Sequence record: PX104378.1 | Origin: a phage | DNA: 64,000 bases | Direction: 5' to 3' (one strand) | Part shown: positions 1 through 64,000 of the stretch, one piece after another | How positions within the stretch are numbered: position 1 is the stretch's first letter | How the letters are laid out: each line of letters opens with the position of its first letter | Notes under the pieces: model-generated | Seen by the model: the letters and a program-made list of their open reading frames with translations, nothing else | What the model was told of the DNA's origin: nothing | Databases searched by the model: none | Translations under genes and position numbers: made by a program

Positions 1-1827
<1,827 letters not shown>

Positions 1828-1858
1828 CGATAATGCATAAAAAGATGAGGAAATTCTA

Positions 1859-3853
1859 ATGACTCTATTATCACCGGGTTTCGAAACGAAAGAAACTACT
1901 CTCTCCACTACCATTGTGCAATCTGCGACTGGTCGCGCGGCGCTGGTAGGTAAATTCCAATGGGGTCCAGCTTTCCAGATTATTCAAGTAACTAATGAAG
2001 TTGAGTTAGTTAATAAATTTGGTCAGCCGGATAATAACACCGCAGACTATTTCATGAGCGGGGCTAACTTCCTCCAGTACGGTAATGATCTGCGTGTTGT
2101 TCGTGTATTGAATAAAGAAAAAGCAAAAAACGCAACTACCCTAGCTGGCAACGTAGAGTTTGAAATCACAAACGAAGGTTCAAACTATAAGGTTGGCGAT
2201 ACAATTAAAGTAAAATACAAAAATTCTGAAATTGAAACTGGCGGAAAGATTACAAAAATTTCGTCGGAAGGTAAGATCAAAGGTATTTTTATTCCAACTG
2301 GTAAACTGATTGCACATGCAAAAACAATCGGGGCATATCCAAAACTGGAAGGATACACCGTAGAAATCATTTCTGATAGCGGTAACTCAGGTGCATCGAT
2401 CACTGTATCTGGAATTGTAGTCGACTCCGGTCTTCTGTTAACTGACATGGAAACTTCCCGCGCCAATATAACGAATCAAACTTTCTTGACTAAACTCAAG
2501 AAGTATGATATGCCAGCTGTAAGCGCGATCTATGCTGGTGAGATTGGCAACTCGCTGGAAGTTGAAATTCTGTCGCGTAGTGCGTTTAAGAACACAGCAC
2601 CGGATCTGACCATGTATCCTTATGGTGGCGAGCGCACCGCAGCACGCAACCTGATTCCATATGCACCGCAGAATGATAATCAATATGCGTTCATTGTTCG
2701 TCGCGATGGTGTTGTGGTAGAATCCTATGTATTGTCCACTCTGAAAGGAGATAAAGACGTCTACGGCAATTCTATCTATATGGACGACTTCTTTTCTCGT
2801 GGTGCTAGCCAGTACATCTATGCAACCGCTCAGGGGTGGGTAGATGGCTTCAGTGGCATTATTTCTCTTGCTGGCGGTGTTTCTGCCAACGAAGCAACCG
2901 CTGGTGTTGGTGCTGACCCGTTTGTTAGTGCGATGATGCAAGGCTGGGATCTGTTTGCTGAACGTGAATCTATTCATGTAAACCTTCTGATTGCTGGTGC
3001 ATGTGCTGGTGAAGGTGATGCATTCTCTACCGTACAGAAACATGCTGTTTCTATCGGTGATGAGCGTCAGGATTGCTTAGTAATGGTTTCTCCGCCGCGT
3101 AGCACTGTTGTTAATATTCCGGTGACTACTGCAATTGATAACCTGATTGCATGGCGCGAAGGTTCGGGAAACTATAATGAAAACAACATGAACATTAATA
3201 CCACTTACGCGGTTATTGATGGTAACTACAAGTATCAGTATGACAAATATAACGATGTAAACCGTTGGGTTCCGTTGGCTGCTGATATTGCTGGCTTGTG
3301 TGCTCGTACTGATGCTGTATCCCAGCCGTGGATGAGTCCGGCAGGTTATAACCGTGGTCAGATCATGAACGTGGTTAAACTGGCTATCGAGCCTCGCAAG
3401 GCACACCGTGATCGTCTGTATCAGGCCGCAATTAACCCGGTAATCGGTGCTGGTGGTGAAGGGTTTATCCTGATGGGTGATAAAACCGCTACGACTGTTC
3501 CTAGCCCGTTTGACCGCATTAACGTTCGTCGTCTGTTTAACATGCTGAAAAAGAATATCGGCGATTCAAGCAAATACAAACTGTTTGAAAACAATGATAA
3601 CTTTACTCGCGCTTCCTTCCGTATGGAGGTTTCGCAATATCTCAGCACGATTCGCTCTCTGGGTGGCATTTATGACTTCCGAGTACAATGCGACACCACG
3701 AACAACACGCCGGATGTAATTGATCGTAACGAATTTGTTGCTAGTATGTTCATCAAACCAGCAAAATCGATCAACTATATCATGCTCAATTTCACTGCTG
3801 TTGCAACTGGTGCTGATTTTGACGAAATTATCGGTCCAGCTAACCAGGCATAA
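1859..3853 (+). CDS. 18: Contractile tail sheath protein (gp18-like)
   Basis: 664 aa vs T4 gp18 659 aa; follows terminase as in T4; ATG with SD; TATAAATA upstream. Confidence 0.92.
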   Translation: MTLLSPGFETKETTLSTTIVQSATGRAALVGKFQWGPAFQIIQVTNEVELVNKFGQPDNNTADYFMSGANFLQYGNDLRVVRVLNKEKAKNATTLAGNVEFEITNEGSNYKVGDTIKVKYKNSEIETGGKITKISSEGKIKGIFIPTGKLIAHAKTIGAYPKLEGYTVEIISDSGNSGASITVSGIVVDSGLLLTDMETSRANITNQTFLTKLKKYDMPAVSAIYAGEIGNSLEVEILSRSAFKNTAPDLTMYPYGGERTAARNLIPYAPQNDNQYAFIVRRDGVVVESYVLSTLKGDKDVYGNSIYMDDFFSRGASQYIYATAQGWVDGFSGIISLAGGVSANEATAGVGADPFVSAMMQGWDLFAERESIHVNLLIAGACAGEGDAFSTVQKHAVSIGDERQDCLVMVSPPRSTVVNIPVTTAIDNLIAWREGSGNYNENNMNINTTYAVIDGNYKYQYDKYNDVNRWVPLAADIAGLCARTDAVSQPWMSPAGYNRGQIMNVVKLAIEPRKAHRDRLYQAAINPVIGAGGEGFILMGDKTATTVPSPFDRINVRRLFNMLKKNIGDSSKYKLFENNDNFTRASFRMEVSQYLSTIRSLGGIYDFRVQCDTTNNTPDVIDRNEFVASMFIKPAKSINYIMLNFTAVATGADFDEIIGPANQA

Positions 3854-3926
3854 TCAGTAAATTAGCATAGATTAAAAGTTAAATCAAGCGGGGAGAAAAT
3901 CCCCGCTCTATTAAGGAATATCAATT

Positions 3927-4421
3927 ATGGCACTCGATTTGAATGATATTACACGCGGTTTCGAGTCTGGCGATTTTGCTCGTCCTAACCTGTTTGAAGT
4001 TGAGATCCCATATCTGGGGCAAAACTTTAAGCTGATGTGTAAAGCGGCAACTGTCCCTGCTGCTACCGTAGAAAAAATCGCTGTAGGTTATCAAAACCGT
4101 AAAATTAACATCGCTGGCGACCGTGTATACGACGACTGGACCATCACTGTATTCAACGATGACGCACACAAGATCCGTGATGCTATCGTTGCATGGAGCG
4201 ATCAGACACATGGCACTGGTTCGGCGATCACGGGTGCAACTCCTGCACAATATAAGAAACAAGCTATTGTTCGTCAACTTAACCGTAACACCGAATCAAC
4301 TAGCGAAAAAACATTGTACGGTATTTTCCCGACCAACGTTGGTGAAGTAACCCTCGATTGGGAACAAAACAACGAAGTTGAAACGTTTGAAGTTACTTTT
4401 GCTATCGATTGGGTAGAATAA
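3927..4421 (+). CDS. 19: Tail tube protein (gp19-like)
   Basis: 164 aa, same size and position as T4 gp19. Confidence 0.9.
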   Translation: MALDLNDITRGFESGDFARPNLFEVEIPYLGQNFKLMCKAATVPAATVEKIAVGYQNRKINIAGDRVYDDWTITVFNDDAHKIRDAIVAWSDQTHGTGSAITGATPAQYKKQAIVRQLNRNTESTSEKTLYGIFPTNVGEVTLDWEQNNEVETFEVTFAIDWVE

Positions 4422-4479
4422 ATATATTATCATGCGGGGAGAAGTTCCCCGCTTAATTTCTCCCAATTCGAGGTGAATA

Positions 4480-6045
4480 ATGTTTAGTAGATTAAAAATG
4501 CTTGCGCGTTGGGCTGATTTTGACAACGACAAATACGAAGAACAAATTAAAGATAAAGCAGAGTCTATCGCCGCACCTAAAAACAATGATGGTGCTACGG
4601 AAGTAGAAATTAATGATAACTCTCCGGCTAGCGCGTGGAACTCTCTTACCCAGCAATTTTACAGCACCGACCAGAAAATCAGTACAACTAAGCAATTGGT
4701 TAACACATATCGCGGTTTGATGAATAACCATGAAGTCGAAAACGCTGTACAAAATATCGTTAACGATGCGATTGTATTTGAAGAAGGTCATGACGTTGTT
4801 TCATTAAATCTTGAGGCGACTGGCTTTAGTGAATCTGTAAAAGAGCGCATTCATGAAGAATTTAAAGATCTTTTAAACACTATCCAGTTTGATAAGCGTG
4901 GTCAGGATATGTTCCGTCGCTGGTATGTCGATTCGCGTATTTTCTTCCATAAGATCATCGGTAAAAATCCAAAAGATGGTATCGTAGAATTACGCCAGCT
5001 TGATCCACGAAATCTTGAATATGTTCGCGAGATCATTACAGAAGACACACCGGAAGGTAAAATTTATAAAGCAACGAAAGAATATTTCATTTACACTGTA
5101 GGTAATAGCTCTTATTGCGCAGGTGGTCAAGTATTCTCTCCCAATAGTCGCGTTAAAATCCCGCGTAGTGCTATTACATACGCTCACAGCGGCTTGATGG
5201 ATTGTGATGATAAATATATCATTGGTTATTTGCATCGGGCGGTTAAGCCAGCAAACCAGCTTAAATTGTTGGAAGACGCAATGGTCGTTTATCGTATCAC
5301 GCGTGCACCGGAACGCCGAGTGTTCTTTATTGATACCGGAAACATGAACAACCGCAAGGCTGCACAGCACATGAACTCAGTGGCACAGTCTTTTAAAAAT
5401 CGCGTTGTTTATGATGCATCTACTGGTAAACTTAAAAACCAGCAAGCAAACCTATCAATGACAGAGGACTACTGGTTACAACGTCGAGATGGTAAAGCAA
5501 TCACCGACGTTACTACTTTACCGGGTGCATCCGGTATGAGTGATATCGATGATATTCGCTACTTTAACCGTAAATTATATGAAGCGTTGCGTGTACCATT
5601 GTCACGTAGCAATCTCTCCGATGCTAATATGGTGATCGGTGGTGACGGTTCAGAAATTACTCGCGATGAGTTGGAATTTTCGAAATTCATTAGAACTCTG
5701 CAATCACAGTTTTCGGAAGTATTGCGCGATCCGCTTAAATATAATCTGATTCTCAAAAATGTAATTACGGAAGACGATTGGGATCGTGAAATAAATAATA
5801 TCAAGGTGGTTTTCCATCGGGACTCTTATTATACAGAAGTTAAAGACGCGGAAATTTTAGAACGTCGAATCGGTCTAATCGAACGTATCGCCCCTTACAT
5901 TGGTAAGTATTTCTCTAACCAGACAGTGATGCGTGACATTCTGAAATATACCGATGACCAGATGGACACCGAGAAGAAACAGATCGAAGAAGAAGCGAAC
6001 GATCCGCGCTTTAAACAAACTCCCGATGAAATAGAGGATTTTTAA
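4480..6045 (+). CDS. 20: Portal vertex protein (gp20-like)
   Basis: 521 aa vs T4 gp20 524 aa; SD GAGGTG before ATG. Confidence 0.92.
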   Translation: MFSRLKMLARWADFDNDKYEEQIKDKAESIAAPKNNDGATEVEINDNSPASAWNSLTQQFYSTDQKISTTKQLVNTYRGLMNNHEVENAVQNIVNDAIVFEEGHDVVSLNLEATGFSESVKERIHEEFKDLLNTIQFDKRGQDMFRRWYVDSRIFFHKIIGKNPKDGIVELRQLDPRNLEYVREIITEDTPEGKIYKATKEYFIYTVGNSSYCAGGQVFSPNSRVKIPRSAITYAHSGLMDCDDKYIIGYLHRAVKPANQLKLLEDAMVVYRITRAPERRVFFIDTGNMNNRKAAQHMNSVAQSFKNRVVYDASTGKLKNQQANLSMTEDYWLQRRDGKAITDVTTLPGASGMSDIDDIRYFNRKLYEALRVPLSRSNLSDANMVIGGDGSEITRDELEFSKFIRTLQSQFSEVLRDPLKYNLILKNVITEDDWDREINNIKVVFHRDSYYTEVKDAEILERRIGLIERIAPYIGKYFSNQTVMRDILKYTDDQMDTEKKQIEEEANDPRFKQTPDEIEDF

Positions 6046-6270
6046 ATGAAACAATTTATCGAAGCAATTAAAACTCGCGATCTAACGCTGATCGAAAAAG
6101 AATTTGATAAGATCATGGAGGCTAAAAAAGCCCAGATCATCGAATCCCAGCGTGTCGAAATCGCATCCAGTGTCATGATCGAAGGTGAAGAAGAAAAAGA
6201 CCGCGATGATGAGGACGACGAAGACGAAGATCGCAAAGACGATAAAAAAGACAAAGAAGACGACGAATAA
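6046..6270 (+). CDS. 67: Prohead core protein (gp67-like) with acidic D/E-rich C-terminus
   Basis: 74 aa; TAAATG stop-start junction with gp20; position as in T4. Confidence 0.75.
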   Translation: MKQFIEAIKTRDLTLIEKEFDKIMEAKKAQIIESQRVEIASSVMIEGEEEKDRDDEDDEDEDRKDDKKDKEDDE

Positions 6271-6282
6271 TAGGAAGCCAAC

Positions 6283-6690
6283 ATGATTAAAGATTTTACT
6301 CCTAAAGCTGACTTGGAAACTTTTCTGCCGGAAGCACAGGAAAAATTGGACATGTTGGCTATGTTTGAGTCAGAAGAACTATTGAAAATCGTTGAAGGTA
6401 TCTCCGAAGATGAGCCAGAATTGGCTGTAGCAATGCTGTCTATCATCGATGGAATTACTGTAAACGAAGCAATGGTTAAACATGTAAACGCACGCGGGGA
6501 AGTTGCACGCAAGAAAGATCGCAAAACCCGTGAGCGTAATGCTTACATGACTACTGGCCTAAGCAAAGCTAAACGCCGTCAAATTGCCCGTCGTGCTGCA
6601 AAAACCAAACGTGCAAATCCATCTATCGAACGTCATGCGGAACGTAAGCGCAAAAAAGCAATGCGTAAACGTAAGGCGTTAGGATTATAA
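6283..6690 (+). CDS. 68: Prohead core protein (gp68-like), basic C-terminus
   Basis: 135 aa; position between gp67 and gp21 as in T4. Confidence 0.75.
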   Translation: MIKDFTPKADLETFLPEAQEKLDMLAMFESEELLKIVEGISEDEPELAVAMLSIIDGITVNEAMVKHVNARGEVARKKDRKTRERNAYMTTGLSKAKRRQIARRAAKTKRANPSIERHAERKRKKAMRKRKALGL

Positions 6691-6701
6691 CAGGAAACAA
6701 C

Positions 6702-7397
6702 ATGGAAAAGAACGAATTACTGATCGAACAATGGGGCGTTCCTTGTGCTCGCGGTAGTTCGTCATTGCTTGAATCATTTGATGATAAGGCTACAGGAAAT
6801 CTCTATATTCAAGGGATTTTCCTGCAAGCCGAAACAGTAAACCGTAATAAACGCTGGTATCCTCGCAGCGTTCTAGAAAATGCGGTTACTAAATACATAC
6901 ATGAACAAGTTGAGACACATCAAGCTCTAGGCGAACTTAATCACCCAGCAAGAGCAATGCCAGATCCATCTAATGCTTGCATCATAATTGAAAAATTGTG
7001 GTGGGAAGGTAATAACGTGATGGGTAAAGCCCGTGTTATTGAAGGGGATAAAGGCGCAGGGGATAAACTTGCTGCACTGATTCGCGCTGGCTGGATTCCT
7101 GGCGTTTCCTCCCGTGGGTTGGGTCGGTTGAAAGACTCTGGTCGCGGATACAATATTGTACAGGAAGGTTTTGTGTTGACGGTTGGTGTTGATGTTGTAT
7201 GGGGTCCGAGCGCACCAGATGCGTGGGTAACTCCGGTGGTTGAGTCAACGGATAGCGATTCTAGCGCGTCAGACGCACCAGAAAGCGATAAAACCGAAAA
7301 AGTGACTAACCCTACAGCCTCACAACAAAACATCGTAGAATCGAATAATAGCGCGTTTATGGCGCTCGCAGAAGCGTTATCTAAACGCTATAAATAA
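6702..7397 (+). CDS. 21: Prohead core scaffold/protease (gp21-like)
   Basis: 231 aa; position and size comparable to T4 gp21. Confidence 0.85.
   Translation: MEKNELLIEQWGVPCARGSSSLLESFDDKATGNLYIQGIFLQAETVNRNKRWYPRSVLENAVTKYIHEQVETHQALGELNHPARAMPDPSNACIIIEKLWWEGNNVMGKARVIEGDKGAGDKLAALIRAGWIPGVSSRGLGRLKDSGRGYNIVQEGFVLTVGVDVVWGPSAPDAWVTPVVESTDSDSSASDAPESDKTEKVTNPTASQQNIVESNNSAFMALAEALSKRYK
7389..7396 (+). promoter_or_regulatory. Late promoter (TATAAATA) for gp22
   Basis: Exact TATAAATA upstream of gp22. Confidence 0.6.
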
Positions 7398-7428
7398 TAA
7401 CGTCGTTATCAACAAGAAGGTTATAACC

Positions 7429-8223
7429 ATGCTTAAAGAAATGCTGCTCGAAGAAGCAAAACAGATCACCGTAGACGTTGCTCTCGATGACCTGTTTGAA
7501 TCCGTCGAACTGTCGCCGGAAGTAAAAGAAAATTTTGGTACTATCTACGCTCAAGCGGTAAAAGCTAATGCTGTTGCACTGGCAGAAAGCCACATTGAAA
7601 AAATCGCCGCTAAAGCCGATGAACTGGTAGAATCAAAGGTCGAAGAAGCACGCACCGAGATTGAAACCAAACTGTACGAAGATGCAGATAAATTCCTGAA
7701 TCACTTAGGCGCTAAATGGCTGGCAGAAAATAAAGAAGCCGTTACCCGTAATATTAAAGCGGATCTGTGCGAATCCCTGATTGGTTCTCTGAAAGATGTT
7801 TTCGTTACTCACAATGTTGTAGTACCGGAAGAATCTGTAGATGTTGTTGCTGAACTTGACGAAGCACTGAAAGAAGAAAAAGAGAAAACCGCTGAACTCT
7901 TTGACTCTAAACTGCAACTTGAAAGCGAAATTCGTGGCATGAAGCGCGAACAAGCGATCAATGAAAGCACTCGTGATCTTTCCGATACTCAGAAAGAAAA
8001 AGTAACCGCGCTGATTGAAGGTCTGGAATATAGCGAAACTTTCGATAAGAAATTAACTGCAATTGTCGAAATGGTTGCTAAGAAAGAAGACAAACCAGCG
8101 AAGATTGAAGAATCACTAAATACTGATGCCGACAAGCTGAATGTTATTGCAGAAGCTGTCGAAGAATCAGAGAAAAAGGCAACTGTAGATTCCGGCGTAT
8201 CCCGCTACCTGAATTTCATCTAA
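7429..8223 (+). CDS. 22: Prohead scaffolding protein (gp22-like), acidic coiled-coil
   Basis: 264 aa, E/K-rich helical; TATAAATA upstream; position as in T4. Confidence 0.85.
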   Translation: MLKEMLLEEAKQITVDVALDDLFESVELSPEVKENFGTIYAQAVKANAVALAESHIEKIAAKADELVESKVEEARTEIETKLYEDADKFLNHLGAKWLAENKEAVTRNIKADLCESLIGSLKDVFVTHNVVVPEESVDVVAELDEALKEEKEKTAELFDSKLQLESEIRGMKREQAINESTRDLSDTQKEKVTALIEGLEYSETFDKKLTAIVEMVAKKEDKPAKIEESLNTDADKLNVIAEAVEESEKKATVDSGVSRYLNFI

Positions 8224-8241
8224 TGTAATTCAAATCTACTT

Positions 8242-8249
8242 TATAAATA
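8242..8249 (+). promoter_or_regulatory. Late promoter (TATAAATA) for gp23
   Basis: Exact TATAAATA about 35 bp upstream of gp23 ATG. Confidence 0.65.
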
Positions 8250-8282
8250 CTTTAGGTTAACAACAAACAAGGTTTAAAGAAC

Positions 8283-9881
8283 ATGAAAACTACCAAAGAA
8301 CTGATGGAAAAATGGTCCCCGCTGCTGGAGAACGAAAAACTGCCGGAAATCGCAACTGCGTCTAAGCAGAAACTGGTTGCTAAAATTCTGGAATCTCAGG
8401 AAGCGGATTTTGCTGTAGACCCGATCTATAAAGATGAAAAAGTTGTTGAAGCATTTGGTGGCTTTATCACCGAAGCAGAAGTTGCTGGCGACCACGGTTA
8501 TGATGCATCCAAAATCGCCGCAGGTCAGACTACTGGTGCAATCACCAACGTAGGTCCGGCTGTTATCGGTATGGTTCGCCGTGCTATTCCTAACCTGATC
8601 GCATTTGATATTTGTGGCGTTCAGCCGATGAGCACCCCGACTAGCCAGATCTTTGCAATCCGTTCTGTATACGGTCCAGACCCGCTTGCAGGTGGCAATG
8701 CTCAGAATGTTCGTGAAGCATTCCATCCGATGTATTCTCCGAATGTGTTCCATAGCTCTCTGGCTGCTAAAGATGCAACCACTGGTTCCCCGACTGGTAC
8801 TGCATTCCAGCAACTCCAAATGTCACAAGCAATTCAGCCGGGAGATATTGTACACCATACTTTTGCAGAAACCGGAATTGCATATCTGCAAAACGTACAC
8901 AGTAGCGCAGTAACTCCGTCTAAAGCTGGTTCAGAATCCGAAGATGAAGTGGTCATGAAGCTGATGGAAGAAGGTAAGCTGGCTGAAATCGCTTTCGGTA
9001 TGGCTACTTCCATTGCCGAAATTCAGGAAGGTTTTAACGGTTCCAGCAATAACCCGTGGGCTGAAATGTCAATGCGTATTGACAAACAGGTTGTTGAAGC
9101 GAAATCTCGCCAACTGAAAGCCCGTTATTCTATCGAAGTTGCGCAGGATCTGCGTGCTGTACACGGTATGGATGCTGACGCTGAACTGAATGCTATCCTG
9201 GCTAACGAAGTTCTGCTGGAAATCAACCGTGAAATCGTTGACGTAATCAACTTTACCGCACAGGTTGGTAAAACTGGTATGACTCAGACCGTTGGTTCTA
9301 AAGCTGGTGTATTTGACCTGCAAGACCCGATCGATACTCGCGGTGCTCGTTGGGCTGGTGAATCCTTCAAATCTCTGATCTACCAGATCGACAAAGAAGC
9401 TGCTGAAATCGCTCGTCAGACTGGTCGCGGTGCTGGTAACTTTGTTATCGCTTCCCGTAACGTTGTAAACATTCTGGCTTCTGCTGATCAGGGTATCAGT
9501 GTTGCTATGCAGGGTGCTGCAAAAGGTCTGAATACCGACACAACTAAAGCTGTTTTCGCTGGTGTTCTGGCTGGTAAGTACAAAGTATTCATCGACCAGT
9601 ATGCTCGTCAGGACTACTTCACCGTAGGTTACAAAGGCGACAACGAAATGGATGCTGGTATCTACTATGCTCCGTATGTTGCTCTGACTCCGCTGCGTGC
9701 AACCGATCCGCAGTCTTTCCACCCGGTTCTGGGCTTCAAGACTCGCTACGGCATCGGTATTAACCCGTTTGCAGACAGCAAAACCCAGGCACCGTCCGCT
9801 CGCATCACCTCCGGTATGTTGAGCAAAGACAGCGTAGGTAAAAACGCATACTTCCGCCGTGTATGGGTTAAAGGTTGCTAA
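8283..9881 (+). CDS. 23: Major capsid protein (gp23-like)
   Basis: 532 aa; long identical stretches to T4 gp23 as recalled (MVRRAIPNLIAFDICGVQPM, GIYYAPYVALTPLR, KTRYGIGINPF). Confidence 0.97.
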   Translation: MKTTKELMEKWSPLLENEKLPEIATASKQKLVAKILESQEADFAVDPIYKDEKVVEAFGGFITEAEVAGDHGYDASKIAAGQTTGAITNVGPAVIGMVRRAIPNLIAFDICGVQPMSTPTSQIFAIRSVYGPDPLAGGNAQNVREAFHPMYSPNVFHSSLAAKDATTGSPTGTAFQQLQMSQAIQPGDIVHHTFAETGIAYLQNVHSSAVTPSKAGSESEDEVVMKLMEEGKLAEIAFGMATSIAEIQEGFNGSSNNPWAEMSMRIDKQVVEAKSRQLKARYSIEVAQDLRAVHGMDADAELNAILANEVLLEINREIVDVINFTAQVGKTGMTQTVGSKAGVFDLQDPIDTRGARWAGESFKSLIYQIDKEAAEIARQTGRGAGNFVIASRNVVNILASADQGISVAMQGAAKGLNTDTTKAVFAGVLAGKYKVFIDQYARQDYFTVGYKGDNEMDAGIYYAPYVALTPLRATDPQSFHPVLGFKTRYGIGINPFADSKTQAPSARITSGMLSKDSVGKNAYFRRVWVKGC

Positions 9882-9951
9882 TTAAACTCCGGTCGGGTGC
9901 AATGCCCGACTTATCATAAACCTTATGACAGTGTAAAGTGTTAATTCCAAA

Positions 9952-9982
9952 GGGAAGACTCGAATGGGGTCTTCCCTTTTTG
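9952..9982 (+). terminator. Intrinsic terminator after gp23
   Basis: GGGAAGAC-loop-GTCTTCCC stem followed by TTTTTG. Confidence 0.7.
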
Positions 9983-9997
9983 CGTATTATATCCCGT

Positions 9998-10005
9998 TAT
10001 AAATA
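9998..10005 (+). promoter_or_regulatory. Late promoter (TATAAATA) for the gp23-gp24 insertion genes
   Basis: Exact TATAAATA about 40 bp upstream of ORF 10044..10352, after the gp23 terminator. Confidence 0.6.
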
Positions 10006-10043
10006 AGGTTGCAAGCCTATATTCTAAGGGGAGCGAAAATTAG

Positions 10044-10352
10044 ATGCACACACTTATAAAGACCAAAACTCCAGCCGTTTCCGCGTCGGTAAACTGCGTT
10101 CATAGTACGCATATGACAGTACAGATGACCGTAGAAGGTGCGCGGGAAGGGCAAAAAGTCATTGCGGAAGCCTTGTTAGAAGGTTCCTTAGATGGCAAAG
10201 GTTGGTTCACTATTTCAGAATTGAAAGCTGATGGTAATGAATATGCAACTGATGGTGGAGCGTTTGAAACATTATGGTCATTTATTAGGGCAAAAGTAAA
10301 ATCTGTTTCCAATGATTCTACTGTAACCGTGTATCTTGCTAAACGGGGGTAA
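10044..10352 (+). CDS. Hypothetical late protein
   Basis: 102 aa ORF with ATG start directly downstream of a TATAAATA late promoter. Confidence 0.6.
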   Translation: MHTLIKTKTPAVSASVNCVHSTHMTVQMTVEGAREGQKVIAEALLEGSLDGKGWFTISELKADGNEYATDGGAFETLWSFIRAKVKSVSNDSTVTVYLAKRG

Positions 10353-10359
10353 TTATTAT

Positions 10360-12090
10360 ATGAAGCTAAATCCACAAGCTATCATTAATGCTGGTTCCGT
10401 TAGTGGTGGTTGTTCTGGTGGCGGTATTCAGATCGGAACTAACGTACCTTGCGGAATTAAAAATACTCACCGTTTCGAAAATGAAGAAGCTAGGGATGAA
10501 TATTTTACCGAACATTTTCCAGAATTGGAGAGACTAAAAACAATTATTGTTTGTGGCGAAAAACTCCAATTATGGACGGGTAAAACAGCACAATCTCCCT
10601 ACGATAAATCAAAATGGGTCGATATGACCTGGGTTATTCAGGGTGAACAGGGTATTCCTGGTGAGAAGGGCGAAAATGGACGTGGTATTGCTAGGATCGA
10701 AGCGAGATTGTCCGAGGACGACCGCAACTGGACTCTAGAAGTCACGTACTCAGACGGAACACAGGAGTCTCTTGTATTTCCAGTACCAGAAGTATTAGCT
10801 AACGTTGCGCAGCGTCTATCTGCAATTGAAGTAAAATGGACTACGACGAATCCGATTAATAATCTGGATGTAACCACATCACCCGGACGCTATCCGGTAG
10901 GTGATGCAACCTATGGCAAACCTCCAATGATGGCGAATAAGGGGTCCGCAGATGTATATGTCGTTGATGGTAGCATTCTTCAAGTGGTCCGTTCTATTGA
11001 TGGTGGTGTTTACTCTCGTATCCGACACAATGGTGCATGGCGTGAGTGGAACTCTCAAAGCGGGGAAGGAAGTGGTGGCGGTGGTTTAAATGGTGATCAG
11101 GAGGCGATGTTAACCAGTTTGGGTAAACGTCTACCTGAAATTTCACCCGAAACACTGGACCTAAACACCTTGACTAAACAAGGCCGTTTCTGTTACTTTG
11201 AGGGGTCGGCAAACCGCCCAAATGGAACACAAACACATGGTTCTGTAGATGTTCATGCATGTAAAGATCATGTATTGCAGATCGCAACAAGCATTGATGG
11301 CGTAATGTATCACCGTTCCTATACAAAGAGAACTGATCGATGGACCGAATGGTTACAGATCAGCGATCACACTGGCGGTGCTACCATTTATGCATTCCCT
11401 CGTGTATCAAGCGTGTTTACTACGGCACAAAACCTGATAGAAGTAACTAACCCAGGAACAGGGAACGGTTCATTTTATATTCCGTGGAAATATGTTATTC
11501 ATGATAACTATGGATGCACACCACAAATAAAAGAGCCACAAAGACAGGAAGACGCTGATCATTGGTGGGTCGCGCCTAAATCCGGTAGCTATGATATGGA
11601 ATTGCTTTTTGATATTGGATTTATTAAAACACAACAAACAATTCCACCAATTTTCGTAGTGACCGCATGGCACAGGACCAATGAAGGAAATGAGCGTTTA
11701 GCCGCTCGTTATAATATCGGTTTTGACGTATCAACAAAAAACCAAAAAACCAAATCTCTAAAATTGAGATTGAATCAAATACCATCCGGTGAGATGTTTC
11801 GCTGGCAAGTGACGTTTAGCGGTGGTAGTTGGTCATCAAACGATAACCCAGATGTTTCACTTGTACCATTCCGCACATTGCTGATGGTCGACGAAGTAGA
11901 ACACGACACAGCAAAACGAGTTGGTGCATTGGCGTATAACACATGGGCTAACTTCCAAGCTAAAAAAGGTCTTGCTGCAACCGTAGGTGAGGATGAACTA
12001 CAAAAAGCTCGTCTTAACGCGGTTAAATGGGGTGCTATCATCGAAAGCGTTGAAGCAACTCCGCAAGAAGGCCAGCAACCAGTGCAATAA
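10360..12090 (+). CDS. Fiber-like protein with short collagen-like G-X-Y segment and repeated knob-like modules
   Basis: Start trimmed to ATG after GGGGG SD (table start is TTG); GEQGIPGEKGENGRG segment; two related modules (ILQVVRSIDGGVYSRIRHNGAWREW and HVLQIATSIDGVMYHRSYTKRTDRWTEW); G-rich linkers. Confidence 0.7.
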   Translation: MKLNPQAIINAGSVSGGCSGGGIQIGTNVPCGIKNTHRFENEEARDEYFTEHFPELERLKTIIVCGEKLQLWTGKTAQSPYDKSKWVDMTWVIQGEQGIPGEKGENGRGIARIEARLSEDDRNWTLEVTYSDGTQESLVFPVPEVLANVAQRLSAIEVKWTTTNPINNLDVTTSPGRYPVGDATYGKPPMMANKGSADVYVVDGSILQVVRSIDGGVYSRIRHNGAWREWNSQSGEGSGGGGLNGDQEAMLTSLGKRLPEISPETLDLNTLTKQGRFCYFEGSANRPNGTQTHGSVDVHACKDHVLQIATSIDGVMYHRSYTKRTDRWTEWLQISDHTGGATIYAFPRVSSVFTTAQNLIEVTNPGTGNGSFYIPWKYVIHDNYGCTPQIKEPQRQEDADHWWVAPKSGSYDMELLFDIGFIKTQQTIPPIFVVTAWHRTNEGNERLAARYNIGFDVSTKNQKTKSLKLRLNQIPSGEMFRWQVTFSGGSWSSNDNPDVSLVPFRTLLMVDEVEHDTAKRVGALAYNTWANFQAKKGLAATVGEDELQKARLNAVKWGAIIESVEATPQEGQQPVQ

Positions 12091-12107
12091 TTAGTGAGGG
12101 GTGATCG

Positions 12108-13040
12108 ATGACCGATATTAAAGCAAAGATCAGTAAGTTGCAAAATGAGTTTGTTCAAGGTGAAATTACACATTTCACTGGTAATGAGTCTAATGCTCTA
12201 ATGGAAAGTGATGTTGAAAGAATTTCAAATTCAATAAACACTCAGTTAATTGATCCTGTAATTGATTTTGTTATTGCGTGTGATGACGTAATATCAGAAA
12301 CAGCAAGTTCGGCACACCGAACGGCAGAAGTCGCAAAAAATACGGCTGATGTTGCGGATCGAACGGCAGGGCAATCCATGAGCAAAGCAACTGATGCACT
12401 GACTAAAGCGACTACCGCAGAATCGGAAGCAGCACGAGCACACAGCCGATTGGATGGTTTGAATATTCCACAATTACCAAACCTAGACAATCAAACATGG
12501 AATTGGCTATCACGTTCATTTGATAGTGTCAGTATTAAGCCAGCCGTAGGTGTGACTCTTGTCGATCCGGTAAGCGGAAAACCACACATCACATGGACAC
12601 CAATTAGACAAAACTTTGAAACTGGTCGATATTACGTGGAAGGGCGTTTTGAGGCTAGATTTAAGGTTATGCTTATGGACTGGACACAATCTTCACAAGG
12701 TGGTCATATTCATTATCTAGGCGGTGGTCAAAGTCTGGCGTCATTTAATGGACGAGTAGAACTATCTGGTTTGTCTAACGATGTAATGAAACCAACCAAC
12801 ATACAGGTCAATGCATATACGGCAAAAGATACTCAAGTAATTTTTGGTGCATGTGCTGACGCTGCGATCTCAAATTCTAATGAGATTAAATTAGCGTTCA
12901 TGGTTGATATTGGGTCGGATCGATTTGATAGATTTACAGATCCGGTTTATGTCGACCTTGTTATGACATTCCAGCGTGACGCTAGCGGTAATTTTGGTTT
13001 TGGTACGCTGTTCCCTGAATTAACCCCAAATTCTCCATAA
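12108..13040 (+). CDS. Hypothetical structural protein, N-terminal coiled coil plus C-terminal beta-rich domain
   Basis: 310 aa ORF, ATG with SD; alanine/threonine-rich helical segment. Confidence 0.65.
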   Translation: MTDIKAKISKLQNEFVQGEITHFTGNESNALMESDVERISNSINTQLIDPVIDFVIACDDVISETASSAHRTAEVAKNTADVADRTAGQSMSKATDALTKATTAESEAARAHSRLDGLNIPQLPNLDNQTWNWLSRSFDSVSIKPAVGVTLVDPVSGKPHITWTPIRQNFETGRYYVEGRFEARFKVMLMDWTQSSQGGHIHYLGGGQSLASFNGRVELSGLSNDVMKPTNIQVNAYTAKDTQVIFGACADAAISNSNEIKLAFMVDIGSDRFDRFTDPVYVDLVMTFQRDASGNFGFGTLFPELTPNSP

Positions 13041-13050
13041 GGAGGAATGC

Positions 13051-13203
13051 ATGAGTAAGAAAGAAAACAGCTATGTTATGACTCGTAAGGAATACGACGA
13101 ATTGATGTTAGCATTAGCTTATGCAATTATTCGTTCTGATCATGCAATTAATCTGGTAAACAAAGTTAACCGTAGCGTTGATAATGTTTCTAGGAAGAAG
13201 TAA
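13051..13203 (+). CDS. Small hypothetical protein (50 aa), not in ORF table
   Basis: ATG preceded by strong SD AAGGAGG; translation MSKKENSYVMTRKEYDELMLALAYAIIRSDHAINLVNKVNRSVDNVSRKK; followed by intrinsic terminator. Confidence 0.55.
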   Translation: MSKKENSYVMTRKEYDELMLALAYAIIRSDHAINLVNKVNRSVDNVSRKK

Positions 13204-13211
13204 TTTTATTT

Positions 13212-13240
13212 GGGAATCCTTCGGGATTCCCTTTTCTTTT
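13212..13240 (+). terminator. Intrinsic terminator before gp24 late promoter
   Basis: GGGAATCC-TTCG-GGATTCCC hairpin followed by T-run. Confidence 0.7.
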
Positions 13241-13242
13241 TG

Positions 13243-13250
13243 TATAAATA
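13243..13250 (+). promoter_or_regulatory. Late promoter (TATAAATA) for gp24
   Basis: Exact TATAAATA between terminator and gp24 ATG. Confidence 0.65.
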
Positions 13251-13287
13251 TGATATATCCATTAAGGCAAATACAGGATTCATAAAC

Positions 13288-14529
13288 ATGACTCATATTT
13301 TTACTGAACTGTTGCGGGAATCTACTTCCTCAGTAGCTAACCAGACAGCGCGACCGCAACTATTATCATTAACTCGCGCGGTAAACAACCTGATTTTCTC
13401 TGATCTGGTAGCAATCCAGCCAACGGATCAACCAGTATCTGCATTGTACGGCCTACGTTATCTTAATCATGATGGTCAGATGACTTTCCGAACTGCTGCA
13501 ACCTACGGTGGCGCGGTTGGTGATCGCACAGAGATCGAAGAGTTTTCAAAAGAAAAATCTTATGAAGAAGGCGCACTGTTCAAATCAGGCGATGTTGTAT
13601 ACGAAGTTGTGACCGCTGGTACAGTCGGTGAAGATGCCGCAACTCCAGAAGCTGCGATCTTTAAAGGCGTAATGACAAACAAAATTCGTTTCTATAGCGA
13701 TTGTGCATCGGTAGAATACTTTGAAGATAAAAACACCGAAATTGCGTCTACCTCTATGCAGTTTGACAAGTGGCAAGTTAATGTAGGTTCTCGTAAACTG
13801 AAAACCTCTTTCACCACTGAATTAATGCAGGATCTTGAAGCAAGCCAAATCAACTCTGAAAACTCTGTAATTGATCTTCTGGCTACTGTCGCTTCCGAAG
13901 AGATCAACAAAGATATTATACAGAAGTTGATCACTGTATCATCTCGCTATAAAATTAAAGGGATCACCCCTGATGGCGTACTTTCTCTCGTTAGCGTTCA
14001 GGATGCACCAAAACAAGCTCGCGAACTTTACCGCTATGCTTGCGAAATGAGCAATCAAATGTTGCGGACTTCCTCCTTTGCTGGCACATACGTTTTGGCG
14101 TCTTCTCGCGTGGTTGGCCTCCTGCAATCCACCGGATGGATGGAAGAAACCGACAACGCTCTAAGCGAAGGTCGTCTACGTTGCGGTCTGGAAGTGTATG
14201 CAGACACTGTAACACCTTTCGATTATATGCTCGTTGGTTGTAAGCACATGATCGGTGATATGGAGAGTGTAGGTTCTCTGTTCTACTCCCCATACACAGA
14301 AGCCGATGGTGCTGGCGCGTATAAGAGCGTAATTGACCCTAATAGTTTCCAACATCATGTGGCTATTATGAATCGTTATTCACTCTCTGTCAACCCATAC
14401 ACATCAAAAGTTGATCAGGAAGCACACCAGATCATCAAGGGTGACGATTGGGGTAAAATGGCTGGACGTTCAGAAATGTCCTACATTTTAGGAATCGAAC
14501 TGCCACCGCTTGAGATTGACAACGCTTAA
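13288..14529 (+). CDS. 24: Capsid vertex protein (gp24-like)
   Basis: Start trimmed to ATG (MTHIF) downstream of terminator and TATAAATA; N-terminus colinear with T4 gp24 as recalled (ELLRESTxx ... IQPT.QPV). Confidence 0.92.
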   Translation: MTHIFTELLRESTSSVANQTARPQLLSLTRAVNNLIFSDLVAIQPTDQPVSALYGLRYLNHDGQMTFRTAATYGGAVGDRTEIEEFSKEKSYEEGALFKSGDVVYEVVTAGTVGEDAATPEAAIFKGVMTNKIRFYSDCASVEYFEDKNTEIASTSMQFDKWQVNVGSRKLKTSFTTELMQDLEASQINSENSVIDLLATVASEEINKDIIQKLITVSSRYKIKGITPDGVLSLVSVQDAPKQARELYRYACEMSNQMLRTSSFAGTYVLASSRVVGLLQSTGWMEETDNALSEGRLRCGLEVYADTVTPFDYMLVGCKHMIGDMESVGSLFYSPYTEADGAGAYKSVIDPNSFQHHVAIMNRYSLSVNPYTSKVDQEAHQIIKGDDWGKMAGRSEMSYILGIELPPLEIDNA

Positions 14530-15117
14530 CTAAATATCTAACCAAGACAAGTCAGATCCGCCCAAGATTTTTTCGACGGCGGATCTATTTTCTTGATGAT
14601 ATAAGTTAAAACATGGTATCCCATGTCTACGGGCAACATAAACAGCAATTCGAGTTCCTCCAGAAACAATCCCATTAACTTCTTTCGCCCAAAATAACAC
14701 ACAATCTACAGGATCATCAAGTGTCTCACCTAAGACTTGAGCAACATTTCTAGAAAACAGATTTTGCATGTATAACGGTATAGAACGAGGATTATCATAA
14801 ACGTGTTCTAATTCATCCATCGCCAGATCTTTTTGTTCTAAGGTTTGCCATGCGATCACATCATGACCGTTATGCTTGTGGTCATAAAACTTCCAATTTG
14901 GAATGAAGATTTTTCTATAATCTGGATCGTAATACTTCATGAAAGCATTGTCCATACCGTAAGCCCCTCCAGAATGCGCTACAACGCGATTTTCTGACAA
15001 TACCCTCCCAATGGTACTAGCCATTATCAAAATGTCGCTAGGCGCTTTTCTAGAGCCTATTAAAGCACATCTACGAAGTGGTTTTACTCCAAATAGATCT
15101 TGTAACTGGTCAAACAT
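14530..15117 (-). CDS. Rossmann-fold DprA/Smf/LOG-like (SLOG superfamily-like) protein
   Basis: 195 aa; GSRKAPS ... VVAHSGGAYGMDNAF resembles the DprA/SLOG nucleotide-binding motif; family assignment from motif only. Confidence 0.55.
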   Translation of the reverse strand: MFDQLQDLFGVKPLRRCALIGSRKAPSDILIMASTIGRVLSENRVVAHSGGAYGMDNAFMKYYDPDYRKIFIPNWKFYDHKHNGHDVIAWQTLEQKDLAMDELEHVYDNPRSIPLYMQNLFSRNVAQVLGETLDDPVDCVLFWAKEVNGIVSGGTRIAVYVARRHGIPCFNLYHQENRSAVEKILGGSDLSWLDI

Positions 15118-15500
15118 AATATTTCCTCCATAGAAAGCAATATCATACTACAAGTTAATAACAAATACAAGTATCCGCGTAGCGGAAGCGAGCACAGCGA
15201 GCAATAAAACACTTCCAGTAATTGATTAATAAATGTTCGAAACAAATTTTTATTATTCTATAAGATAAGTCTTCGTTTTGATCATAATTTAATCATACAT
15301 GTAAAAACTACACAAAAGGATATCGCTTCGCGAACTCCTACGGAGTATAACATTTGTGTTACAATATGTATTGATTAATAATTAATCAAAGATACATTTT
15401 CTATGTTCTAAAGATCTTTCTTCGTTTTGATCATAATTTAATCAAACAGTATTAATATTGTGCACATGTAAACTAAAATTATGTCAATAATAGATACGAA

Positions 15501-15528
15501 AAAGCCGCCCCAAAGGACGGCTAATGTT
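15501..15528 (-). terminator. Intrinsic terminator after 15531..15968
   Basis: Minus-strand hairpin GCCGTCC-TTTG-GGGCGGC followed by T-run. Confidence 0.6.
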
Positions 15529-15530
15529 AA

Positions 15531-15968
15531 TTATTTGTTGATAACGATCTGATTTCGGCGAATGGTAACATTACTCTTAGGGATGATCAGATCATCCGGC
15601 ACTACGTTAGTTTTGTATGGCTGGAAGCGAACAAGCATCTGATTGCGTTTAGATCCTTCCTTAATCTTGATTTCCATCTGGATATTGTTGCCTACGTGAG
15701 CAACCGCAATTTCACCTTTATTCTCATAGACCCACTTGCTGGTAACGTCGCCAGCGAAAGCCTTAATAACTTGCAATGCTTCGTCGTATGCGGTAGAGCT
15801 GTGAACGTTCAGAAGACCAGCCGTCGCCAGACGTGAGCAAGTGATCGCCGGAGATTGCCAAACATCAACATTAATTTGCTCAATCAGAGTAACACCGCCC
15901 TGATCAACTGCTTTGAATGCTTCGAACATTGCTTTTTTCATTGCTACGTGGTTTTTACGGAATTTCAT
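15531..15968 (-). CDS. Hypothetical protein
   Basis: 145 aa ORF; ATG with SD AGGTGA; intrinsic terminator downstream. Confidence 0.6.
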   Translation of the reverse strand: MKFRKNHVAMKKAMFEAFKAVDQGGVTLIEQINVDVWQSPAITCSRLATAGLLNVHSSTAYDEALQVIKAFAGDVTSKWVYENKGEIAVAHVGNNIQMEIKIKEGSKRNQMLVRFQPYKTNVVPDDLIIPKSNVTIRRNQIVINK

Positions 15969-16014
15969 AATTAGTCACCTCTATTGATTAGTTATTCAGA
16001 ATATTAATTACAAA

Positions 16015-16290
16015 TTAGGACATTGCCCGTTTGAATGCGTCCATTATAACAGTGTTATTTGGCTTGTCAACACGTTTTTGAACTTTATTTTTAAATTTTT
16101 TGTTGATGTGGTGTTTACGATAAACAACCTTTTCACGGTTGGCGTAAGCCTCTCGTGCATCTTTTACCATCAACCATGCCTTAGCCGCATCTTGTCCGCT
16201 GATCCCGCCAATCTTTTTAGCAATATCAACAAAATTAAGACCGTGGTCTTCGCGTAGCATGTAAACCATTAACGCTGTTTTCTTGTCCAT
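16015..16290 (-). CDS. Hypothetical basic protein, possible helix-turn-helix
   Basis: Start trimmed to ATG (MDKKTAL); its ATG overlaps the stop of the upstream 65-aa gene by 1 nt. Confidence 0.5.
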   Translation of the reverse strand: MDKKTALMVYMLREDHGLNFVDIAKKIGGISGQDAAKAWLMVKDAREAYANREKVVYRKHHINKKFKNKVQKRVDKPNNTVIMDAFKRAMS

Positions 16291-16487
16291 CACTTCGCCC
16301 CATTGACGATTAACAGGATAGTGATCAGTACCGGAAACTGGATCATGACAGTACCAATAAACCGGATAAACGCATTTTCTGACTTCCACACATGACATGC
16401 GACTAGCTGATAGACCATTGTTGCAACCAAAGCCAGAAAATACATCTCGATTGGTGCTTCTTTGATCAATCGTACAATCTCATTCAT
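16290..16487 (-). CDS. Small membrane protein (two hydrophobic segments)
   Basis: 65 aa; ATG with SD GAGGTGA; downstream of a TTGACA/TATAAT promoter. Confidence 0.55.
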   Translation of the reverse strand: MNEIVRLIKEAPIEMYFLALVATMVYQLVACHVWKSENAFIRFIGTVMIQFPVLITILLIVNGAK

Positions 16488-16607
16488 ACTTCACCTCATA
16501 CATTCATAAACACAACAACGAATAGGACAGTAACAGTTATTAAAGCCATTTTCAACCCCATATTCATAATATTTTCCTCATACGGTAACACCCTGTTGTT
16601 GTGTGCC

Positions 16608-16635
16608 ATTATAAGCCACTAAATCACACTGTCAA
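16608..16635 (-). promoter_or_regulatory. Sigma70-like early promoter (TTGACA-N16-TATAAT)
   Basis: Minus strand TTGACA ... TATAAT upstream of the 16290..16487 gene; coords +/-2. Confidence 0.5.
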
Positions 16636-16644
16636 GCACTAAAA

Positions 16645-16672
16645 ACAAAAAAGCCACCCCGAAGGATGGCTG
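16645..16672 (-). terminator. Intrinsic terminator after hoc
   Basis: Minus-strand hairpin GCCATCC-TTCG-GGGTGGC followed by TTTTTTG. Confidence 0.55.
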
Positions 16673-16682
16673 ATAGATTTCA

Positions 16683-17909
16683 TTAAGCAGGAGGCGTTTC
16701 ACGAATGCGTAGAACTCTCTCTAACGTCTCTCGGTCCAGCTTGTGGAACTCTTTGGACTGATACATGAAACCATTGCGAGATTCCATGCAAGTGCAATCA
16801 CTATATTTTTCTTCCGCTGCCGCGATTGTCTCCAGATCTTTGGCGTACTTGCTGGTTGAATAAACTTCTCGGTGACGCCACTCTAAACCAGCCTCATTGA
16901 ATTTAACAATCTCGTCAAATACCCACCATCCAATATAGATGAATGAAGTTTTGCGCCACGGGATCGGGTGCACGTAACGGAACATTTTATGAAGAGATTC
17001 AACAACTTCCATTGAACACTTTCTGCTTGTACGTGCTGCAAGTTCTACTGTTGCGTCTTCGATCTGTTGATATAGTTTAGCAACACACCAGAATTTGGCT
17101 GTATCATCGTAAGTAGCACGCTCTTTGAACAGATGACCGTCTGGCATGATAGAAAATCCTTCCAGTGCTTCTCCGACCTCACTACCGATTAGAGTCGGTG
17201 ACGGTTGCCCTTCGCGCTGCAAATACCAGTTATGTTTGATCGACAATTTAGGCATACCGCTAGAATCGCCTACAATGTCCTCTGACACAACATAATTAAG
17301 TAAGATCTCCTTACCTAGTGCTACGGTCTTTGATTCCACCACATCCTGTTCTACGCTCATTGTTGCCAGCATGATTTTAGTTGATGCGCTATCGGCTGAA
17401 TCTTCCGATTCGCCCCATACTTTGACAGTATACACGCCGTTGTTATCTGCTGTAAATTCTTGGATCGTGATATCCTGTGTCGTGTCTATAACTTCTTCGC
17501 CCTTGCTCCAGCTATAGTGCAATTCATAGTTGTCTGCTGGAGTCTTCCCACCAGAAAATTTTACTGTTGCATGTAATTCTACGTCTGTTTGTGTTGGTAC
17601 GTAGAATTGCGGCGGTTCGGTGATCTTAACGATTAATTCAGCTTCTTCCATACGGAAAACGTCAGATTCTACAGATTCCCCGCTATCGGTATCTTGTACA
17701 GTGACTTTATAGTTACCCGCATTTTCACTTGTTGCACCTGCTACGGTTAGCGTAGCTGTGTTATTTTCGTGTGGTTTGTTGTCTTTTGTCCATGTATAGG
17801 TCAAATTGCTGGGTAATGGTTCGTCACCTGCTATAGTCGCTGTTAAGGTGAAACCATCTCCAGCAAGAAAACATCTTTTGTTAGATTTAATTGATACTGT
17901 GAAAGCCAT
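16683..17909 (-). CDS. hoc: Hoc-like outer capsid protein, Ig-like repeats plus capsid-binding C-terminal domain
   Basis: Start set at MAFTV (T4 Hoc begins M.FTV); C-terminal YVHPIPWRKTSFIYIGWWVFDEI matches T4 Hoc capsid-binding region as recalled. Confidence 0.85.
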   Translation of the reverse strand: MAFTVSIKSNKRCFLAGDGFTLTATIAGDEPLPSNLTYTWTKDNKPHENNTATLTVAGATSENAGNYKVTVQDTDSGESVESDVFRMEEAELIVKITEPPQFYVPTQTDVELHATVKFSGGKTPADNYELHYSWSKGEEVIDTTQDITIQEFTADNNGVYTVKVWGESEDSADSASTKIMLATMSVEQDVVESKTVALGKEILLNYVVSEDIVGDSSGMPKLSIKHNWYLQREGQPSPTLIGSEVGEALEGFSIMPDGHLFKERATYDDTAKFWCVAKLYQQIEDATVELAARTSRKCSMEVVESLHKMFRYVHPIPWRKTSFIYIGWWVFDEIVKFNEAGLEWRHREVYSTSKYAKDLETIAAAEEKYSDCTCMESRNGFMYQSKEFHKLDRETLERVLRIRETPPA

Positions 17910-17922
17910 ATAAAGCCACTCC

Positions 17923-17948
17923 ATAGAAAAGCCGACCCGAAGGTCGGC
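17923..17948 (-). terminator. Intrinsic terminator after the large Hoc paralog
   Basis: Minus-strand hairpin GCCGACC-TTCG-GGTCGGC followed by T-run. Confidence 0.6.
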
Positions 17949-17958
17949 ATTTAATTAA

Positions 17959-20499
17959 TTAAAATAGTTGAGTACCATCGACCAGATAACCATTACGAGA
18001 TTCCAATACATGAGTATTAGAATAGTGATGCAACGAGGCTGCAATAGTCTCGATCTCGTCTGGGTATTTGGTGTGTTCAAAGTCTTCTAACCAGTTAAGC
18101 CCTTCGCGGTTGCAACGATCAATTTCATCAAGTACCCAATAGCCTTGATACTGGAACGAAGTACGACGCCACGGAATCGGGTGTACATAGCGTTTTAATT
18201 TCGCGGTAGTAAACACCACACGAACTTTTTCACTATGTTTAACATGTCCTTCGTCGTCAGTAATTTCTGCATAATAGGTTGCTTGATGTGCATTCTTGCT
18301 AATTCGATCTTGCGGGATAGTATATACCCTATCATTAGCACCTTCAATAACAGTATCCTTACCGCCCTGAATTTTATGCCATTTCCATTGAACTTCTTTT
18401 TCATCATCAACGTGTTCGGCATGAGCTTCTAAGGTAATATCCTGTTTCTGCCCTTCTTTAGCAACCACATCCACCGGATGTTTCAGAATATTGATATTTG
18501 AATGATGAGTCATTGTCACTAATGCAGGATTAGATTCAATGGTATTCTCACCAGCCGTAATTACCGCTGTGTAGCTGCCTACGTCAGACGGTTTTGCGTG
18601 TTCAATGATCAATACATCTGAATTTGCGCCAGGAATAATCTCACCGTCTTTTTTCCATTGATATGATGGTTTAATACCAATAGATGTTTGTGCGGCAGCG
18701 TGTAACATAATTTTTTCATTATATTTCACATGCGCATCTTGTGGGTGAGTTGTGACCTCTAGGTCATTTGGAACAACCGTCACATCGTCGGAGATCAGCA
18801 CACGAACAGCATCCGACATTTTAGAAACTCGATGTTCACCGAATCCAGCCGATACACGGCATGTATAAACGCCAGTAGATGTTAATTGTGCATGGTCTTC
18901 GCCATATACGTTTCGTTGTTCAATTCCTGCCGGGAAAAGATCCACACCATCTTTAAACCAACGGTAGCGAACTGGCAAAGCATCATTAGACGTTGCTGTG
19001 ATGGTCAGCGCCCACTGTCCACCTGAACGAACTTTAACTGCTTTCGGTTGCACAGTGATTTCAAGATTTGCTCTTGAGTTGTCTACCGTCACCTGAACTT
19101 CGTTAGATTCCTTAGAAATACGATGATTCTGTATACCCATAGAAACCTTACATTTATAACGTCCTTCGTCAGATTTGGCGATTGAAGAGAAATGTAATGT
19201 TTTCGAAGTTTTTCCTGGTAACAATTCATCGTCTTTATACCACTGATAATCAAGTTTATAATGCTCATAGGTAGTTTCTGCCTCACAAATTAAAGTTTGT
19301 GAAGAACTAACGCGAACGTTATTGATTGCTTGTGGTTGTTTTGTGATTCTAATTTCAGGAGCGGCACCAACTAAAAGATCGGCCTCGTCCGATTCCGCAA
19401 CCTGATTATCACCGTAAGTCACCTTAGCCTTATATTTCGCCTGACTTAAATCTTGCGTGGCAGGGACAATGTGAAGATCTTTATTAGTTGCGCCAACAAT
19501 TGGTTTAAATTCATCTTCACCATTTTTCTTGATGTACCATTGAACTTTTACCGGTTCGTAGTTGGTTGCAAAATCAACACTGAACAAACCTAAAGCACCC
19601 GCACCCACATTTAACGGTTGTGGTTGTTTAGTGAAGCGGAAAAACGCTCGTCCTTGTATTGTAACATGACAATCTTTTGAATAGATCGTAGTTTCTGCTT
19701 GACGAACTTCAAGACGCCAGACACCCTCATCTTTTTTTGTAACATGCGGTATAATCAGTGCGGTCCCGTCTTGATCCAGTACCATCCTGTCATTATGAAT
19801 CCACACGTAAGACAATGGTCGCGTTTTGTCGTCGGTTGTGACAGACACTTCAAGATCCAATCGCGTGTCCTCTGCCACTGTAACCGCTGATGGGTAATGT
19901 TCCTGAATATGAACTTTAGGAGCATCTTTATTTTGTTCCACTACTACCGGACTGATCCAATAGTGAGAACGTGCATCATCGGTAACAAATACCTTACAAG
20001 TATAGTTACCAAAATCCTCATAACCAACTCGATCTACATGGACATTTTTTTCTCTAACTTTATTAGGATCTAACTGAATATGGTTTTTATACCAAATAGT
20101 ATCAAACTCTTTATCATCTTCGATGAACGGAGTAACAAAAATATCCAATTCTTCGCCTAAACGCTTATAAATGTAGGTAGGAGATTGATCATGTGGTGCA
20201 AGGAAGGTGCGACGTTCAACAAGAATAGGCTTAATATCAACCGATTCAAGCGGATTATCTTTCAGCTTAACTTTCGCTGTATATGTTCCGAATTGATCTT
20301 GAGTCATTTCAGCAATATACAGAGATTGATCTGGTTCTGCAACCTGATCTGATGGTACGCTTTGACCGTTTAGCTTCCATTCTACGATATAGTCTTTAAA
20401 ATCTGCGGTACTTACTACGAGCTTAAGAACAAGTTCATGTCCTACAGACGCGTAGACCGGACCCATAGTTTGATGTAAAATATTGATTTTATCAGACAT
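17959..20499 (-). CDS. Large Hoc paralog (846 aa) with about eight Ig-like repeats and Hoc capsid-binding C-terminus
   Basis: Repeated ~90-aa units with W..Y/C-x-A motifs; C-terminus YVHPIPWRRTSFQYQGYWVLDEI paralogous to adjacent hoc. Confidence 0.8.
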   Translation of the reverse strand: MSDKINILHQTMGPVYASVGHELVLKLVVSTADFKDYIVEWKLNGQSVPSDQVAEPDQSLYIAEMTQDQFGTYTAKVKLKDNPLESVDIKPILVERRTFLAPHDQSPTYIYKRLGEELDIFVTPFIEDDKEFDTIWYKNHIQLDPNKVREKNVHVDRVGYEDFGNYTCKVFVTDDARSHYWISPVVVEQNKDAPKVHIQEHYPSAVTVAEDTRLDLEVSVTTDDKTRPLSYVWIHNDRMVLDQDGTALIIPHVTKKDEGVWRLEVRQAETTIYSKDCHVTIQGRAFFRFTKQPQPLNVGAGALGLFSVDFATNYEPVKVQWYIKKNGEDEFKPIVGATNKDLHIVPATQDLSQAKYKAKVTYGDNQVAESDEADLLVGAAPEIRITKQPQAINNVRVSSSQTLICEAETTYEHYKLDYQWYKDDELLPGKTSKTLHFSSIAKSDEGRYKCKVSMGIQNHRISKESNEVQVTVDNSRANLEITVQPKAVKVRSGGQWALTITATSNDALPVRYRWFKDGVDLFPAGIEQRNVYGEDHAQLTSTGVYTCRVSAGFGEHRVSKMSDAVRVLISDDVTVVPNDLEVTTHPQDAHVKYNEKIMLHAAAQTSIGIKPSYQWKKDGEIIPGANSDVLIIEHAKPSDVGSYTAVITAGENTIESNPALVTMTHHSNINILKHPVDVVAKEGQKQDITLEAHAEHVDDEKEVQWKWHKIQGGKDTVIEGANDRVYTIPQDRISKNAHQATYYAEITDDEGHVKHSEKVRVVFTTAKLKRYVHPIPWRRTSFQYQGYWVLDEIDRCNREGLNWLEDFEHTKYPDEIETIAASLHHYSNTHVLESRNGYLVDGTQLF

Positions 20500-20577
20500 G
20501 TAATATCCTCTTTTTTAATTGCATAACGGAACTACAATTAAAAACATAACAAATATTTCACAACTTTTACACTCTTA

Positions 20578-21303
20578 TTATTTAAGAGTGTGGAATTGGC
20601 TGTGTTTAGTCTCTCTCACCTTGACAGACCCATCGCGTTTGATATAATAGATCAGTGACTTGAGGGTGTCGTGTACATACGCGTGCGGGAAACGCTCTGG
20701 GTACTTCTTCCAATCTGGGGTATTAACGATCCAGTCGAAAATCCACCACGGGCAGGAGTAGTAACCACGACCGCCACCGATCAAGCAAATGGTCGGACGG
20801 AAACCAGTAAGATCACAAAATGAATCAGTGTCATGTGCTGGGGAACGATGCTCTGCTTCGTCAGAGAAAATGTTGGCTACCGGAGATTCCACTTTAACTT
20901 CCGGTGCTTCTTCAACATCTGACTTAACTTCTTCGACCACTGATTCAACTGCCGGAGATTCTTCTTTTGTTTCTTCAATGACGATCTCAGGTTCTTTCAT
21001 TGCTTCAACCAGAGACGGATCAACTTCGTCGAATACCACTTTATCATCTGCGGTATCTGCTGCCAGAATAAGATCGTTAATACTGGTTCCTTCTGCCGGA
21101 GTTTCTTCTTCCATTTCGGAAGCCAGTTTAGTTAATTCGGTTTCTACGAACTCGATCATGTTCTCTAGTGATAGCGTCTTTTTGACCTTGATATCAAATT
21201 GTTTTGCGTAGTCAGCTAATTCTGTTTTAGCTGTTTTCTGTGCTTCTTTGTCGTCGGACGCCGCAATAGCGCGGAGTTCTTCGAAATATTCTTTATCAAA
21301 CAT
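20578..21303 (-). CDS. Acidic hypothetical protein (position of T4 inh region)
   Basis: 241 aa; E-rich central region, Cys/Trp-rich C-terminus; ATG with SD AGGAGA. Confidence 0.6.
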   Translation of the reverse strand: MFDKEYFEELRAIAASDDKEAQKTAKTELADYAKQFDIKVKKTLSLENMIEFVETELTKLASEMEEETPAEGTSINDLILAADTADDKVVFDEVDPSLVEAMKEPEIVIEETKEESPAVESVVEEVKSDVEEAPEVKVESPVANIFSDEAEHRSPAHDTDSFCDLTGFRPTICLIGGGRGYYSCPWWIFDWIVNTPDWKKYPERFPHAYVHDTLKSLIYYIKRDGSVKVRETKHSQFHTLK

Positions 21304-21329
21304 GTTATTCTCCTGATTGGGGGTGTTTG

Positions 21330-21337
21330 TATAAATA
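21330..21337 (+). promoter_or_regulatory. Late promoter (TATAAATA) for uvsW
   Basis: Exact TATAAATA about 35 bp upstream of uvsW ATG. Confidence 0.55.
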
Positions 21338-21373
21338 TTTGTATACTGTATTTATTGAGTGAGGCTATTCGCT

Positions 21374-22876
21374 ATGCAAGATATTAAAATTCACTTTCTG
21401 AACTACTCCCATGTTCAAATTGAATGTAGCGATTCAATTTTATTAGAAATGCGAGATTATTTTAGTTTTGAAGTCGAGGGAGCGCGGTTTCAAAAGCGAG
21501 TAAAATACGGCGGCTGGGATGGGCGTATTCGTCTTTTAGATTACAATGGAAAGTTGCCAATCGGCCTAACTAAAACCGTGGGAATCTTCGCTAAAAATAT
21601 GGGCTATAGCGTATGGGTAGACCCTCGCTTATTCGAAAAAGAACAAGTTACAGAAGAAGAAATTACAAAATGGTGTAATGATCTGGAATTATATTCCGGT
21701 GCTAACAGGATCACCCCGCATTGGTATCAATCAAAGGCTGTCTTTGAAGGTATTCATCATAAACGCCGTATGTTAGTTTTGCCTACGTCCGCTGGTAAAT
21801 CTGCGATTGCTTGTATGTTGTCTCGTTGGTACTTAGAGAACTACGAAGGGAAAGTGCTGATCATCGTTCCTACCACGTCGCTAGTGCTGCAAATGCGTGA
21901 TGATTTTGTTGATTATCGCCAGTTTCCTTATGAAGCAATTCATACTATCATGAGCGGTACTAGTAAACACGTAGGTGATCGCCTGATCGTTGTTAGTACG
22001 TGGCAATCGGCATGTAAACAGCCTCGTGAGTGGTTCCAACAATTCGGGATGGTTATTGTTGACGAATGTCACAAGGCCACTGCTAAAAACCTGCTAAACA
22101 TCGTTACTGACATGGATCATTGCCAATTTAAGATCGGCATGACTGGTTCCCCTCGTGACGGGAAAGCTAACATGATGCAGTATGTCGGGCTTTTCGGTGA
22201 TATTTCTAAGATCGTGAGTATTGACCGCCTGATGGAAGAAGGGCAGGTGACAAAACTGAAAATTAACTGTCTTTTCCTTCGTTATACCGATGAGGAATGT
22301 AGCGCGGTTAAGGGGCGAGAATATGCGGAAGAGATCAAGTATATTACATCTAACCCACGACGAAATAAGTTTGCTTGTAATTTGGCGCTAAAACTCGCTA
22401 AGAAGGGCGAAAACGTATTCCTTATGTTCCGCAATACTAAGCACGGAAAACTTATGTATGACGCGTTACAGAAGGTACACGACAAGGTTTATTATATTGA
22501 CGGTGGAGTTAAGACAGAAGAACGTGATGAATTTAAGAAAATGGCGGAGGGTGACACCGGGATCATTTGTGTTGCGTCTTATGGTGTGTTCTCTACTGGT
22601 GTTTCAATTAAGAATTTGCATCATGTTATTTTCGGTCATCCAGTGAAGGAATCAACTATCGTTCGTCAGAGTATCGGTCGTGCATTGCGTAAACATGGTT
22701 CTAAAGACATTGCAACGGTCTGGGATCTTATCGATCATTTGGCGGTTAAGACAAAGAGCAAGAATGCTAAGAAACAGTTTAGCCACCTTAATTATGCTCT
22801 TAAACATGCCCTTGAAAGAATAAAAATTTACAACACCGATCGCTTCGAATATGTAACGAAAACTATCGAGATTTAA
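21374..22876 (+). CDS. uvsW: UvsW helicase (SF2)
   Basis: Start trimmed to ATG (MQDIKIHF); near-colinear with T4 UvsW as recalled (GRIRLLDYNGKLP, LPTSAGKS, VDECH, GKANMMQYVG, KIYNTDRFEYVTKTI). Confidence 0.95.
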   Translation: MQDIKIHFLNYSHVQIECSDSILLEMRDYFSFEVEGARFQKRVKYGGWDGRIRLLDYNGKLPIGLTKTVGIFAKNMGYSVWVDPRLFEKEQVTEEEITKWCNDLELYSGANRITPHWYQSKAVFEGIHHKRRMLVLPTSAGKSAIACMLSRWYLENYEGKVLIIVPTTSLVLQMRDDFVDYRQFPYEAIHTIMSGTSKHVGDRLIVVSTWQSACKQPREWFQQFGMVIVDECHKATAKNLLNIVTDMDHCQFKIGMTGSPRDGKANMMQYVGLFGDISKIVSIDRLMEEGQVTKLKINCLFLRYTDEECSAVKGREYAEEIKYITSNPRRNKFACNLALKLAKKGENVFLMFRNTKHGKLMYDALQKVHDKVYYIDGGVKTEERDEFKKMAEGDTGIICVASYGVFSTGVSIKNLHHVIFGHPVKESTIVRQSIGRALRKHGSKDIATVWDLIDHLAVKTKSKNAKKQFSHLNYALKHALERIKIYNTDRFEYVTKTIEI

Positions 22877-22882
22877 TAAATA

Positions 22883-22905
22883 GGGGCTTTAATGCCCCTT
22901 TATTC
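22883..22905 (+). terminator. Putative terminator after uvsW
   Basis: AGGGGC-TTTAAT-GCCCCT hairpin followed by TTATTC. Confidence 0.5.
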
Positions 22906-22919
22906 TACGGAGATTAAAA

Positions 22920-23156
22920 ATGATTAGCTTTAAACGTTTTTTGGTTGAGGCCGCTATTGACGGTTTTATGAGTAAGATTTATTCTTGTAATACTATCGAG
23001 GGATTAAATGAACTTGAGGCATATTATGAGAAGCGCAAGAAAGAAACAGAATTGAAACCTGCTGATGATATTTCGATCCGTGATGCTATCGCTGGACGCC
23101 GTAAGCAATTGGAAGCGGACAACGAGCCAGAAGAGGAGCCGGAAGAGGATTTTTAA
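22920..23156 (+). CDS. uvsW.1: UvsW.1-like small protein
   Basis: 78 aa immediately after uvsW as in T4. Confidence 0.7.
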   Translation: MISFKRFLVEAAIDGFMSKIYSCNTIEGLNELEAYYEKRKKETELKPADDISIRDAIAGRRKQLEADNEPEEEPEEDF

Positions 23157-23160
23157 GATA

Positions 23161-23186
23161 TAAAAAAGCCCCATCAATGATGGGGC
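23161..23186 (-). terminator. Intrinsic terminator after uvsY operon
   Basis: Minus-strand hairpin GCCCCATC-ATTGA-TGGGGC followed by TTTTTT. Confidence 0.6.
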
Positions 23187-23219
23187 AAAATAAACCAATT
23201 AAAATCGGTTATCAACAAA

Positions 23220-23396
23220 TTACATTAACAGCATTGTTTGCTCTACGAGTTGTTCTTGTTCTTCGCCGTTCGCATCTTCACTAATCGAACGTTCTGTTAC
23301 TAGCTGTAAGCAGTAGCCAGTGTGAACAACGCCGTTTTCTGTCTGGACGGCTAACGCATCCTCGACAGGTTGTTTACAACAAATACAGATTTTCAT
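23220..23396 (-). CDS. Small Cys-containing protein (58 aa), not in ORF table; position of T4 uvsY.-1/.-2
   Basis: ATG with SD AGGAGG; MKICICCKQPVEDALAVQTENGVVHTGYC...; terminator downstream. Confidence 0.55.
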   Translation of the reverse strand: MKICICCKQPVEDALAVQTENGVVHTGYCLQLVTERSISEDANGEEQEQLVEQTMLLM

Positions 23397-23416
23397 AAAA
23401 TTCCTCCTGCATGTAT

Positions 23417-23824
23417 TTAGCGACCAGATTCCAGCATACGCAATTCTATAGCATTCTTGATCGCAAATCCACGAGATTTAACGATATCAAGTGCGCGACC
23501 AGCGAAATCCATTACCATCTGGTAATATGCAATTTTCGTATCAAGTGGCAAGATCTCGTCGTCTGCTGCCATGACAACTTTCAATTCTGATTTCTCATAT
23601 TCAGCGCGACACCAGTCATCACTACGGTTAGTGTAAAAGTCAAGACGATTTTTCATAGCCTTTTTCTTTTTAGCCTCAAGAGCAATCGTCTCTCTTTTCG
23701 CCTCGCTGTAAATCCTTAACCACTTTGAGTATACTACCGGATTATTCAGCGCCTCCCATTGCAACTTAGTCGCATCGATCTTCATGTCAGCTTCTAATTG
23801 TTCTTTCAAATCGTTTAGGTCCAT
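23417..23824 (-). CDS. uvsY: UvsY recombination mediator
   Basis: 135 aa; colinear with T4 UvsY as recalled (KLQWEA.NN...YSKWL; KSRGFAIK). Confidence 0.93.
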   Translation of the reverse strand: MDLNDLKEQLEADMKIDATKLQWEALNNPVVYSKWLRIYSEAKRETIALEAKKKKAMKNRLDFYTNRSDDWCRAEYEKSELKVVMAADDEILPLDTKIAYYQMVMDFAGRALDIVKSRGFAIKNAIELRMLESGR

Positions 23825-23871
23825 AATATCCCCTTATTCACACTAAGACCTATATCATATCACACACAAAA

Positions 23872-24258
23872 TCACTTTGCAAGTCTTATGCGTAGTTGTT
23901 CAAGATCATCTGGGTTATCTATTACTGAAAAGTAGATTGATACTATGATTGAATTATCGTCGTACTGCGGAGTTACTTCTACTGTCAGGTTTCGGACCCG
24001 TGGTTCATAGTTTCGGATCGCCTCATTGATGTTTTTTGATAAGGTATCCACCGTCAGTGGGTTCATGTTCTCAAACAGTGATTTATTGAGATCACATCCA
24101 AACAGTGGATCAAATGGACGAGATCCCTTGCGAGTAGTAACGATCAGTAGAATAGAATCCTTAACCGCTTTAATCCCTATGTTCTTTTTAACGTCGTTAT
24201 TCCACGATCTGGATATATTGAGATCCAAATCAGTATACATCTGATTAATAGTTGCCAT
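23872..24258 (-). CDS. 25: Baseplate wedge protein gp25-like
   Basis: Start trimmed to ATG (MATINQ; table start is TTG); TTRKGSRPFDP.FGCDL matches T4 gp25 as recalled. Confidence 0.92.
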   Translation of the reverse strand: MATINQMYTDLDLNISRSWNNDVKKNIGIKAVKDSILLIVTTRKGSRPFDPLFGCDLNKSLFENMNPLTVDTLSKNINEAIRNYEPRVRNLTVEVTPQYDDNSIIVSIYFSVIDNPDDLEQLRIRLAK

Positions 24259-24266
24259 GTTATACC

Positions 24267-24896
24267 TCAAAGAATTTTAAGGAAACTGGATAGACCTGAT
24301 AATGAATATACACCAGATTCCCCGCATTCGCACTTGATCGGTACTGCCAGTGTGATTTGATTTCTTGTTAGCTCGTCGATCACTTCTTCCACTTTATCCG
24401 TGGTAAGCATATCCAGCACGCGGTCAAAGTCCTGTGCGTTCAGGTCGTCTATATTGAATTGCTGATCGCCGATCACGATATATTCGATACATGCAATTAC
24501 CATCTGCATAATATCAACATCTTCTGTAAATTTAGGTTGACGAAACTTGATTTTTACTTGTCCTAAGTCCAGAATATACGGTTCAACTTCTGGTATCTGT
24601 GTGCGTGAAACATCAAGAGAATATACTTTCTCTTTATTGCATACACCACATACCCAAGTAGCATCAATTTTCATCTTATTGAGGCTGTGACACCATAAGA
24701 GAAGAAAAATATATTCTGCTTCACATTTCTCTAGCTCTAATGCATTGATCCCCGTACATTCATGTATGATCTCTATAACAACCTCTGACAGCTTGCCAGT
24801 CTCTTTTGCTGCTACCAGTTTTTGAAATTCGCCGAAGGTGAAAGCACGGGCGTGTATCAACTTTTCGCCTAATTGGATCTTGAAAAAGTATTGCAT
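24267..24896 (-). CDS. 26: Baseplate hub protein gp26-like
   Basis: 209 aa vs T4 gp26 208 aa; position between gp25 and gp51. Confidence 0.8.
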   Translation of the reverse strand: MQYFFKIQLGEKLIHARAFTFGEFQKLVAAKETGKLSEVVIEIIHECTGINALELEKCEAEYIFLLLWCHSLNKMKIDATWVCGVCNKEKVYSLDVSRTQIPEVEPYILDLGQVKIKFRQPKFTEDVDIMQMVIACIEYIVIGDQQFNIDDLNAQDFDRVLDMLTTDKVEEVIDELTRNQITLAVPIKCECGESGVYSLSGLSSFLKIL

Positions 24897-24938
24897 AATA
24901 AAACACCCTTTATAAACACATAGAATTATTTAGTATTT

Positions 24939-24946
24939 TATAAATA
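24939..24946 (+). promoter_or_regulatory. Late promoter (TATAAATA) for gp51
   Basis: Exact TATAAATA about 22 bp upstream of gp51 ATG. Confidence 0.55.
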
Positions 24947-24967
24947 CCCGAAAGGGGGGATTATACC

Positions 24968-25738
24968 ATGAATATTATCCGAATAAAACTGCCGGAAGGT
25001 GTGCAGAGATTTAAACCATTCACGGTAAAAGATTATAGAGATTTCCTTCTGGTGTCAACTGAAATTAAGATGAATCCAGAAGAAGAACAAACTATCCTGG
25101 ATGAGCTACTAGAAGAAATATATCCAGATGTAGACCCTGCATTTCGTGAATACATTTTCCTGAACGTTTTTACTAGCTCAATTGGTAAAACTAAGATACC
25201 ACTTTGCTTTACTTGTCCGACTTGCAACAAAGAAAGAAAAATGTTGCTCAACTTACAGGTCGAAGCACTAAAACCAATCGTTCTGGAGGCCGCAGGGCTT
25301 AAAATAACTTTCCGGTATGTTAAACCATCAACCGACTATGCAAAAACGTTTCTGGATGCGATAGAGCGTGTATCTGATGGTATTAATGATTATCTATGGA
25401 CTGAATTACCGGAAGAAGTTAGAGAACAGGTTATCGATTCAATCTCATTTGCTGAATTTGAAGAAGTTGTTAAGCAGATGCACACGATCAAGATCGAACA
25501 AAAGATATCTTGTTGTGAAAGTCATGACCTGAAATACATAGGTCTTCTTCCATTATTCAAATTGTTGTTGAATCCAGATGAGTTATTCATCTTTTATCGA
25601 ATAAACCATCTATTGGCAAAATCAAATTATTCTATCAGTGATCTTATGGATATGTTACCCGTCGAGAGAAACATTGCACTGACACTGGTCGAGAAAGACG
25701 TAAAAGAGGCAAACAATGCAAAGAACGGGGTTTCCTAA
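24968..25738 (+). CDS. 51: Baseplate hub assembly protein gp51-like
   Basis: 256 aa; divergent from gp26 as in T4; TATAAATA upstream. Confidence 0.8.
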   Translation: MNIIRIKLPEGVQRFKPFTVKDYRDFLLVSTEIKMNPEEEQTILDELLEEIYPDVDPAFREYIFLNVFTSSIGKTKIPLCFTCPTCNKERKMLLNLQVEALKPIVLEAAGLKITFRYVKPSTDYAKTFLDAIERVSDGINDYLWTELPEEVREQVIDSISFAEFEEVVKQMHTIKIEQKISCCESHDLKYIGLLPLFKLLLNPDELFIFYRINHLLAKSNYSISDLMDMLPVERNIALTLVEKDVKEANNAKNGVS

Positions 25739-26825
25739 TGTCTCAATAAAACTTTATCAGGATTATGAGGCATTTCTAAATCATCGCTTTATAGAATTGG
25801 GTGCTACCTTTGTTACAATGACTCTGCGTGATTCGATTCGTGGGGTGAACGAAGGATTGTTGCAATTCTATGATAATAAGGCGATGCATACAAAATTAAA
25901 CGGGAGAGAGATCATTCAGATTTCGCTATCCACTGCTAATACAGATGAAGTGTTTAACCGAATCTATGGGATCTCTCATAGTAATGTAACAATTGACCAA
26001 AAATCCGACAACATTTTAACATTCCAGTTAAAGAGCTATCACGAAACACTAAACCTTAAATTTTCTCGCTCATTAACAAATAACGCTGTTAATAACGTAA
26101 CTAGCATGATTGATGCCATCTATAAGGAAGTTCCTTTATGGAAACCTAGTATAAAGGGTGATAACGTTGTTATTCCTCGTTGTCCGTGGGTTAGTACCAT
26201 AAATGACTATATGGATTTTGTGAGGGCATACGGGCAAAGCGTAGAAACCGAGTCTTTCGTGTATTGCTGGGAAGATTTTGATGGTATAACGATCGCTGGA
26301 CACGATACAATATTAAAAAATGAGCCAATACCAGCTATAATCTGTGAGCCTAGACTCATGGGGCAATTTATTGATATGTCGCCTAATCTGATGGTTTTTA
26401 ATTTCGAGTGGCAGACTAAGAGCAATGCTAAAGTTAAAAATTCATTTAGCAATGTGACATACACAGCTATTGATTTTGTTACTAAGCAGTATAATAAAAT
26501 TGTTGTTGGTAATGGGGATAATATTGCACACTTTGCTCATGGTGGCGCTTACGGCGATTTAACTTATAAGAATGCGTTTTTGGAAGGTTCTAAACTTGCC
26601 ACAATAGAACAATATGATTCGTATGCTACCGCCGTGTGTCACGGTAATTTTTCGTTGCGCCCGGGTATGGTTATTCGATTCTTTGATGAGAAACAACAAG
26701 CACGCAATGATTTTATTGTTGACGAAGTTGTGCATGAAATTAGCCGAGAGCAATCATTAACTCACCTGTATATGATCGGTAACAGCGAAGAATTACAGGA
26801 AGTCAAATTTGAAGGTAAGATATAA
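25716..26825 (+). CDS. 27: Baseplate hub protein gp27-like
   Basis: 369 aa; N-terminus MQRTGFPNVSIKL and long blocks match T4 gp27 as recalled. Confidence 0.92.
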   Translation: MQRTGFPNVSIKLYQDYEAFLNHRFIELGATFVTMTLRDSIRGVNEGLLQFYDNKAMHTKLNGREIIQISLSTANTDEVFNRIYGISHSNVTIDQKSDNILTFQLKSYHETLNLKFSRSLTNNAVNNVTSMIDAIYKEVPLWKPSIKGDNVVIPRCPWVSTINDYMDFVRAYGQSVETESFVYCWEDFDGITIAGHDTILKNEPIPAIICEPRLMGQFIDMSPNLMVFNFEWQTKSNAKVKNSFSNVTYTAIDFVTKQYNKIVVGNGDNIAHFAHGGAYGDLTYKNAFLEGSKLATIEQYDSYATAVCHGNFSLRPGMVIRFFDEKQQARNDFIVDEVVHEISREQSLTHLYMIGNSEELQEVKFEGKI

Positions 26826-27343
26826 TGACAGAAACTAAACCTATGTTAAAATTTGTTGTTCCTGTAAAAAAATTAGAGATAAACGGGAAACATATCAAGA
26901 TCCCAAAAATGGGGATTAAGCAACATCGATTATTAAAAGATGTTCGTAGCTGTGATGAAACATTAAAGATTCTTCTTGATTCAATCTGTCCTGGGTTAAA
27001 CGCTGCCGAGTCTGAATTGGTTATGCTTAACCTTTGTGCGTTTAATGGTAAGTGTCTGGAAGAAAAAGATGGTCTTAAGCTGTCTGATGTGTATATTTGT
27101 ACAGAGACGGAATTTACTTTAAATGGTAAAGTCTTTAAATTTAAAAATCCAATGTATACTTCTGACCCCATTATCGATGACGCTGATTTCTTGAGTCATC
27201 ATTATCACGATCCTAGTGTAGACTTCCATGATTTCCCAGCTTTTATTATGGATTGGGCTACAGGATTAAGAAAAACTATTGCACTGGATACACCGGAAGG
27301 TACTATCTATGGTGGAATTAACATATTGGATCGCCTATCATGA
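26825..27343 (+). CDS. 28: Baseplate hub distal subunit gp28-like
   Basis: 172 aa vs T4 177 aa; ATGA start-stop coupling with gp27. Confidence 0.8.
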   Translation: MTETKPMLKFVVPVKKLEINGKHIKIPKMGIKQHRLLKDVRSCDETLKILLDSICPGLNAAESELVMLNLCAFNGKCLEEKDGLKLSDVYICTETEFTLNGKVFKFKNPMYTSDPIIDDADFLSHHYHDPSVDFHDFPAFIMDWATGLRKTIALDTPEGTIYGGINILDRLS

Positions 27344-29073
27344 ATGACGCATTAACATCATTTCGCGGGATGCGCAAGGAAGCGGAAGAAAACCCGATTG
27401 ATAAACTTAACAAATTAGATAAACTTGATTCTATTGATAATTTGCAAGCCGCTACCGAATTGGTGGCGGAGACAGTAGAACAAAAATCTAATGAAGTTGT
27501 TGGTGCGGTAGAGGATAACACCGCAGCCAATGAATTGACGGCAGAGAATACCCAATCTACCGCGGGCAATACCCAAAAAACTTATGAAGAATTGCAAAAA
27601 CTCAATAATTTCTCTTCTCAGATGAATGAGAAATTACGTGGTTTTGGTGTTATGATGGAACGTAGATTTGGTGTTGTCAGTAAAATGGCTAGCGGTATTG
27701 GTGCGATTGAAGAAGCACTGAAAAAACCGGAACAACCGCAAACAATGCCATCACCTCAGCCAGTTTTGCCTACTGTACCGGAACAGCCTAATAATGACAA
27801 CTATCAAGGTCTTCCAAAGAAAAAACCAGATGTTGAGGAACGGAAGAAAAAGAATGCCGCAGATAAGCGCAATGCGGATTCTATGGAAAATCTTCTTAAA
27901 GTTGTTCGTGGAGGATTTAAAGAAACCATAGGTATCTCTAATAAGGTCTTAGGGATGTTATTTAAGATCACCTTGACCGCTATGGCAGAAGCTGCAAAAT
28001 GGGGCGCTATTTTGATGGGTATTGTTTTTGCCATCGACACCCTTATGATTCATTTCAGATATTGGAGTGATTTATTCGAAACAAAATTCGATGAATTTAT
28101 GGATAAGGCCGGAGAATGGGCTGGACCAATTAGTGATATTCTAACAACTATTCGTCAAGTTCGAGATTATTGGTCTAAAGGTGAATATGGAGAATTAATT
28201 AAATCTCTTGTTATGGGTATTGGTGATGCATTCTATAAAACCTTTATACAACTTGATCGAATTATCACTACTGGTATTGCTAAAATTCTTCGCATGATCC
28301 CTGGTATGGGTGATTATGCCGATAAGTTAGAATATGGTGCTTTAAAATCTGCTGTCGCTCAAGGCTATACGCCAAATGAAAGAGAACTCGAATTAATGGA
28401 TAAGGTCGAGTCTGAACACGAAGAGGACAAATACGGGGAGCGTACTGGTTGGACCGGAAAAGCCCGTGATATTGGCGAAGCTATCGGTGATTCTATTAAG
28501 GATAAAGTTAACGAAGGTCTTGTTAGTCTGGGCTGGAGAGATCAAAAGGATGTTGACGCAGAGAAGCGACAAGAAGAATTAAAACGCGGGGAATATGAGT
28601 CTGTTTCTGCTGAACAACGATCTGCTAGTCGTAAACTTAGAATTAAAAGCGAGGGCGCGATCAATAATATTAATGAAGTTATGGAGAACTTGAGCGGTGA
28701 TTATGACAAAGAAAGAATGGGAGAGTTGAAGAAGGATATTGATGTTTACCGTGAGAAAGTTCAAGATCCTACATTAGTTGAAAGTGATCGTTCTCAGTTA
28801 GAGCGTCTTATTGAAAAATTTGATGAGATGTATGCTGATAAAACTAAGGGTGTGGTTCCAGCTAAACCTGTTCCTGCAACTGAAACGGAAACAGCAAAAC
28901 AAGCGGACCGTACTGAACAAATGCAGAAACAAGCTGCAATCCAGCAACAAACGACAAATCAGACCTCAAACGTAAATAATACACAAATTGTAACAAACAA
29001 TAGAACTATTAAACAGGGTGCACCAACAACTAGAATTGATGCCCCCGGTACAATTAATATGGGGAACTTTTAA
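27340..29073 (+). CDS. 29: Tail tube tape measure/baseplate hub protein gp29-like
   Basis: 577 aa vs T4 590 aa; position. Confidence 0.8.
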   Translation: MNDALTSFRGMRKEAEENPIDKLNKLDKLDSIDNLQAATELVAETVEQKSNEVVGAVEDNTAANELTAENTQSTAGNTQKTYEELQKLNNFSSQMNEKLRGFGVMMERRFGVVSKMASGIGAIEEALKKPEQPQTMPSPQPVLPTVPEQPNNDNYQGLPKKKPDVEERKKKNAADKRNADSMENLLKVVRGGFKETIGISNKVLGMLFKITLTAMAEAAKWGAILMGIVFAIDTLMIHFRYWSDLFETKFDEFMDKAGEWAGPISDILTTIRQVRDYWSKGEYGELIKSLVMGIGDAFYKTFIQLDRIITTGIAKILRMIPGMGDYADKLEYGALKSAVAQGYTPNERELELMDKVESEHEEDKYGERTGWTGKARDIGEAIGDSIKDKVNEGLVSLGWRDQKDVDAEKRQEELKRGEYESVSAEQRSASRKLRIKSEGAINNINEVMENLSGDYDKERMGELKKDIDVYREKVQDPTLVESDRSQLERLIEKFDEMYADKTKGVVPAKPVPATETETAKQADRTEQMQKQAAIQQQTTNQTSNVNNTQIVTNNRTIKQGAPTTRIDAPGTINMGNF

Positions 29074-30131
29074 TGAAAATTAGTGTTATCAATGATGCCG
29101 TTGATAGCTTTAAAGCGGGGGTTAAAACCTCCGCTGGTTTTACCTCAAAAAATAAAGGGAAAACATTAACCGCTCAATTCCCCGCTGAACGTGCTAGCGG
29201 TAATGATGCTAGCGGTTATTATATCAACGACTTATATAATAATGGTCTGTTATTCACTGCATACGATTACACATCTCGTACTACTGGATCGCTGCGTGAT
29301 TTCAGGAAAAAGAAAAATGTTGCTAGCGGTTTTGGTGGTAGTGTTAATATCGCTGGTTTTGATTTAAATTTGGGAGGGAGAAATGCTGCATTTGACCGCG
29401 AGGCAATTGCTAATATTCTTCTTCCTCGTAGTCAATCTGACGTTGACGCTGCTAGCCATAAGTTTAATGATGTTGGTGAATCTGTTATTTCTCGCGGCGG
29501 TGGTACTTTAGGCGGTGCTCTTTCTAATATGGCATCTACTGCCGTTTTTGGTGGTATCGAAAGTATTACTGGTGGATACCTTGCCGATCACGGTGAACAG
29601 ATTTATAATACTGCAAGAAGCATGTATGCTGGTGCTGACTCACGAACTAAAAACTACGTATGGCATCTAACCCCACGTAGTATTGAAGACCTTCGTAATA
29701 TTCTGATCATATACGAAACGTTTTTAGAATTGTCTTATGGTTCTAGTGGTATTTCCAGCACCGCAAAAGAATTAAAAGCGGAAGTTGATGCGTGGTATAA
29801 AAATACACTATTGAGAAAATCCACCCCAGAGGAAGCGAAGAGAAATGATACTCTGTTTGAAGGGATCACCGATTTTCTATCAAACGTAATTACTGTATCT
29901 AACCCGACAATATGGATGATCTCTAACTTCGGCAAGCGTACATCGTTTGAAGGGCGTAGCGATGCATTTGGTCCCGCTCAGATCTCAAGTGTACGTCTGG
30001 ACAAGTCGCCGGATGGTAAGTTTAATGGCCTTGCTATTTCTCCTAACTTGCCTAGTACATTTGTTCTGGAAGTATCATTTAGAGAGATCTTGACACTTTC
30101 CCGTGGTACTATATTTGGGAGTGCGGCATAA
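29073..30131 (+). CDS. 48: Baseplate tail tube cap gp48-like
   Basis: 352 aa vs T4 364 aa; coupled to gp29 and gp54. Confidence 0.8.
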   Translation: MKISVINDAVDSFKAGVKTSAGFTSKNKGKTLTAQFPAERASGNDASGYYINDLYNNGLLFTAYDYTSRTTGSLRDFRKKKNVASGFGGSVNIAGFDLNLGGRNAAFDREAIANILLPRSQSDVDAASHKFNDVGESVISRGGGTLGGALSNMASTAVFGGIESITGGYLADHGEQIYNTARSMYAGADSRTKNYVWHLTPRSIEDLRNILIIYETFLELSYGSSGISSTAKELKAEVDAWYKNTLLRKSTPEEAKRNDTLFEGITDFLSNVITVSNPTIWMISNFGKRTSFEGRSDAFGPAQISSVRLDKSPDGKFNGLAISPNLPSTFVLEVSFREILTLSRGTIFGSAA

Positions 30132-31063
30132 TGTTTGATTTAAATGACTTTAACGAACAAGCCGCTAACCTTGACTTTCAGCGATCGAACTTATTCAGCG
30201 TGGCATTTGCCACCACTCCAAGTAATAAGACACAAGCGATCCTAGAAAGTATGGGCGGTGCGGTATATGATATTATACCAAATGCATTAAATGACTATTT
30301 CGGGATTACTCGTGGTGATTATACTGACGCATTAACAAATCTTGCTGTACAGGGTGTTAGGCGTGCTGTTGATTCATCCGGTGTCAAAAAGTATCTTTTA
30401 GGTGCAATGTCATCCCGCGTAGTTCAATCTCTTCTGGGGCAATTTGATGTTGGTACATATGCGCTTGACTGGTTCAATATGGCATATAAGACAAGCGGTC
30501 TTCTGGTGTATGCTGTTAAGGTTCCAGAAAACAGATTGAGTTATGAAATGGACCGTAACCACAATGCGCCAAACATTCGAATTACCGGACGTGATTTTGA
30601 TCCGCTTGTATTGAGCTTTAGAATGGACTCTAGCGCATCAAACTATAGAGCAATGCAGGATTGGGTTAACTCAGTAGAAGACCCTGTTACAGGGCTTCGT
30701 GCGCTTCCTGTTGACGTTGAAGCAGATATTCAGGTTAATTTACATAACCGAATGGGAGTTCCTCACACGATCATGATGTTTAATGGTTGTGTTCCTGTTG
30801 GTGTGAGTGCACCGGAATTAACCTATGAAAATAACAACGAAATCACAACATTCGATGTTACTTTCGCATATCGTTCTATGCAAACTGGTGCTGTAGGAGA
30901 GCAAGCCGCGCGAGAATGGATTGAGGATAAGGCAATAAACGCAATAACAAACACTTTCGGCAATAATTTACTTGATAGTGGGTTATCTGCTGCTGGTAAT
31001 GCTTTATCGCGTCTAAATGGCGTTGGTGGGCGTGTGGTGAATACTGTAACTAACTGGTTCTGA
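30131..31063 (+). CDS. 54: Baseplate tail tube initiator gp54-like
   Basis: 310 aa vs T4 320 aa; terminator follows. Confidence 0.8.
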   Translation: MFDLNDFNEQAANLDFQRSNLFSVAFATTPSNKTQAILESMGGAVYDIIPNALNDYFGITRGDYTDALTNLAVQGVRRAVDSSGVKKYLLGAMSSRVVQSLLGQFDVGTYALDWFNMAYKTSGLLVYAVKVPENRLSYEMDRNHNAPNIRITGRDFDPLVLSFRMDSSASNYRAMQDWVNSVEDPVTGLRALPVDVEADIQVNLHNRMGVPHTIMMFNGCVPVGVSAPELTYENNNEITTFDVTFAYRSMQTGAVGEQAAREWIEDKAINAITNTFGNNLLDSGLSAAGNALSRLNGVGGRVVNTVTNWF

Positions 31064-31068
31064 TAAGC

Positions 31069-31099
31069 GAAAGGCGGGGATTATCCCCGCCTTTTTATT
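31069..31099 (+). terminator. Intrinsic terminator after gp54 (convergent junction)
   Basis: GGCGGGGA-TTAT-CCCCGCC hairpin followed by TTTTTATTTT. Confidence 0.65.
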
Positions 31100-31580
31100 T
31101 TGCTAAATCATTGCAATATTTTAGTGCCTTAGCTTGAAATTCTGCGCTGTTAAGTTCTTCATAACGGGCATAATCACCGTTTAATGCTGCCTTTCTTGCT
31201 TCTTGCTCTATCTGCATGTCAGACATGATAATACACCGATCCCGTGCTTTCATCTTCTCAAGTTGTATAGACTCTTCTTTCTGCTTGCGCAATTCTTCTT
31301 GACGCTTCTTTTCTTCTCGTGCTTTCTCTTCACGCGCTTCTTTGATTGCATCCTTGAACATCTGCGTTTGTGGTGATAAACCAACTTTAACGCGATCCAC
31401 GTCTCGACGTTCCATTTTAGAAATAAAGCACGATTCGATCTGACCATCGCTTGCATATGCTGCTTTACATTCACGAAGCAAGAAAACCGGATCTGATTTA
31501 GCATTCATCATAGCTTCCATGTTAGCACAACCAGTAAGCATGAATGCAGCCGCAAGACCAATCAGTTTAATAATTTTCAT
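31095..31580 (-). CDS. Predicted lipoprotein, charged coiled-coil rich
   Basis: Signal peptide MKIIKLIGLAAAFMLTGC with lipobox LTGC; ATGA overlap with upstream ADP-ribosyltransferase paralog. Confidence 0.65.
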   Translation of the reverse strand: MKIIKLIGLAAAFMLTGCANMEAMMNAKSDPVFLLRECKAAYASDGQIESCFISKMERRDVDRVKVGLSPQTQMFKDAIKEAREEKAREEKKRQEELRKQKEESIQLEKMKARDRCIIMSDMQIEQEARKAALNGDYARYEELNSAEFQAKALKYCNDLAK

Positions 31581-32401
31581 TTAGTCACCTCACCGAAAAT
31601 TGTAAATTGTCTACGATTCTCATCGCCGAAGGATTCTACTACGTCGTTTACCTTTATGCAAGTCCCGCGCGGTAAAATTACTTCACATTCGCAAGGATTC
31701 CACGCAATCGACCCAACAACAAAACCTTTATGATCTTTTACATCAATTACCCATGATACATTACAAGAATGTTGCATCTTTCCGGTCATCGATTCATATC
31801 GATTCTCACAATAAAGGCTAGTGCTGTTTGAAAGCCATCCTCCAAAGATGATCGGTGTCATGCTGGTCGACACAAAGTTTTTAAAGGTAAACTCCTTATC
31901 TTCAATGATACGCTCTATTGTCTGAATGTCAAGATGTTGACCGCGATAAAGAGTACCGTTTAACTTTTCGGTTTTATCCATGACGCAATCCATCAAATCA
32001 ACAATTTCTGATATCTCGTCGGTCATGTCTTCTTCCCCTAAGAGAGCACCATTTACCCATTCGTATTGTTCAGACACATAATCACAGATTGCATTATATT
32101 CTGCTGGGGTTATGTTGTTATGTTTGTAATATTTGAATACATTATCTCCAAAATCTTCGGAGTGTACTTCATACATCACATTAATGATTTTCTTGACAAA
32201 TCCATAATCTTGTGTCTCGCGCTCAAGGAAGCGGATAATCTTCACATAATCATCAAAGTTAATCTGATCGCTGATCATCTCAGTGATCATGTAACCATTA
32301 ATACCCTCAATGCCATATGTTTCGATGTAATTATCCATACGTTCCATCATTGATTCGCGTGAATCTTCTGAAAGACGAAAATCCTGTAATTGTTTGAACA
32401 T
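31577..32401 (-). CDS. Short ADP-ribosyltransferase (Alt paralog, ModA/ModB-sized)
   Basis: 274 aa; C-terminal region paralogous to the adjacent Alt catalytic domain: LYRGQ, FKNFVSTS, IFGGW, ECEVILPRG. Confidence 0.8.
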   Translation of the reverse strand: MFKQLQDFRLSEDSRESMMERMDNYIETYGIEGINGYMITEMISDQINFDDYVKIIRFLERETQDYGFVKKIINVMYEVHSEDFGDNVFKYYKHNNITPAEYNAICDYVSEQYEWVNGALLGEEDMTDEISEIVDLMDCVMDKTEKLNGTLYRGQHLDIQTIERIIEDKEFTFKNFVSTSMTPIIFGGWLSNSTSLYCENRYESMTGKMQHSCNVSWVIDVKDHKGFVVGSIAWNPCECEVILPRGTCIKVNDVVESFGDENRRQFTIFGEVTK

Positions 32402-32420
32402 TTTAAACCTCCCATATAAC

Positions 32421-32453
32421 AGAAAACGGGGCTAGTATAAAACTAGTCCCCGT
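32421..32453 (-). terminator. Intrinsic terminator after alt
   Basis: Minus-strand hairpin AACGGGGACTAGT-loop-ACTAGCCCCGTT followed by T-run. Confidence 0.6.
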
Positions 32454-32479
32454 TTGAGTCAACCATTATTTCTTAAAAA

Positions 32480-34531
32480 TTACATTTTAAATTTATCTGG
32501 CATTGCGTCTACAGATACCAGATCAGCGATAAGCTGACGTAGAGTTGCCTTATCTGCTTTCTTACGTTCGGTTTTAGCTTCGGTAATAAAGCTGGAGAAA
32601 GACAGGTCAGAAGCAGGTTTAACAACACCTTCACGGATGAATGCATCACCGTCCGCGATCATCTCGCCAGATTCTTGTAATGCTGCCAGTTCATTTTTGT
32701 TCATAATATGTGCCTCAATGTAATAAGTTTCTTGTGAATCCGTCGATGCCGTAGCACGAGTTACCGTATCAAAGGATAACACAACACCGCGAGGAAGTAA
32801 AATCTCGCATTCTTTGTAAGCAAATGCTTTGTTACCTACTGGCAATACGGGGATGTTTTCCGCGCCAGCAATGGAGAAAGCAACATTAGCGCCACCTTCA
32901 CCGCGAGATCCAGCCATAGAATCTACACCAGCAACGGCACTAGCCACGTTTGCATTCCAGCCGCCAAAAATGTTAGGTGCAAGGGAAGTGCTCACATAGT
33001 TTTTAAAGTAAAACGCTTTTTGCTTACGTGCAGTTTCCCACATTTGCGACCGGAAGTCCATACCACGATACAGAATAGTACCAGGATCAAGTTTAACGCC
33101 ATAGTTGGAGAAGGCATTATCCAGTGCATCGCACATCTTGACCAATTCTTCTGGATCTGCGATGCCTTCAAACTCTTCCAGCTTACGGTCGGTTAGGAAG
33201 TTGTTCATATTGATGTATGCTGCATCGGCATATTCGCTCAACACAAAACCTTCCGCGCCCGGCAGATCAAGATCAATATCTGCCATCATTTCACCCATGT
33301 TGCTAGCAATTGCTTCAAACATACCGGAAGCAACATTACGTAGGGCATCGGTTTTAATCTGTGTGATGTGACTACGCAGCATTTCAGCTTTTACATCTGC
33401 TGGCATAGACTGGTCTACTCGATCCATTGCCAGGGCGGTGATCTTGTTTTCGAATACTTCCTCGCTCATGATTTCTTTTAAGCGTTTGATTGATGCTGCG
33501 ATAACTTCCGCAGACAACGGATCATATTGATCCTGAACTTTTACCAGTTCGCTTACTGCATATTTTGCATCGGCTTCGCTTTCAAAAATAGTACGCATGA
33601 AACCATAGCGAGTGATAATATCACTTGTCCAGTCATTCAGAGAACGAGCGGTTGAACGTTCTAAGGCTTGACGATCAATCAGAGTATTAAACTGTTTCTT
33701 AGGTTCGGCTTCGGTGATATCTTCTTCTGGTTTAAGATTAATTTTTTCTGGATGATTCACGTAGTCGCTGTTATATGTCGCTTGAGTTTTCAGCATTTCT
33801 TCTTTAGTCAAACGAGATTTAGCCGCTACGCGTTGTTCCGCTTCCGCGTTTCGTTCTTCTTCTGACACAAGACTAGCCGCATACGCCTCATCTTTAGTCA
33901 GAGATTCACCAGTAGCCTTAGATACCCAGCGATCACCTAAATCACTTTCTACTTTAGTGAACAAGGATTCATCAAGTTTAATCCCTTTAATCTTATCAAT
34001 CGCCATCCCGCGACGCTTGACAACAACTAAAGCGATCTTTTTGCTGGTCATTACTTCCTGCTGGAATACTTCAAACTTCGGTGTACGACGCACCAAACGC
34101 TCTATAACGCGCTTAACCAGTTCGGTCTTACCTTTCATGCGGGATACGTTAAAACGGAACATAACAGCGTCTAATTGCGCTTTACGGGCTGTTTCCATAA
34201 CCACATCAAAAGCACTTGCCATAACTGCAATCGGGTTATCGCCTAGACCATTTTTAAGCTGTACAATACGACCGCTTTTGTTCATTTCGCACAGTACAAC
34301 ATGTGCGGTCTTGTCACCCATACGAATGATTTTAGGTGTTTTGTTGGTGAAGTTACAAAGACGGACAATCACATCTTTATCGCGTGTCTGTACTGCAAAA
34401 AGCTGTTTAGGATTCTGCTTAGGCTTTAAGCACTGTACCGGAGCAATACTGCCAAAGTTTTCTTCCTCTTCCGTCAACAGCCATTTCTCGAAAGATTCAA
34501 TCATTAGATCGTCGATTTCTAAGTTAAACAT
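32480..34531 (-). CDS. alt: ADP-ribosyltransferase Alt
   Basis: 683 aa vs T4 Alt 682 aa; position after gp54; R-S-E motifs YRGM, YVSTS, ECEILLPRG. Confidence 0.88.
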   Translation of the reverse strand: MFNLEIDDLMIESFEKWLLTEEEENFGSIAPVQCLKPKQNPKQLFAVQTRDKDVIVRLCNFTNKTPKIIRMGDKTAHVVLCEMNKSGRIVQLKNGLGDNPIAVMASAFDVVMETARKAQLDAVMFRFNVSRMKGKTELVKRVIERLVRRTPKFEVFQQEVMTSKKIALVVVKRRGMAIDKIKGIKLDESLFTKVESDLGDRWVSKATGESLTKDEAYAASLVSEEERNAEAEQRVAAKSRLTKEEMLKTQATYNSDYVNHPEKINLKPEEDITEAEPKKQFNTLIDRQALERSTARSLNDWTSDIITRYGFMRTIFESEADAKYAVSELVKVQDQYDPLSAEVIAASIKRLKEIMSEEVFENKITALAMDRVDQSMPADVKAEMLRSHITQIKTDALRNVASGMFEAIASNMGEMMADIDLDLPGAEGFVLSEYADAAYINMNNFLTDRKLEEFEGIADPEELVKMCDALDNAFSNYGVKLDPGTILYRGMDFRSQMWETARKQKAFYFKNYVSTSLAPNIFGGWNANVASAVAGVDSMAGSRGEGGANVAFSIAGAENIPVLPVGNKAFAYKECEILLPRGVVLSFDTVTRATASTDSQETYYIEAHIMNKNELAALQESGEMIADGDAFIREGVVKPASDLSFSSFITEAKTERKKADKATLRQLIADLVSVDAMPDKFKM

Positions 34532-34571
34532 TTTATATCCTCTAGTTGATAACCTATAAACCTATATTTAT

Positions 34572-34593
34572 GAAAAAGGGGCTTTACGCCCCT
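34572..34593 (-). terminator. Intrinsic terminator after 34598..34810
   Basis: Minus-strand hairpin AGGGGCG-TAAA-GCCCCT followed by TTTTT. Confidence 0.55.
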
Positions 34594-34597
34594 TTTA

Positions 34598-34810
34598 TTA
34601 TAATGCACCATCAAGCAATTGCTCTAAGGTGTATCCTGAATAGTCTTTTTCAATCAGGATATATTTTCCTACTCGTTTAATCCAGCCACGCATTTCAACG
34701 TATTCTGCGTAGTTGATGGTACGAGTTGTTCCATCTTCCAGTAATGCAGTACCGATTTCGTTGATGCGGTCATAAGTTACGTCGGTAATGATGATTTCGA
34801 TGTTAGCCAT
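34598..34810 (-). CDS. Small early protein
   Basis: 70 aa; ATG with SD directly downstream of promoter cassette; terminator downstream. Confidence 0.6.
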   Translation of the reverse strand: MANIEIIITDVTYDRINEIGTALLEDGTTRTINYAEYVEMRGWIKRVGKYILIEKDYSGYTLEQLLDGAL

Positions 34811-34846
34811 TTGATACTCCTTAGTAGTTCGTTTCGGTATGTGTGC

Positions 34847-34875
34847 ATTATAGGGGATCGATGATCCCCTGTCAA
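34847..34875 (-). promoter_or_regulatory. Early promoter cassette P1 (TTGACA-N17-TATAAT, GC palindrome in spacer)
   Basis: Minus strand TTGACAggggatcatcgatccccTATAAT then conserved leader gcacacataccgaaacgaa; drives 34598..34810. Confidence 0.6.
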
Positions 34876-34882
34876 CAACTTT

Positions 34883-35401
34883 TTAGTTATTTTTTAATTG
34901 CTCATCTTGCAATAAAGCAATCACATGCTGGCGATGTTCTTCCGATTGAGGCACACCGAAAAAGTTTGTTTTGTAGAAATACTCTAATCGGTCTTCTCGT
35001 GTGCTCTCTTCCATCATGATCGCGGGTAGTCCGAGATTTCGGAAACGTCGCTTTTCTGCTGGCGTAAAATCGCTGTAATACAGCATAGAATCATCATTAC
35101 CAGCAATGCTAAACTCATCCTTCATGAAGGAGAATATTGCGTTTAAACGCTGTTTACCGTCCACTATTTCGATTTCATAGCGAGAGCCATCATCAATCTT
35201 AGCCATTGCGATAGCACCAACCGGAAAATCATTAATCAGGTTTTCGATAAACATACGTTTGTTTTCGGTGTCCCATACCAAAGGACGCTGATAATCTGGG
35301 TTCATGTTGATATAGCCATCTTCTAACCACGCCTCATAAACAGAGATGACAAAGTTTTTAGTATTGGTATAGTAACGGCGTTTAGGAGTTAAACGGTTCA
35401 T
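34883..35401 (-). CDS. DUF262/ParB-like (GmrSD N-terminal domain-like) protein
   Basis: 172 aa; motifs PDYQRPLVWD and VDGKQRLNA (DGQQR-type); ATGA overlap with upstream ORF. Confidence 0.7.
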   Translation of the reverse strand: MNRLTPKRRYYTNTKNFVISVYEAWLEDGYINMNPDYQRPLVWDTENKRMFIENLINDFPVGAIAMAKIDDGSRYEIEIVDGKQRLNAIFSFMKDEFSIAGNDDSMLYYSDFTPAEKRRFRNLGLPAIMMEESTREDRLEYFYKTNFFGVPQSEEHRQHVIALLQDEQLKNN

Positions 35402-35577
35402 AGTGTGCTTACCTTTTCAATATATGCGTCCGCATACTGGCGAATGCTCATTTCTTCTCGTACTGCTGCTACAAATTCTTTCATGGATTCAAACCATTTG
35501 TAGGTGTCGCGATACATGACCAACTCTTCCCAAGTAAGATCGCAAATCTCTTTACCGTGTAGTTGTGGTGTTATCAT
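35398..35577 (-). CDS. Small hypothetical protein (59 aa), not in ORF table
   Basis: ATG overlaps stop of zinc-ribbon gene (ATGA) and its stop overlaps ATG of DUF262 gene; translation MITPQLHGKEICDLTWEELVMYRDTYKWFESMKEFVAAVREEMSIRQYADAYIEKVSTL. Confidence 0.5.
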   Translation of the reverse strand: MITPQLHGKEICDLTWEELVMYRDTYKWFESMKEFVAAVREEMSIRQYADAYIEKVSTL

Positions 35578-35912
35578 AATATAGTTCTCCTGAATGGATC
35601 ATCACGTAAATCAATATCTTTTAAGAACTCATCCCATGAATAGCGGATATTGTTCTTAATTCTCCAGATAAGCGCAGGGATTGAACGCTCTCCCATCTGG
35701 AAGTATGGATCGTATGATCCGTATGCCCAATATGCTACTACAATTCCACAATCAGCGCAATAGTATTCTATTTCACTTGCTGGCGACAAAAGTCCATCAA
35801 TATGATCAGTGATCTTGCTTTCGATGTTATGGCTATGACAATCAGGGCAACGGATGCAATGACCTTGTTTATCGTAATTTGACGTTAGCGAATACTTAAA
35901 CAATCTCATCAT
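35574..35912 (-). CDS. Zinc-ribbon protein
   Basis: 112 aa; CIRCPDCHSH ... YYCADCG; ATGA overlap with upstream methyltransferase-like gene. Confidence 0.65.
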   Translation of the reverse strand: MMRLFKYSLTSNYDKQGHCIRCPDCHSHNIESKITDHIDGLLSPASEIEYYCADCGIVVAYWAYGSYDPYFQMGERSIPALIWRIKNNIRYSWDEFLKDIDLRDDPFRRTIL

Positions 35913-36625
35913 AGATCCTTATTGGCTTCAAATACTGCCTTTGCGAATCCTCGCGGGGTAAGTGACCTGATAGTCTTTGTTCTGGTTCCTTTCCCGCCTA
36001 GCTTAGAATGCTGTTTACTGTACCCTTTCTCAATCGGCAACGGTTTCTTTTCTGGCATTATAAAGCCTTGTCCGGTCCATAAGCAAGTCTTTTTCGGGTA
36101 CATATCACGGGCGGCAATATACTCAGGAAACGTAGGATGTATATCATCTTCCGGCAAATAACCGCCATATTCCCACGGGTGGAACATGTAATCAGGCTTA
36201 CGCCACATGCTAGAGATAACGCTTACAGGATTCTCTATCATGTAGGGAACTCCTAGCCATTCACCCAAATAAGCGGTTATTTTAGCTGCCCGTACATCAT
36301 GAACTTGAATTAATGGTCCTTGCTCTCGTTTCTTTCGTTCAAAGTGTGCAGCGCCACTAACAGCTAAATTGGTACACGGTGGGAATGCAAAGATAATATC
36401 CGGTTTCCCCCATTCAAGGTCCATTGCTCTTTCCAGCCAATTCAAATCAATCCATGTGTTTACATAGGTAATGTTTGGATGTTCAAATCGGGTATTATAT
36501 TTTTTGTATGTACCGTGGTCGCCGTCGTCAGCATTGAAGCAGATCACCTTATGACCTGCTTTAGCCCATTCTAGCCCCATTATCCCCGATCCGTCAAAGT
36601 TGCAGAATATTAATTTTTGTTTCAT
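35909..36625 (-). CDS. C5-pyrimidine methyltransferase-fold protein (Dcm-like catalytic core, no obvious target-recognition domain)
   Basis: 238 aa; motif I-like FDGSGIMG, motif IV-like FPPCTNLAVSG (Pro-Cys), ENV-like IENPV. Confidence 0.6.
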   Translation of the reverse strand: MKQKLIFCNFDGSGIMGLEWAKAGHKVICFNADDGDHGTYKKYNTRFEHPNITYVNTWIDLNWLERAMDLEWGKPDIIFAFPPCTNLAVSGAAHFERKKREQGPLIQVHDVRAAKITAYLGEWLGVPYMIENPVSVISSMWRKPDYMFHPWEYGGYLPEDDIHPTFPEYIAARDMYPKKTCLWTGQGFIMPEKKPLPIEKGYSKQHSKLGGKGTRTKTIRSLTPRGFAKAVFEANKDL

Positions 36626-36867
36626 ATACGCCCCTTTAACCCAACACAGATTTTAGAAGGTTCTTTACCGTGCCACATTAAGTAAAGTCCGTTAGTGCGG
36701 CCTTGTTTTGTATATGATTCTTTTCTAATCTTCTTATAGTGTCGTGCTTCCTCAACCGATTGTTTAGAATACCAATCATAAAGGAAGATGAACAAAGGCC
36801 AACCATTAGCGGCCTTAATGCAGTTATTAAGAAATTCCTTATTGCGTTTAATTAATTTTCTTTTCAC
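36622..36867 (-). CDS. Small basic hypothetical protein
   Basis: 81 aa ORF; apparent GTG start overlapping stop of upstream gene; start uncertain. Confidence 0.45.
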   Translation of the reverse strand: MKRKLIKRNKEFLNNCIKAANGWPLFIFLYDWYSKQSVEEARHYKKIRKESYTKQGRTNGLYLMWHGKEPSKICVGLKGRI

Positions 36868-37115
36868 GCTGCCCCCGTTGGTTTGATAGTAACAGAATCT
36901 AAAAGACCTTTGTTAGCCAGTTCGCGGCAAGTTTTCAGATCCGCAACTTCCCAGCCAGCCGCAATCAGGTTATCTATGAGGCTGTTAGCAACTTCCTCGC
37001 TCATGAAAGAGCACTGTTTGCCGATGGTGTAGCGTACACGCTGTAATTTCAGTTTACGGAAGCCTTTAACGTTCAGGTCTTTAGCGATTTTCTTTGCGGT
37101 TTCGATGTTAGCCAT
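36864..37115 (-). CDS. Small early protein
   Basis: 83 aa; ATG with SD downstream of promoter cassette. Confidence 0.6.
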   Translation of the reverse strand: MANIETAKKIAKDLNVKGFRKLKLQRVRYTIGKQCSFMSEEVANSLIDNLIAAGWEVADLKTCRELANKGLLDSVTIKPTGAA

Positions 37116-37155
37116 TGTTTGATTCTCCTAAGTGGTATCTCGTCTTGATGGTTGT

Positions 37156-37184
37156 ATTGTAGGGGAGTTATCCTCCCCTGTCAA
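37156..37184 (-). promoter_or_regulatory. Early promoter cassette P2 (TTGACA-N17-TACAAT, palindromic spacer)
   Basis: Same architecture upstream of 36864..37115; coords +/-2. Confidence 0.55.
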
Positions 37185-37198
37185 CACTTTTTATAAAA

Positions 37199-37366
37199 TT
37201 ATTTGTTAATTTCTGGTGCGTTGCTAGGATAGTAACCTTCTTTAACTCCGAGGTATTTCGCAACCATCCCTACAATCTTCTGTGCTACTACAATGTCAAA
37301 TTTCAGATAATCTTCGCCGTGGGTTTCAATGATATATGCTTCACATGCTGCTTTAGTCTCGAACAT
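37199..37366 (-). CDS. Small early protein (55 aa), copy A of a duplicated gene; not in ORF table
   Basis: MFETKAACEAYIIETHGEDYLKFDIVVAQKIVGMVAKYLGVKEGYYPSNAPEINK; about 85-90 percent identical to 40461..40628; promoter cassette upstream. Confidence 0.6.
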   Translation of the reverse strand: MFETKAACEAYIIETHGEDYLKFDIVVAQKIVGMVAKYLGVKEGYYPSNAPEINK

Positions 37367-37399
37367 TTTGATTCTCCTATTTCGTTTCGGTATGTGTGT

Positions 37400-37428
37400 A
37401 TTATAGGGGATCTCCCGATCCCCGTCAA
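37400..37428 (-). promoter_or_regulatory. Early promoter cassette P3 (TTGACG-N17-TATAAT, palindromic spacer)
   Basis: Upstream of 37199..37366; conserved leader. Confidence 0.55.
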
Positions 37429-37442
37429 CAACTTTTTTAAAA

Positions 37443-37724
37443 TTATTCGTGATTAGTTTCGATGTTGTACATTTTGCACCAGTTCAGCCAATCGCCCAGA
37501 TCTTGATAGTTGATGCTTTTATCTGCGGCCATCGTTTTTGTCTTGATACCCATATGTGCGTTATGAGTAAGCATTTTTACAGTGAACTCAATTTTATCGC
37601 CTTTAGCTTTAACATCAACCAGTTTGGTCCACTGGCTACCAGCACCGCGAATGTTCATACCAACGATGTTTCCGATGTATGCTTCTTTGTTTTTCAGGAT
37701 TTCGGTTGCTTTGATGAATTTCAT
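37443..37724 (-). CDS. Small early protein
   Basis: 93 aa; ATG with SD downstream of promoter cassette. Confidence 0.6.
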   Translation of the reverse strand: MKFIKATEILKNKEAYIGNIVGMNIRGAGSQWTKLVDVKAKGDKIEFTVKMLTHNAHMGIKTKTMAADKSINYQDLGDWLNWCKMYNIETNHE

Positions 37725-37757
37725 TTTTGATTCTCCAGTTCGTTTCGGTATGTGTGT

Positions 37758-37786
37758 ATTATGCTATGTTCTTACTTTGGTGTCAA
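37758..37786 (-). promoter_or_regulatory. Early promoter cassette P4 (TTGACA-N17-CATAAT)
   Basis: Upstream of 37443..37724; conserved leader; no palindrome. Confidence 0.55.
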
Positions 37787-37795
37787 CAACTTTTT

Positions 37796-38065
37796 TTAGA
37801 TATTTTCAGAAATAAATTTTAAAACTTGACGTAAATGTTTCTCATCTTTGATGGTAGCCGGAAGTTCTTCTTTTACTTCCTGTGCAAGATAGATATTTCC
37901 GTTCCAAGTGAAAGATCCGTCTTCGTTTACTCGATAGCTGAACATCCACTCGCAATCATTTTCGATTTCATATACACACAGAAGGGTGTAATCGTTAAAG
38001 CTATTGATTTCAAGGTCGAAGCCGTGACGTTTTGCAAAGTTGGTAGTGGTTTTAGTCAGTGCCAT
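37796..38065 (-). CDS. Small early protein
   Basis: 89 aa; ATG with SD downstream of promoter cassette. Confidence 0.6.
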   Translation of the reverse strand: MALTKTTTNFAKRHGFDLEINSFNDYTLLCVYEIENDCEWMFSYRVNEDGSFTWNGNIYLAQEVKEELPATIKDEKHLRQVLKFISENI

Positions 38066-38105
38066 TGTTTGATTCTCCTAAGTGGTATCTCGTTTCGATG
38101 TGTGT

Positions 38106-38134
38106 ATTATGCTATAGGCTAGACCAGGTGTCAA
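38106..38134 (-). promoter_or_regulatory. Early promoter cassette P5 (TTGACA-N17-CATAAT)
   Basis: Upstream of 37796..38065. Confidence 0.55.
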
Positions 38135-38160
38135 CAACTTTTTTTAATTTTTTTGGAAAT

Positions 38161-38184
38161 AAAAAAGCCGACGCTAAGGTCGGC
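38161..38184 (-). terminator. Intrinsic terminator after 38193..38501
   Basis: Minus-strand hairpin GCCGACC-TTAGC-GTCGGC followed by TTTTTT. Confidence 0.6.
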
Positions 38185-38192
38185 TAATAAAA

Positions 38193-38501
38193 TCATTTAG
38201 ACAAATAATCATTCTGTGCAATCCGGTCGGCGTATGCTGGTGTTACGTCAATCGCAATCACTTTAACGCGTGCTTTCTTGCGACCTGGGTTTTCTCGTAA
38301 CCAGTGCTCATGACCGTGAACATTTTTATACTGCGATGCTTCTTCGAAGGTACGGATCGGACCTGGGTAATCAGCGTAAAGGATCTCTAGATCTTCGGTG
38401 ATGTAAAAATATACATCGTAATTGCTGTTCTCTAGCTTAAGCAGAGACTTTCGGAACATTGGGAGATTTTCGCGGGTAAATTCAAAGATATTATCTTTCA
38501 T
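38193..38501 (-). CDS. HxHxHW-family small protein (paralog 1 of 6)
   Basis: 102 aa; YDVYFYITEDL ... HGHEHWL ... VIAIDV; terminator downstream. Confidence 0.65.
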   Translation of the reverse strand: MKDNIFEFTRENLPMFRKSLLKLENSNYDVYFYITEDLEILYADYPGPIRTFEEASQYKNVHGHEHWLRENPGRKKARVKVIAIDVTPAYADRIAQNDYLSK

Positions 38502-38524
38502 AGTATTATCCTCAATAGTTGGAT

Positions 38525-38546
38525 GAAAAGGGGGCTTAACGCCCCC
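38525..38546 (-). terminator. Intrinsic terminator after 38552..38839
   Basis: Minus-strand hairpin GGGGGCG-TTAA-GCCCCC followed by TTTTC. Confidence 0.55.
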
Positions 38547-38551
38547 ATATA

Positions 38552-38839
38552 TTAAAACAGTCCTTCTTGTACGCCGTAGTAGAGTTCGTCGCTGATAATT
38601 TCATTAATGCGACGGTGTGCATATTCCTGATTTGCGAAGTTGTCAGCAAGTTCTACTTTAGTTTCGCCGTCATGAGTCCATTTAGTGATAACTTTACCAT
38701 CTGCAAATTTGAAGTTGAACTCTTTAGCTACTGCATCGCGTACCAGACGTGCAAACTTGTTGTTACGGATTGCATTATCGGTTTCGTGTGCAGCGTGAGC
38801 AAATTTGTTAACTTTCAGCGTGATAGTGATGTATGCCAT
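38552..38839 (-). CDS. Small early protein
   Basis: 95 aa; ATG with SD downstream of promoter cassette; terminator downstream. Confidence 0.6.
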   Translation of the reverse strand: MAYITITLKVNKFAHAAHETDNAIRNNKFARLVRDAVAKEFNFKFADGKVITKWTHDGETKVELADNFANQEYAHRRINEIISDELYYGVQEGLF

Positions 38840-38885
38840 AATTTGATTCTCCTAGTTAGAAAGTGTATCTCGTTTCGATGGGTGT

Positions 38886-38914
38886 ATTATGCTATACACC
38901 CGATCTTATGTCAA
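38886..38914 (-). promoter_or_regulatory. Early promoter cassette P6 (TTGACA-N17-CATAAT)
   Basis: Upstream of 38552..38839. Confidence 0.55.
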
Positions 38915-38920
38915 CACTTT

Positions 38921-39199
38921 TTATAAAATAATTTTTTGATATTTTTCTATGATGTTCGTGTAATCCACATCAACCGCTATCACCGTTGCTTCGAATCCAC
39001 CGTTTAGCCAATGGCTATGGTCATGATCGTGAAAGAAACCAAGACCAGTACGAAGACCTTCTTTATATTCGGCGCGTACATTTAGATCATCATCGATAAA
39101 CAGATAAAACCATGAATTTTTACTAGGATTGATGATACAACCTTTCAGATTAGGGAGAATATCACGACTAAGAATAAACTTATCACCTACTTTGAACAT
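38921..39199 (-). CDS. HxHxHW-family small protein (paralog 2)
   Basis: Start trimmed to ATG with SD GAGGA (table start is GTG); WFYLFIDDDL ... HDHDHSHWL ... VIAVDV. Confidence 0.65.
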   Translation of the reverse strand: MFKVGDKFILSRDILPNLKGCIINPSKNSWFYLFIDDDLNVRAEYKEGLRTGLGFFHDHDHSHWLNGGFEATVIAVDVDYTNIIEKYQKIIL

Positions 39200-39203
39200 A
39201 ATA

Positions 39204-39524
39204 TTAGTCCTCACTTATAAGGTCAAACCAATTGTTTTTCGCATAATGCTTAATGCGTGCTTGATCTGCTTCTGCTGGTGATAGATTCCATGCAACCACT
39301 ACAACTTCTGACGCATCGTCATCCGTTTCTGATACCCAATGATTATGATTCATACAATTGTTTGCTATCGCGTGAGCAAATGATTTCATCACTGGAGACG
39401 TATAATCATAGTAACGGATTTTCAGATTTTCATCAACGTACAAATAGATCGTATAAGGTTTATATTCAGTAACCAGTAACAGACAGTTACGCAATTCTGG
39501 GAAAATATTTTTAGTTAATTTCAT
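39204..39524 (-). CDS. HxHxHW-family small protein (paralog 3)
   Basis: 106 aa; TIYLYVDENL ... NHNHWV ... VVVAWN; ATGA coupling to upstream gene. Confidence 0.6.
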   Translation of the reverse strand: MKLTKNIFPELRNCLLLVTEYKPYTIYLYVDENLKIRYYDYTSPVMKSFAHAIANNCMNHNHWVSETDDDASEVVVVAWNLSPAEADQARIKHYAKNNWFDLISED

Positions 39525-39727
39525 ATTCTAGTTCTCCGTAATACACGGTAATCCATTTTTTCTTCATACTTTGTATCTTTCCAACACACAATCCCGTTTA
39601 CTGTGCAATCTTTGGAATTGACGAATGATTCATATTGTTCTGCATCTTCCATCATTGCATGAGCGGTCTTTTCATCGAATATATCGCAGATCGCTTTATA
39701 TGCTCGATAATCTTTAAATTTGCTCAT
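39521..39727 (-). CDS. MSKFKDY-family small protein (tandem paralog B)
   Basis: Start trimmed to MSKFKDYRAY; paralogous to adjacent 39730..39939. Confidence 0.55.
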   Translation of the reverse strand: MSKFKDYRAYKAICDIFDEKTAHAMMEDAEQYESFVNSKDCTVNGIVCWKDTKYEEKMDYRVLRRTRI

Positions 39728-39729
39728 AA

Positions 39730-39939
39730 TTAAGACCACTCAAGAGTTTTTGAAAACACATCTATCCATTGTTGAGTATATGCGGTTTCTTTCCATGATA
39801 CAATACCAGTCGAATAATGGTTTTTGTTTCCAGAAAAGGACGGGCATTTTGAGGCATCTTCCATCATCTTTTCGGCGAACTCTGGTTCGTATACTCGCAA
39901 GATCTGTTGATATGCTTTATAATCTTTAAATTTGCTCAT
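39730..39939 (-). CDS. MSKFKDY-family small protein (tandem paralog A)
   Basis: 69 aa; MSKFKDYKAYQQIL..EKMMEDAS; overlaps stop of upstream gene. Confidence 0.55.
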   Translation of the reverse strand: MSKFKDYKAYQQILRVYEPEFAEKMMEDASKCPSFSGNKNHYSTGIVSWKETAYTQQWIDVFSKTLEWS

Positions 39940-40204
39940 AATTGTTAACTACCTTATCAGCTTCTTTTATTGTTTTTACATCAACTGCGATAATCCGTAA
40001 AGGTTCGTCGAAGGTCCACCAATGATCGTGATTATCAGCTTGTGATTTATCACCAAAGGAATCACGAATATCATTTTTACATTTATAGCTAATGTGACCT
40101 TCATAGTCAACATAAAGGTAATTATCAAAAATCGGCGTTTTTAAGATCATACCGAAAAATCTTTCTTTGTGTGTCTTATCCAGCGTTGCAGTAATTCGCA
40201 TCAT
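39926..40204 (-). CDS. HxHxHW-family small protein (paralog 4)
   Basis: 92 aa; NYLYVDYEGH ... DNHDHWW ... IIAVDV. Confidence 0.65.
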   Translation of the reverse strand: MMRITATLDKTHKERFFGMILKTPIFDNYLYVDYEGHISYKCKNDIRDSFGDKSQADNHDHWWTFDEPLRIIAVDVKTIKEADKVVNNYEQI

Positions 40205-40216
40205 AATATATTCCTC

Positions 40217-40396
40217 TTAGAAAGGGATGGTCATTTCTTGAGCTTGTACATTCTCGTTAGGATTAAACTTCATCCAACCGATATTGTCTACCAGCATATG
40301 CACATTTTTATCATATCCTACGTGAGTAGTCAATACTGTATGTGCTTTACCTTCAACGATGATTTCCATGTACTTCTGAACTTCGATAGCTTTCAT
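40217..40396 (-). CDS. Small early protein (59 aa), not in ORF table
   Basis: ATG with SD downstream of promoter-like cassette; MKAIEVQKYMEIIVEGKAHTVLTTHVGYDKNVHMLVDNIGWMKFNPNENVQAQEMTIPF. Confidence 0.5.
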   Translation of the reverse strand: MKAIEVQKYMEIIVEGKAHTVLTTHVGYDKNVHMLVDNIGWMKFNPNENVQAQEMTIPF

Positions 40397-40428
40397 TTTG
40401 ATTCTCCGTTTGTTGTCTTGATGGGAGT

Positions 40429-40457
40429 ATCTTACTACTCCCTTTAATCATTGTCAA
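40429..40457 (-). promoter_or_regulatory. Promoter-like cassette P7 (TTGACA, weak -10 TAAGAT, palindromic spacer)
   Basis: Upstream of 40217..40396; degenerate -10. Confidence 0.4.
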
Positions 40458-40460
40458 CGA

Positions 40461-40628
40461 TTATTTGTTAATTTCCGGTGCGTTGCTTGGATAGTAACCT
40501 TCTTTAACACCCAGATATTTTGCAACCATTCCGGTGATCTTCTGTGCTACTACGATATCGAATTTCAGGTAGTCTTCACCGTGGTTTGCTACAATGTATG
40601 CTTCGCATTCTGCTTTAGTCTGGAACAT
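40461..40628 (-). CDS. Small early protein (55 aa), copy B of duplicated gene
   Basis: Start trimmed to MFQTKAECEAY (table start lies inside the promoter); near-identical to 37199..37366. Confidence 0.6.
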   Translation of the reverse strand: MFQTKAECEAYIVANHGEDYLKFDIVVAQKITGMVAKYLGVKEGYYPSNAPEINK

Positions 40629-40662
40629 TTTTGATTCTCCTATATCTCGTTGGTATGTGTGC

Positions 40663-40692
40663 ATTATAGGGGATCGGTGACCCCCCTGTCAA
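40663..40692 (-). promoter_or_regulatory. Early promoter cassette P8 (TTGACA-N18-TATAAT, GC-rich spacer)
   Basis: Upstream of 40461..40628; conserved leader. Confidence 0.55.
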
Positions 40693-40699
40693 CAACTTT

Positions 40700-41002
40700 T
40701 TATTCTTCGTCTTTATCTTTATATGCGTATTTCATAAATTTGTCTGCCACTTCGTCCGCGTTTTCAGGTTCTACGTCTGACGCTAGGACAACAGCTAGTT
40801 CGGTTTTGTCGTTTCCATCATACCAATGATTATGAGTGTCGTTTTCTTCGATATAAAACGAATCATTTGGATATGGGCGACAATATACGTCTAAATTCCC
40901 ATCGATATAAAAGATCCAATCCGAATACAAAATGATTGTTTTAGCCAGATTTTTATTGTCTCTTACAAAAGGTTCCGCGACAAATAGCTTAGTTTGTTCC
41001 AT
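40700..41002 (-). CDS. HxHxHW-family small protein (paralog 5)
   Basis: Start trimmed to ATG after SD GAGGAG (MEQTKLF); IFYIDGNLDV ... DTHNHWY ... VVLASDV. Confidence 0.6.
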   Translation of the reverse strand: MEQTKLFVAEPFVRDNKNLAKTIILYSDWIFYIDGNLDVYCRPYPNDSFYIEENDTHNHWYDGNDKTELAVVLASDVEPENADEVADKFMKYAYKDKDEE

Positions 41003-41018
41003 AGTAATCTCCTCAAAA

Positions 41019-41210
41019 TTATACAACTTCGTAAACTTCCCAATGTCCAACACCGGAACGCTTAACGAAAAGGTTTTCTTTGATGTTATTCATAAACGTC
41101 TGGATGGATTTAATGCGGTTGGAAGGTTTCCAGTCTTCGTTGGCATTGCGGCGATACATAATAACATTACCAGTTCTCTTATATTCAGCAACCATTTTAA
41201 GACCACACAT
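41019..41210 (-). CDS. Small hypothetical protein
   Basis: 63 aa; ATG with SD GAGGA. Confidence 0.45.
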   Translation of the reverse strand: MCGLKMVAEYKRTGNVIMYRRNANEDWKPSNRIKSIQTFMNNIKENLFVKRSGVGHWEVYEVV

Positions 41211-41267
41211 AATATTATCCTCAATTTATGGGAGAGTATTACCCCTCCCAATGATTGTTATATTACA

Positions 41268-41588
41268 TCACACAAAATGGCGTTTCAATGCTTCTTTTGC
41301 GGTTCCGCTAAGACTTTCGATCTCGCCTGGCATAACATCAACTGCCAGAACTTCTACAACATCCTCTGACCCCAACCAGTGAGTATGACCTTTGTAGAAC
41401 TTGATAACCAGACTACCTTCCTCATCCCATTTAACGCTATCGCTAGCCCACCACACATCACCGTCGATAAAGTTGATGTAAAGCACACTACGCCACATTG
41501 AATTAATTACTTTCAATACTGCGCCTTTCATATCTTCCACGGTGTGGTCTTCCATTTTGAAGACCTCGCCTACCTGAACTTTTGCCAT
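41268..41588 (-). CDS. HxHxHW-family small protein (paralog 6)
   Basis: 106 aa; LYINFIDGDV ... GHTHWL ... VLAVDV; ATG with SD AGGTGA. Confidence 0.65.
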   Translation of the reverse strand: MAKVQVGEVFKMEDHTVEDMKGAVLKVINSMWRSVLYINFIDGDVWWASDSVKWDEEGSLVIKFYKGHTHWLGSEDVVEVLAVDVMPGEIESLSGTAKEALKRHFV

Positions 41589-41605
41589 TTAGTCACCTCT
41601 CTTTA

Positions 41606-41785
41606 TTACATAACAATCACGCCAGCCGTTGAAAGTTGATGTTTCAACTGAGCATTTTCTGCTACTGTCAAATCAATGATTTCTTGTGACGCTGCAATCA
41701 TATAACCATTGGTGATATTGTTTTGCATCAGTTCAATGGTTTCTTCGTTGTAGCGGATTTTAGCGATGATTTCGTTGAAGTTCAT
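41606..41785 (-). CDS. Small early protein (59 aa), not in ORF table
   Basis: ATG with SD downstream of promoter cassette; MNFNEIIAKIRYNEETIELMQNNITNGYMIAASQEIIDLTVAENAQLKHQLSTAGVIVM. Confidence 0.5.
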   Translation of the reverse strand: MNFNEIIAKIRYNEETIELMQNNITNGYMIAASQEIIDLTVAENAQLKHQLSTAGVIVM

Positions 41786-41819
41786 GTTTGATTCTCCTAG
41801 TTCGTTTCGGTATGTGTGT

Positions 41820-41848
41820 AGTATAGGGGATCACCGATCCCCTGTCAA
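41820..41848 (-). promoter_or_regulatory. Early promoter cassette P9 (TTGACA-N17-TATACT, palindromic spacer)
   Basis: Upstream of 41606..41785; conserved leader. Confidence 0.55.
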
Positions 41849-41861
41849 CAACTTTTTTGAA

Positions 41862-42338
41862 TTATTTTTCTTGATGCTCGCGCTCGTACTTTTCGAAATA
41901 AAATTCTACTGGCTGGTCGTGGATTGACAGTAAGCCAAAGCGTTTAGCCGCTCGCAACCCCATATTGCGCTGAATGTACTTCTGGAAGTTCTCGCGTATA
42001 CACTTACGCCAGTATTCTAAGCCCATACAGCTTTTATAAAGATTGCATTGCACACACGCCGGATTCATGTTATCAAGTATATCATGCTCCGGTTTATGCA
42101 TTCCTACAACCTTATACTTCCACGATCCATCATCATTACGGGCAATTCGTCCATTTTCATCATAGACTACTTTTGAGCGTCGTAATACTGGTTTGATGTG
42201 GTCTGCGTGCCAGCGATCCCCTAGTTCCTCGCCACAATAGGCACAACGTCCACCATATTTCATTTTCAGGATCTGGCGTTGCTCTTTCTTTGACAATTTT
42301 TTAGGTTTAGGGGCTTTCGCCCCTTCATTATCACACAT
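41862..42338 (-). CDS. HNH endonuclease
   Basis: 158 aa; CAYCGEEL ... HADHIKPV ... CVQCNLYK; 8-nt overlap with DNA ligase stop. Confidence 0.75.
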   Translation of the reverse strand: MCDNEGAKAPKPKKLSKKEQRQILKMKYGGRCAYCGEELGDRWHADHIKPVLRRSKVVYDENGRIARNDDGSWKYKVVGMHKPEHDILDNMNPACVQCNLYKSCMGLEYWRKCIRENFQKYIQRNMGLRAAKRFGLLSIHDQPVEFYFEKYEREHQEK

Positions 42339-43833
42339 CGAATACCTCTTTTACTGTATTTGCAGTGGTCTTGTCGTAGCGAATACGTTTGATGATCGGG
42401 AGAAATAAAGAGAACTCCGGTTCATCTTCTTTACGTGATTTGCTGCGGATATACCCGTTGCATGTCATCTCAATGACTTTTCCAATCAGGTTATGACGGT
42501 CAGCCCATAACATTTCTCGGTCAAGTTCATTTCGACGATCGAACGGAATTACACGTTCGATACCATCATCACCTTTTTCGGTTGTAGTGTCGGTTAATCC
42601 CGATCCGGTGTTAGTCATCATTCGTCCACACGCACTACGGACAGTAAAACCGCCTACCTTATTGGGGTCTTTACTATGCGGATATACATCAACAATTTCC
42701 GCGTCGAAGTCAATCACTTCTTTAAATTTAACCTGATCTTTACTACGGCGATCTTCAAATACACCATGCAGATTTTTAAGGATAATACCTTCTAAGCCCA
42801 TGTTTACATAGCGATGATATACTTCGCGAGCTTCATCGATATTGTTAACTACAGTATTTTCGATTATCTGAACACGAGGATCGTTAAGTTCTTCAACAAT
42901 CTGTTTTAGTTCTTCGAATCGATCTTTATATTGCTTCGTTGCTCTCTCGTTTCCGTAATACACATCACGGTCGATAACATCCCAGACAGTGTAAACAATA
43001 CATTGGGCTTCTTCTTTTGGAATAGTTCCTTTCAGTGATTTGTTGAGGATACCATTTCCGGTCTGACGATCCGCAACAACGGATTCTTTTACTGCTTCCG
43101 CTACTGGCGTTAATGGTATTTCCTCTTCTTCAAATATCCATGACAGAGTACCATCATAAACGCTCTCAACGAAGTTCTGCGCTGGTGTTTGCGAAAGGGT
43201 AGGCATATATACCAATTCGCCATCTAGAACAATTCCACGGCCTCGTAGACGCTCTAAAACAGAAAACAAATCATCCAGCCCCTGGTAGGTATTACCTGAA
43301 CGGGTATAGATTGCTAATGTTTCCCCGTCAATATCAGCCATACCACGAGCGCCATCACTTTTAAGCTGTGCATATGCCGGATATTTGATATTAGCAATAG
43401 CCTTATCAGAATATGACGATGCAAGGTGGCATGGTTGCTGGGGGATCAGTTTCTTCCATACCTTGTTTGCAGTGGTAGCGGAACAACCGCATTCCAGATC
43501 ACGATTCAGGACCATCATTGCAACTTTAGCATCATCTTCTGACAAGCAAGTCAGAGTATCGGTAACTAGCTGTAATGCTGCATTACCAGTTACTTGACGC
43601 GTGGCAAGTTTATTTTTAAAGACCTGCAATGCACCGGATAAAGACAATACAGACGAATAGCGCGATGGTTTATCGTATTTCTTTACGCCAAACGTAACCT
43701 GTTTGCAATATGCCAGATAAAAGCATTCTTTCAGCGTTTCATTGCTTGCAGATTCTTTCAGGATCTTTTCTTTCAGCGATGTTTTGTCGGTCGCTGCAAG
43801 CTGGTTAATGATATTAAGAATTGACATTTTCAC
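42331..43833 (-). CDS. 30: ATP-dependent DNA ligase (gp30-like)
   Basis: 500 aa vs T4 487 aa; adenylation motif KSDGAR (KxDGxR); N-terminus colinear with T4 gp30 as recalled. Confidence 0.9.
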   Translation of the reverse strand: MKMSILNIINQLAATDKTSLKEKILKESASNETLKECFYLAYCKQVTFGVKKYDKPSRYSSVLSLSGALQVFKNKLATRQVTGNAALQLVTDTLTCLSEDDAKVAMMVLNRDLECGCSATTANKVWKKLIPQQPCHLASSYSDKAIANIKYPAYAQLKSDGARGMADIDGETLAIYTRSGNTYQGLDDLFSVLERLRGRGIVLDGELVYMPTLSQTPAQNFVESVYDGTLSWIFEEEEIPLTPVAEAVKESVVADRQTGNGILNKSLKGTIPKEEAQCIVYTVWDVIDRDVYYGNERATKQYKDRFEELKQIVEELNDPRVQIIENTVVNNIDEAREVYHRYVNMGLEGIILKNLHGVFEDRRSKDQVKFKEVIDFDAEIVDVYPHSKDPNKVGGFTVRSACGRMMTNTGSGLTDTTTEKGDDGIERVIPFDRRNELDREMLWADRHNLIGKVIEMTCNGYIRSKSRKEDEPEFSLFLPIIKRIRYDKTTANTVKEVFDV

Positions 43834-44293
43834 CTCGTTTTGTTAAACGTTCACGAATATCATTGAGGATACTACAAAATTCCGATTCGGTCAATATGGT
43901 CTTTAACGGATCAGTTCCACCTATGCTATGACGCAATTTCTTATTTCCGGTAGCGAGTAATGCTTTACAAAATTCTGGGTTATTCCGTGCCATCGTAACA
44001 AATGCCAGATGTACCAGTCTGTAATAATGCTCACTCATTCTATGAATCGGGCGACCCTGAAAATATAGCATGTGATTCTCTATCTTTTCAGCCCTTCCGG
44101 TTCTTTTTGCTTTGCCACCGTGCATCAAAAAGATTTCTCTTTGTCTCTGAGGGTTCTTAAATCTTAGCCCCTGTAAAAATCCTTCTGTGCTGTTAATATC
44201 GCAACCAAATAGACGGAATGGTCTTTTATTGAAATTACTCAATTCACCCGATGGATAAGGTCCACCCGCATAGATATCAATTTCAGAAGTCAT
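43814..44293 (-). CDS. NADAR (YbiA-like) domain protein
   Basis: 159 aa; GELSNF..PF..G..FLQGLRF pattern typical of NADAR/DUF1768 N-glycosidase fold. Confidence 0.6.
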   Translation of the reverse strand: MTSEIDIYAGGPYPSGELSNFNKRPFRLFGCDINSTEGFLQGLRFKNPQRQREIFLMHGGKAKRTGRAEKIENHMLYFQGRPIHRMSEHYYRLVHLAFVTMARNNPEFCKALLATGNKKLRHSIGGTDPLKTILTESEFCSILNDIRERLTKRGENVNS

Positions 44294-44447
44294 TGAAACT
44301 AATCTCGCTAATCATAGAGAACGGATCATAATCGTCATGAGGAATATCGATAGTAATCGAATGAGGATTTACCCATACACCAAACTGGTCTTCTTCGGTG
44401 AATACTTCGGTATGGATTTCGTGGATGTTTACATTCATAGTTTTCAT
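44283..44447 (-). CDS. Small hypothetical protein (54 aa), not in ORF table
   Basis: ATG with SD AAGGA; overlaps NADAR start by about 11 nt; MKTMNVNIHEIHTEVFTEEDQFGVWVNPHS... Confidence 0.4.
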   Translation of the reverse strand: MKTMNVNIHEIHTEVFTEEDQFGVWVNPHSITIDIPHDDYDPFSMISEISFNDF

Positions 44448-44529
44448 AATAAAATTCCTTAATAATCAATAACTTACAAAATCATATAGCCAAAATATAG
44501 GCGGGATTATTTCCCGCCGTTTAAAATCA

Positions 44530-44853
44530 TTAACCGTAAACTACCACAATATTCTGTTTGTGCGTTACAGTCCATTTCAGGTCGATCTCTTCTTCCTTCT
44601 TAACGCCGTTAATAACGTCTGGATGAGGAACTTTATTCATCTTGCCATGTGGCAGTAGAACAATTTTACCCAGCAATTCTTTATCTACAGTTTCACCAAT
44701 ATCAATAATCTTACCTACCAGCGGAATCTCGCCCATAGTGCGCTTTTGCTCAATAATGATCCCCATAGAGCTTTTTACTTCGGTCCCTGCGCTTTCTGCT
44801 TTAGCTTCGATAATTACATAATCACCAAGTGCTTTAGGAGTTTTAACGGTCAT
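44530..44853 (-). CDS. 31: Co-chaperonin GroES-like (gp31-like)
   Basis: 107 aa vs T4 gp31 111 aa; GroES-like length and position next to cd. Confidence 0.75.
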   Translation of the reverse strand: MTVKTPKALGDYVIIEAKAESAGTEVKSSMGIIIEQKRTMGEIPLVGKIIDIGETVDKELLGKIVLLPHGKMNKVPHPDVINGVKKEEEIDLKWTVTHKQNIVVVYG

Positions 44854-44894
44854 AATTTTATTACCTCTTCAAATCAATACAGTTTAATGATGAA

Positions 44895-45209
44895 TTATTT
44901 ATAAATTTCGACGATCTGCGCTGGAGTCAGCCCGTCTACATTAATCAGACTATCAAGCCCAAAACTACGGAAACCTTCAACTGCAATTTCATATACTGGC
45001 AAAGATGTTTCTGATTCTTTACGCGGTTTTTCAACATTCGGAACTAACCACTTTTCGTATGTTTCAAACGGCATCAGTGCCGGATCTCTCGTAGCGATCA
45101 TCTCGCGGACAGTACCATCTTTCTTAGTAAACTGCAAAGAGTGAGTACCGACCGAAAACATTTTCTTTAGTGCTTCACGAAGTGCGATATTATCAATTTG
45201 TTCGGTCAT
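44895..45209 (-). CDS. Hypothetical protein
   Basis: Start trimmed to ATG (MTEQI; table start is TTG). Confidence 0.5.
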   Translation of the reverse strand: MTEQIDNIALREALKKMFSVGTHSLQFTKKDGTVREMIATRDPALMPFETYEKWLVPNVEKPRKESETSLPVYEIAVEGFRSFGLDSLINVDGLTPAQIVEIYK

Positions 45210-45708
45210 TATCAATACCCTTCAAATCAGTCAATAATGCTTTTGGAATACGCGTGATCGTAATATCTGCATTATTAAGAATATCAGCCCAATCACGCCC
45301 ACCATTTCGATCATATGTGTCGCAATAGTATAGATGTTTAATTCCACTGTTTGCAATTGCTTTAGCGCAATCTGGACACGGTGAAGCAGTACACCACATA
45401 CTAGCACCTTCAATCGATACACCGCTACGGGCAGCAAACAAAATAGCATTTAATTCAGCATGGATCTCGTTTTTCTGTGACCATGCACTATGTTCTGGTC
45501 GTTTTTCTGGGATCATTTTGCCGTCATCATCCAGCCAACCGCTTTTATGTGCATGACAGCTACAATTTACTTGCCCTGCTGGAGTGCCGTTAAATCCAGT
45601 AGAAATGATTCGCCCGTCTTTTTCAATTAGTGCGCCTACCTTCCACGAAACGCATTTAGAGTTCTTTGCGATTAGATAGGCGATCTGCATGTAAGTTTGT
45701 GACAACAT
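45193..45708 (-). CDS. cd: dCMP deaminase
   Basis: 171 aa; zinc-binding HAE (EIHAELNAI) and PCxxC (SPCPDCAKAI); N-terminus QIAYLIAKNSKC..SWKVGALIEK matches T4 Cd as recalled. Confidence 0.92.
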   Translation of the reverse strand: MLSQTYMQIAYLIAKNSKCVSWKVGALIEKDGRIISTGFNGTPAGQVNCSCHAHKSGWLDDDGKMIPEKRPEHSAWSQKNEIHAELNAILFAARSGVSIEGASMWCTASPCPDCAKAIANSGIKHLYYCDTYDRNGGRDWADILNNADITITRIPKALLTDLKGIDNDRTN

Positions 45709-45729
45709 AATATAATCCTCACATATTAA

Positions 45730-45933
45730 TTAACCGTATACGCGAAAGTATTCTACTGATCCGTCGCTATACTGTTTTACATTGAATGTATTCACACCAT
45801 GATCATTGCTCATAATGACATATACACTACGACGCTCATCACCAAACGGGTTAACTGGTGCGGGTTCAATTTCAACATTAAAACCACGTTTAGCAAGTGC
45901 TTCGCCTAATTGCTTGAGTTTATCGGTAAACAT
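45730..45933 (-). CDS. Small hypothetical protein
   Basis: 67 aa ORF, ATG; 1-nt overlap with pseT stop. Confidence 0.5.
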   Translation of the reverse strand: MFTDKLKQLGEALAKRGFNVEIEPAPVNPFGDERRSVYVIMSNDHGVNTFNVKQYSDGSVEYFRVYG

Positions 45934-46811
45934 TAAAAGTCTCCGTAGTTAACCTGAAAACATTCTACACCAATTGATCGGTACATGTCAACCACTTGAT
46001 CACGGTCATCTACTGCCAACACAACATGATAACGCGGTGCAATTTCAGAGAAGAAAATCTCTTTCTTCACTTCATGATCAGGACGACGATCATTAGTTTC
46101 ACGTTGAAAGTGATCACTAGGTTCGATACCTTGTTCACGCAACCATTGCAGCGTATCTTCCTCGCAAACATCCTCACGTCCTGAGCACGTAATGATACGA
46201 TAGCCATTATCACGATACAGTTTAAGCATTTCGATCACTTGCGGACGCGGTTTATCTTCTTTGACCTTTGTCCAGTCAAACGGATGACGACCGCCCTTAT
46301 CCGCTAATGTTCCATCAATATCAAAGATCACTGCCTTCGGCAGCATGGTATTCGGTTTGTATACTTCTTGACCCATATATTCCTGCATCAGATAAAATTG
46401 GTTACGCAAATGAGAAAGTGGAATTGCTTTCTCGCCGCGATAGAAATTACGTTTCTTTAGTGTCTCAAATGATTCATTGAACACTTGTTCAGTATACACC
46501 GCGTTAAATTCTTTTGCAAGTTCTTTGTAGAATACACGATGTTTTTCTTTCAGGTTGGTATCGGAGATAATGATACTCAATCCGCGTGATAGAGTCTCAC
46601 GAGCAATCATTCTCTGAATAGACTCTACCAGCTTTTCTTTTTCCTTAGTATACTTGTATTTCAAAAGTGAGTCAACACCAAACAACATAAGACGAAGATC
46701 ATCGCGATTCACATTACGATAATTACTAAACCGTTTACATGTTTCCATAGCCCATGTAGTTTTACCGGACCCAGAACAACCAACGGTTAAAATCACTTCA
46801 CATTTCGGCAT
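45933..46811 (-). CDS. pseT: Polynucleotide 5'-kinase/3'-phosphatase
   Basis: Start trimmed to ATG (MPKCEV) with SD; P-loop GCSGSGKTTWA; HAD phosphatase motif VIFDIDGTLA; C-terminus GVECFQVNYGDF as in T4 PseT as recalled. Confidence 0.92.
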   Translation of the reverse strand: MPKCEVILTVGCSGSGKTTWAMETCKRFSNYRNVNRDDLRLMLFGVDSLLKYKYTKEKEKLVESIQRMIARETLSRGLSIIISDTNLKEKHRVFYKELAKEFNAVYTEQVFNESFETLKKRNFYRGEKAIPLSHLRNQFYLMQEYMGQEVYKPNTMLPKAVIFDIDGTLADKGGRHPFDWTKVKEDKPRPQVIEMLKLYRDNGYRIITCSGREDVCEEDTLQWLREQGIEPSDHFQRETNDRRPDHEVKKEIFFSEIAPRYHVVLAVDDRDQVVDMYRSIGVECFQVNYGDF

Positions 46812-47263
46812 TATTTCTCCTTCGGTTTGCACCGTTCCTCATTAAGTTCTTTGCGATAATAACACATGATCAACTTACTTTCAAGTGTATATCTCTTAAT
46901 ATCCGCAAGCCAGACTCTGAATTTTTGGGAGTCCTCCCACGACATAGAAACTCTAGGTTTACCGTCTATTGTATCCACTTTCAGGTTAATGTCAACTTTT
47001 TCTATTGGTGCTGGTAGTGGAGGATGTAATTTCGGTTCCTGTGAATAATGGTCCATTGTACACGAAGAAAGAGCAAATACAATAGGCACAGCGAAGACAT
47101 GGATTATGGCGGTCTGAAAATTCTTATGTGCTTTCTTAAACATCCAGTGTATCACGAAAATTGAAAACACCATAAGGATAATAATGCTTGCACCTATCCC
47201 CAGATAATCAACCAGATTAAAATTGCTTATCTGCTCTTGCGTAGGCAATATTTCTATGCTCAT
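46811..47263 (-). CDS. Membrane/lipoprotein, probable o-spanin (possible internal start near 47143)
   Basis: Hydrophobic segment then lipobox-like ALSSC; ATGA coupling with upstream i-spanin candidate; T4 has pseT.3/pseT.2 spanins at this position. Confidence 0.45.
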   Translation of the reverse strand: MSIEILPTQEQISNFNLVDYLGIGASIIILMVFSIFVIHWMFKKAHKNFQTAIIHVFAVPIVFALSSCTMDHYSQEPKLHPPLPAPIEKVDINLKVDTIDGKPRVSMSWEDSQKFRVWLADIKRYTLESKLIMCYYRKELNEERCKPKEK

Positions 47264-47583
47264 TTAGTAGCCTCCTTTAATTCTTCGGTAAACTCCTTAA
47301 ATGAATCATTAAGCTGTTTCTCTACCAACTTGGGTTTTTGTGCTACTACATAGCCTCGTGTAGCGTCTTTCATTGCTTTGTTTTGTTCTTCGGCAAACTT
47401 AGTTCTTATTCCGTACATCTCCTTTTGTAGTGAGTCTACGACCTTCATCTTTTCATCTGTCTTTTTCTTATACTCTGTAAATTCCTGATTCAGTCGATCT
47501 ACCTCCTTTTTATTTTCCCACCACATATTGCCACCTATCCCCAACAACACAGATATGATAACAATGTATATCAGCTTTGACAT
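47260..47583 (-). CDS. Probable i-spanin (N-terminal TM plus coiled coil)
   Basis: Start trimmed to ATG (MSKLIYIVIISVLLGIGG) with SD GGGGG; charged helical C-terminal part. Confidence 0.5.
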   Translation of the reverse strand: MSKLIYIVIISVLLGIGGNMWWENKKEVDRLNQEFTEYKKKTDEKMKVVDSLQKEMYGIRTKFAEEQNKAMKDATRGYVVAQKPKLVEKQLNDSFKEFTEELKEATK

Positions 47584-47596
47584 ATTACCCCCAACG

Positions 47597-47621
47597 ACAA
47601 AAGGCGGGGAACTAGCCCCGC
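47597..47621 (-). terminator. Intrinsic terminator after rnlA
   Basis: Minus-strand hairpin GCGGGGC-TAGT-TCCCCGC followed by CTTTTG. Confidence 0.55.
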
Positions 47622-47627
47622 TTATTA

Positions 47628-48797
47628 TTACCAATCAATCTTATCAGCCGGAATTAGTTTCTTATAATTCCGTAGATAGTAAGTTTTCATTGAAGCCAGA
47701 ATACGGTCATAATCAAGACCATCAAATGCAATCATCAGACACATGAAAATATATGCTTGTGCATCACCATGTTTACGTGATTCGATAGTCGCATTGGATG
47801 CATATGTCTTTCTGTCTTCTCCCGCGTGTGCGTTATAAAATTCTGTTGCTGTCGTAAAGGCATTGCGAAGAATGGACCTGAATGCTTCCTCGAATAGCTC
47901 GATTCGTTCCAGTGCTTCCGGTTCGCCTTCATATGCAGCACGCAAATCATCGGTTTCGCTTTCTACGACATAGTAGATCAGGTTATTAGGAAACATCGAT
48001 GTGTTTTTAATGTTATGCACACCAATATACCATTCACTCTTCACCTTGAACATTTGACCGTCTTTAGTGCGTGCAACAATTCCTTCGATACCTTCTGCGG
48101 TCCTAACTTCATCAAGAATATTGCTAAAACGCGCTGAATCAACCTGTAACGCATTTACCATATGAGGACGTAGGATTGCATCAGCAAATAGCATTTGATG
48201 CGGTACATACTCTCCTGTGACGTTATGGCGTACATTCAGAAGTGTCAGCGACGGTTCAGAATATTCTACAACAATTCGGTTGCTGGGTGCTGTATATTCA
48301 AAGTTGAAAGTATAATCAGACCCAATATCGGCGATCTTAGCGCGTAGATCCGCATACTTCTCTGAATACAGAAGACCGTTTGCTCTCTCTGCCTGGCTTG
48401 AGTACAAGGCCGCTTTAGACTTCAACTGAACATAGCCGTTATCAATGTATGTGCTTACTAGACTACCGTCCATTTTGTCCATGACCATTTCCACATCTTC
48501 CGGCTTAAAGCGAGCGCGATCATTCTCACCCAAATTAAAAAACTTCTCCATAGGACGAGATGCAATGCGGACCGGACGACCTTTATCGTCAATTTCAAAC
48601 ATGATCCCGCGACACTCTAACGCATCTGGTTTATTCCACATTTCCGGTTTGCTCAAGTACAGATAGCTAAAAATGCGCATACGGGTTTGCATCGCCGTAA
48701 TTTCATCTTTGTAATAGAACGTATCAGATCCGTCACATAGTGCCATCAGATTTTTGAACAATGCTAAAATTTTTTTGTTGTTTTCTTTTGTTGACAT
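47628..48797 (-). CDS. rnlA: RNA ligase 1
   Basis: 389 aa; ligase motif KMDGSL; long identical block PDALECRGIMFE...VRIASRPMEKFFNL to T4 Rnl1 as recalled. Confidence 0.92.
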   Translation of the reverse strand: MSTKENNKKILALFKNLMALCDGSDTFYYKDEITAMQTRMRIFSYLYLSKPEMWNKPDALECRGIMFEIDDKGRPVRIASRPMEKFFNLGENDRARFKPEDVEMVMDKMDGSLVSTYIDNGYVQLKSKAALYSSQAERANGLLYSEKYADLRAKIADIGSDYTFNFEYTAPSNRIVVEYSEPSLTLLNVRHNVTGEYVPHQMLFADAILRPHMVNALQVDSARFSNILDEVRTAEGIEGIVARTKDGQMFKVKSEWYIGVHNIKNTSMFPNNLIYYVVESETDDLRAAYEGEPEALERIELFEEAFRSILRNAFTTATEFYNAHAGEDRKTYASNATIESRKHGDAQAYIFMCLMIAFDGLDYDRILASMKTYYLRNYKKLIPADKIDW

Positions 48798-49194
48798 AAT
48801 TTGTGTTCCATTCCGGTTTAAATTTGGTGATCAAAACAGGTTCTTCGATATCGGCAGTGCTTATAATATCTTTACCCGTTGGATTCTCTATGTACAACTC
48901 AAAGCACTGGCGGTAATAGAATGTTACTGTCTTCCCTTCCTCTAGCGCCTTATGAATATTCTTACTCTTGCGAGTATCCGCCGTTGGTGTCTGTCTGTTA
49001 ATGCTAGTCCGGTAATAGTTGATCCGCTTTCTGAGATTAACAGTCTGACCAATATATACCAGTTCATCATCAACCACAATAGCGTAAAGAACATTTAAAC
49101 GGTTCTTCTGAGGCGGTAGAATCACATCACCATCTTTACACTCTAAACATGAATATTTAACGAATCCATAGTTTTCTATTAGCTCATTAATCAT
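48733..49194 (-). CDS. denA: Endonuclease II (GIY-YIG)
   Basis: 153 aa; VLYAIVVDDELVYIGQTVNLRKRINYYRT matches T4 EndoII GIY-YIG core as recalled; C-terminal extension overlaps rnlA start. Confidence 0.9.
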   Translation of the reverse strand: MINELIENYGFVKYSCLECKDGDVILPPQKNRLNVLYAIVVDDELVYIGQTVNLRKRINYYRTSINRQTPTADTRKSKNIHKALEEGKTVTFYYRQCFELYIENPTGKDIISTADIEEPVLITKFKPEWNTNYVNKRKQQKNFSIVQKSDGTM

Positions 49195-49214
49195 TATCCT
49201 TTCCTCACGTCACA

Positions 49215-49238
49215 ACAAAGGCGGGATTTCTCCCGCCC
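49215..49238 (-). terminator. Intrinsic terminator after 49245..49643
   Basis: Minus-strand hairpin GGCGGGA-GAAA-TCCCGCC followed by TTTGTTG. Confidence 0.55.
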
Positions 49239-49244
49239 ACCTTA

Positions 49245-49643
49245 TTAACTTTCCAGAATATCGCGAGCTTCGTTACGCTCCTTGATGATTTTCAGGACAA
49301 ATTCCAGTTTTTCTTTGTTCAGTGTTCCGTTTTCCATTGCTTCTTTGACGGTAAACACTCCGCCACCTTGCCCGTATACAGTGACAGTGATTTCACCTAA
49401 CATCGTGGTATGAAAACCGCCAATTTTCGGTGATTCGAAAGAAACAATTACCTCGCGGACAGTATTACCGTCGTTGATTTCTGAGAGGGTAATGTCGTTT
49501 TTGTAGGCGGTTGCTTTAACCATACGGATCAGCATAGTCTGATCTGGGGAGATGGTCATTTTGTCCATTGCATGTTGCAATGCAGCGTAACCGAAAACTT
49601 TAACGAAATCCAGAACGTCTTTGCGAGTTTGAAATTTAATCAT
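49245..49643 (-). CDS. Hypothetical early protein
   Basis: 132 aa; ATG with SD downstream of promoter cassette; terminator downstream. Confidence 0.6.
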   Translation of the reverse strand: MIKFQTRKDVLDFVKVFGYAALQHAMDKMTISPDQTMLIRMVKATAYKNDITLSEINDGNTVREVIVSFESPKIGGFHTTMLGEITVTVYGQGGGVFTVKEAMENGTLNKEKLEFVLKIIKERNEARDILES

Positions 49644-49684
49644 CTTGATACTCCTTAGTAAGTTAGTTTCGTTTCGATGGGGGT

Positions 49685-49713
49685 ATATTACTACCCCCGT
49701 TCCATGCTGTCAA
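49685..49713 (-). promoter_or_regulatory. Early promoter cassette P10 (TTGACA-N17-TAATAT, palindromic spacer)
   Basis: Upstream of 49245..49643; -35 abuts stop codon of upstream gene. Confidence 0.5.
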
Positions 49714-49932
49714 CTACTTTTTAATGACAAGTTCGAATTTTGCTACCTTGCGTCCTCTTTTATTGAAAGCAACCCACGGACGGTTTTCAATGTAGAACAA
49801 TTCTTCGCCAATAAAGAATACTGGCTGATTGTAAAGGCGACCCATCAGGTCACGCTGGCGAATGGTAGTAGATTCGTATACTTCTCCTACTACAAAGTGT
49901 TTGCTGATAGAGTCGGTGCAAGTAAATTTCAT
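49714..49932 (-). CDS. Small early protein
   Basis: 72 aa; promoter cassette upstream. Confidence 0.55.
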   Translation of the reverse strand: MKFTCTDSISKHFVVGEVYESTTIRQRDLMGRLYNQPVFFIGEELFYIENRPWVAFNKRGRKVAKFELVIKK

Positions 49933-49965
49933 TTTGATTCTCCTTTGTTTCTTTTCGATGGGGGT

Positions 49966-49994
49966 ATATTACTACCCCCGTTATTCAGTGTCAA
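49966..49994 (-). promoter_or_regulatory. Early promoter cassette P11 (near copy of P10)
   Basis: Upstream of 49714..49932. Confidence 0.5.
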
Positions 49995-50001
49995 CTACTT
50001 T

Positions 50002-50220
50002 TTACTTGTTGTATTCATTCCACCATTGGGTGAGCTTATCAATTATTTTTGTGTTTCTATCCAACTTATCCCACCGTTTTCGAGGGTTTATCAACCGGAA
50101 TAGGTAAGGTGTACTTGTTAAGTGGACTCGGTCAATATAGTGATTGATGTACTGTTTTTCGATTCTAAGTTTCATCTTTTTACGATGAAAATATGCAATG
50201 ACTTGTTCTTCTGTTTCCAT
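50002..50220 (-). CDS. Small early protein
   Basis: 72 aa; promoter cassette upstream. Confidence 0.55.
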   Translation of the reverse strand: METEEQVIAYFHRKKMKLRIEKQYINHYIDRVHLTSTPYLFRLINPRKRWDKLDRNTKIIDKLTQWWNEYNK

Positions 50221-50244
50221 ATGTTCCTCCGTTTCGATGTGCGT

Positions 50245-50273
50245 ATTATGCTATGGCAAGATCCTATTGTCAA
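50245..50273 (-). promoter_or_regulatory. Early promoter cassette P12 (TTGACA-N17-CATAAT)
   Basis: Upstream of 50002..50220. Confidence 0.5.
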
Positions 50274-50284
50274 CACCCAATAAC

Positions 50285-50308
50285 AAAAAAGTCGCCACTA
50301 TGGGCGAC
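50285..50308 (-). terminator. Intrinsic terminator after 50321..50797
   Basis: Minus-strand hairpin GTCGCCC-ATAG-TGGCGAC followed by TTTTTT. Confidence 0.6.
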
Positions 50309-50320
50309 TTTGAACAAACA

Positions 50321-50797
50321 TTAATCATGACCGTGATTTGCAATATCCGCTCGCGTCGTATCTTTGTGATTTCCTACGTCAAAGACACGATAACCATTTT
50401 CACGCAAAACTTTAATCACTTCTGGGTTATCTTCGAATACTCCCACCACTTCATCTTTATCAAATGATTTAATTACTTCCAGTTTGATGTGATAGTCTTT
50501 ACGGGAATCGGTACGGCCTCTCATAAAGATTTTATCAAAACACACCCCGTTAGAAATTAACCAATCCAGTGTTTCCATGTAAGCATGTGAACTTCGTCCG
50601 GTGAGGATGTAAATCAAATGCCCGTTGTCGGAAAGAGCATTGATAACACGGATTACATCGTAAATGGGGGAATCTCCCCCACATGCCTTGTTATATTCGA
50701 TCCATGACTCGACTTTATCAAGATTTTCGGTTGGCATCTTTGCTAGTCGATGCGTTGGATCTGTGATCGTAAAATCTAAATCGACAAAATATATCAT
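50321..50797 (-). CDS. HAD-like phosphatase/nucleotidase-like protein
   Basis: 158 aa; N-terminal VDLDFTITD resembles HAD motif I; ATGA coupling to nrdB. Confidence 0.45.
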   Translation of the reverse strand: MIYFVDLDFTITDPTHRLAKMPTENLDKVESWIEYNKACGGDSPIYDVIRVINALSDNGHLIYILTGRSSHAYMETLDWLISNGVCFDKIFMRGRTDSRKDYHIKLEVIKSFDKDEVVGVFEDNPEVIKVLRENGYRVFDVGNHKDTTRADIANHGHD

Positions 50798-51954
50798 AGA
50801 TATTTCCCGAATCGGTTGTAGTCGTCGTCTGTTAAATCGGTATTAACCTGAGATACCAGATACATGATCTCTACTTCTTGCGCCGCGTTTTGAACTTCGT
50901 CAGAGTTTAACCACTTACGCATCCACGGTAAAGGATGACGACGAACACTAAACGGGCTTTTCAGTCCGGCAGCACGCATACGGGAATCTGCCAGGTATTC
51001 TACATAGGTTTTCAGAATTTCCGGTGACAGATTAGGAATTGCCCCCATTGCGAATAAGTGATCTACCCATTCTTTTTCTTGCTCGACAACATCCAGAAAG
51101 ATTTTCGTTGCTTCGTCTTCAAGTTCTTCCGCAATCTGTTTCCACTCATCACCATCAGCCCCCGTTTGCCATTGACGAATAATGTATTGTGTGCCTTTTA
51201 AGTGAAGTTGTTCATCACGCGCAATAAATTTCATGATCTTCGCGTTGCCTTCCAGTAAACCACGTTCGGCAAAGCTGAAAGTACACGCAAAGGACACATA
51301 AAAACGGATTGCTTCCAGTGCATTGACGCAGTGTGCACACAGATAAATCGAAGCCATCAGATCTCGTTTTGTATCTTCAAAAAATCTTCTTGCATCATCT
51401 AATGCTGTCGGGTCGTCTCGTTCTTCCCAATAGCGGAGATCTTCTTTTGCGTTCTCATACTTACGAATCCAATAGAGAACATCATCATAATATTGCCCGA
51501 TAGATTCTGCTCGCTTCATGATAGCCGGGTTATCGATGATCTGGTCGAACTCACTAGCCGGATCAATGAAACAGTTACGCATAATGTGAGTATAACTGCG
51601 GCTATGAATCGTTTCGCTGAATGTCCATGTTTGCAACCATGTATCAAGAGTCGGATCGGATACAATTGGACCAAATGCTGCGGACGGTGCGCGACCTTGA
51701 ATAGAATCAAGTAATGTCTGATACTTCAAGTTTTCTGTGAAGAAACGCTTTTCAACGTCACCCATATTAAGATATTGAATACGGTCGGTTGCAAGTGAAA
51801 TTTCTTCGGGACGCCAGAAAAATGACAGAGATTTTTCGATCAGTTCTTCAAATACTTGATGACGCTGAATATCATAGCGAGCGATACCCAACCCACTACC
51901 CAGAAACATCGGTTCGTTCATAATATCAACATGTTCGCGGTTAAATACGCTCAT
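50794..51954 (-). CDS. nrdB: Ribonucleotide reductase beta subunit
   Basis: 386 aa vs T4 NrdB 388 aa; ferritin-like fold; position before nrdA. Confidence 0.88.
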   Translation of the reverse strand: MSVFNREHVDIMNEPMFLGSGLGIARYDIQRHQVFEELIEKSLSFFWRPEEISLATDRIQYLNMGDVEKRFFTENLKYQTLLDSIQGRAPSAAFGPIVSDPTLDTWLQTWTFSETIHSRSYTHIMRNCFIDPASEFDQIIDNPAIMKRAESIGQYYDDVLYWIRKYENAKEDLRYWEERDDPTALDDARRFFEDTKRDLMASIYLCAHCVNALEAIRFYVSFACTFSFAERGLLEGNAKIMKFIARDEQLHLKGTQYIIRQWQTGADGDEWKQIAEELEDEATKIFLDVVEQEKEWVDHLFAMGAIPNLSPEILKTYVEYLADSRMRAAGLKSPFSVRRHPLPWMRKWLNSDEVQNAAQEVEIMYLVSQVNTDLTDDDYNRFGKYL

Positions 51955-51969
51955 TAATTCACCTCACTA

Positions 51970-52137
51970 TCACTTTTTAACACAAAAGAACTTAGTATTT
52001 CTGTTTATTTCGTTATCCTGTTGCAATTCCTGCACGGCTTCAAAACAACTTTGATGTGATGAAAACTCCACGCTGGTAACAGTTCCTTTATTATATAAGC
52101 CTACGCTAACGGAAAGCAATAACCATATTGTGGCCAT
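51970..52137 (-). CDS. Small protein (55 aa), tandem paralog; not in ORF table
   Basis: MATIWLLLSVSVGLYNKGTVTSVEFSSHQSCFEAVQELQQDNEINRNTKFFCVKK; start overlaps stop of upstream paralog. Confidence 0.5.
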   Translation of the reverse strand: MATIWLLLSVSVGLYNKGTVTSVEFSSHQSCFEAVQELQQDNEINRNTKFFCVKK

Positions 52138-52310
52138 TAGTTCACCTTCTGCTTTTCAACACAGTACAGATTCATAAAGCGTTTATTGTCTTCGCGGATA
52201 ATCTCGCGAGCTTTAACGCAATCCTGCTTTGTTGCAAATTCAATGCTTGACATATTTCCGTAATTATACATTGAATTGCTGATTGCAATCAATAACCATA
52301 CAGTAGCCAT
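52137..52310 (-). CDS. Small protein (57 aa), tandem paralog; not in ORF table
   Basis: MATVWLLIAISNSMYNYGNMSSIEFATKQDCVKAREIIREDNKRFMNLYCVEKQKVN; hydrophobic N-terminus. Confidence 0.5.
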   Translation of the reverse strand: MATVWLLIAISNSMYNYGNMSSIEFATKQDCVKAREIIREDNKRFMNLYCVEKQKVN

Positions 52311-52477
52311 TATTCGACAACCTCAAAGCATTTATCATCAGGAAGAATAGCCCATTCTACGCCGTATTCATCCTCAACGTAGTAGCAAGCCCCATCATGT
52401 CGAGCATCATATACATCACCGACAACAAAGCTATCGGCTAGTTCAAAATCTACAGCAACACATTTTAATTTGATCAT
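52310..52477 (-). CDS. Small protein (55 aa)
   Basis: Start trimmed to ATG (MIKLKCVAVDF) with SD GAGGA; promoter-like element upstream. Confidence 0.5.
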   Translation of the reverse strand: MIKLKCVAVDFELADSFVVGDVYDARHDGACYYVEDEYGVEWAILPDDKCFEVVE

Positions 52478-52508
52478 AATAAAATCCTCACTTGTTTTTG
52501 ATGGTTGA

Positions 52509-52537
52509 ATTATAGCGGGGATTTCTCCCCGCGTCAA
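52509..52537 (-). promoter_or_regulatory. Promoter-like cassette P15 (TTGACG-N17-TATAAT, palindromic spacer) just after nrdA stop
   Basis: Upstream of 52310..52477; the hairpin may double as a post-nrdA structure. Confidence 0.45.
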
Positions 52538-52545
52538 CACTTATT

Positions 52546-54789
52546 TTACAGCTTGCAAGATGAACATTCGCTAGCGTCTTCCGTACCATCAGCACCATCA
52601 CGCACGTTAGCGTAATACAGTGTCTTGAGGCCGTAATATTGAGCAAACAACATATCATCTAATACATCAGCAATATCGACTTTACCAGTCTTATAAGTGC
52701 TTGGATCGTAGGATGTATTGGAACTAATCGCCTGATCTACAAACTTCTGCATGATCGCTGCCAGTGTCAGATAAGGCTTGTTACCTTTCTTGATCAGTGT
52801 CCAAAGCAGGTCAATAACATCAGCATTATTCTCTACGTTCGGAATAACCTGATTAAATTGCCCTTCTTTCGATCCTTTAACCGATACAATCCCGCGAGGC
52901 GGTTCAATACCGTTTGTACTGTTAGACACCTGAGAAGACGACTCACAAGGCATCAGCGCCGAAAGCGTACTGTTACGAATGCCATATTTTTTCAGGTCTT
53001 CGCGCAGTTCTTCCCAATCCATCTCATACACCGGGTCAACCAGTTCATCTACTGTCTTTTTGTACCAGTCGATAGGCAGTTCACCGCGTCCATAACGTGT
53101 TTCGTGTATCAGTTCGCAAGCACCTTTCTCTTTAGCCAGTTGCACACTAGCCTTAATCAGAGCATATTGCAAGCGTTCAAACGTTTTATGCGTAAACTCG
53201 TTAGCGTCTTCATATGTGAAGAAATTATCCGCCAGATATGATGCAAAGTTAGTCACACCAACACCCAGAGAGCGACGTTTTTTGGCTGTCAGAGCTTGTT
53301 CTACAGGATAATCCTGATAATCTAACAGGTTGTCAAGTGCACGCACCATAACCATAGCGATCCGCTCTACTTCTTCCATATTTTCGATATCGAAATTACC
53401 TAAAACATATGCTGCCAAAGTACATAGGCTGATCTCTGAATCATCACGACCCATCGGTTTTGTCGGCAGAGCAATTTCACAACACAGGTTAGATTGTTTA
53501 ATCGGTGCTACATTACGAATAAACGCCCCGTGATTGTTCATGTTGTCTGTGAACGCTGGATAGATTCGACCAGTGTTAAAACGTTCAATTGCCACCGCTA
53601 AAAACAGGTCTTCGGCTTTAACACGAGTTTTACGAACACTCGGATCTTTTTCCAGTTTTTCGTAAAGCTGGCGGAAACCTTCCTCATCTCGGAAGTACAG
53701 ATCCCACAACAAGCCACCCGCAACATCTGGACTAAACAGAGTAATGTAATCCCGTTTAAGGAATCGCTCTACCATCAGGTTATTAATCTGTACGCCGTAG
53801 TCAAGATGGCGAATGCGGTTATCTTCCACGCCCTTATTGTTCTTTAACACAATCAGACTTTCAAACTCTAAATGCCACATTGGGTAATAGAGTGTCGCTG
53901 CCCCGCCACGAATACCGCCTTGTGAGCATGACTTAACGGCAGTCTGAAAATGTTTCCAGAATGGGATAACGCCAGTATGACGAACTTCACCATGCCCGAT
54001 CTTAGATCCTTCCGCGCGAATCATACCAGCATTGATACCGATGCCAGCACGCTTGCTAATATACTTGATGATTGCATTTGCGGTTTCATTAATACCCTGC
54101 AATGAATCATCAGATTCGATCACCACACACGAACTAAATTGTCGTGTTGGAGTACGCACACCAGCCATAATCGGAGTAGGCAGAGAGATTTGCTTATTCG
54201 CAACAGCATTATAAAAATCAATCACATGTTCAAGTCGATTTTCTGTCTCTTCTTGATGCAAGCACATACCGATCAGCATATACGCAAATTGCGGTGTTTC
54301 GATGATTTTCTTAGTGCTGCGATCCTGAACAAGATACTTCTCTTTTAACTGCATTGCACCCGCATAGGTCATTTTAAAATCAAGTTTATGGTCGATGAAT
54401 TTCTCCAGATATTCCACTTCTTCACGGGAATATTTTTGCAGAATTTCGCGATCATATTTTCCGGTTGCAATATTACGCTCAATATGGCTATAAAAATCAA
54501 TAGGTTGGAATTGACCGTATACTGATTTACGAAGTGCGAACATTGCAAGGTTACTTGCTACATATTGATAATCAGGTGTTTCTACAGTAATGTTATCTGC
54601 GGCGACCTTAATCAATACTTTCTGGATATCATTGGTAGACATACCTTCTGTCAGAAGTGGTTCAACCATATCAAACAATTCATATGGATCAACGTTATGA
54701 CCTTCGGCTGCCGCTTCCAGAATTTTCATTACTTTTTCTTTTTCAAACGGAACAGTCAGACCGGAAGACTTAACAACATTTTTAATCAT
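52546..54789 (-). CDS. nrdA: Ribonucleotide reductase alpha subunit
   Basis: 747 aa vs T4 NrdA 754 aa; ATP-cone N-terminus; C-terminal CSSCKL redox tail. Confidence 0.92.
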   Translation of the reverse strand: MIKNVVKSSGLTVPFEKEKVMKILEAAAEGHNVDPYELFDMVEPLLTEGMSTNDIQKVLIKVAADNITVETPDYQYVASNLAMFALRKSVYGQFQPIDFYSHIERNIATGKYDREILQKYSREEVEYLEKFIDHKLDFKMTYAGAMQLKEKYLVQDRSTKKIIETPQFAYMLIGMCLHQEETENRLEHVIDFYNAVANKQISLPTPIMAGVRTPTRQFSSCVVIESDDSLQGINETANAIIKYISKRAGIGINAGMIRAEGSKIGHGEVRHTGVIPFWKHFQTAVKSCSQGGIRGGAATLYYPMWHLEFESLIVLKNNKGVEDNRIRHLDYGVQINNLMVERFLKRDYITLFSPDVAGGLLWDLYFRDEEGFRQLYEKLEKDPSVRKTRVKAEDLFLAVAIERFNTGRIYPAFTDNMNNHGAFIRNVAPIKQSNLCCEIALPTKPMGRDDSEISLCTLAAYVLGNFDIENMEEVERIAMVMVRALDNLLDYQDYPVEQALTAKKRRSLGVGVTNFASYLADNFFTYEDANEFTHKTFERLQYALIKASVQLAKEKGACELIHETRYGRGELPIDWYKKTVDELVDPVYEMDWEELREDLKKYGIRNSTLSALMPCESSSQVSNSTNGIEPPRGIVSVKGSKEGQFNQVIPNVENNADVIDLLWTLIKKGNKPYLTLAAIMQKFVDQAISSNTSYDPSTYKTGKVDIADVLDDMLFAQYYGLKTLYYANVRDGADGTEDASECSSCKL

Positions 54790-54859
54790 ATTACCTCACT
54801 TCATATTTTAGCAGGAACAAGTTTATCCTCCATATTGGGGGGCTTTCGCCCCCTTTTGT

Positions 54860-56092
54860 TTATACTGCCATTTGAGCGGTGATTGCTGGATGGCTTTGAT
54901 AGTTGTGAATTTTAAAGTCTTTCGGAGTCTTTGTCAATACCTCATCTAAAGATTTAAATTCCGGCAACTCAATTGTTGGTTTATCAAACGGAACACGGCT
55001 TAACTGTTCAATAACTTGATCAAAATGGTTTTTGTAAATGTGAGTATCTCCACCAGAGAAAATCAGTTCTCCTACCTCAAGATCACACATTTTCGCTATG
55101 ATGTGAGTTAACAGCGCATAGCTGGCAACATTAAAGGGCAAGCCCAAAAAGCTGTCTACGCTTCGCTGAAACCACATACAAGACAGTTTACCTTCATTGA
55201 CATAGAATTGCACGAACGGATGACATACACCTAATACAGCATTATGTGTTCCTTGTACGTTCCATGAGTCAATAATGATCCGGCGATCCGTTGGATTGTT
55301 TTTAATTTGTTCAATCACGTTTTGTAATTGGTCTTCCCAAATCTTCGGGCGATAGACATATTCTTCATCGTCTTTAGTGCTCGATGTGTCTACGTCCATA
55401 CTAGCAAAAATCGTGGTATCTGGTGCTAAAATATCCCCACCCAGATAATCACTATCAAGTAGATAACCGAAATAACCATCATCTACCCATTCCTGGAATC
55501 CCCACAAGCAATATGCATCATTAACAAAATTAGATTGAGTCTTCCAGTGGTCTGCTACTAAGAATAGATTATATTCAGAATCAAACTCTTCATAACGCAT
55601 ACCACGCCAGATAGCACATAAACGGTCTTCTGTGTCGTTGGTTGGCGTAAAGTCTTCTACCCACGGGTGTTTAAATGTATGTGTATATTTGCTCTTAACG
55701 CGCTTAATTTTGATTTCACCGTGTGGGTGAATCGGTTTGCGTCGCCACGCCATACCATACATATTGCCGACATTATAACCATTGAATCGCAAAGGATTCT
55801 TTTCTTTCATATCAAGACAGTTGCCGCGCCAAATGTCGAAGGCTTCTTCGTCAAACTTACCGCGTGTAATTTCCTGTAAGCGACGGCGGTCAAGTGATCC
55901 CTCCATAAACCATATCAACTCGCCAATTACAGAGGCTGTAGCCATCTTTTTAGTGGTCAGTAAGGGGAAACCCTTTCTTAAATCAATTCGCATCTCTGCG
56001 CCGAATTTAGAGAGCGTACCTACCCCCGTGCGGTCTTCACGAGGCCAGCCATTATCAAGAACATCACGCAACAGTTTCAAATATTCTTTCAT
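54860..56092 (-). CDS. td: Thymidylate synthase with about 130-aa internal insertion
   Basis: 410 aa; TS motifs DRTGVGT, ELIWFMEG, RRIIIDSWN, VCHPFVQFYV, SVDSFLGLPFNVASYALL, GDTHIYKNH; insertion between MYGMAWRR and DQLQNVIEQ. Confidence 0.9.
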   Translation of the reverse strand: MKEYLKLLRDVLDNGWPREDRTGVGTLSKFGAEMRIDLRKGFPLLTTKKMATASVIGELIWFMEGSLDRRRLQEITRGKFDEEAFDIWRGNCLDMKEKNPLRFNGYNVGNMYGMAWRRKPIHPHGEIKIKRVKSKYTHTFKHPWVEDFTPTNDTEDRLCAIWRGMRYEEFDSEYNLFLVADHWKTQSNFVNDAYCLWGFQEWVDDGYFGYLLDSDYLGGDILAPDTTIFASMDVDTSSTKDDEEYVYRPKIWEDQLQNVIEQIKNNPTDRRIIIDSWNVQGTHNAVLGVCHPFVQFYVNEGKLSCMWFQRSVDSFLGLPFNVASYALLTHIIAKMCDLEVGELIFSGGDTHIYKNHFDQVIEQLSRVPFDKPTIELPEFKSLDEVLTKTPKDFKIHNYQSHPAITAQMAV

Positions 56093-56333
56093 CCCACATC
56101 ACCTTTTTCTTATTGATTGCTTTCTTACGCAGTTTTGCGACTGTCTCGTCAATATCGATAAAGACAACGCCAGGATCGAATACAGTAACAGGTCTTGAAA
56201 TGTCGCTATTTTCCTGTACTGGAAGCCATGACGCTTTAGCTTCATCATAGAGATATTGTAACCCGTAATAATCTACGGCTACTGCGTAGTTTTCACTGGT
56301 AGCTGACCATAATTGAATAATGGTTATTTTCAT
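56064..56333 (-). CDS. Hypothetical protein (frd.x-like position)
   Basis: Start trimmed to ATG (MKITIIQLW); overlaps td start by 29 nt. Confidence 0.45.
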   Translation of the reverse strand: MKITIIQLWSATSENYAVAVDYYGLQYLYDEAKASWLPVQENSDISRPVTVFDPGVVFIDIDETVAKLRKKAINKKKVMWDERIFETVA

Positions 56334-56425
56334 TATTGTTCCCGTCCACAATGTAAACACCGACTACCAGCAAACATCAAAGATTCACCACAATGTTTGC
56401 ACTCATAATCTGTCAGAATTTTCAT
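56333..56425 (-). CDS. Mini zinc-ribbon ORF (30 aa), not in ORF table
   Basis: MKILTDYECKHCGESLMFAGSRCLHCGREQ with two CxxC pairs; sits between frd stop and next ATG with 1-nt overlap. Confidence 0.35.
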   Translation of the reverse strand: MKILTDYECKHCGESLMFAGSRCLHCGREQ

Positions 56426-56426
56426 G

Positions 56427-56996
56427 TTACGCCTTCTTACGTTCCAAAATTTGCTCACTGATCAGGTAATTATCAAGGAAGTAATTATGTTCTTCTTTGG
56501 TTACAAAGTCAAAATATAATTCCTGAATCATTTCCTTAGAGATACCAACATCATATTCAAATGGATCGTTGATTCCTGAACGTTGAACATACGTTAACAC
56601 AATACGGTCCGAAAAGTCAACCGCTTTTTCAATCAGGGAAGGTCCACCGATAACACTTACCAAACCTTGCGTTTTCTCCAGGACTTTTAACAGATCCTTT
56701 AATTCAATTCCAGTATACACATCTGGTTGGTCGCCGTTTTTGGCTTTCGGTGTCGGCTTGCTGGCATCGGTACTAATAACCACATTCACACGACCTTCCA
56801 GTGCTTTAGGAAGACTTTCAAAGGTATTACGTCCCATTACAACCGCCGCAAGACCAACATCTCCCATAGTGCGCATTTTAAAGTTTTCCATATCTTTTTT
56901 GATTGGACGACCCCACGGTAAACCGCCTTTAAAACCAAACGCCCAATTTTCATCTGACATTTTAGTGTCACCAATCGCAAATACACATTGAATCAT
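56427..56996 (-). CDS. frd: Dihydrofolate reductase
   Basis: 189 aa vs T4 Frd 193 aa; DHFR hallmarks LPW, VVMGRNTFESLP, VIGGPSL. Confidence 0.9.
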   Translation of the reverse strand: MIQCVFAIGDTKMSDENWAFGFKGGLPWGRPIKKDMENFKMRTMGDVGLAAVVMGRNTFESLPKALEGRVNVVISTDASKPTPKAKNGDQPDVYTGIELKDLLKVLEKTQGLVSVIGGPSLIEKAVDFSDRIVLTYVQRSGINDPFEYDVGISKEMIQELYFDFVTKEEHNYFLDNYLISEQILERKKA

Positions 56997-57009
56997 AATA
57001 TATCTCCTA

Positions 57010-57339
57010 TCAGATCATTTTAAAGTAGTTTTCGTTAACGTTTTCTTCATTAATTTCTGATTTAAACACTGTGCCATCATCAGGACAGACATAATATCGT
57101 TCTGAATAGTCACGATACTTTTTCAGTAGGCTGACACCAACGTTAACACCATTTTCCCAGAAACGAAAGATAATTTTATCGGCAGTGTAACGATAATCAC
57201 TTTGAATCAGGCTACCATCACCGCGACGAGACTCATAAATTGTAATACAATTGCGGTTGGCTGTATTAAGACATTCCTCAATAGTACCACAAGACAGAAT
57301 TTCGATTGATCCGTTAACTTCTTGTTCTACAGTCCACAT
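57010..57339 (-). CDS. Hypothetical protein
   Basis: 109 aa ORF. Confidence 0.5.
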   Translation of the reverse strand: MWTVEQEVNGSIEILSCGTIEECLNTANRNCITIYESRRGDGSLIQSDYRYTADKIIFRFWENGVNVGVSLLKKYRDYSERYYVCPDDGTVFKSEINEENVNENYFKMI

Positions 57340-57361
57340 AATGTAATCCTCACTTTGTATT

Positions 57362-57685
57362 TCACTGTTTTTTGCTCATATTATATGCTTCTAGTGACAG
57401 GTCGTCAACCATCGAAGAAATCTCATTAAGAAAATCTTTTTCCATATATGCCATCAAAGAGTTTGATTCTTTGATATGTTGTATAGCAGTCTCACTTAGA
57501 ACTCCTTCCCCTAAAAATAATGCAACAAGAACACTATCTGGGATATGAATCTCATCATAATCATCGATTCCTTTCTGTACTCGAATAGTGGCTTTTGTTG
57601 TGTTGTGTGTCATGTCTAATTTTGAGAAAAGTTCTACGTTCGGATACTTGTTACTTTTCTTATGCAGTGTCGCGTTCAATAACAT
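57362..57685 (-). CDS. Hypothetical early protein
   Basis: Start trimmed to ATG (MLLNATL; table start is TTG) with SD GGAGGA; promoter cassette upstream. Confidence 0.55.
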   Translation of the reverse strand: MLLNATLHKKSNKYPNVELFSKLDMTHNTTKATIRVQKGIDDYDEIHIPDSVLVALFLGEGVLSETAIQHIKESNSLMAYMEKDFLNEISSMVDDLSLEAYNMSKKQ

Positions 57686-57715
57686 AGGCAAGTTCCTCCA
57701 TTGTTTCGATGTTTG

Positions 57716-57744
57716 TATTATACAATACTATGTTACTTTGTCAA
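57716..57744 (-). promoter_or_regulatory. Early promoter cassette P13
   Basis: TTGACA with TAATAC/ATAATA-like -10 upstream of 57362..57685. Confidence 0.45.
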
Positions 57745-58323
57745 CTCTTTTTCAAAAGATTTTACGATATACATGATAGTGCTCAATTCGGACGGTGCTA
57801 CTGTTTCTGTGTAGCCATCCGGCATATCTTTTTTTGAGATATAGGAAGTTTTACCTTTCATCGCTTCCTTGATCTTGTTCTCTAATTCTAAGATCTTTTG
57901 ACCGTCTTGTAAAGTCAATTCATAAAAGATCTCATGGTCGAATTTAGAAACACGAGATTGGTCTTTCATTCGTGCTTTAGTTGTTAAGTTAGTTATTCCA
58001 AATTTAACACCAACAAAATTATTATTGTTGATTAGTCTCTGGATATACAGAGTTCCAATTTTTAATGTATTGTATCCATAGTGGGCACATTTAGGGCAAC
58101 GTCTTCCTTTCTGAAACTCCATTATTGGTTGAGTGTATGTATGCCCTTCGCTACATGTCAAATTTAATTTTGTCTTATTACCTTTCCATTCTCCAATGAA
58201 TCCATTGAAGGTTATATTTTCTTTTTCAAAGACTGGTTTCAATCTTTCATAATATTCAATTGGCGATATAGAACGATTGCTTTTTCTTACCCATTCAATC
58301 TCATGTGCTTGACGTACTAACAT
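57733..58323 (-). CDS. Hypothetical protein with zinc-finger-like CxxC...CPKC and possible degenerate GIY-YIG-like segment
   Basis: Start trimmed to ATG (MLVRQ) with SD GGAGGA because the longer table start lies inside the promoter -10/-35; KIGTLYIQRL..FVGVKFGITN. Confidence 0.5.
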   Translation of the reverse strand: MLVRQAHEIEWVRKSNRSISPIEYYERLKPVFEKENITFNGFIGEWKGNKTKLNLTCSEGHTYTQPIMEFQKGRRCPKCAHYGYNTLKIGTLYIQRLINNNNFVGVKFGITNLTTKARMKDQSRVSKFDHEIFYELTLQDGQKILELENKIKEAMKGKTSYISKKDMPDGYTETVAPSELSTIMYIVKSFEKELTK

Positions 58324-58353
58324 AATTTTATCCTCCGTTGTTTCGATGAGTTC

Positions 58354-58381
58354 ATTATACATTACCTCGCCAACATGTCAA
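58354..58381 (-). promoter_or_regulatory. Early promoter cassette P14 (TTGACA-N16-TATAAT)
   Basis: Upstream of 57733..58323; overlaps the longer table ORF start, which was therefore rejected. Confidence 0.5.
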
Positions 58382-58407
58382 CACCTTTTTCATAAATTTT
58401 TAGGCAA

Positions 58408-58432
58408 TAAAAAAGCCTCCCCGAAGGGAGGC
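58408..58432 (-). terminator. Intrinsic terminator after gene 32
   Basis: Minus-strand hairpin GCCTCCC-TTCG-GGGAGGC followed by TTTTTT. Confidence 0.65.
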
Positions 58433-58443
58433 TGTAAAATTCA

Positions 58444-59391
58444 TTACATCGCTAACAGAGAGTCCAGGTCATCCAGATCAGAAGCGGAGGAAGTACCGCC
58501 ACCCAGGTCCAGAGATGCCATCAGATCATCAGCGGAAGAATCGGATGTTGTGCTAGTTGCGGTAGTACCAGCGTCGAATGCATTCATCTGTGCATCGAAA
58601 TCGTCAAGCTGGTTGTTAATCGCTGCCGCAGCACCAGAAGCCGCAGCACCAGCTACCAGGCTTACACCTTTAACTTTCTTAAATTTAGCATCCAGTTCCT
58701 CGAAAGATTTAAACTGGTCTTTTGCTACGATAACATCAATATCTACCATGTTTTCGAACAGATATTTCTGGAATGCTTCATCTTCGATGTTCGGAATCGC
58801 TGATTGCTGCATGAAACGTGAATCATCGTAGTTCAGGAATTTATCTACTTTCTTAGCTTTCAGAAGGAAGTTAGCGCCTTCGAACGGACATACGATGTTT
58901 ACAGGTTTTTCGCCCAATTCCGTGTTTACGTTGCTCATTGCCAGAATCTTATCATAAATTTTCTTACCGAAGCGGTATTTAAATACTTTACCTTCGTTTT
59001 CCGGCGCTTTCGGATCTTTCATTACCAGAATGTTTGCGAAGTAAGAAGATTTACGCTTAACATCTTGATATTCTTTATTGTTGGTGTTGTACAGATCATT
59101 TTCGCTAATGTATTTGCACACAGGGCAAGAATCAAAATCACCGTGGGTGCTAGGGCAGTTTTCCCAATAATACTTACCATTTACTTTGAAAGAATGGTTT
59201 ACAAGGTTGATGATCGGTAAACCGTCTTCGGTGCGTGCTGGAAGAAAACGAATCACCGCTTCACCGTTACCCGCCGCGTCAGTTTTAATCTTCCACTCTT
59301 TCGGATCTTCTTTGGAGAAGCCGTTGCTACCTTTCAGTGCTGCCAGTTGAGCTTGCAGTTTGGAAGAATCTTGACGACGAAAAATGTTCAT
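58444..59391 (-). CDS. 32: Single-stranded DNA-binding protein gp32
   Basis: Start set at MNIF with SD AAGAGG; extensive identity to T4 gp32 as recalled ([31 protein letters not shown]); acidic C-terminus; terminator downstream. Confidence 0.95.
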
Positions 59392-59457
59392 AATTATACC
59401 TCTTTTATACATTAACTATTAATTTGCTAGACTATTATACAGATTTAAATTTACTTG
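59392..59457 (-). promoter_or_regulatory. AU-rich 5' leader of gene 32 (candidate translational operator)
   Basis: 66-bp strongly A/T-rich region between gp59 stop and gp32 ATG, ending in SD AAGAGG. Confidence 0.4.
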
Positions 59458-60138
59458 TCAACTATTTGTTTCGGCTTTTAATTGAGATATTTCTTTACAC
59501 TCTTTAACTACTTTAACAAATAATGCTCTTGCTTTTGCGGCGTCAATAACAAGTAGTTTCTTGTACGCCTTCATTTTAACACTATAAGTTTGCCAAATCA
59601 AGTCTTTGGCTACCTTGTCGTGTTCGTCGATTATATTTAGAAAGCTATCTAACAACATAAACGACTCAAACGATATAATCCGATTTTGCAGTAGTTTAAA
59701 GATACCGCTAGTTTCGGTTGCGGGATTGTATGTAATTAGCTCTTTAAGAGTAACCCCGCGTTTCTCTGAGAAGTATACCAGACTTTTAATGTCATCGTCA
59801 AATCGTGTTGCAGCATCAGTGATCTTACCGATATACTCCATGTAAAATCCGTATGCGTCAACATCGGTGATTTCACCTACCCATGCATCGGTATTAGCTA
59901 CCAGATTGCTTAGGAATAGGAAGTATAATTCTCTTAGATTGTACTTTTCCGCTAATTTTGCGAAATAATACTTATCTCTGCGTTTATTGAATGCGGCATC
60001 AGACAACCGCATCCTCCAATTGTATTTTACGCAATCATAACGCCCGTTCATATGAGCTTTCATCATGCAATATAACATATACACAGATTTAGCATTAATT
60101 CGCATATCTGGATCTGGAGGAAGACGGTTTCTGATCAT
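59458..60138 (-). CDS. 59: Helicase loader gp59
   Basis: 226 aa; colinear with T4 gp59 as recalled (KSVY.LY.M.K.HMNG.YD..KYNW.MR.SDAA..KRRDKY.F.KL.EKY; IISFE.F.LLDSFLNIID). Confidence 0.92.
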   Translation of the reverse strand: MIRNRLPPDPDMRINAKSVYMLYCMMKAHMNGRYDCVKYNWRMRLSDAAFNKRRDKYYFAKLAEKYNLRELYFLFLSNLVANTDAWVGEITDVDAYGFYMEYIGKITDAATRFDDDIKSLVYFSEKRGVTLKELITYNPATETSGIFKLLQNRIISFESFMLLDSFLNIIDEHDKVAKDLIWQTYSVKMKAYKKLLVIDAAKARALFVKVVKECKEISQLKAETNS

Positions 60139-60147
60139 ACATACCCC

Positions 60148-60417
60148 TTAAATATCGAGAGTGTTGGTCGGTTCGTCGATCACTCCCTTCCTGAGCGTTC
60201 TATTCACTATACATTCTTGTGTGATCTTGTCAATAATGGACACCGGAATATACTTCTGATAGTGACCATATTCTATAGAGTTTTCCTCTACAAACTGAGT
60301 TGTCGCTTCAAGATAAGTCAATCCCTCTTCAACAACCAGTTTTTCGATTGCAAGACCGTTTGCTGTTTTATTCGCGGCTTTTACCGCATGTTCATTAAGC
60401 ATTGAACACCCGATCAT
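60148..60417 (-). CDS. 33: Late transcription co-activator gp33-like
   Basis: C-terminal YLEATT.F.EENSI and position after gp59 as in T4; start uncertain (alternative ATG at 60402). Confidence 0.75.
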   Translation of the reverse strand: MIGCSMLNEHAVKAANKTANGLAIEKLVVEEGLTYLEATTQFVEENSIEYGHYQKYIPVSIIDKITQECIVNRTLRKGVIDEPTNTLDI

Positions 60418-60670
60418 AGAGTTCTACCGCTTCATCGCGTTCTGCTTCGAAGGTTTCTCGCTGTTGCTGGTGATACAGTTTAAACAGAATGCCCCACATT
60501 TTACCATCTACGCCTAATTCTTCTTTAGCACGCTGTTTGATCTCTTTGATCTTATCGCCATATGCTTCTTGAATGGTTTTCTGATCGCTGGCTTCTTTAA
60601 TCAGTTGTGCCAGGGTATTTCCGTGCACTGCTTCGTCAAATACTACTTTTTCTTTTTTCTGTTCAGTCAT
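60395..60670 (-). CDS. dsbA: Small protein at dsbA position (dsDNA-binding protein DsbA-like)
   Basis: 91 aa, charged helical; assignment by size and position only. Confidence 0.5.
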   Translation of the reverse strand: MTEQKKEKVVFDEAVHGNTLAQLIKEASDQKTIQEAYGDKIKEIKQRAKEELGVDGKMWGILFKLYHQQQRETFEAERDEAVELYDRVFNA

Positions 60671-60674
60671 AATA

Positions 60675-61274
60675 TTAACCCTCTTTAGTCATTAATTGAA
60701 AACCACGTTCAGCTTTTGAGATTTCGCTAGGACTTAAATCGTCACCCACATATTCTAGCATCATTTCTCGGATAATGTCAAGTGCTTTTTCATCACCTGA
60801 TTTTAACTCGAACTCAAGTTCATAATGAGCAGTGTCGCCCAATCCTTCGCCTACTTTGCCATAATAGAAAGTGTCTTTGCACATTTCCACTATACCGCAA
60901 CCCATATCTAGAGTCAATGACTTGCGATATGTCATTACTTGCATTATTGTAGTGATATAGTCGGAGTTTACCCCTAGACTATCAATAAAATGGACGAACT
61001 CATCCCAATTTGAAAATGTCATTTCCTCGCGGTTGAATAGTCCAGATTCATTATCACCCATTTTGACCATGATCTCTGATTTTCGACAGTCAAGTCGTGC
61101 ATAAATTCCTTTTTGACGTAGCGCATGATCTTCGGTATCATAATAAAATTCGTGTTTTAGAATGTTATCACGGTCTACGAGATTGTACCCGTCATACATT
61201 GCTACCCACAAATCACAGATGGTTTCGACGCCAATTTGTGAGTGTGCATAGTATTTTAATTCAAGTTCTTTCAT
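60675..61274 (-). CDS. CYTH-like (triphosphate tunnel metalloenzyme-like) protein
   Basis: 199 aa; N-terminal ELELKY (ExExK) and C-terminal YELEFEL (ExExE) acidic-strand motifs typical of CYTH domains; motif-based only. Confidence 0.5.
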   Translation of the reverse strand: MKELELKYYAHSQIGVETICDLWVAMYDGYNLVDRDNILKHEFYYDTEDHALRQKGIYARLDCRKSEIMVKMGDNESGLFNREEMTFSNWDEFVHFIDSLGVNSDYITTIMQVMTYRKSLTLDMGCGIVEMCKDTFYYGKVGEGLGDTAHYELEFELKSGDEKALDIIREMMLEYVGDDLSPSEISKAERGFQLMTKEG

Positions 61275-61284
61275 GTGTCAACCC

Positions 61285-62232
61285 TTAGAACTCACCAATT
61301 TTCTGCAACATTTTAACTAACGCATTTGTTACAAAATAGTTATAAATTTTACCGCGTGGTGCTGGTTTAGATTTTTCCCATGACTCCAGAATCTGATTCT
61401 GAATATTGTCTGGGATGTAATCGAAATCAATAAGTTCGCGGTTTTCATCAAATCGACGTGCTTCTTCCTCTGTCATCAAAGACTTTGGATCTTCGGCATC
61501 GAAGATTTGCTCTAACCATTTGGTCGCAACTGGTTTAGCTCGTTCACCTTCCAATCGAGAGATAATAAAATCACTACGGCACTTGACAGAAGCTACACCG
61601 TCTTTTGCGTCACCCTTAACACATTTTACCATAAGGTCTTTGTACGGGCTACCGTATTTGCATTTCTTCCATGCTTTTTGTACTGGTGCCCACTGCTTCA
61701 CATTTTTGTATTTGTGCAACTGTGTGTAGTCACCATCGCCGGAGTTGATCAGCACCTGACGACCTTCTACAGAAAACTTTTTAGTTAGCACAGCGATTAT
61801 ATCATCCGCTTCAACTTTGTCAACCTTAATAACGTGATAAGGCATGTTCTCTTTAAACTCTTCGGTGATCTTATTGATCGCAGCAAAGATCATCTCCCAA
61901 TCACGCGGATCTGCGTCTCGTTTTTCCTTACGGTTGCGTTTATAGTAAGGGGCGATATCACGTCGCCAGTAACCTTTGCTTGAATCAAAAGCAAGTACCG
62001 TAATAGGGTATTGCTCTTTGAATTTTGTCATATTATAACGCATGGTGTCAAGAATAAGATGACGGATCATGCCTTCACTAATAGGATCTTCCGGTTTAAA
62101 GGTATGCGAGATAGTAGCAATCATAAGCTGCGACATATCAATCAAATGCACACCTTCCGGTAGTTTATCTTCTGGGTCATCGAAGAAATCATTAAGTGTA
62201 GCGGTAGTTTTTGTAAACGGGTTATACGTCAT
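61285..62232 (-). CDS. rnh: RNase H (5'-3' exonuclease/flap endonuclease)
   Basis: 315 aa vs T4 RNase H 305 aa; blocks YMPY.V...DK.EADD.IAVL.KKFS.EG, DGD.TQLHKY.NVKQW.P, VKVRSDF, IDFDYIPDNI match T4 as recalled. Confidence 0.93.
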   Translation of the reverse strand: MTYNPFTKTTATLNDFFDDPEDKLPEGVHLIDMSQLMIATISHTFKPEDPISEGMIRHLILDTMRYNMTKFKEQYPITVLAFDSSKGYWRRDIAPYYKRNRKEKRDADPRDWEMIFAAINKITEEFKENMPYHVIKVDKVEADDIIAVLTKKFSVEGRQVLINSGDGDYTQLHKYKNVKQWAPVQKAWKKCKYGSPYKDLMVKCVKGDAKDGVASVKCRSDFIISRLEGERAKPVATKWLEQIFDAEDPKSLMTEEEARRFDENRELIDFDYIPDNIQNQILESWEKSKPAPRGKIYNYFVTNALVKMLQKIGEF

Positions 62233-62234
62233 AA

Positions 62235-62420
62235 TTAAGTTCTCTCCACTCTCACAACAACATATTCGCCAAACGAGTTAGATACTTCACGATCATAACC
62301 GTACTTCTCCATAACTCGCAGAATTGCATTGTTTAATTCGGCACGGAAATAATTGTAATCCTTATCTGGGATTCTGTCAACTATCCATTTTGCACCGTCT
62401 GACAAATCAACTTTAACCAT
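62235..62420 (-). CDS. Small hypothetical protein
   Basis: 61 aa ORF immediately downstream of rnh. Confidence 0.45.
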   Translation of the reverse strand: MVKVDLSDGAKWIVDRIPDKDYNYFRAELNNAILRVMEKYGYDREVSNSFGEYVVVRVERT

Positions 62421-62458
62421 AATATATCATCCTCTTTTGTTTCTATCAAGCCTTATTT

Positions 62459-62466
62459 TATAAATA
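62459..62466 (+). promoter_or_regulatory. Late promoter (TATAAATA) for gp34
   Basis: Exact TATAAATA about 30 bp upstream of gp34 ATG. Confidence 0.6.
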
Positions 62467-62494
62467 TGAACATACTATAAAAGGAGACCCAATA

Positions 62495-64000
62495 ATGGCA
62501 GATTTTTCTCAACATTTCAAGGCCACATTTGGCTTTGACGCTGGTAATGAAAAGGTCGTCAATGTAGCATTGGCTGATAAGAATGTCAACACCGATGCGG
62601 TCAACGTTGAATTTTTCAATTACCATAATGGTATTACTCAGTATGACACAACTCGCGGTTATGATCAATACGGAACTACAATCTATCAAAACCGTCCGTA
62701 TTATGCAAAAGAAGATATCACAAAGCCAGCAGGTGATTTTGACCCGACTAAATGGCAAGCACTGCGCACCGATCCACGTTGGGATTATATTGCAGCAACT
62801 TCCGGTGATACTCCTTTAAAGTCTGGTGATTATATCGCAGCAGATGGTCAATTTGCAAACTTGACTTTCTCCATGCCAAACAAACCAGCAGAGGGAGACA
62901 CTATAACAGTAAAAGATATCGGTGGCAAGTGTGGTGTTAATGAATTATCGTTCTTGAGTTCAGGTCATGAGTTTTATCATAACGGTAATGTGTATAACCG
63001 CAAATGGTATTGCACTACCCCGTATGCAATGAACTATTTCATCTTTGTTCGTAATCGTTGGCATGTTTATCAGACAGGAACAGAGCCACGCGGTGTGTAC
63101 GCACAGCCAGCGATTGATGCTATTCAAATGCAGAATGGTGATCAGGTATTTCGTCGTAGTTCGTTGGGTAATATTACCTTAGTGCTTCCTAAGTTTGCCA
63201 ACAATGGCGACATGATCCAGACCACAGACCTTGACGGGTTAACCGCAACCAACCACGTTACGGTTAAAGTTCATGAGCACGCAGAAGAACAATCAATTGG
63301 CACGTTCGGATTAAAAGAGATTATCGGTAAGCGTAGCGGTCATGGTGTATTCATCTTTGATAAGCCTGAAAACTTATGGCGTGTGTGGGATGGTGATCAG
63401 TCTGTTCGTCTTAAACCGATCATCGATGACACTCGCTTGCAACCTAATAGTTATGTTGCTGTATTTGGTGATCATGATGTTACTCTGACGCTACCGACCA
63501 ATGTCGAGCCGGGTGATCGTATTCAAGTTTCTATGCAGTATATGCACGGAAACCAGAATTGCCGTATTATCACCGCCGCAGAGGATACAAAAATCCTTAT
63601 GCAGAAAAATATGGTTCAGTTTCCTAAGCGTAGCGAGTACCCATTCAACGGGACCGAGACATGGAAGGAAGTGTCTGAATTGTCGTTCAATGCGGCTAGT
63701 GATTATGTACCTTATCTGGAGTTCTCTTATTCAGAAGGTGATGATGGTAAAAAACACTGGTTGGTAGCACATGCTCACCCGATTGTAGAACGAGTAGATC
63801 CGACTCGTAAAGCGCGTGTTGGTGTAATTGCACTGGCTACCCAGACTGAAACGAATAAAAACCATGAAGAGAATCCTAGCGACGAAGTTGCAGTAACACC
63901 AAAAATGCTGGCTAATAAAACCGCCAACGAAACTCGACGCGGTATTGCTCGCATTGCGACTCAGGAGGAAACGCATCAAGATACTGGTTCCAGCTTCCTG
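62495..64000 (+). CDS. 34: Long tail fiber proximal subunit gp34 (5' partial, runs off window end)
   Basis: Not in ORF table because no stop in window; SD AAGGAG then ATG; translation MADFSQHFKATFGFDAGNEKVVNVALADKNVNTDAVNVEF... colinear with T4 gp34 N-terminus as recalled, ending TETRRGIARIATQEE; TATAAATA upstream. Confidence 0.9.
   Translation, partial: MADFSQHFKATFGFDAGNEKVVNVALADKNVNTDAVNVEFFNYHNGITQYDTTRGYDQYGTTIYQNRPYYAKEDITKPAGDFDPTKWQALRTDPRWDYIAATSGDTPLKSGDYIAADGQFANLTFSMPNKPAEGDTITVKDIGGKCGVNELSFLSSGHEFYHNGNVYNRKWYCTTPYAMNYFIFVRNRWHVYQTGTEPRGVYAQPAIDAIQMQNGDQVFRRSSLGNITLVLPKFANNGDMIQTTDLDGLTATNHVTVKVHEHAEEQSIGTFGLKEIIGKRSGHGVFIFDKPENLWRVWDGDQSVRLKPIIDDTRLQPNSYVAVFGDHDVTLTLPTNVEPGDRIQVSMQYMHGNQNCRIITAAEDTKILMQKNMVQFPKRSEYPFNGTETWKEVSELSFNAASDYVPYLEFSYSEGDDGKKHWLVAHAHPIVERVDPTRKARVGVIALATQTETNKNHEENPSDEVAVTPKMLANKTANETRRGIARIATQEETHQDTGSSFL

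What the first reader, a model, noticed from the sequence alone, without database searches (positions are those of the whole stretch)
16683..20499. Tandem Hoc paralogs, one expanded to about eight Ig-like domains
Two adjacent genes both end with the Hoc capsid-binding domain (YVHPIPWR.TSF.Y.G.WV.DEI ... ESRNG). The first resembles canonical Hoc (408 aa); the second is 846 aa with roughly eight Ig-like repeats. Two capsid-anchored Ig arrays of different length could compete for the same capsid site or project adhesins to different distances.
Basis: partly seen in the sequence, partly recalled or inferred. Interest (0 to 1): 0.55.

Follow-up and report, generated by a model that had tools for sequence, protein, structure and literature searches.

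The report
Two Hoc capsid-fibre genes in tandem
This RB49-like (T4-type) phage carries two adjacent genes for capsid-decorating fibres, one with three and one with eight immunoglobulin-like domains; the arrangement is real and has been published for other phages, and the new point is that the model phage RB49 and most of its relatives are natural deletion mutants that keep only a stump of the long gene.

Summary
On the minus strand lie a 408-aa Hoc (16683-17909; its three Ig domains match the RB49 Hoc crystal structure 3SHS, E 5e-178) and an 846-aa Hoc (17959-20499). The long one has eight Ig-like domains plus the T4-Hoc capsid-binding domain.

The window is a Krischvirus (RB49-like). The same pair is in six of 59 public Krischvirus records, and JK32 already annotates both genes as Hoc. 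It is also in a distant metagenomic relative. Both genes are under purifying selection (dN/dS about 0.1). The long protein keeps 841-847 aa across 13 clusters down to 59% identity, so it is not a pseudogene.

New here:
- 53 of 59 records, including RB49, JSE and Phi1, hold an out-of-frame stump made of the first and last codons of the long gene. One large deletion was followed by a 75-bp one.
- These stump ORFs make up two PHROG "unknown function" families.
- A conserved GC hairpin between the genes is lost wherever the long gene is lost.

Two-Hoc phages (Muldoon, PG7) were published in 2023. Muldoon has the same inh-long-hairpin-short layout but arose by an independent duplication. The verdict is a new member of a known kind. 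Sharing of one capsid site is inferred, not shown.

The parts
20578..21303 (-). inh (inhibitor of the prohead protease), the gene just upstream of the long hoc and probably the first gene of the same late transcription unit
   Evidence: PHROG phrog_1051, E 6.8e-77. Annotated as inh in JK32 and JSE. In the distant relative L011 only 12 nt separate inh from the long hoc.
17959..20499 (-). Long hoc paralog: 846 aa, pI 5.65, 96 kDa, preceded by a strong Shine-Dalgarno sequence (AAGAGGA)
   Evidence: dN/dS is 0.10-0.13 against JK32, UPWr_E1 and G2248. Thirteen homologous clusters are all 841-847 aa long.
18205..20499 (-). Array of eight Ig-like domains in the long Hoc. Residues 1-97, 98-191, 192-284, 285-380, 381-476, 477-571, 572-665 and 666-765 correspond to nt 20499-20209, 20208-19927, 19926-19648, 19647-19360, 19359-19072, 19071-18787, 18786-18505 and 18504-18205.
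   Evidence: AlphaFold secondary structure, a conserved Trp about every 95 residues (residues 41 and 321 by eye), Foldseek. Domains 4-7 are the most alike (Z 15-22), which points to internal duplication.
17962..18204 (-). Capsid-binding domain of the long Hoc (residues 766-846; RYVHPIPWRRTSFQYQGYWVLDEI...ESRNGYLVDGTQLF)
   Evidence: Matches T4 Hoc residues 292-366 in PDB 5vf3_Z. It is 90-100% conserved among the intact lineages compared, while the Ig domains fall to 52-75% in the divergent ones.
17925..17958 (-). Intergenic GC hairpin, GCCGACC-TTCG-GGTCGGC (17948..17931), followed by TTTTCT. It abuts the GGAG ribosome-binding site of the short hoc and looks like an intrinsic terminator or attenuator.
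   Evidence: It is present with compensatory stem changes in JK32, UPWr_E1, G2248 and metagenome L011, and absent from RB49, JSE, Phi1 and ECD7. The equivalent hairpin is annotated as a terminator in G2248 and Muldoon.
16683..17909 (-). Short (canonical) hoc: 408 aa, pI 4.86. Three Ig-like domains (residues 1-303, nt 17909-17001) plus the capsid-binding domain with a C-terminal tail (residues 304-408, nt 17000-16686).
   Evidence: PDB 3SHS (RB49 Hoc domains 1-3), E 5e-178; T4 Hoc C-domain, E 6e-11. phrog_1149. dN/dS 0.06-0.28.
16652..16671 (-). Terminator-like hairpin (AGCCATCC-TTCG-GGGTGGCT, then TTTTTTG) that closes the hoc unit
   Evidence: The equivalent site is annotated as a terminator in G2248.

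Best explanation
Both genes encode working Hoc-type capsid decoration fibres. Each has the same kind of C-terminal anchor that, in T4, seats one Hoc at the centre of each major-capsid-protein hexamer. The short protein carries three Ig-like domains. By analogy with the 18-nm T4 fibre, I estimate the eight-domain protein at about twice that length (roughly 40 nm).

The pair came from an old duplication inside the Krischvirus lineage, and the long gene then grew by internal duplication of Ig domains. The genes sit in the order inh, long hoc, short hoc. A GC hairpin with a T-run lies directly against the ribosome-binding site of the short gene, so any transcript reaching the short gene must read through it. 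The hairpin therefore most likely sets the long:short mRNA ratio.

The two proteins most likely share the roughly 155 hexamer sites of the capsid. That would give a two-tier coat of variable Ig adhesins on a conserved anchor.

The long gene is dispensable in the laboratory. RB49, JSE, Phi1 and most isolates lost it in one roughly 2.3-kb internal deletion, followed in RB49 and JSE by a 75-bp deletion between CAGAA repeats. They also lost the hairpin.

What is shown: the gene structures, the homology, purifying selection, the deletion history and the conservation of the hairpin. What is inferred: virion incorporation of both proteins, sharing of one site, attenuation by the hairpin, and adhesin function.
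For: - Homology of both C-termini to the T4 Hoc capsid-binding domain. The aromatic contact positions are kept: T4 W306/W309/W310 align with Y/Y/W in the long protein and Y/W/W in the short one. Fokine 2023 names these tryptophans as contacts.
- Eight Ig domains.
- Purifying selection on both genes (dN/dS 0.06-0.28).
- Length held at 841-847 aa in 13 clusters down to 59% identity.
- Tandem order conserved in six isolate records and in a 59%-identical metagenomic relative.
- C-domain tree: long clade 200/200, short clade 200/200.
- Remnants holding both gene ends in 53 of 59 records, with nested junctions.
- Hairpin with covarying stems in all five intact lineages and none in the remnant lineages.
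- Only 12 nt between inh and the long hoc in L011, so they are co-transcribed there.
- RB49 Hoc binds T4 capsids in vitro, so the anchor works across genera (PMC10385173).
Against: - There are no proteomic, cryo-EM or transcript data for any two-Hoc Krischvirus. The papers on JK32, SSG23 and Brandy49 do not mention Hoc.
- No canonical late promoter (TATAAATA) lies on the minus strand upstream of inh or either hoc. Only one-mismatch octamers are found.
- The AlphaFold model of the long C-domain has low confidence (pLDDT below 50 over 765-788 and 820-846).
- Each paralog's contact motif differs from the other's and is nearly invariant within its own clade (FQYQGYWV against FIYIGWWVF). The two could therefore prefer different sites or have very different affinities.
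- In UPWr_E1 the hairpin lacks a good T-run, so it may stabilise the RNA rather than terminate.
Confidence: 0.75

Rival explanations
1. The two paralogs do not compete. Their paralog-specific anchors direct them to different subsets of capsomers (for example vertex-proximal hexamers against the rest) or to different structures, which would give a patterned coat.
For: The anchor motifs differ consistently between the paralogs, and each is nearly invariant within its own clade. The long anchor is more conserved (90% between the window and L011) than the short one (69%). The short protein has a conserved tail of about 20 residues after ESRNG that the long one lacks. T4 Hoc itself behaves differently on vertex-proximal hexamers (PMC10385173).
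Against: Both anchors keep the same fold signature and aromatic contact positions as T4 Hoc. In T4 all hexamer centres accept the same Hoc. RB49-like phages that lost the long gene show no sign of a compensating change in the short anchor (93% identical, dN/dS 0.05).
Confidence: 0.15
2. The long gene is a decaying or unexpressed relic, and only the short Hoc decorates the capsid.
For: Most sequenced Krischvirus isolates lost the gene without apparent harm. A terminator-like hairpin separates it from the short gene. No canonical late promoter was found.
Against: The 846-codon frame is intact. dN/dS is 0.10-0.13 with synonymous sites saturated against the divergent alleles. Length is conserved in 13 clusters down to 59% identity. 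It has a strong ribosome-binding site and sits first in the unit. Real decay looks different, as the frameshifted stumps in RB49 and Phi1 show.
Confidence: 0.05
3. The long gene was acquired recently by horizontal transfer from another phage group and is not a paralog of the resident hoc.
For: The hoc region is a recombination hot spot: between the window and UPWr_E1, inh is 99% identical while both hoc genes are about 68%. The Ig domains of the long protein resemble bacterial and other phage Ig repeats more than those of the short Hoc.
Against: The nearest relatives of the long anchor in the phage collection are the Krischvirus short anchors (49%), ahead of all other genera. Together with Slopekvirus they separate from the T4-type Hocs at 195/200. 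The remnant in RB49-type phages and the tandem in a 59%-identical relative show that the gene is old in this lineage.
Confidence: 0.05

Closest known systems
Shigella phage JK32 (MK962753) genes JK32_00169 and JK32_00170, with the same pair in Brandy49, SSG23, SFHK24, UPWr_E1 and G2248
   Same: Same genus, same order inh / 846-aa gene / 408-aa gene, 93-95% nucleotide identity for JK32, Brandy and SSG23. JK32 annotates both as 'head outer capsid protein'.
   Different: The window is a distinct strain (best match Brandy, 94.7%). UPWr_E1 and G2248 carry very divergent alleles of both Ig arrays (68-71% aa) with near-identical anchors. None of the papers read on JK32, SSG23 or Brandy49 discusses the pair.
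Serratia phage Muldoon two-Hoc pair (1174 aa with 10 Ig domains, plus 314 aa with 2 Ig domains), described by Fokine et al. 2023 (PMC10385173)
   Same: Same layout: inh, long hoc, GC hairpin with a TTCG loop and a T-run abutting GGAG, short hoc, terminator. A long and a short Ig string sit on the same kind of anchor.
   Different: The duplication was independent. The two Muldoon anchors are 75% identical and sister to each other (145/200), lie among the T4-type anchors, and never group with the Krischvirus paralog of the same length class (0/200). The Krischvirus pair is much older (48% identical anchors).
RB49 Hoc (PDB 3SHS) and T4 Hoc (PDB 5vf3 chain Z; 8t1x)
   Same: The short gene is the ortholog of RB49 Hoc (E 5e-178 over domains 1-3; 91% aa identity over the whole protein). 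Both paralogs share the T4 anchor domain (37% identity).
   Different: T4 and RB49 each have a single Hoc. RB49 has one only because its long gene was deleted, leaving a stump annotated as hypothetical ORFs.
Enterobacter phage PG7 Hoc-like pair (233 aa; and 511 aa with an N-terminal anchor fused to a GDSL lipase) and VR7 hoc plus ORF197w
   Same: More than one protein carrying the Hoc anchor in a single T4-type genome.
   Different: Different cargo (a lipase), anchor position or gene orientation. VR7 ORF197w is convergent to hoc and has only 272 aa.

Membership tests
Hoc (highly immunogenic outer capsid protein) family of T4-type phages | C-terminal capsid-binding domain homologous to T4 Hoc residues about 281-376 | tested here: met
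   Both proteins match PDB 5vf3_Z residues 291/292-363/366 (domain E 6e-11 short, 3.9e-10 long). Both match phrog_1149, phrog_14282 and phrog_11091, 'Hoc-like head decoration'.
Hoc (highly immunogenic outer capsid protein) family of T4-type phages | N-terminal linear string of Ig-like domains | tested here: met
   Short: three domains matching 3SHS. Long: eight domains by Pfam Ig_3, Ig_2 and I-set, the AlphaFold model and Foldseek.
Hoc (highly immunogenic outer capsid protein) family of T4-type phages | Location in the gene 24 ... hoc - inh - uvsW block of a T4-type genome | tested here: met
   gp24 at 13210-14529, inh at 20578-21303 and uvsW at 21359-22876 flank the pair.
Hoc (highly immunogenic outer capsid protein) family of T4-type phages | Acidic protein (pI about 4-5, per Fokine 2023) | tested here: inconclusive
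   The short protein has pI 4.86 and fits. The long protein has pI 5.65, which is acidic but above the published range.
Hoc (highly immunogenic outer capsid protein) family of T4-type phages | One monomer bound at the centre of each major-capsid-protein hexamer of the mature capsid | not testable with these tools
   Needs virion proteomics, an in-vitro binding assay or cryo-EM. Only conservation of the contact motif could be shown.
Hoc (highly immunogenic outer capsid protein) family of T4-type phages | Non-essential for plaque formation | tested here: met
   For the long paralog, 53 of 59 Krischvirus records, all from plaque-forming isolates, carry only a frameshifted stump. This was not tested for the short paralog.
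Two-Hoc phages (Muldoon and PG7 type, Fokine et al. 2023) | Two ORFs with the Hoc anchor in one genome, one of them greatly expanded | tested here: met
   Exactly two anchors in the window, on proteins of 846 and 408 aa.
Two-Hoc phages (Muldoon and PG7 type, Fokine et al. 2023) | Common descent of the pair from the Muldoon pair (orthology of long with long and short with short) | tested here: not met
   Neighbour-joining tree of the anchors: Muldoon long and short are sisters (145/200), and groupings by length class occur in 0/200 replicates. The layout is the same but arose independently.

The most novel reading that the evidence does not exclude
The two anchors, each nearly invariant within its own paralog clade but differing from the other at capsid-contact positions, might partition the 155 hexamer sites or bind with set affinities. 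The intergenic hairpin would then tune dosage, so the phage would build a defined two-tier coat of Ig fibres rather than a random mix. Loss of the long gene in the RB49 lineage would have selected for loss of the hairpin, raising short-Hoc supply to fill the vacated sites. A further possibility is that the outer tier contributes to the broad host range of Brandy49, which does not depend on O-antigen recognition and whose mechanism is unexplained (PMC9569957).
Probability: 0.15. Interest if true: 0.6.

Novelty: new member of a known kind. Interest (0 to 1): 0.4.

Why it matters
Hoc is the main display platform of T4 nanoparticle vaccines. It is also the central protein in the model of phage adherence to mucus. 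RB49 Hoc is the only Hoc whose Ig domains have been solved by crystallography.

This analysis shows that RB49 is a natural deletion mutant of a two-Hoc ancestor. Close relatives with the long gene (Brandy49, JK32) and without it (Cognac49, Whisky49, RB49) already exist in culture. That gives a ready-made, near-isogenic system for asking what a second, longer Ig fibre does, for example in adsorption, mucus or surface binding, aggregation and immunogenicity. The same system can test how two proteins share one capsid site.

The work also corrects annotation. Two PHROG "unknown function" families, and the small hypothetical ORFs between hoc and inh in dozens of genomes, are fragments of a pseudogene.

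The independent appearance of the same long-hairpin-short layout in Muldoon suggests the arrangement is favoured by selection rather than accidental.

Tried and rejected
- I searched for a canonical T4 late promoter (TATAAATA) on the minus strand upstream of inh, the long hoc or the short hoc. None was found, only one-mismatch octamers at 21336-21343 and 21349-21356, so the promoter remains unidentified.
- The sigma-70 scan over 16300-21500 found no more sites than shuffled sequence does (12 against 13.7). It cannot assign a promoter to either hoc gene.
- BLASTP of the long protein against itself found no internal repeats. The domains are too diverged. Smith-Waterman scores judged against shuffles were needed.
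- The first C-domain tree left out the Muldoon short protein because my motif pattern missed YIHELP. The bootstrap numbers for Muldoon are therefore invalid, and the tree was redone.
- The supplements of Fokine 2023 held here do not list the 650 homologs. I could not tell whether the Krischvirus 846-aa protein was in their set.
- The papers on JK32, SSG23 and Brandy49 contain nothing on Hoc and no virion proteomics for these phages.
- I rejected the pseudogene and recent-transfer readings, for the reasons given under the rival explanations.
- Not tried: the Foldseek 'viral' and AFDB libraries, a second structure prediction of the anchor alone, and the large representative-protein search. None would change the verdict.
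Full report
**What is there**

The window is a T4-type phage of the genus Krischvirus (RB49-like). Megablast of 16400-20600 finds 59 phage records, all Krischvirus, with Enterobacteria phage Brandy the best at 94.7%.

The minus strand carries, in transcription order:
- inh (20578-21303);
- an 846-codon ORF (17959-20499);
- a 34-nt spacer;
- a 408-codon ORF (16683-17909, start MAFTV);
- a terminator-like hairpin.

gp24 lies on one side and uvsW on the other. The 413-aa ORF listed mechanically begins five codons too early. The RB49 crystal construct, the JK32 annotation and UPWr_E1 (which has only the second ATG) all fix the start at 17909.

**Checking the observation**

The short protein is the ortholog of RB49 Hoc. 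Residues 1-303 match PDB 3SHS at E = 5e-178.

Both proteins end in the capsid-binding domain of T4 Hoc (PDB 5vf3 chain Z, residues about 291-366). The domain E-values are 6e-11 for the short protein and 3.9e-10 for the long one. The two proteins align with each other at E = 3e-23. Exactly two copies of this domain exist in the 64-kb window.

The long protein has eight Ig-like domains:
- A conserved Trp recurs at residues 41, 136, 233, 321, 420, 514, 615 and 707 (six by the motif search; 41 and 321 by eye).
- The AlphaFold model, built on a 14-sequence alignment (mean pLDDT 79.6), shows eight beta-sandwich blocks followed by a helical C-domain of low confidence.
- Pfam Ig_3, Ig_2 and I-set match strongly.
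- Foldseek's best matches are contactin, Robo, the eight-Ig DSCAM fragment and titin.

**Is the long gene functional?**

The evidence says yes. Against JK32, UPWr_E1 and G2248 its dN/dS is 0.10-0.13, with synonymous sites saturated against the two divergent alleles. In the 5.8-billion-protein collection it has 13 cluster representatives from 92% down to 59% identity, all 841-847 aa long. The most distant of these (P0013, a 153-kb metagenomic contig) has the same order: inh, then 841 aa, then 395 aa.

Both hoc genes form a hypervariable cassette on conserved anchors. Between the window and UPWr_E1, inh is 99% identical, the two hoc genes are 67-68% identical, and their anchor domains are 95-96% identical.

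**Origin of the pair**

A neighbour-joining tree of the anchor domains puts all long anchors in one clade and all short anchors in another, each at 200/200. Together with Slopekvirus KP15 they are set apart from the T4-type anchors at 195/200. That the long and short clades are each other's sisters is only weakly supported (104/200). The anchors are 48% identical, so the duplication is old.

Within the long gene, domains 4-7 resemble each other strongly (Z 15-22) and domains 1-2 do so moderately (Z 13). The short protein's Ig domains are only faintly similar to any of them (Z at most 7). The array therefore grew by internal duplication after the genes separated.

**RB49-type phages are deletion mutants (the main new result)**

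In JSE the 265 nt between hoc and inh hold the first 11 codons of the long gene joined to its last 39 or so codons. The join is out of frame, and the result is annotated as a 29-aa hypothetical protein.

A blastn survey with this stump gives 53 of 59 records with the stump and six with the intact gene: Brandy, JK32, SSG23, SFHK24, UPWr_E1 and G2248. Some records are duplicate entries for one phage.

Junction mapping shows two nested states:
- Phi1, ECD7, GEC-3S, MIZ4/5, Makalu and G37-3 keep window positions 20499 to about 20394 joined to about 18088-17959.
- RB49, JSE and the rest have the same 3' junction but a further 75-bp loss between two CAGAA repeats.

This means one large deletion of about 2.3 kb, then a second small one. 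The stump ORFs are what PHROGs files as phrog_19377 (54 aa) and phrog_32100 (65 aa), both marked "unknown function". The long protein matches them at residues 1-34 and 809-846.

**The intergenic hairpin**

Between the stop of the long gene and the GGAG ribosome-binding site of the short gene lies GCCGACC-TTCG-GGTCGGC followed by TTTTCT.

All five intact lineages have a hairpin here with a TTCG loop and different, compensating stems. All four remnant lineages examined lack it.

No room is left for a promoter between the hairpin and the short gene. I therefore infer that the short hoc depends on read-through and that the hairpin sets the mRNA ratio. It could instead be only an RNA-stabilising element: in UPWr_E1 the T-run is poor. 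GC-stem hairpins with a UUCG loop are, from my own knowledge, common in T4 intercistronic regions, so the type of hairpin is generic.

No canonical late promoter was found on this strand.

**Comparison with what is known**

Fokine et al. 2023 (PMC10385173) report three relevant points:
- Hoc homologs keep a conserved anchor and variable Ig strings.
- Serratia phage Muldoon has a 1174-aa Hoc with 10 Ig domains and a second Hoc of 314 aa.
- Enterobacter phage PG7 has two Hoc-like proteins.

The Muldoon record shows the same layout as here: inh, terminator, long hoc, terminator, short hoc. Its spacer reads GGGCC-TTCG-GGCCC-TTTT-GGAG...ATG.

Even so, the two Muldoon anchors are 75% identical. They are sisters (145/200), lie among the T4-type anchors, and never pair with the Krischvirus paralog of like length (0/200). 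The layout therefore arose at least twice.

A tblastn of the anchor finds 1601 places in 1344 phage records. Records with two places occur in Krischvirus, Slopekvirus, Gaprivervirus (VR7) and Karamvirus. JK32's GenBank record already names both genes "head outer capsid protein". The papers on JK32, SSG23 and Brandy49 say nothing about Hoc.

**Mechanism and its limits**

Both anchors keep aromatic residues at the positions of T4 W306, W309 and W310. Fokine 2023 describes these as part of the capsid contact. RB49 Hoc binds T4 capsids in vitro.

The most likely picture is that both proteins occupy hexamer centres and share the roughly 155 sites, giving fibres of two lengths. The T4 fibre is 18 nm. 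My figure of about 40 nm for eight domains is an estimate, not a measurement.

The contact motifs are paralog-specific and nearly invariant within each clade. Site partitioning or unequal affinity therefore cannot be excluded. Virion incorporation, stoichiometry and adhesin function are untested.

**Verdict**

The kind of system is already known and is already annotated in one close relative, so this is a new member of a known kind.

The added value lies in three things: the evolutionary history (an ancestral tandem, stepwise decay in the RB49 lineage, and a convergent layout in Muldoon), the annotation correction, and a natural near-isogenic system for experiments. Interest is moderate (0.4).

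Noticed in passing
window 20621-20648 (+): A perfect sigma-70 promoter (TTGACA, 16 nt, TATAAT, with TG before the -10) lies inside the 3' end of inh on the opposite strand. It points back through inh towards uvsW and could give an early antisense transcript over this late-gene block.
   Followed up: no
window 16608-16635 (-): A second perfect sigma-70 promoter (TTGACA, 16 nt, TATAAT) lies just downstream of the terminator of the short hoc. It presumably drives early transcription of the small ORFs 16290-16487 and 16015-16398 (DUF2774, similar to gp24.3).
   Followed up: no
L002 4100-4189 (JSE EpJSE_00174), L007 1611-1775 (Phi1 ORF168.1), L008 1487-1684 (RB49p168.2), L009 1611-1775 (ECD7_00169): These annotated hypothetical proteins are reading frames across the stump of the deleted long hoc. 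PHROG families phrog_19377 and phrog_32100, both 'unknown function', match the ends of the long gene that these stumps retain.
   Followed up: yes
L005 4014-6243 (phage VR7): VR7 has a 272-aa protein with the Hoc anchor (ORF197w), convergent to its canonical hoc. It is preceded by a 427-aa protein with collagen triple-helix repeats. This is another variant of a second anchor-bearing gene at the hoc locus.
   Followed up: partly
L004 4835-6784 (phage KP15): The hoc region of KP15 is annotated as several short ORFs: a 177-aa 'Hoc head outer capsid protein', then a 91-aa 'Hoc large outer capsid protein' that holds the anchor. This looks like a gene split by frameshifts or sequencing errors, and the record has a second anchor match elsewhere.
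   Followed up: no
window 14530-15117 (-): A 195-aa ORF next to gp24 has a weak match, below the Pfam cutoff, to the DprA/Smf recombination-mediator domain (PF02481, E 8e-5). A similar gene in phage fGh-Ecl01 is annotated as similar to 'DNA recombination-mediator protein A'.
   Followed up: no
window 13210-14529 (+): The gp24 ORF as listed starts at a TTG, and the late-promoter octamer TATAAATA lies inside it at 13243-13250. The real start is probably the ATG 26 codons downstream (MTHIF...), which gives the 413 aa annotated in JK32.
   Followed up: partly
literature: Brandy49 (MZ504876), the closest relative of the window: [quoted passage not shown] RB49, Cognac49 and Whisky49, which have only the stump, do not behave this way (PMC9569957). 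Brandy49 also has a divergent gp38, so the link to Hoc is only a coincidence worth testing.
   Followed up: no

Follow-up and report, generated by a model that had tools for sequence, protein, structure and literature searches.

Gene organization of the alt–gene 54 interval

The window, a stretch of 64,000 nucleotides of phage DNA (sequence record PX104378.1), derives from a T4-type coliphage of the Krischvirus group (RB49/Phi1/JSE/JK32). On its minus strand, alt is followed by a gene for a short Alt-derived ADP-ribosyltransferase (ART) and by a lipoprotein gene, and this pair converges with the late gene 54. The features of the interval are collected in Table 1.

Table 1. Genes and expression signals between alt and gene 54, in window coordinates
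Feature	Position	Strand	Details
Gene 54	30131-31063	+	Late gene, convergent to the ART-lipoprotein operon
Bidirectional hairpin terminator	31069-31095	both directions	12-pair stem (7 GC pairs), T tail
Lipoprotein gene	31095-31580	-	ORF, 161 aa; phrog_16112 (function not assigned)
Short ART gene	31577-32401	-	274 aa; RB49ORF183c family, phrog_15144
Shine-Dalgarno of the lipoprotein gene, GAGGTG	31586-31591	-	Formed by the final ART codons (..G-E-V..); 5 nt upstream of the ATG
Promoter-like site, TTGACA-16-TATCAT	31905-31932	-	Inside the ART ORF; 11/12 match
Intrinsic terminator of alt	32424-32455	-	Hairpin then UUUUCUG; dG -18.9 kcal/mol, z=-4.68
Sigma-70 (T4 early-type) promoter of the ART-lipoprotein dicistron, TTGACT-17-TATACT	32434-32462	-	10/12 match
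alt, full-length	32480-34531	-	ORF, 683 aa; parent of the short ART paralog

As stated in the first-pass annotation, the stop codon of the ART gene overlaps the start codon of the lipoprotein gene as ATGA, and the junction in the window reads GGTGAGGTGACTAAATGA. The two ORFs are real genes and not chance ORFs, because the ART matches PF03496 and, by BLASTP, Alt; because both are under purifying selection (dN/dS of 0.05-0.07 for the ART and pairwise dN/dS of 0.12-0.35 for the lipoprotein); and because divergent relatives retain both. Many Krischvirus records in GenBank already annotate the two genes, and RB49ORF183c, the short ART, was named as an alt paralog in 2006 (PMC1524935), and the pair is thus not new. 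Our literature search for a described function of either protein returned only that 2006 remark on paralogy.

The alt gene is flanked by hairpin terminators and has a late-promoter-like box, CATAAATA, upstream. The terminator on the ART side was missed by a simple terminator scan because its stem contains a one-base bulge. However, none of 200 shuffled sequences folded equally well, and relatives conserve the hairpin, including two base pairs in which both partners have changed. In position, it is interleaved with the sigma-70 promoter of the dicistron, lying between as well as across its -35 and -10 boxes. The same promoter is annotated in the GEC-3S record, and TTGACA-17-TATACT is found at the equivalent place in three relatives (L022, L016, and L021) whose ARTs are 40-61% identical. 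The short ART thus has a conserved sigma-70 promoter, and a Shine-Dalgarno sequence, GGGAGG, precedes its start codon; no TATAAATA box was found on either strand of 30900-34900. We conclude that the ART and lipoprotein genes are predicted to be expressed separately from alt, from their own promoter nested with the alt terminator, and the promoter motifs suggest early timing.

The lipoprotein gene may also have an independent promoter, a candidate being the promoter-like site that lies inside the ART ORF approximately 325 nt upstream of the lipoprotein start. In five of seven lineages, the best sense-strand score inside the ART ORF was 11-12/12; these sites fall at three positions and have codon-shuffle P values of 0.0095, 0.0105, 0, 0.0435, and 0.0005, and the best antisense score was always 9. 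For translation, GAGGTG, GAGGTT, or GGAGAT is found within the ART codons at the equivalent place in all 11 loci compared, and the lipoprotein gene starts between -8 and +11 nt from the ART stop wherever it was seen. The terminator at the end of the operon is common to gene 54 and is annotated on both strands in the GEC-3S and G37-3 records.

Domain composition and catalytic residues of the short ART

The 274-aa protein matches Pfam PF03496 (ADPrib_exo_Tox) with an E-value of 5e-16 and 59 bits, compared with a curated cut-off of 23.4 bits; ART residues 82-266 align with profile positions 2-187 of 196. BLASTP aligned the catalytic core with that of the adjoining Alt (37% identity over 109 aa, E=1e-16), and the ART covers positions 333-602 of 674 in the phrog_802 (Alt-like) profile. 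Alt itself matches PF03496 with E=2.3e-9 and phrog_802 with E=8.5e-180. The four motifs on which the first-pass annotation had based an Alt catalytic signature are all present, namely LYRGQ (151-155), FKNFVSTS (173-180), IFGGW (185-189), and ECEVILPRG (238-246). They hold the putative catalytic residues R153 in the aromatic-Arg pair Y152-R153, S178-T179-S180, and E238-C-E240. Y152, R153, G154, S178, T179, S180, E238, and E240 were invariant among nine sequences with identities down to 25%.

The AlphaFold2 model of the ART (pLDDT 82.7, pTM 0.82) consists of a helical N-terminal subdomain (1-143) and a beta core (146-272). Foldseek matched it to Vis, C3bot (C3bot2), Certhrax, CDTa, iota Ia, and Tre1; the first five were the top matches, with a probability of 1.00 and E-values from 5e-11, the best, to 1e-8. 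The structure prediction that had been proposed as a check therefore gave a C3/Vis/iota-like ART fold. Residues 185-208, beside the NAD site, were modelled with low confidence, but the loop is strongly conserved in sequence (PIIFGGWxxNSTSLYCENRY). No signal peptide was found in the ART sequence. With a profile match above threshold, the aromatic-R, S-T-S, and E-x-E triad (E-x-E on the ARTT loop), and the ART fold, in which a helical subdomain precedes a split beta-sandwich core, the protein is an Alt-derived paralog with intact catalytic residues, as had been proposed; PF03496, phrog_802, and the identity to the neighbouring Alt support this origin. Based on the E-x-E motif and the analogy with Alt, Mod, and the C2 and iota toxins, arginine is probably the acceptor of ADP-ribose for the predicted activity.

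Comparison with Alt, Mod, and tandem alt copies

The short ART resembles T4 Alt, a member of the Alt/VIP2 clade of R-S-E mono-ADP-ribosyltransferases, in catalytic domain, motifs, genomic neighbourhood, and predicted fold. In contrast to the 683-aa Alt, it lacks the N-terminal region of approximately 330 residues, which corresponds to PF26846 (Tevenvirinae_ADPRT). Precomputed annotation places PF26846 together with PF03496 on a 99%-identical Alt homolog in locus L010, and PF26846 was found only on the 683-aa protein and not on the 274-aa ART. The absence of the long N-terminal region had been recognized before; our alignment indicates that the conserved C-terminal tail of Alt, approximately 75 residues ending in ..KFKM, is missing as well. 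This tail is kept in Alt and in two proteins of intermediate length (P0046 and P0047, 316-415 aa) but is absent from short ARTs of 264-288 aa. Further differences from T4 Alt are the distinctive conserved loop GGWxxNSTSLYCENRY and a sigma-70 promoter of its own, placed after the terminator of alt; the short ART is therefore probably an early product that does not enter the virion.

The first-pass annotation had also described the ART as being of Mod size. This holds roughly for the length (274 aa versus 200 and 207 aa), but BLASTP detected no similarity to T4 ModA (E=0.40) or ModB (E=1.2), and we therefore rejected membership in the Mod family. RB49 has a separate modB-like gene, RB49p014, elsewhere in its genome. 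The likeness to ModA and ModB is confined to that of a small ART with an early-type promoter that is presumably not packaged and has cytoplasmic host-protein targets.

Paralogs of alt in tandem array are a common feature of T4-like phages, with two alt copies in T2 and ime09 and three in PSD9 and PspYZU05. We compared the T2/ime09 "alt.-2", PSD9 ORF6-8, PspYZU05 gp156-158, 44RRORF187c/188c, and T4 alt.-1/alt.-2. RB49ORF183c, 44RRORF188c, and T4 alt.-1/alt.-2, the T4 pair being short, had been listed as alt paralogs in 2006 (PMC1524935). Like the Krischvirus copy, all are local duplications of alt that occupy the interval between that gene and gene 54. However, most of the other copies are full-length (630-700 aa), whereas that of Krischvirus consists of the enzyme domain only and has gained a promoter of its own and, downstream, a lipoprotein gene. 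No lipoprotein gene was found beside the tandem alt copies in T2, PSD9, and PspYZU05; in T2, they are followed by alt.-3 (96 aa), which has neither a signal peptide nor a lipobox.

Predicted structure and localization of the lipoprotein

The N-terminus of the 161-aa protein, MKIIKLIGLAAAFMLTGC, has a positive n-region, a hydrophobic core, and a lipobox (MKIIK-LIGLAAAFM-LTGC). The predicted signal peptide spans residues 1-17, and the lipobox, L15-T-G-C18 at 31527-31538, conforms to the pattern [LVI][ASTVI][GAS]C, so far as can be read from the sequence. The protein is thus a predicted substrate of signal peptidase II that would be lipidated. The +2 residue is Ala in the window and Ala or Ser, never Asp, across the loci compared; the E. 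coli Lol rule therefore predicts sorting to the outer membrane. G17, C18, and four cysteines of the mature protein (C38, C51, C116, and C156) are invariant in all alleles and lineages, and the four cysteines may form disulfides. The AlphaFold2 model is all-helical (pLDDT 87) and includes a long helix of 62 residues (72-133), 61% of which are E, K, R, D, or Q. The N-terminus and this helix bear out the earlier description of a lipoprotein with an LTGC lipobox and a charged helix.

Searches of Pfam, NCBIfam, PDB, and BFVD found no relatives of the lipoprotein, and the structure and sequence searches were uninformative. Among 1.84 billion protein clusters, the family comprised 10 clusters and was found nowhere else. 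Pairwise dN/dS values gave no signal of positive selection, and with dN/dS below 1 there is no direct sign of an arms race in this protein. Its divergence is explained by recombination with distant alleles (dS up to 0.9). A C-terminal lysine tether as in Lpp was considered and rejected, since several alleles end in N (..ILN and ..KLN) and no similarity to Lpp was observed; most alleles end in K.

Gene linkage, allele swapping, and natural knock-outs

All relatives found share the order alt, ART, lipoprotein, and convergent gene 54, including those with an ART identity of just 26-62%. The ART and lipoprotein genes are adjacent in 59 of 59 Krischvirus isolates (55 by tblastn and four checked by alignment) and in all metagenomic relatives having sequence after the ART, with ART identities down to 26%. 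The ART ORF is full-length and intact in the 59 isolates and in all metagenomic relatives. The first-pass annotation had named a lack of linkage between the lipoprotein gene and this enzyme in related phages as grounds for its own refutation; instead, no genome or contig that we examined departed from the linkage, which on this point favours that annotation. This persistence could reflect a functional dependence. However, because all the cases occupy one syntenic slot, they may trace to a single ancestral arrangement.

Comparison of close relatives shows that the lipoprotein gene is a swappable cassette with sharp recombination edges. The ART of JK32 is 100% identical to that of the window and its lipoprotein only 30% identical; in G37-3, L013, and L015, the corresponding values are 96-98% and 30-32%. 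On either flank, the DNA is 96-100% identical; the identity falls to approximately 50% exactly over 31100-31540, the lipoprotein ORF. In L010, the dS values of the lipoprotein gene (0.89) and gene 54 (0.83) contrast with those of the ART and alt (0.20), which indicates a recombination breakpoint at the junction of the ART and lipoprotein genes. Two contigs from independent samples, L032 (165 kb) and L033, share a frameshifting deletion of 32 bp in the lipoprotein gene next to an intact, 99%-identical ART, and L034 has a 1-bp insertion in this gene. Wild phages can thus dispense with the lipoprotein.

Possible roles of the two proteins

With moderate confidence, we consider that the locus holds two separate early accessory genes in one small operon and not a functional pair. 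The first is a truncated tandem duplicate of alt, which lost the N-terminal domain and the C-terminal tail and kept the helical subdomain and the R-S-ExE core. Its own sigma-70 promoter would direct transcription as soon as infection starts, and the short ART would stay in the cytoplasm, absent from the virion, and catalyze the NAD+-dependent mono-ADP-ribosylation of host proteins, probably at arginine. It would be a Mod-like, newly synthesised complement to Alt, which is made late and, in T4, packaged in the head. The lipoprotein would be exported via Sec, lipidated at Cys18, and, lacking Asp at +2, delivered to the periplasmic side of the outer membrane. From there, an E/K/R-rich stalk would hold a helical protein, stabilised by disulfides, in the periplasm. 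A role in superinfection exclusion or envelope protection fits best with the allele swapping and the early expression and may be its function.

T5 Llp and Cor of phi80/N15 (phrog_1119) offer a parallel: the Krischvirus protein likewise comes from a virulent phage and is a small lipoprotein, predicted to be exported and sorted to the outer membrane, with a promoter of the sigma-70 type and allelic diversity between close relatives. It differs in being larger and all-helical with a long charged stalk, and no homology was detected, the comparison with phrog_1119 giving E=0.0039 with no stretch that passes the threshold alone; the best stretch, residues 1-55, includes the signal peptide. The lipoprotein allele was not associated with the type of the gp38 adhesin in a cross-tabulation limited to gp38, in which both gp38 types (approximately 97% and 82% identical to RB49 gp38) occurred with the lipoprotein alleles A, B, and C. 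A strictly Llp-like model, in which the phage masks its own receptor, is weakened by this result.

The first-pass annotation had put forward a functional pair, either enzyme and partner or toxin and immunity factor; more broadly, the lipoprotein might regulate the ART, or each might need the other because both act on one pathway. Strict adjacency and a tight overlap everywhere while the ARTs diverge to 26% identity, the restriction of the lipoprotein family to sites downstream of short ARTs, and a Shine-Dalgarno sequence within ART codons, which permits translational coupling, all speak for such a pair. We nevertheless regard it as distinctly improbable, because adjacency is not accompanied by a common compartment (as predicted from sequence), co-variation, or indispensability of the partner. 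The lipobox of the lipoprotein is invariant, whereas no signal peptide is present in the ART, which depends on the NAD+ of the cytoplasm. Identical ARTs occur with lipoproteins of approximately 30% identity, the cassette edges coincide with the ORF ends, and the recombination history of the lipoprotein in L010 is that of gene 54 and not of the ART. Natural lipoprotein knock-outs retain an intact ART, and the probable internal promoters uncouple transcription of the two genes. The ART toxin-immunity pairs Tre1-Tri1 of Serratia (PDB 6dre) and ART-ARH of Listeria (PDB 8za7) are similar in ART fold (Foldseek E approximately 2e-8, and a weak phmmer match to 6dre_B) and in the adjacency of the downstream gene. 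Known immunity proteins, however, act in the cytoplasm as binders or ADP-ribosylhydrolases and co-evolve with their toxins, whereas the phage lipoprotein is predicted to be exported, has no ARH or macro domain, does not co-vary, and is dispensable. A virulent phage needs no immunity to a host-directed enzyme, and we know of no immunity factor for T4 Alt, ModA, or ModB. A toxin-immunity or enzyme-partner relation is thus unlikely. Because the two genes stay linked down to an ART identity of 26% and no member of the lipoprotein family is found elsewhere, we still give some small weight to a module spanning two compartments, in which the cytoplasmic ART and the periplasmic lipoprotein would act at two ends of one host process, such as envelope biogenesis or a defence or entry pathway that crosses the envelope. 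The lipoprotein would then represent a new family of stalk-and-head outer-membrane proteins, whose interchangeable alleles would determine the competing phages or host variants to be excluded.

The remaining alternatives concern the individual proteins. As an alt-derived protein whose gene adjoins alt, the short ART might be packaged in the virion and injected with the DNA as a second internal ART; other T4-like phages have two or three full-length alt copies, presumably all packaged, and phage ARTs are often delivered from the head (PMC9503650). We consider this unlikely, since the short ART lacks both the N-terminal domain (PF26846) and the ..KFKM tail, the latter being kept even in the intermediates P0046 and P0047, and since its conserved sigma-70 promoter is insulated from alt by a terminator and the TATAAATA box is absent from the interval searched. 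It is very improbable that the ART is an inactive remnant, a decoy or pseudo-enzyme heading to loss. It is a truncated duplicate, as T4 alt.-1 and alt.-2 are short alt paralogs (PMC1524935), and residues beside its presumed NAD site are modelled with low confidence, but the loop in question is highly conserved, the catalytic residues are invariant in homologs down to 25% identity, purifying selection is strong, and the ORF is intact in every isolate and metagenomic relative. The lipoprotein, in turn, could be a lysis component, either the outer-membrane subunit of a spanin or a unimolecular spanin, given its outer-membrane type, its coiled-coil-like periplasmic helices, and its conserved cysteines; such helices and cysteines are also seen in spanins of the Rz/Rz1 and T1 gp11 families. 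This is exceedingly unlikely, because no inner-membrane partner is adjacent or embedded (its neighbours are the gene for the soluble ART upstream and the convergent gene 54 downstream), the C-terminus is hydrophilic (..KYCNDLAK) without a transmembrane segment, the promoters are of the sigma-70 early type and not late, no PHROG or Pfam spanin matched, and wild phages can do without the protein.

New here are the strict linkage in one slot, the orphan lipoprotein family, its cassette swapping and natural knock-outs, the promoter of the operon nested with the alt terminator, and the second promoter-like site inside the ART gene. The short ART is one more uncharacterised enzyme of the Alt family that had already been noticed. 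Its targets could be informative because the ART set of the RB49 group, comprising Alt, a short Alt paralog, and one Mod, differs from that of T4. To our knowledge, the RB49 group also lacks the MotA-dependent middle-mode transcription of T4. The lipoprotein raises more questions: it is an orphan, probably made early, predicted to be exported, and exchanged as a cassette. The swaps are seen between otherwise near-identical coliphages that are therapeutic candidates. If the lipoprotein mediates exclusion or envelope protection, the allele that a phage carries would matter for competition among Krischvirus phages and for the design of phage cocktails.

Locus organization

The window belongs to a T4-type coliphage, namely a Krischvirus from the RB49/Phi1/JSE/GEC-3S/JK32 group; all 59 phage records matching a 3.8-kb query around the locus (95–100% identity) are members of this group. 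The minus-strand genes for Alt, the short ADP-ribosyltransferase (ART) and the lipoprotein are convergent with the plus-strand late baseplate genes 29, 48 and 54. The ATGA overlap between the ART and lipoprotein ORFs and every Alt-signature motif quoted in the first-pass annotation are present in the sequence. GenBank already labels the short ART gene 'ADP-ribosyltransferase' and, in phage W115, the lipoprotein gene 'putative lipoprotein'; the corresponding PHROGs entries are phrog_15144 (ADP-ribosyltransferase) and phrog_16112 (unknown function).

Features of the locus and of compared loci (window coordinates unless a locus or contig, L, is named)
Feature	Position	Strand	Remarks
Gene 54	30131-31063	+	Baseplate tail tube initiator
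Bidirectional hairpin terminator	31069-31095		Between minus-strand alt/ART/lipoprotein and plus-strand genes 29, 48, 54
Lipoprotein ORF	31095-31580	-	161 aa
Short ART ORF	31577-32401	-	274 aa
Second promoter-like site inside ART ORF	31932-31905	-	11/12
Lineages with sites equivalent to 31905-31932	L010, L022, L021, L025, L027
Hairpin between alt and short ART, then UUUUCUG	32424-32455	-	dG -18.9 kcal/mol, z=-4.7
Sigma-70 promoter TTGACT-17-TATACT, upstream of short ART	32462-32434	-	Also annotated in GEC-3S
Equivalent promoter/hairpin sites in relatives	L022:432-512, L016:5920-6000, L021:1761-1841
alt	32480-34531	-	683 aa
GC-rich hairpin terminator AAAAGGGGCGTAAAGCCCCTTTTT, then CATAAATA, upstream of alt	34529-34620	-
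GmrSD_N/DUF262 protein	34883-35401	-	172 aa
ORF with weak zinc-ribbon match	35574-35912	-	112 aa
ORF with FPPCTNLAVSGA	35909-36625	-	238 aa
32-bp frameshifting deletion, lipoprotein gene	L032:1626-2079, L033:864-1317		165-kb contig and a different sample; ART intact, 99% identical
1-bp insertion, lipoprotein gene	L034:2501-3000		Third contig; ART intact
modB-like gene of RB49	L029:8917-9420		167 aa

The short ADP-ribosyltransferase

The first-pass annotation was right to take the short ART for an Alt paralog, though this was previously known: RB49ORF183c, 44RRORF188c and T4 alt.-1/alt.-2 were given as paralogous alt duplications by Nolan et al. (2006; PMC1524935). The protein matches Pfam PF03496 far over the curated cut-off (E=5e-16), covers positions 333–602 of the 674-position Alt profile and shares 37% identity with the neighbouring Alt in the catalytic core; the N-terminal ~330 residues and the ~75-residue C-terminal tail (..KFKM) of Alt are missing. 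Y152-R153, S178-T179-S180 and E238-x-E240 are invariant among homologs down to 25% identity, and dN/dS is 0.05–0.07. The AlphaFold2 model (pLDDT 82.7, pTM 0.82) matches the structures of Vis, C3, Certhrax, CDTa, iota Ia and Tre1 with a probability of 1.00. Because of these profile matches, catalytic residues, predicted fold and low dN/dS, we predict that the short ART is almost certainly an active R-S-ExE mono-ART. Its E-x-E motif suggests arginine specificity, by analogy with Alt, Mod, C2 and iota toxins.

Most of the N-terminal domain is also missing from two Alt-like relatives of intermediate length, P0046 (415 aa, from a 166-kb contig) and P0047 (316 aa), which nevertheless retain the C-terminal tail (..KFKM / ..KFII). 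They could aid mapping of the part of Alt required for head packaging.

Sequence similarity between the short ART and T4 ModA or ModB was not found. A single annotated modB-like gene lies between srd and gene 56 in RB49, whereas T4 has modA and modB in this interval. Because the modB-like gene is separate, Krischviruses hold three ARTs: Alt, its short paralog and one Mod. Tandem duplication of alt is common elsewhere, with two full-length copies in T2 and ime09 and three in PSD9 and PspYZU05.

Transcription and translation signals

The terminator hairpin of alt is nested within the ART promoter: the -35 box precedes the stem, and the loop and 3' arm contain the -10 box. The two boxes, like the hairpin, are kept in uncultured relatives whose ARTs are just 40–61% identical, with two compensatory stem pairs. 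Upstream of alt, CATAAATA differs from the T4 late-promoter box by one mismatch. These signals suggest that alt is an insulated unit transcribed late, consistent with the packaging of Alt in T4; the short ART and lipoprotein genes would together form an early sigma-70 operon.

Within the ART ORF, five of the seven lineages have near-consensus sigma-70 promoter motifs (11–12/12) on the sense strand. These occupy three different positions, with codon-shuffle P values of 0.0095, 0.0105, 0, 0.0435 and 0.0005, and the top score on the antisense strand is always 9. The lipoprotein gene therefore probably also has its own promoter within the ART ORF, and the distribution of the motifs suggests that this promoter is independently maintained. 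The Shine-Dalgarno sequence of the lipoprotein gene, GAGGTG, is formed by the final ART codons in all lineages, so that translational coupling is possible, not obligatory.

Features of the lipoprotein

The N-terminal sequence MKIIKLIGLAAAFM-LTGC is a textbook example of a lipoprotein signal. No allele departs from G17 or C18, and position +2 is occupied by Ala or Ser, so that localization to the outer membrane is predicted under the sorting rule of E. coli. Four mature cysteines (C38, C51, C116 and C156) are invariant, which would fit periplasmic disulfides. The confident AlphaFold2 model (pLDDT 87) is all-helical and includes a 62-residue helix (72–133) of which 61% is charged or polar (E/K/R/D/Q). 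In-frame length differences among alleles map to this spacer. Sequence and structure searches gave zero relatives outside the lipoprotein's own family.

Linkage of the two genes and exchange of lipoprotein alleles

A lipoprotein family member directly follows the ART gene in all 59 isolate genomes (55 by tblastn and four more by alignment) and in metagenomic relatives with ART identities of 61, 44, 41, 40 and 26%. An exhaustive profile search found only 10 clusters of this family, and all members with readable context are located after a short ART. This strict adjacency and narrow distribution speak for a functional pair, such as the enzyme-partner or toxin-immunity pair proposed in the first-pass annotation. 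However, every linked case occupies one syntenic slot, and the linkage may therefore be one inherited arrangement.

The two genes, moreover, do not co-vary. The JK32 ART is 100% identical to that of the window and the JK32 lipoprotein only 30%; the ARTs of G37-3, L013 and L015 are 96–98% identical and their lipoproteins 32%. Between the window and G37-3, PHB13 and E26, DNA identity is ~50% exactly over 31100–31540, with flanks of 96–100%. At compared locus L010, dS is 0.89 for the lipoprotein gene and 0.83 for gene 54 but 0.20 for ART and alt, which indicates that a recombination breakpoint lies where the ART and lipoprotein genes meet and that their recombination histories differ. The lipoprotein is also dispensable, as it is broken in three contigs with intact ARTs. 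The 32-bp deletion, seen in two independent samples, lies in the E/K/R-rich spacer between short copies of AAAGAAG and shortens the protein to 96 aa. In addition, the ART lacks an export signal and requires cytoplasmic NAD+, whereas the lipoprotein is predicted to reside elsewhere, and a virulent phage does not need immunity to a host-directed enzyme. The proposed pair is thus unsupported, and we consider a real functional module improbable. Given the single slot and this evidence, we read the strict linkage as inheritance of an operon that closes an early transcription unit rather than as functional dependence.

Neighbouring genes

Gene 54 is mosaic in JK32 (L003) and AV108 (L006), where its 3' end and part of its 5' half show 62–88% DNA identity and adjoin the swapped lipoprotein cassette, whereas in G37-3, PHB13 and E26 the difference is confined to the lipoprotein ORF.

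In the early region, the 172-aa protein consists of a GmrSD_N/DUF262 domain alone (PF03235, E=4e-20), a domain found at the N-terminus of type IV restriction enzymes, which attack modified DNA. The FPPCTNLAVSGA motif of the 238-aa ORF is reminiscent of cytosine-5 DNA methyltransferase motif IV, and this ORF had zero matches in Pfam. The zinc-ribbon match of the next ORF (PF08271, E=1e-4) is under the cut-off.

Possible role of the lipoprotein

The lipoprotein may act in superinfection exclusion or envelope protection. It resembles phage proteins of this kind, of which T5 Llp, Cor, T4 Sp and T4 Imm are known, in three respects: it would be expressed early from a sigma-70 promoter, it is predicted to be exported to the envelope, and its very divergent alleles are swapped among otherwise near-identical phages. 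Our confidence in this role is moderate to low, because homology to each of these proteins is absent, the alleles are not associated with gp38 adhesin type (those of the window, JK32 and G37-3 each occur with both types) and dN/dS is <1. A spanin role is unlikely, as a partner gene, a C-terminal membrane segment and a late promoter are all lacking.

What is new here is descriptive: the deeply conserved ART-lipoprotein dicistron, the exchange of orphan lipoprotein alleles as cassettes, the promoter nested within the alt terminator, the probable internal promoters of the ART gene and the natural lipoprotein knock-outs beside an intact ART. The lipoprotein is the component that merits experimental work.

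What the first reader, a model, noticed from the sequence alone, without database searches (positions are those of the whole stretch)
34847..58381. Family of at least 15 repeated early-promoter cassettes, about half with a GC-rich palindrome filling the 17-bp spacer
A roughly 60-bp element recurs upstream of small minus-strand genes: A/T run, TTGACA, 16-18 bp spacer, TATAAT-like -10, then a conserved leader (g)CACACATACCGAAACGAA and an SD. In at least eight copies the spacer is a GC-rich inverted repeat whose sequence differs between copies while the palindrome is preserved (for example GGGGATCATCGATCCCC, GGGGATCGGGAGATCCCC, GGGGAGTTATCCTCCCC, GGGGGTAGTAATATACCCCC). That covariation points to selection on a hairpin/cruciform or a dyad operator rather than on sequence. 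The conserved transcribed leader also suggests a shared 5' UTR signal.
Basis: seen in the sequence. Interest (0 to 1): 0.65.

Follow-up and report, generated by a model that had tools for sequence, protein, structure and literature searches.

The report
Known phage promoter–stem-loop cassettes (PeSLs)
The repeated elements are real, but they are the already published "PeSL" cassettes of RB49-like T4-type coliphages: strong host-type early promoters fused to a GC-rich stem-loop, which drive small early genes and serve as recombination points for shuffling those genes.

Summary
The window comes from a Krischvirus, an RB49-like T4-type coliphage. A profile search finds exactly 15 copies of a 70-100 bp cassette, all on the minus strand, between 34808 and 58435. 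Each has an A/T tract, TTGAC(A/G), a 16-18 bp spacer, a -10 box, a conserved leader, a Shine-Dalgarno sequence and a start codon.

Ten of the 15 copies carry a strong GC hairpin (dG <= -12 kcal/mol, against 1.7% of genomic windows). Only six of these fill the spacer. Three further copies have a canonical terminator just upstream instead, and two have no hairpin.

These are the promoter-early stem-loops (PeSLs) of Arbiol et al. 2010 and Comeau et al. 2014. Several window copies are orthologs of named RB49 PeSLs. One is the ortholog of the PeSL whose promoter was tested with lacZ.

New support found here:
- Internal hairpins and upstream terminators are mutually exclusive.
- A chimeric PeSL in phage JK32 marks a PeSL-flanked gene indel relative to the window.

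Strict column-wise covariation is thin. A dyad operator or cruciform is not supported.

Verdict: observation confirmed with corrections, already known, low interest.

The parts
34808..34895 (-). Cassette 1. -35 TTGACA at 34875-34870; -10 TATAAT ends at 34847. Spacer hairpin AGGGGATC-atc-GATCCCCT at 34870-34852. Start codon at 34810 (70-aa ORF).
37113..37204 (-). Cassette 2. -35 at 37184. Spacer hairpin GGGGAG-gataa-CTCCCC at 37179-37161. -10 TACAAT. Start codon at 37115 (83-aa ORF).
37364..37448 (-). Cassette 3. -35 TTGACG at 37428. Hairpin GGGGATC-ggga-GATCCCC at 37423-37406, which includes the last base of the -35 box. Start codon at 37366 (55-aa ORF). Identical in promoter and leader to RB49 PeSL192/191. 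The ORF is a PeSL-flanked indel relative to phage JK32.
37722..37805 (-). Cassette 4. -35 at 37786; -10 CATAAT. No strong hairpin and no upstream terminator. Start codon at 37724 (93-aa ORF).
38063..38187 (-). Cassette 5. -35 at 38134; -10 CATAAT. No core hairpin. A canonical terminator hairpin plus T-run (AGCCGAC-cttagc-GTCGGCT TTTTT) lies at 38187-38166, just upstream of the A/T tract. Start codon at 38065 (89-aa ORF).
   Evidence: (D11)
38837..38933 (-). Cassette 6. -35 at 38914. Hairpin GGGTGTAT-agcata-ATACACCC at 38901-38880, straddling the -10 box CATAAT. Start codon at 38839 (95-aa ORF). The RB49 ortholog carries the compensated stem GGGGATAT/ATATCCCC.
40394..40474 (-). Cassette 7. -35 at 40457. 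Hairpin GGGAGTA-gtaaga-TACTCCC at 40442-40423, straddling the -10 box TAAGAT. Start codon at 40396 (59-aa ORF).
40626..40704 (-). Cassette 8. -35 at 40692; 18-bp spacer. Hairpin GGGGGGTC-acc-GATCCCCT at 40686-40668, with two G.U pairs. Start codon at 40628 (55-aa ORF). Ortholog of RB49 PeSL206/205, whose promoter was measured with lacZ.
41783..41868 (-). Cassette 9. -35 at 41848. Spacer hairpin AGGGGATC-ggt-GATCCCCT at 41843-41825. -10 TATACT. Start codon at 41785 (59-aa ORF). Ortholog of RB49 PeSL210/209, where the loop is ACC.
49641..49733 (-). Cassette 10. -35 at 49713. Hairpin GGGGGTA-gtaata-TACCCCC at 49698-49679, straddling the -10 box TAATAT. Start codon at 49643 (132-aa ORF).
49930..50008 (-). 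Cassette 11. -35 at 49994. The same -10-straddling hairpin as cassette 10, at 49979-49960. Start codon at 49932 (72-aa ORF).
50218..50313 (-). Cassette 12. -35 at 50273; -10 CATAAT. No core hairpin. A canonical terminator (AAAGTCGCC-catagt-GGCGACTTT TTTG) lies at 50313-50288, upstream. Start codon at 50220 (72-aa ORF).
52475..52556 (-). Cassette 13. -35 TTGACG at 52537. Hairpin GCGGGGA-gaaa-TCCCCGC at 52532-52515. -10 TATAAT. Start codon at 52477 (55-aa ORF, downstream of nrdA).
57683..57763 (-). Cassette 14. -35 at 57744; 16-bp spacer; -10 TATAAT. No strong hairpin. The upstream ORF's stop codon overlaps the promoter. Start codon at 57685 (107-aa ORF).
58321..58435 (-). Cassette 15. -35 at 58381; 16-bp spacer. 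No core hairpin. A canonical terminator (AGCCTCCC-ttcg-GGGAGGCT TTTTT) lies at 58435-58414, upstream. Start codon at 58323 (196-aa ORF).
   Evidence: (D11)
32399..32480 (-). A further PeSL-type site outside the finding's range and outside the 15-copy homology family. -35 TTGACT at 32462; -10 TATACT ends at 32434. Hairpin AACGGGGACTAG...CTAGCCCCGTT at 32454-32425, straddling the -10 box and followed by TTTTCTG. It lies upstream of a 274-aa ORF (the Alt-like ADP-ribosyltransferase paralog).
   Evidence: gene identity

Best explanation
The 15 elements are PeSLs (promoter-early stem-loops), the composite regulatory cassettes described for RB49 and phi1. Each is a near-consensus host sigma70 promoter read by unmodified E. 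coli RNA polymerase right after infection. Its parts are an A/T-rich UP-like tract, TTGACA, a 17-bp spacer, a -10 box and a C-rich discriminator. A short unstructured leader and a strong Shine-Dalgarno sequence follow, driving a small early gene.

In most copies the stop codon of the upstream gene sits in the A/T tract, 0-14 nt before the -35 box. That leaves no room for a separate terminator. Instead, a G-run/C-run stem-loop is built into the promoter, either inside the spacer or across the -10 box. The hairpin lies upstream of the cassette's own start site, so it exists only in RNA that reads through from the upstream cassette. There it acts as a terminator, attenuator or 3'-end structure that insulates neighbouring cassettes.

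Because about 70-100 bp is conserved between copies, the cassettes are also patches of homology. The phage recombination system uses them to delete, insert and swap the small genes they flank.

Shown:
- promoter activity and stem-loop termination for RB49 orthologs or class-mates (literature);

Inferred:
- that every hairpin class terminates;
- that the Shine-Dalgarno block is a RegB site.
For: Identity of the phage:
- The window is 94-98% identical to Krischvirus genomes (JK32, Skers, RB49) across the alt-to-gene-30 hyperplastic region.

Match to the published elements:
- Window copies match named RB49 PeSLs: 37428 = PeSL192/191, 40692 = PeSL206/205, 41848 = PeSL210/209.
- Arbiol et al. 2010 define PeSLs exactly this way, with the stem-loop between -35 and -10, overlapping -10, or upstream in the AT region.
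- They report about 13,000 Miller units for PeSL206/205. They also report termination comparable to rrnB T1 for the spacer stem-loop of PeSL211/210.
- Nolan et al. 2006 report that the RB49 early consensus (C-rich -3 to -1, T or C at -12) agrees with 5'-end mapping.
- The GEC-3S GenBank record annotates 7 promoters exactly at the 7 family hits.

- 15 copies are found by profile search.
- 10 of 15 copies have hairpins at dG <= -12, against a 1.7% background.
- The upstream stop codon lies 0-14 nt from the -35 box in hairpin copies, and 47-62 nt away where a canonical terminator is present.
- Among 96 unique copies from 7 genomes, 58 have a core hairpin and none of these has an upstream terminator. 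Of the 38 without a core hairpin, 21 have one (Fisher P = 4e-11).
- 14 of the 15 downstream ORFs are unrelated, so the cassette is conserved independently of the genes.
- JK32 carries a chimera of window cassettes 37428 and 37184 and lacks the 55-aa ORF between them.
- Chimeric stems occur in relatives.
Against: - None of the internal hairpins is followed by a U-tract. T counts in the next 8 nt are 1-4 for spacer hairpins and 1 for hairpins straddling the -10 box. None passes the terminator scan. Canonical intrinsic termination is therefore doubtful, especially for the -10-straddling class.
- Only one spacer stem-loop has been tested experimentally.
- Two of the 15 copies have neither a hairpin nor a terminator.
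- The copies in the exclusivity test are orthologs and paralogs, so they are not independent.
- The bias toward G.U over A.C imperfections, which would point to a sense-strand RNA role, is weak: about 7 against 2 by my hand tally of stem-internal non-Watson-Crick pairs in the listing. The script's own totals there are dominated by -35/-10 flank extensions.
- No transcript data exist for this particular phage.
Confidence: 0.88

Rival explanations
1. The internal hairpins are not terminators. They are RNA 3'-end protection or processing structures for the upstream mRNA. Read-through transcripts are cut, for example by RNase E or RegB in the A-rich leader, and trimmed back to the GC hairpin. This stabilises the upstream message and uncouples it from the downstream one.
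For: - No U-tract follows any internal hairpin.
- Hairpins sit 15-35 nt after the upstream stop codon.
- The leader carries a RegB-like GGAGAATCAAA block in 9 of 15 copies, and GGAGGATAAAA in one more.
- G.U pairs are tolerated in stems.
Against: - The one stem-loop tested (PeSL211/210, spacer class) reduced downstream lacZ as strongly as rrnB T1. This points to a transcriptional or polar effect.
- No 3'-end data are available.
- This reading is not exclusive of the main explanation.
Confidence: 0.25
2. The palindrome acts on double-stranded DNA, either as a dyad operator for a phage early protein or as a supercoil-dependent cruciform, and it switches the promoter off or on.
For: - The palindromes are placed inside the promoter core.
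- The outer GGGG...CCCC is shared by nearly all stems.
- Arbiol et al. speculate that this motif could be the target of a DNA-binding protein.
- From memory: engineered palindromes between -35 and -10 can make a promoter sensitive to cruciform extrusion (Horwitz and Loeb 1988).
Against: - Arm sequences beyond GGGG/CCCC differ, loops differ, and palindrome centres fall in two separate registers: mid-spacer and on the -10 box.
- The hairpin can be replaced by an ordinary terminator upstream of the promoter. This is not expected of an operator.
- Arms are only 6-8 bp, which is short for cruciform extrusion by general knowledge.
- G.U-containing stems, such as 40692, would be A.C mismatches on the other strand.
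- Stems run G then C much more often than C then G, an asymmetry a symmetric dimer site would not need.
Confidence: 0.07
3. The palindromes are primarily DNA-level recombination signals. They would act as hairpin or junction substrates, or as a binding site for a recombination protein, that target crossovers to the cassettes. Transcriptional effects would be secondary.
For: - The crossover in the JK32/window chimera maps to the -10/discriminator region, next to the hairpin.
- Chimeric stems have breakpoints in the loop.
- The loop alternates GGT/ACC at orthologous loci, as expected from palindrome inversion.
- The authors speculate along these lines.
Against: - T4-type recombination needs only short homology, which the 70-100 bp cassette provides without any special signal.
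- Copies without hairpins belong to the same recombining family.
- Loop alternation can equally arise from conversion between paralogs.
- No dedicated recombinase is known.
Confidence: 0.1
4. The repeats are by-products of tandem gene duplication, with promoters copied along with paralogous genes. The palindromes would then be chance features of a few founder sequences.
For: - One pair of downstream ORFs is paralogous: 37428 and 40692, 89% amino-acid identity (D6, 59).
- Within one register, covariation reduces to two haplotypes.
Against: - The other 13 downstream ORFs are unrelated.
- About a dozen distinct stems occur in two registers.
- Hairpin enrichment has P = 5e-15 against genomic background, and only 1 of 27 other promoter-like sites has a comparable hairpin.
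Confidence: 0.02

Closest known systems
PeSLs (promoter-early stem-loops) of coliphages RB49 and phi1 (Arbiol, Comeau, Kutateladze, Adamia, Krisch 2010, Genome Biol Evol 2:140; PMC2839356)
   Same: - Same phage genus and same hyperplastic region (alt to gene 30, and the nrd/td region).
- Same anatomy: AT-rich tract containing the upstream stop codon, sigma70 consensus -35 and -10 boxes, a G-run/C-run stem-loop between the boxes, across -10 or upstream, then a Shine-Dalgarno sequence and start codon.
- Several window copies are sequence orthologs of named RB49 PeSLs.
- The same association with gene indels is seen.
   Different: Nothing essential differs. This genome has its own complement of cassettes: 15 strongly homologous copies in the window, against 15-19 in the same region of relatives. 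It also has some allele differences in stems and loops.
PeSL-like motifs of T4/PST and KVP40/nt-1 (Comeau, Arbiol, Krisch 2014; PMC4122927)
   Same: Composite promoter-terminator motifs in hyperplastic regions that mediate modular shuffling.
   Different: Those stems have other consensus forms: A3-4G3-loop-C3T3-4 in nt-1 and AGNA-loop-TCNT in PST. The RB49/phi1 form, seen here, is Gn-loop-Cn. T-even promoters are of the T4 early type rather than plain sigma70 consensus.
Rho-independent (intrinsic) terminators
   Same: A GC-rich hairpin placed shortly after a stop codon. It is functionally interchangeable with canonical terminators in cassettes 5, 12 and 15.
   Different: No U-tract follows the internal hairpins. 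The sequence after the stem is the -10 box or the discriminator and leader.
T4 RegB/S1 cleavage sites in early-gene Shine-Dalgarno regions (consensus GG*AGRAYARAA; review PMC3014915)
   Same: The cassette's Shine-Dalgarno block GGAGAATCAAA (9 copies) matches 10 of 11 consensus positions. GGAGGATAAAA (1 copy) matches all 11. All lie in early-gene translation initiation regions.
   Different: Cleavage by the diverged RB49-type RegB at these sites was not tested here. No statement about these sites was found in the papers I read.
Morons and integron cassettes (analogies drawn by Arbiol et al.)
   Same: Single genes that travel with their own promoter and terminator.
   Different: In PeSLs the regulatory sequence itself is the recombination substrate, and no integrase is known.

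Membership tests
PeSL (RB49/phi1 type) | [quoted passage not shown] | tested here: met
   All 15 copies score 10-12 of 12 hexamer matches with 16-18 bp spacers. All but 50273 and 40457 have an A/T-rich tract with an A-run just upstream of the -35 box. They are the top-scoring promoter-like sites in the region.
PeSL (RB49/phi1 type) | A stable stem-loop, typically polyG then polyC, in one of the described positions: between -35 and -10, overlapping a box, or in the upstream AT region | tested here: met
   6 copies have the stem-loop between the boxes, 4 across the -10 box and 3 upstream with a T-run. 2 copies have none.
PeSL (RB49/phi1 type) | Intergenic position in a hyperplastic region: the upstream stop codon lies in the AT-rich part, and a Shine-Dalgarno sequence and start codon of a small ORF lie at the 3' end | tested here: met
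   The stop codon lies 0-14 nt before the -35 box in hairpin copies. A Shine-Dalgarno sequence and ATG follow 17-39 nt after the predicted start site. Downstream ORFs are 55-196 aa. The region corresponds to RB49 ORFs 185-240.
PeSL (RB49/phi1 type) | Sequence homology to the published RB49 PeSLs | tested here: met
   RB49 PeSL192/191, 206/205 and 210/209 were extracted from NC_005066. They match window copies 37428, 40692 and 41848 through the leader and ORF start.
PeSL (RB49/phi1 type) | Association with insertion, deletion or replacement of the flanked ORFs between close relatives | tested here: met
   JK32 has one chimeric cassette where the window has two cassettes and a 55-aa ORF. Relatives cover only 35-99% of this region.
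PeSL (RB49/phi1 type) | Promoter activity and terminator/attenuator activity in vivo | not testable with these tools
   The literature reports lacZ fusions for RB49 PeSL206/205 (promoter) and for the PeSL211/210 stem-loop (terminator). Nothing has been measured for this phage.
Intrinsic (Rho-independent) terminator | GC-rich hairpin immediately followed by a U-rich tract (at least 5 T in 8) | tested here: not met
   Internal hairpins have 1-4 T in the next 8 nt, and none passes the terminator scan. The three upstream hairpins of cassettes 5, 12 and 15 do pass.
Dyad-symmetric operator | The same half-site sequence at the same position in all regulated promoters | tested here: not met
   About 12 different arm sequences occur. 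Palindrome centres fall in two registers about 10 bp apart. 5 of 15 copies have no core palindrome.
Cruciform-regulated promoter | Inverted repeat long enough to extrude under physiological supercoiling, with both strands able to pair | tested here: inconclusive
   Arms are 6-8 bp with 3-6 nt loops. Some stems contain G.U pairs that are A.C on the other strand. The judgement that such arms are too short rests on general knowledge, not on a test.

The most novel reading that the evidence does not exclude
Promoter-embedded G-run/C-run hairpins that lack a U-tract might be more than compact terminators. They could be a general phage device that also acts at the DNA level, through hairpin-driven template switching or junction cleavage that focuses recombination on the cassette. 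Three observations hint at this:
- loop inversion (GGT and ACC alternate at the same locus);
- crossovers that map to the loop or -10 region;
- an excess of TTGACA-GGGG...CCCC-TATAAT promoters in many unrelated viral contigs (44 loci, against 6-7 for each control arrangement).

None of this is described in the PeSL papers I read.
Probability: 0.12. Interest if true: 0.5.

Novelty: already known. Interest (0 to 1): 0.15.

Why it matters
PeSLs are a worked example of how large lytic phages shuffle accessory genes. A portable promoter-plus-insulator doubles as the homology patch for recombination, which is the 'linker' of Botstein's modular theory.

Recognising them in this window has practical value for annotation. 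They mark early transcription units and cassette boundaries in the hyperplastic regions.

The finding adds no new kind of element. The small additions made here sharpen open questions about mechanism:
- internal hairpins and ordinary terminators are mutually exclusive;
- the internal hairpins lack U-tracts;
- a new PeSL-mediated indel is documented;
- the Shine-Dalgarno block resembles a RegB site.

The open questions are whether the hairpins terminate transcription, stabilise RNA or act on DNA.

Tried and rejected
- **Leader search.** An exact-leader search finds only 4 copies. It was replaced by an nhmmer profile.
- **Promoter regex.** My first strict regex missed copies with a CATAAT, TAATAT or TAAGAT -10 box, or with a TTGACG -35 box.
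- **Rfam.** A gathering-threshold scan of 30000-64000 found no RNA family.
- **tRNA scan.** No tRNA genes were found.
- **Strand-asymmetry test.** I compared G.U against A.C imperfections in stems. The raw script counts (X:37, U:8) are dominated by an artefact, the -35/-10 bases flanking the stem. After excluding these by hand, about 7 G.U and 2 A.C remain, too few to decide.
- **Column-wise covariation.** In the -10-straddling register 96.6% of cells are paired, but only one pair changes on both sides, and it is linked to a loop polymorphism. This is haplotypes plus recombinants, not strong compensatory evidence.
- **Mixed alignment.** An alignment mixing the two -10-straddling registers was unusable for a single structure and was discarded.
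- **Desplats et al. [quoted passage not shown] It is not held in the library, so the mapping is cited second-hand through Nolan et al. 2006.
- **Other viral contigs.** I checked whether the non-Krischvirus IMG/VR contigs carry repeated cassette families. Mostly there is a single site per locus, so the repeated-family property was not shown outside T4-like phages.

Full report
**What the window is.** A 12-kb piece of the finding's range is 94-98% identical to Krischvirus genomes, the RB49-like 'pseudo-T-even' coliphages. The best-covering matches are Shigella phage JK32, Escherichia phages Skers, AV108 and Makalu_003, and RB49. Annotation of these relatives places the range in the leftward-transcribed early region: alt, about 25 small hypothetical ORFs, gene 30 ligase, gene 31, cd, pseT, rnlA, denA, nrdB, nrdA, td, frd and gene 32. 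In RB49 these are ORFs 185-241. Across relatives, coverage of the alt-to-ligase segment ranges from 35% to 99%. That is the signature of a hyperplastic region.

**Checking the observation.** The exact leader string CACACATACCGAAACGAA occurs 4 times, against 0.07 expected. A profile built from the aligned copies and searched with nhmmer finds exactly 15 hits with E between 4e-16 and 4e-10. The next hit has E = 0.42. All 15 are on the minus strand, between 34825 and 58401.

Thirteen copies have TTGACA and two have TTGACG. The spacer is 17 bp in 12 copies, 16 bp in 2 and 18 bp in 1. The -10 box is TATAAT, TACAAT, TATACT, CATAAT, TAATAT or TAAGAT. In the consensus scan of 34000-53000, the family supplies 10 of the 12 sites with 11 or more of 12 hexamer matches. 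The other two also lie on the minus strand.

Each copy is followed by a Shine-Dalgarno sequence and a start codon, 17-39 nt after the predicted start site. The downstream ORFs are 55-196 aa. Only one pair of the 15 downstream proteins is related (37428 and 40692, 89% identity). The cassette is therefore conserved independently of what it drives.

**The palindromes.** Ten of the 15 copies fold at -12 to -15 kcal/mol over a 38-nt core that runs from the end of the -35 box to about +3. Only 1.7% of 18,276 windows of the same length from both strands reach -12 (binomial P = 5e-15). Composition-preserving shuffles give 0.04 such copies on average. Of 27 other sigma70-like sites in the window, one has a comparable hairpin. 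So the palindromes are real and specific to these cassettes.

The copies fall into four groups:
- Six hairpins lie within the spacer (34875, 37184, 37428, 40692, 41848, 52537). Two of these, 37428 and 52537, also take in the last base of the -35 box.
- Four hairpins straddle the -10 box. The 5' arm is the end of the spacer, the loop is most of the -10 hexamer, and the 3' arm is the discriminator up to -1. These are 38914, 40457, 49713 and 49994.
- Three copies (38134, 50273, 58381) have no core hairpin. They have a textbook terminator hairpin plus T-run just upstream of the A/T tract.
- Two copies (37786, 57744) have neither.

The example GGGGGTAGTAATATACCCCC belongs to the second group.

Across 88 unique cores from seven Krischvirus genomes and two IMG/VR contigs, palindrome centres are bimodal. 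They lie either mid-spacer or on the upstream half of the -10 box.

**It is a published element.** Arbiol et al. 2010 (PMC2839356) describe about 51 'promoter-early stem-loops' (PeSLs) in RB49 and 52 in phi1. Their description has these parts:
- an AT-rich region containing the upstream stop codon;
- sigma70-consensus -35 and -10 boxes;
- a Shine-Dalgarno sequence and start codon.

They cloned whole PeSLs in front of lacZ. Most clones picked up -35 or -10 mutations, and a wild-type PeSL206/205 clone gave about 13,000 Miller units. They also showed that the stem-loop of PeSL211/210 reduces downstream lacZ as much as rrnB T1. They proposed, and supported by PCR of mini-circles, that recombination between PeSLs deletes, inserts and swaps the flanked ORFans. 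Comeau et al. 2014 extended the concept to T4/PST and KVP40/nt-1 and call the RB49/phi1 stem 'GN-loop-CN'.

I extracted the named RB49 elements from NC_005066:
- PeSL206/205 is the ortholog of window copy 40692, with the same leader and the same ORF start, MFQTK.
- PeSL192/191 is identical in promoter and leader to window copy 37428.
- PeSL210/209 is the ortholog of window copy 41848.
- PeSL211/210, the tested terminator, is a spacer-filling hairpin (GGGGAT-cacgt-ATCCCC) of the same class as window copies 34875 and 41848.

Nolan et al. 2006 state that the predicted RB49 early-promoter consensus (T or C at -12, C-rich -3 to -1) agrees with 5'-end mapping by Desplats et al. 2002. I could not read Desplats et al. 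directly. The GEC-3S GenBank record annotates seven promoters, with -35 and -10 signals, exactly where the profile hits fall.

In hairpin-bearing copies the upstream ORF's stop codon lies 0-14 nt before the -35 box. In the three copies with a separate canonical terminator it lies 47-62 nt before. Among 96 unique copies from seven genomes:
- 58 have a core hairpin, and none of these has an upstream canonical terminator;
- 38 lack a core hairpin, and 21 of these have an upstream canonical terminator (Fisher P = 4e-11).

The loci in this test are related, so the P value overstates independence. Even so, the internal hairpin and an ordinary terminator appear to substitute for each other. This supports the published view that the stem-loop acts on transcripts arriving from upstream.

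All internal hairpins end at or before position -1, so they are not in the cassette's own mRNA. This is an inference from the standard -10 to +1 distance and.

Against a canonical mechanism, the internal hairpins are followed by 1-4 T in 8 nt (spacer class) or 1 T in 8 nt (-10 class). None passes the terminator scan. Only one spacer-class stem-loop has been tested. Whether the -10-straddling class terminates, pauses the polymerase or merely protects 3' ends remains open. I keep RNA 3'-end protection as the main rival.

**Recombination.** JK32 has a single cassette where the window has two. Its upstream flank, -35 box and hairpin match window copy 37428. From the leader onward it matches window copy 37184. 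The 55-aa ORF at 37366-37199 is absent from JK32. The crossover lies in the -10/discriminator segment. This is a fresh instance of the PeSL-mediated indel of Arbiol's figure 3.

Relatives also carry chimeric stems. GGGGGTA..TACTCCC gives a G.U pair, and GGGAGTA..TACCCCC gives an A.C mismatch. Cassette number in the homologous region varies from 15 to 19.

**Covariation.** About a dozen distinct stems exist:
- GGGGATC, GGGGAG, GGGGAT, GCGGGGA and GGGAG;
- GGGGGTA, GGGAGTA, GGGTGTAT, GGGGATAT and ATGCGGTTAT;
- AACGGGGCTAG at 32462.

Clear compensated differences occur between orthologs. For example, window 38914 has GGGTGTAT/ATACACCC where RB49 has GGGGATAT/ATATCCCC.

Within one register, however, the formal count is modest. 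For 21 distinct -10-straddling cores, 96.6% of cells are paired. Only one of seven pairs changes on both sides (A-U 12, G-C 6, G-U 2, other 1). That pair is linked to a loop polymorphism, so it behaves as two haplotypes plus recombinants. The stronger argument for selection on structure is that different palindromes recur at two positions, and that the hairpin is interchangeable with an upstream terminator.

**Dyad operator or cruciform.** Several points argue against a DNA-level switch as the primary role:
- arm sequences and registers differ between copies;
- five copies lack a core palindrome;
- some stems contain G.U pairs;
- arms are only 6-8 bp;
- stems run G then C far more often than C then G.

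It cannot be formally excluded.

**The leader.** Two blocks are conserved:
- The start-site-proximal block is C-rich-CAT(ACC/C)GAAAC.
- The Shine-Dalgarno block is GGAGAATCAAA. It occurs 9 times in the window, all in cassettes. GGAGGATAAAA occurs in cassette 15. The pattern GGAGRAYNRAA has 12 matches against 1.2 expected.

This block matches the T4 RegB/S1 strong-site consensus GG*AGRAYARAA at 10-11 of 11 positions. The review also says RB49 has a diverged regB. That the cassettes' mRNAs are RegB targets is an inference, not a result.

**Wider distribution (side result).** A scan of IMG/VR for TTGACA-GGGG-N7-11-CCCC-TAYAMT gave 44 loci. Thirty-three of these loci lie in contigs other than the two Krischvirus contigs, and many of them have complementarity beyond the four forced pairs. 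The three control arrangements gave 7 loci (C4..G4), 6 (G4..G4) and 6 (C4..C4). After collapsing near-identical contigs the contrast is roughly 13 lineages against 5, 3 and 5. Most non-T4-like loci carry a single such promoter rather than a repeated family.

**Verdict.** The element class is already known and experimentally characterised in the type phage of this genus. Interest is low. The residual open questions are the mechanism of the hairpins that lack a U-tract and any DNA-level role.

Noticed in passing
window 41843-41825 and 40686-40668; orthologs in L003 (22909, 21771), L004 (21783), L005 (16324, 15198), L050 (13653, 12495), L002 (19090): At two orthologous loci the 3-nt loop of the palindrome GGGGATC-NNN-GATCCCC alternates between GGT and ACC in different Krischvirus genomes, while the arms stay identical. 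GGT and ACC are exact reverse complements. This fits inversion of the palindrome, or gene conversion between paralogous cassettes that carry opposite loops.
   Followed up: partly
window 37199-37448 versus L001 (JK32) around 17768: JK32 has one chimeric cassette: the 5' half of window copy 37428 joined to the 3' half of window copy 37184. It lacks the 55-aa ORF at 37366-37199. This is a cassette-flanked indel with its crossover in the -10/discriminator segment.
   Followed up: yes
L002 28996, L005 25081, L004 30794: Some relatives carry chimeric -10-straddling stems. GGGGGTA..TACTCCC gives a G.U pair, and GGGAGTA..TACCCCC gives an A.C mismatch. These indicate crossovers inside the hairpin loop between two stem alleles.
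   Followed up: partly
window, Shine-Dalgarno blocks at 37118-37128, 37367-37377, 37726-37736, 38068-38078, 38842-38852, 40397-40407, 40630-40640, 41787-41797, 49933-49943, 58326-58336: The Shine-Dalgarno region GGAGAATCAAA (9 copies) and GGAGGATAAAA (1 copy) closely matches the T4 RegB/S1 strong cleavage consensus GGAGRAYARAA. This suggests that the early cassette mRNAs are built to be inactivated by the phage RegB nuclease.
   Followed up: partly
window cassette spacers, for example 34866-34863, 38905-38902, 50263-50260; 88 unique cores from relatives: GATC, the Dam site, is frequent in the promoter spacers, with a sharp peak 9 nt after the start of the -35 box. It also occurs in cassettes without a spacer palindrome (19 of 61 unique non-class-A cores). 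GATC is over-represented in the window as a whole (388 observed, 233 expected). The cause could be shared ancestry of the spacers or a methylation-related role.
   Followed up: partly
window 32399-32480 (minus strand): One more promoter-plus-hairpin site lies just outside the finding's range. It has TTGACT, a 17-bp spacer and TATACT. A 12-bp-class hairpin straddles the -10 box (32454-32425) and is followed by TTTTCTG. It lies upstream of the 274-aa Alt-like ADP-ribosyltransferase paralog. It does not belong to the 15-copy homology family, but it fits the PeSL definition.
   Followed up: partly
IMG/VR loci L006-L049 (for example L007, L012, L014, L015, L018, L020, L023, L032): Promoters of the form TTGACA-GGGG...CCCC-TATAAT, with extended spacer palindromes, occur in many viral contigs unrelated to Krischvirus, including 174-366 kb contigs. 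There are 44 loci, against 6-7 for each of three control arrangements of the G and C runs. Several share a CCATCGA/CCATCAA motif right after the -10 box.
   Followed up: partly
window 37198-37369 and 40460-40631: There is a 172-nt direct repeat at 85% identity. It corresponds to two paralogous 55-aa ORFs (MFETK.. and MFQTK.., 89% amino-acid identity), each behind its own cassette. This is the only paralogous pair among the 15 downstream genes.
   Followed up: yes
window 39642-39731 and 39854-39943: There is a 90-nt direct repeat at 73% identity, 212 nt apart, on the strand opposite to its reading direction. It ends in ...TTTAAATTTGCTCAT, which suggests two tandem paralogous small ORF starts inside the hyperplastic region.
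   Followed up: no
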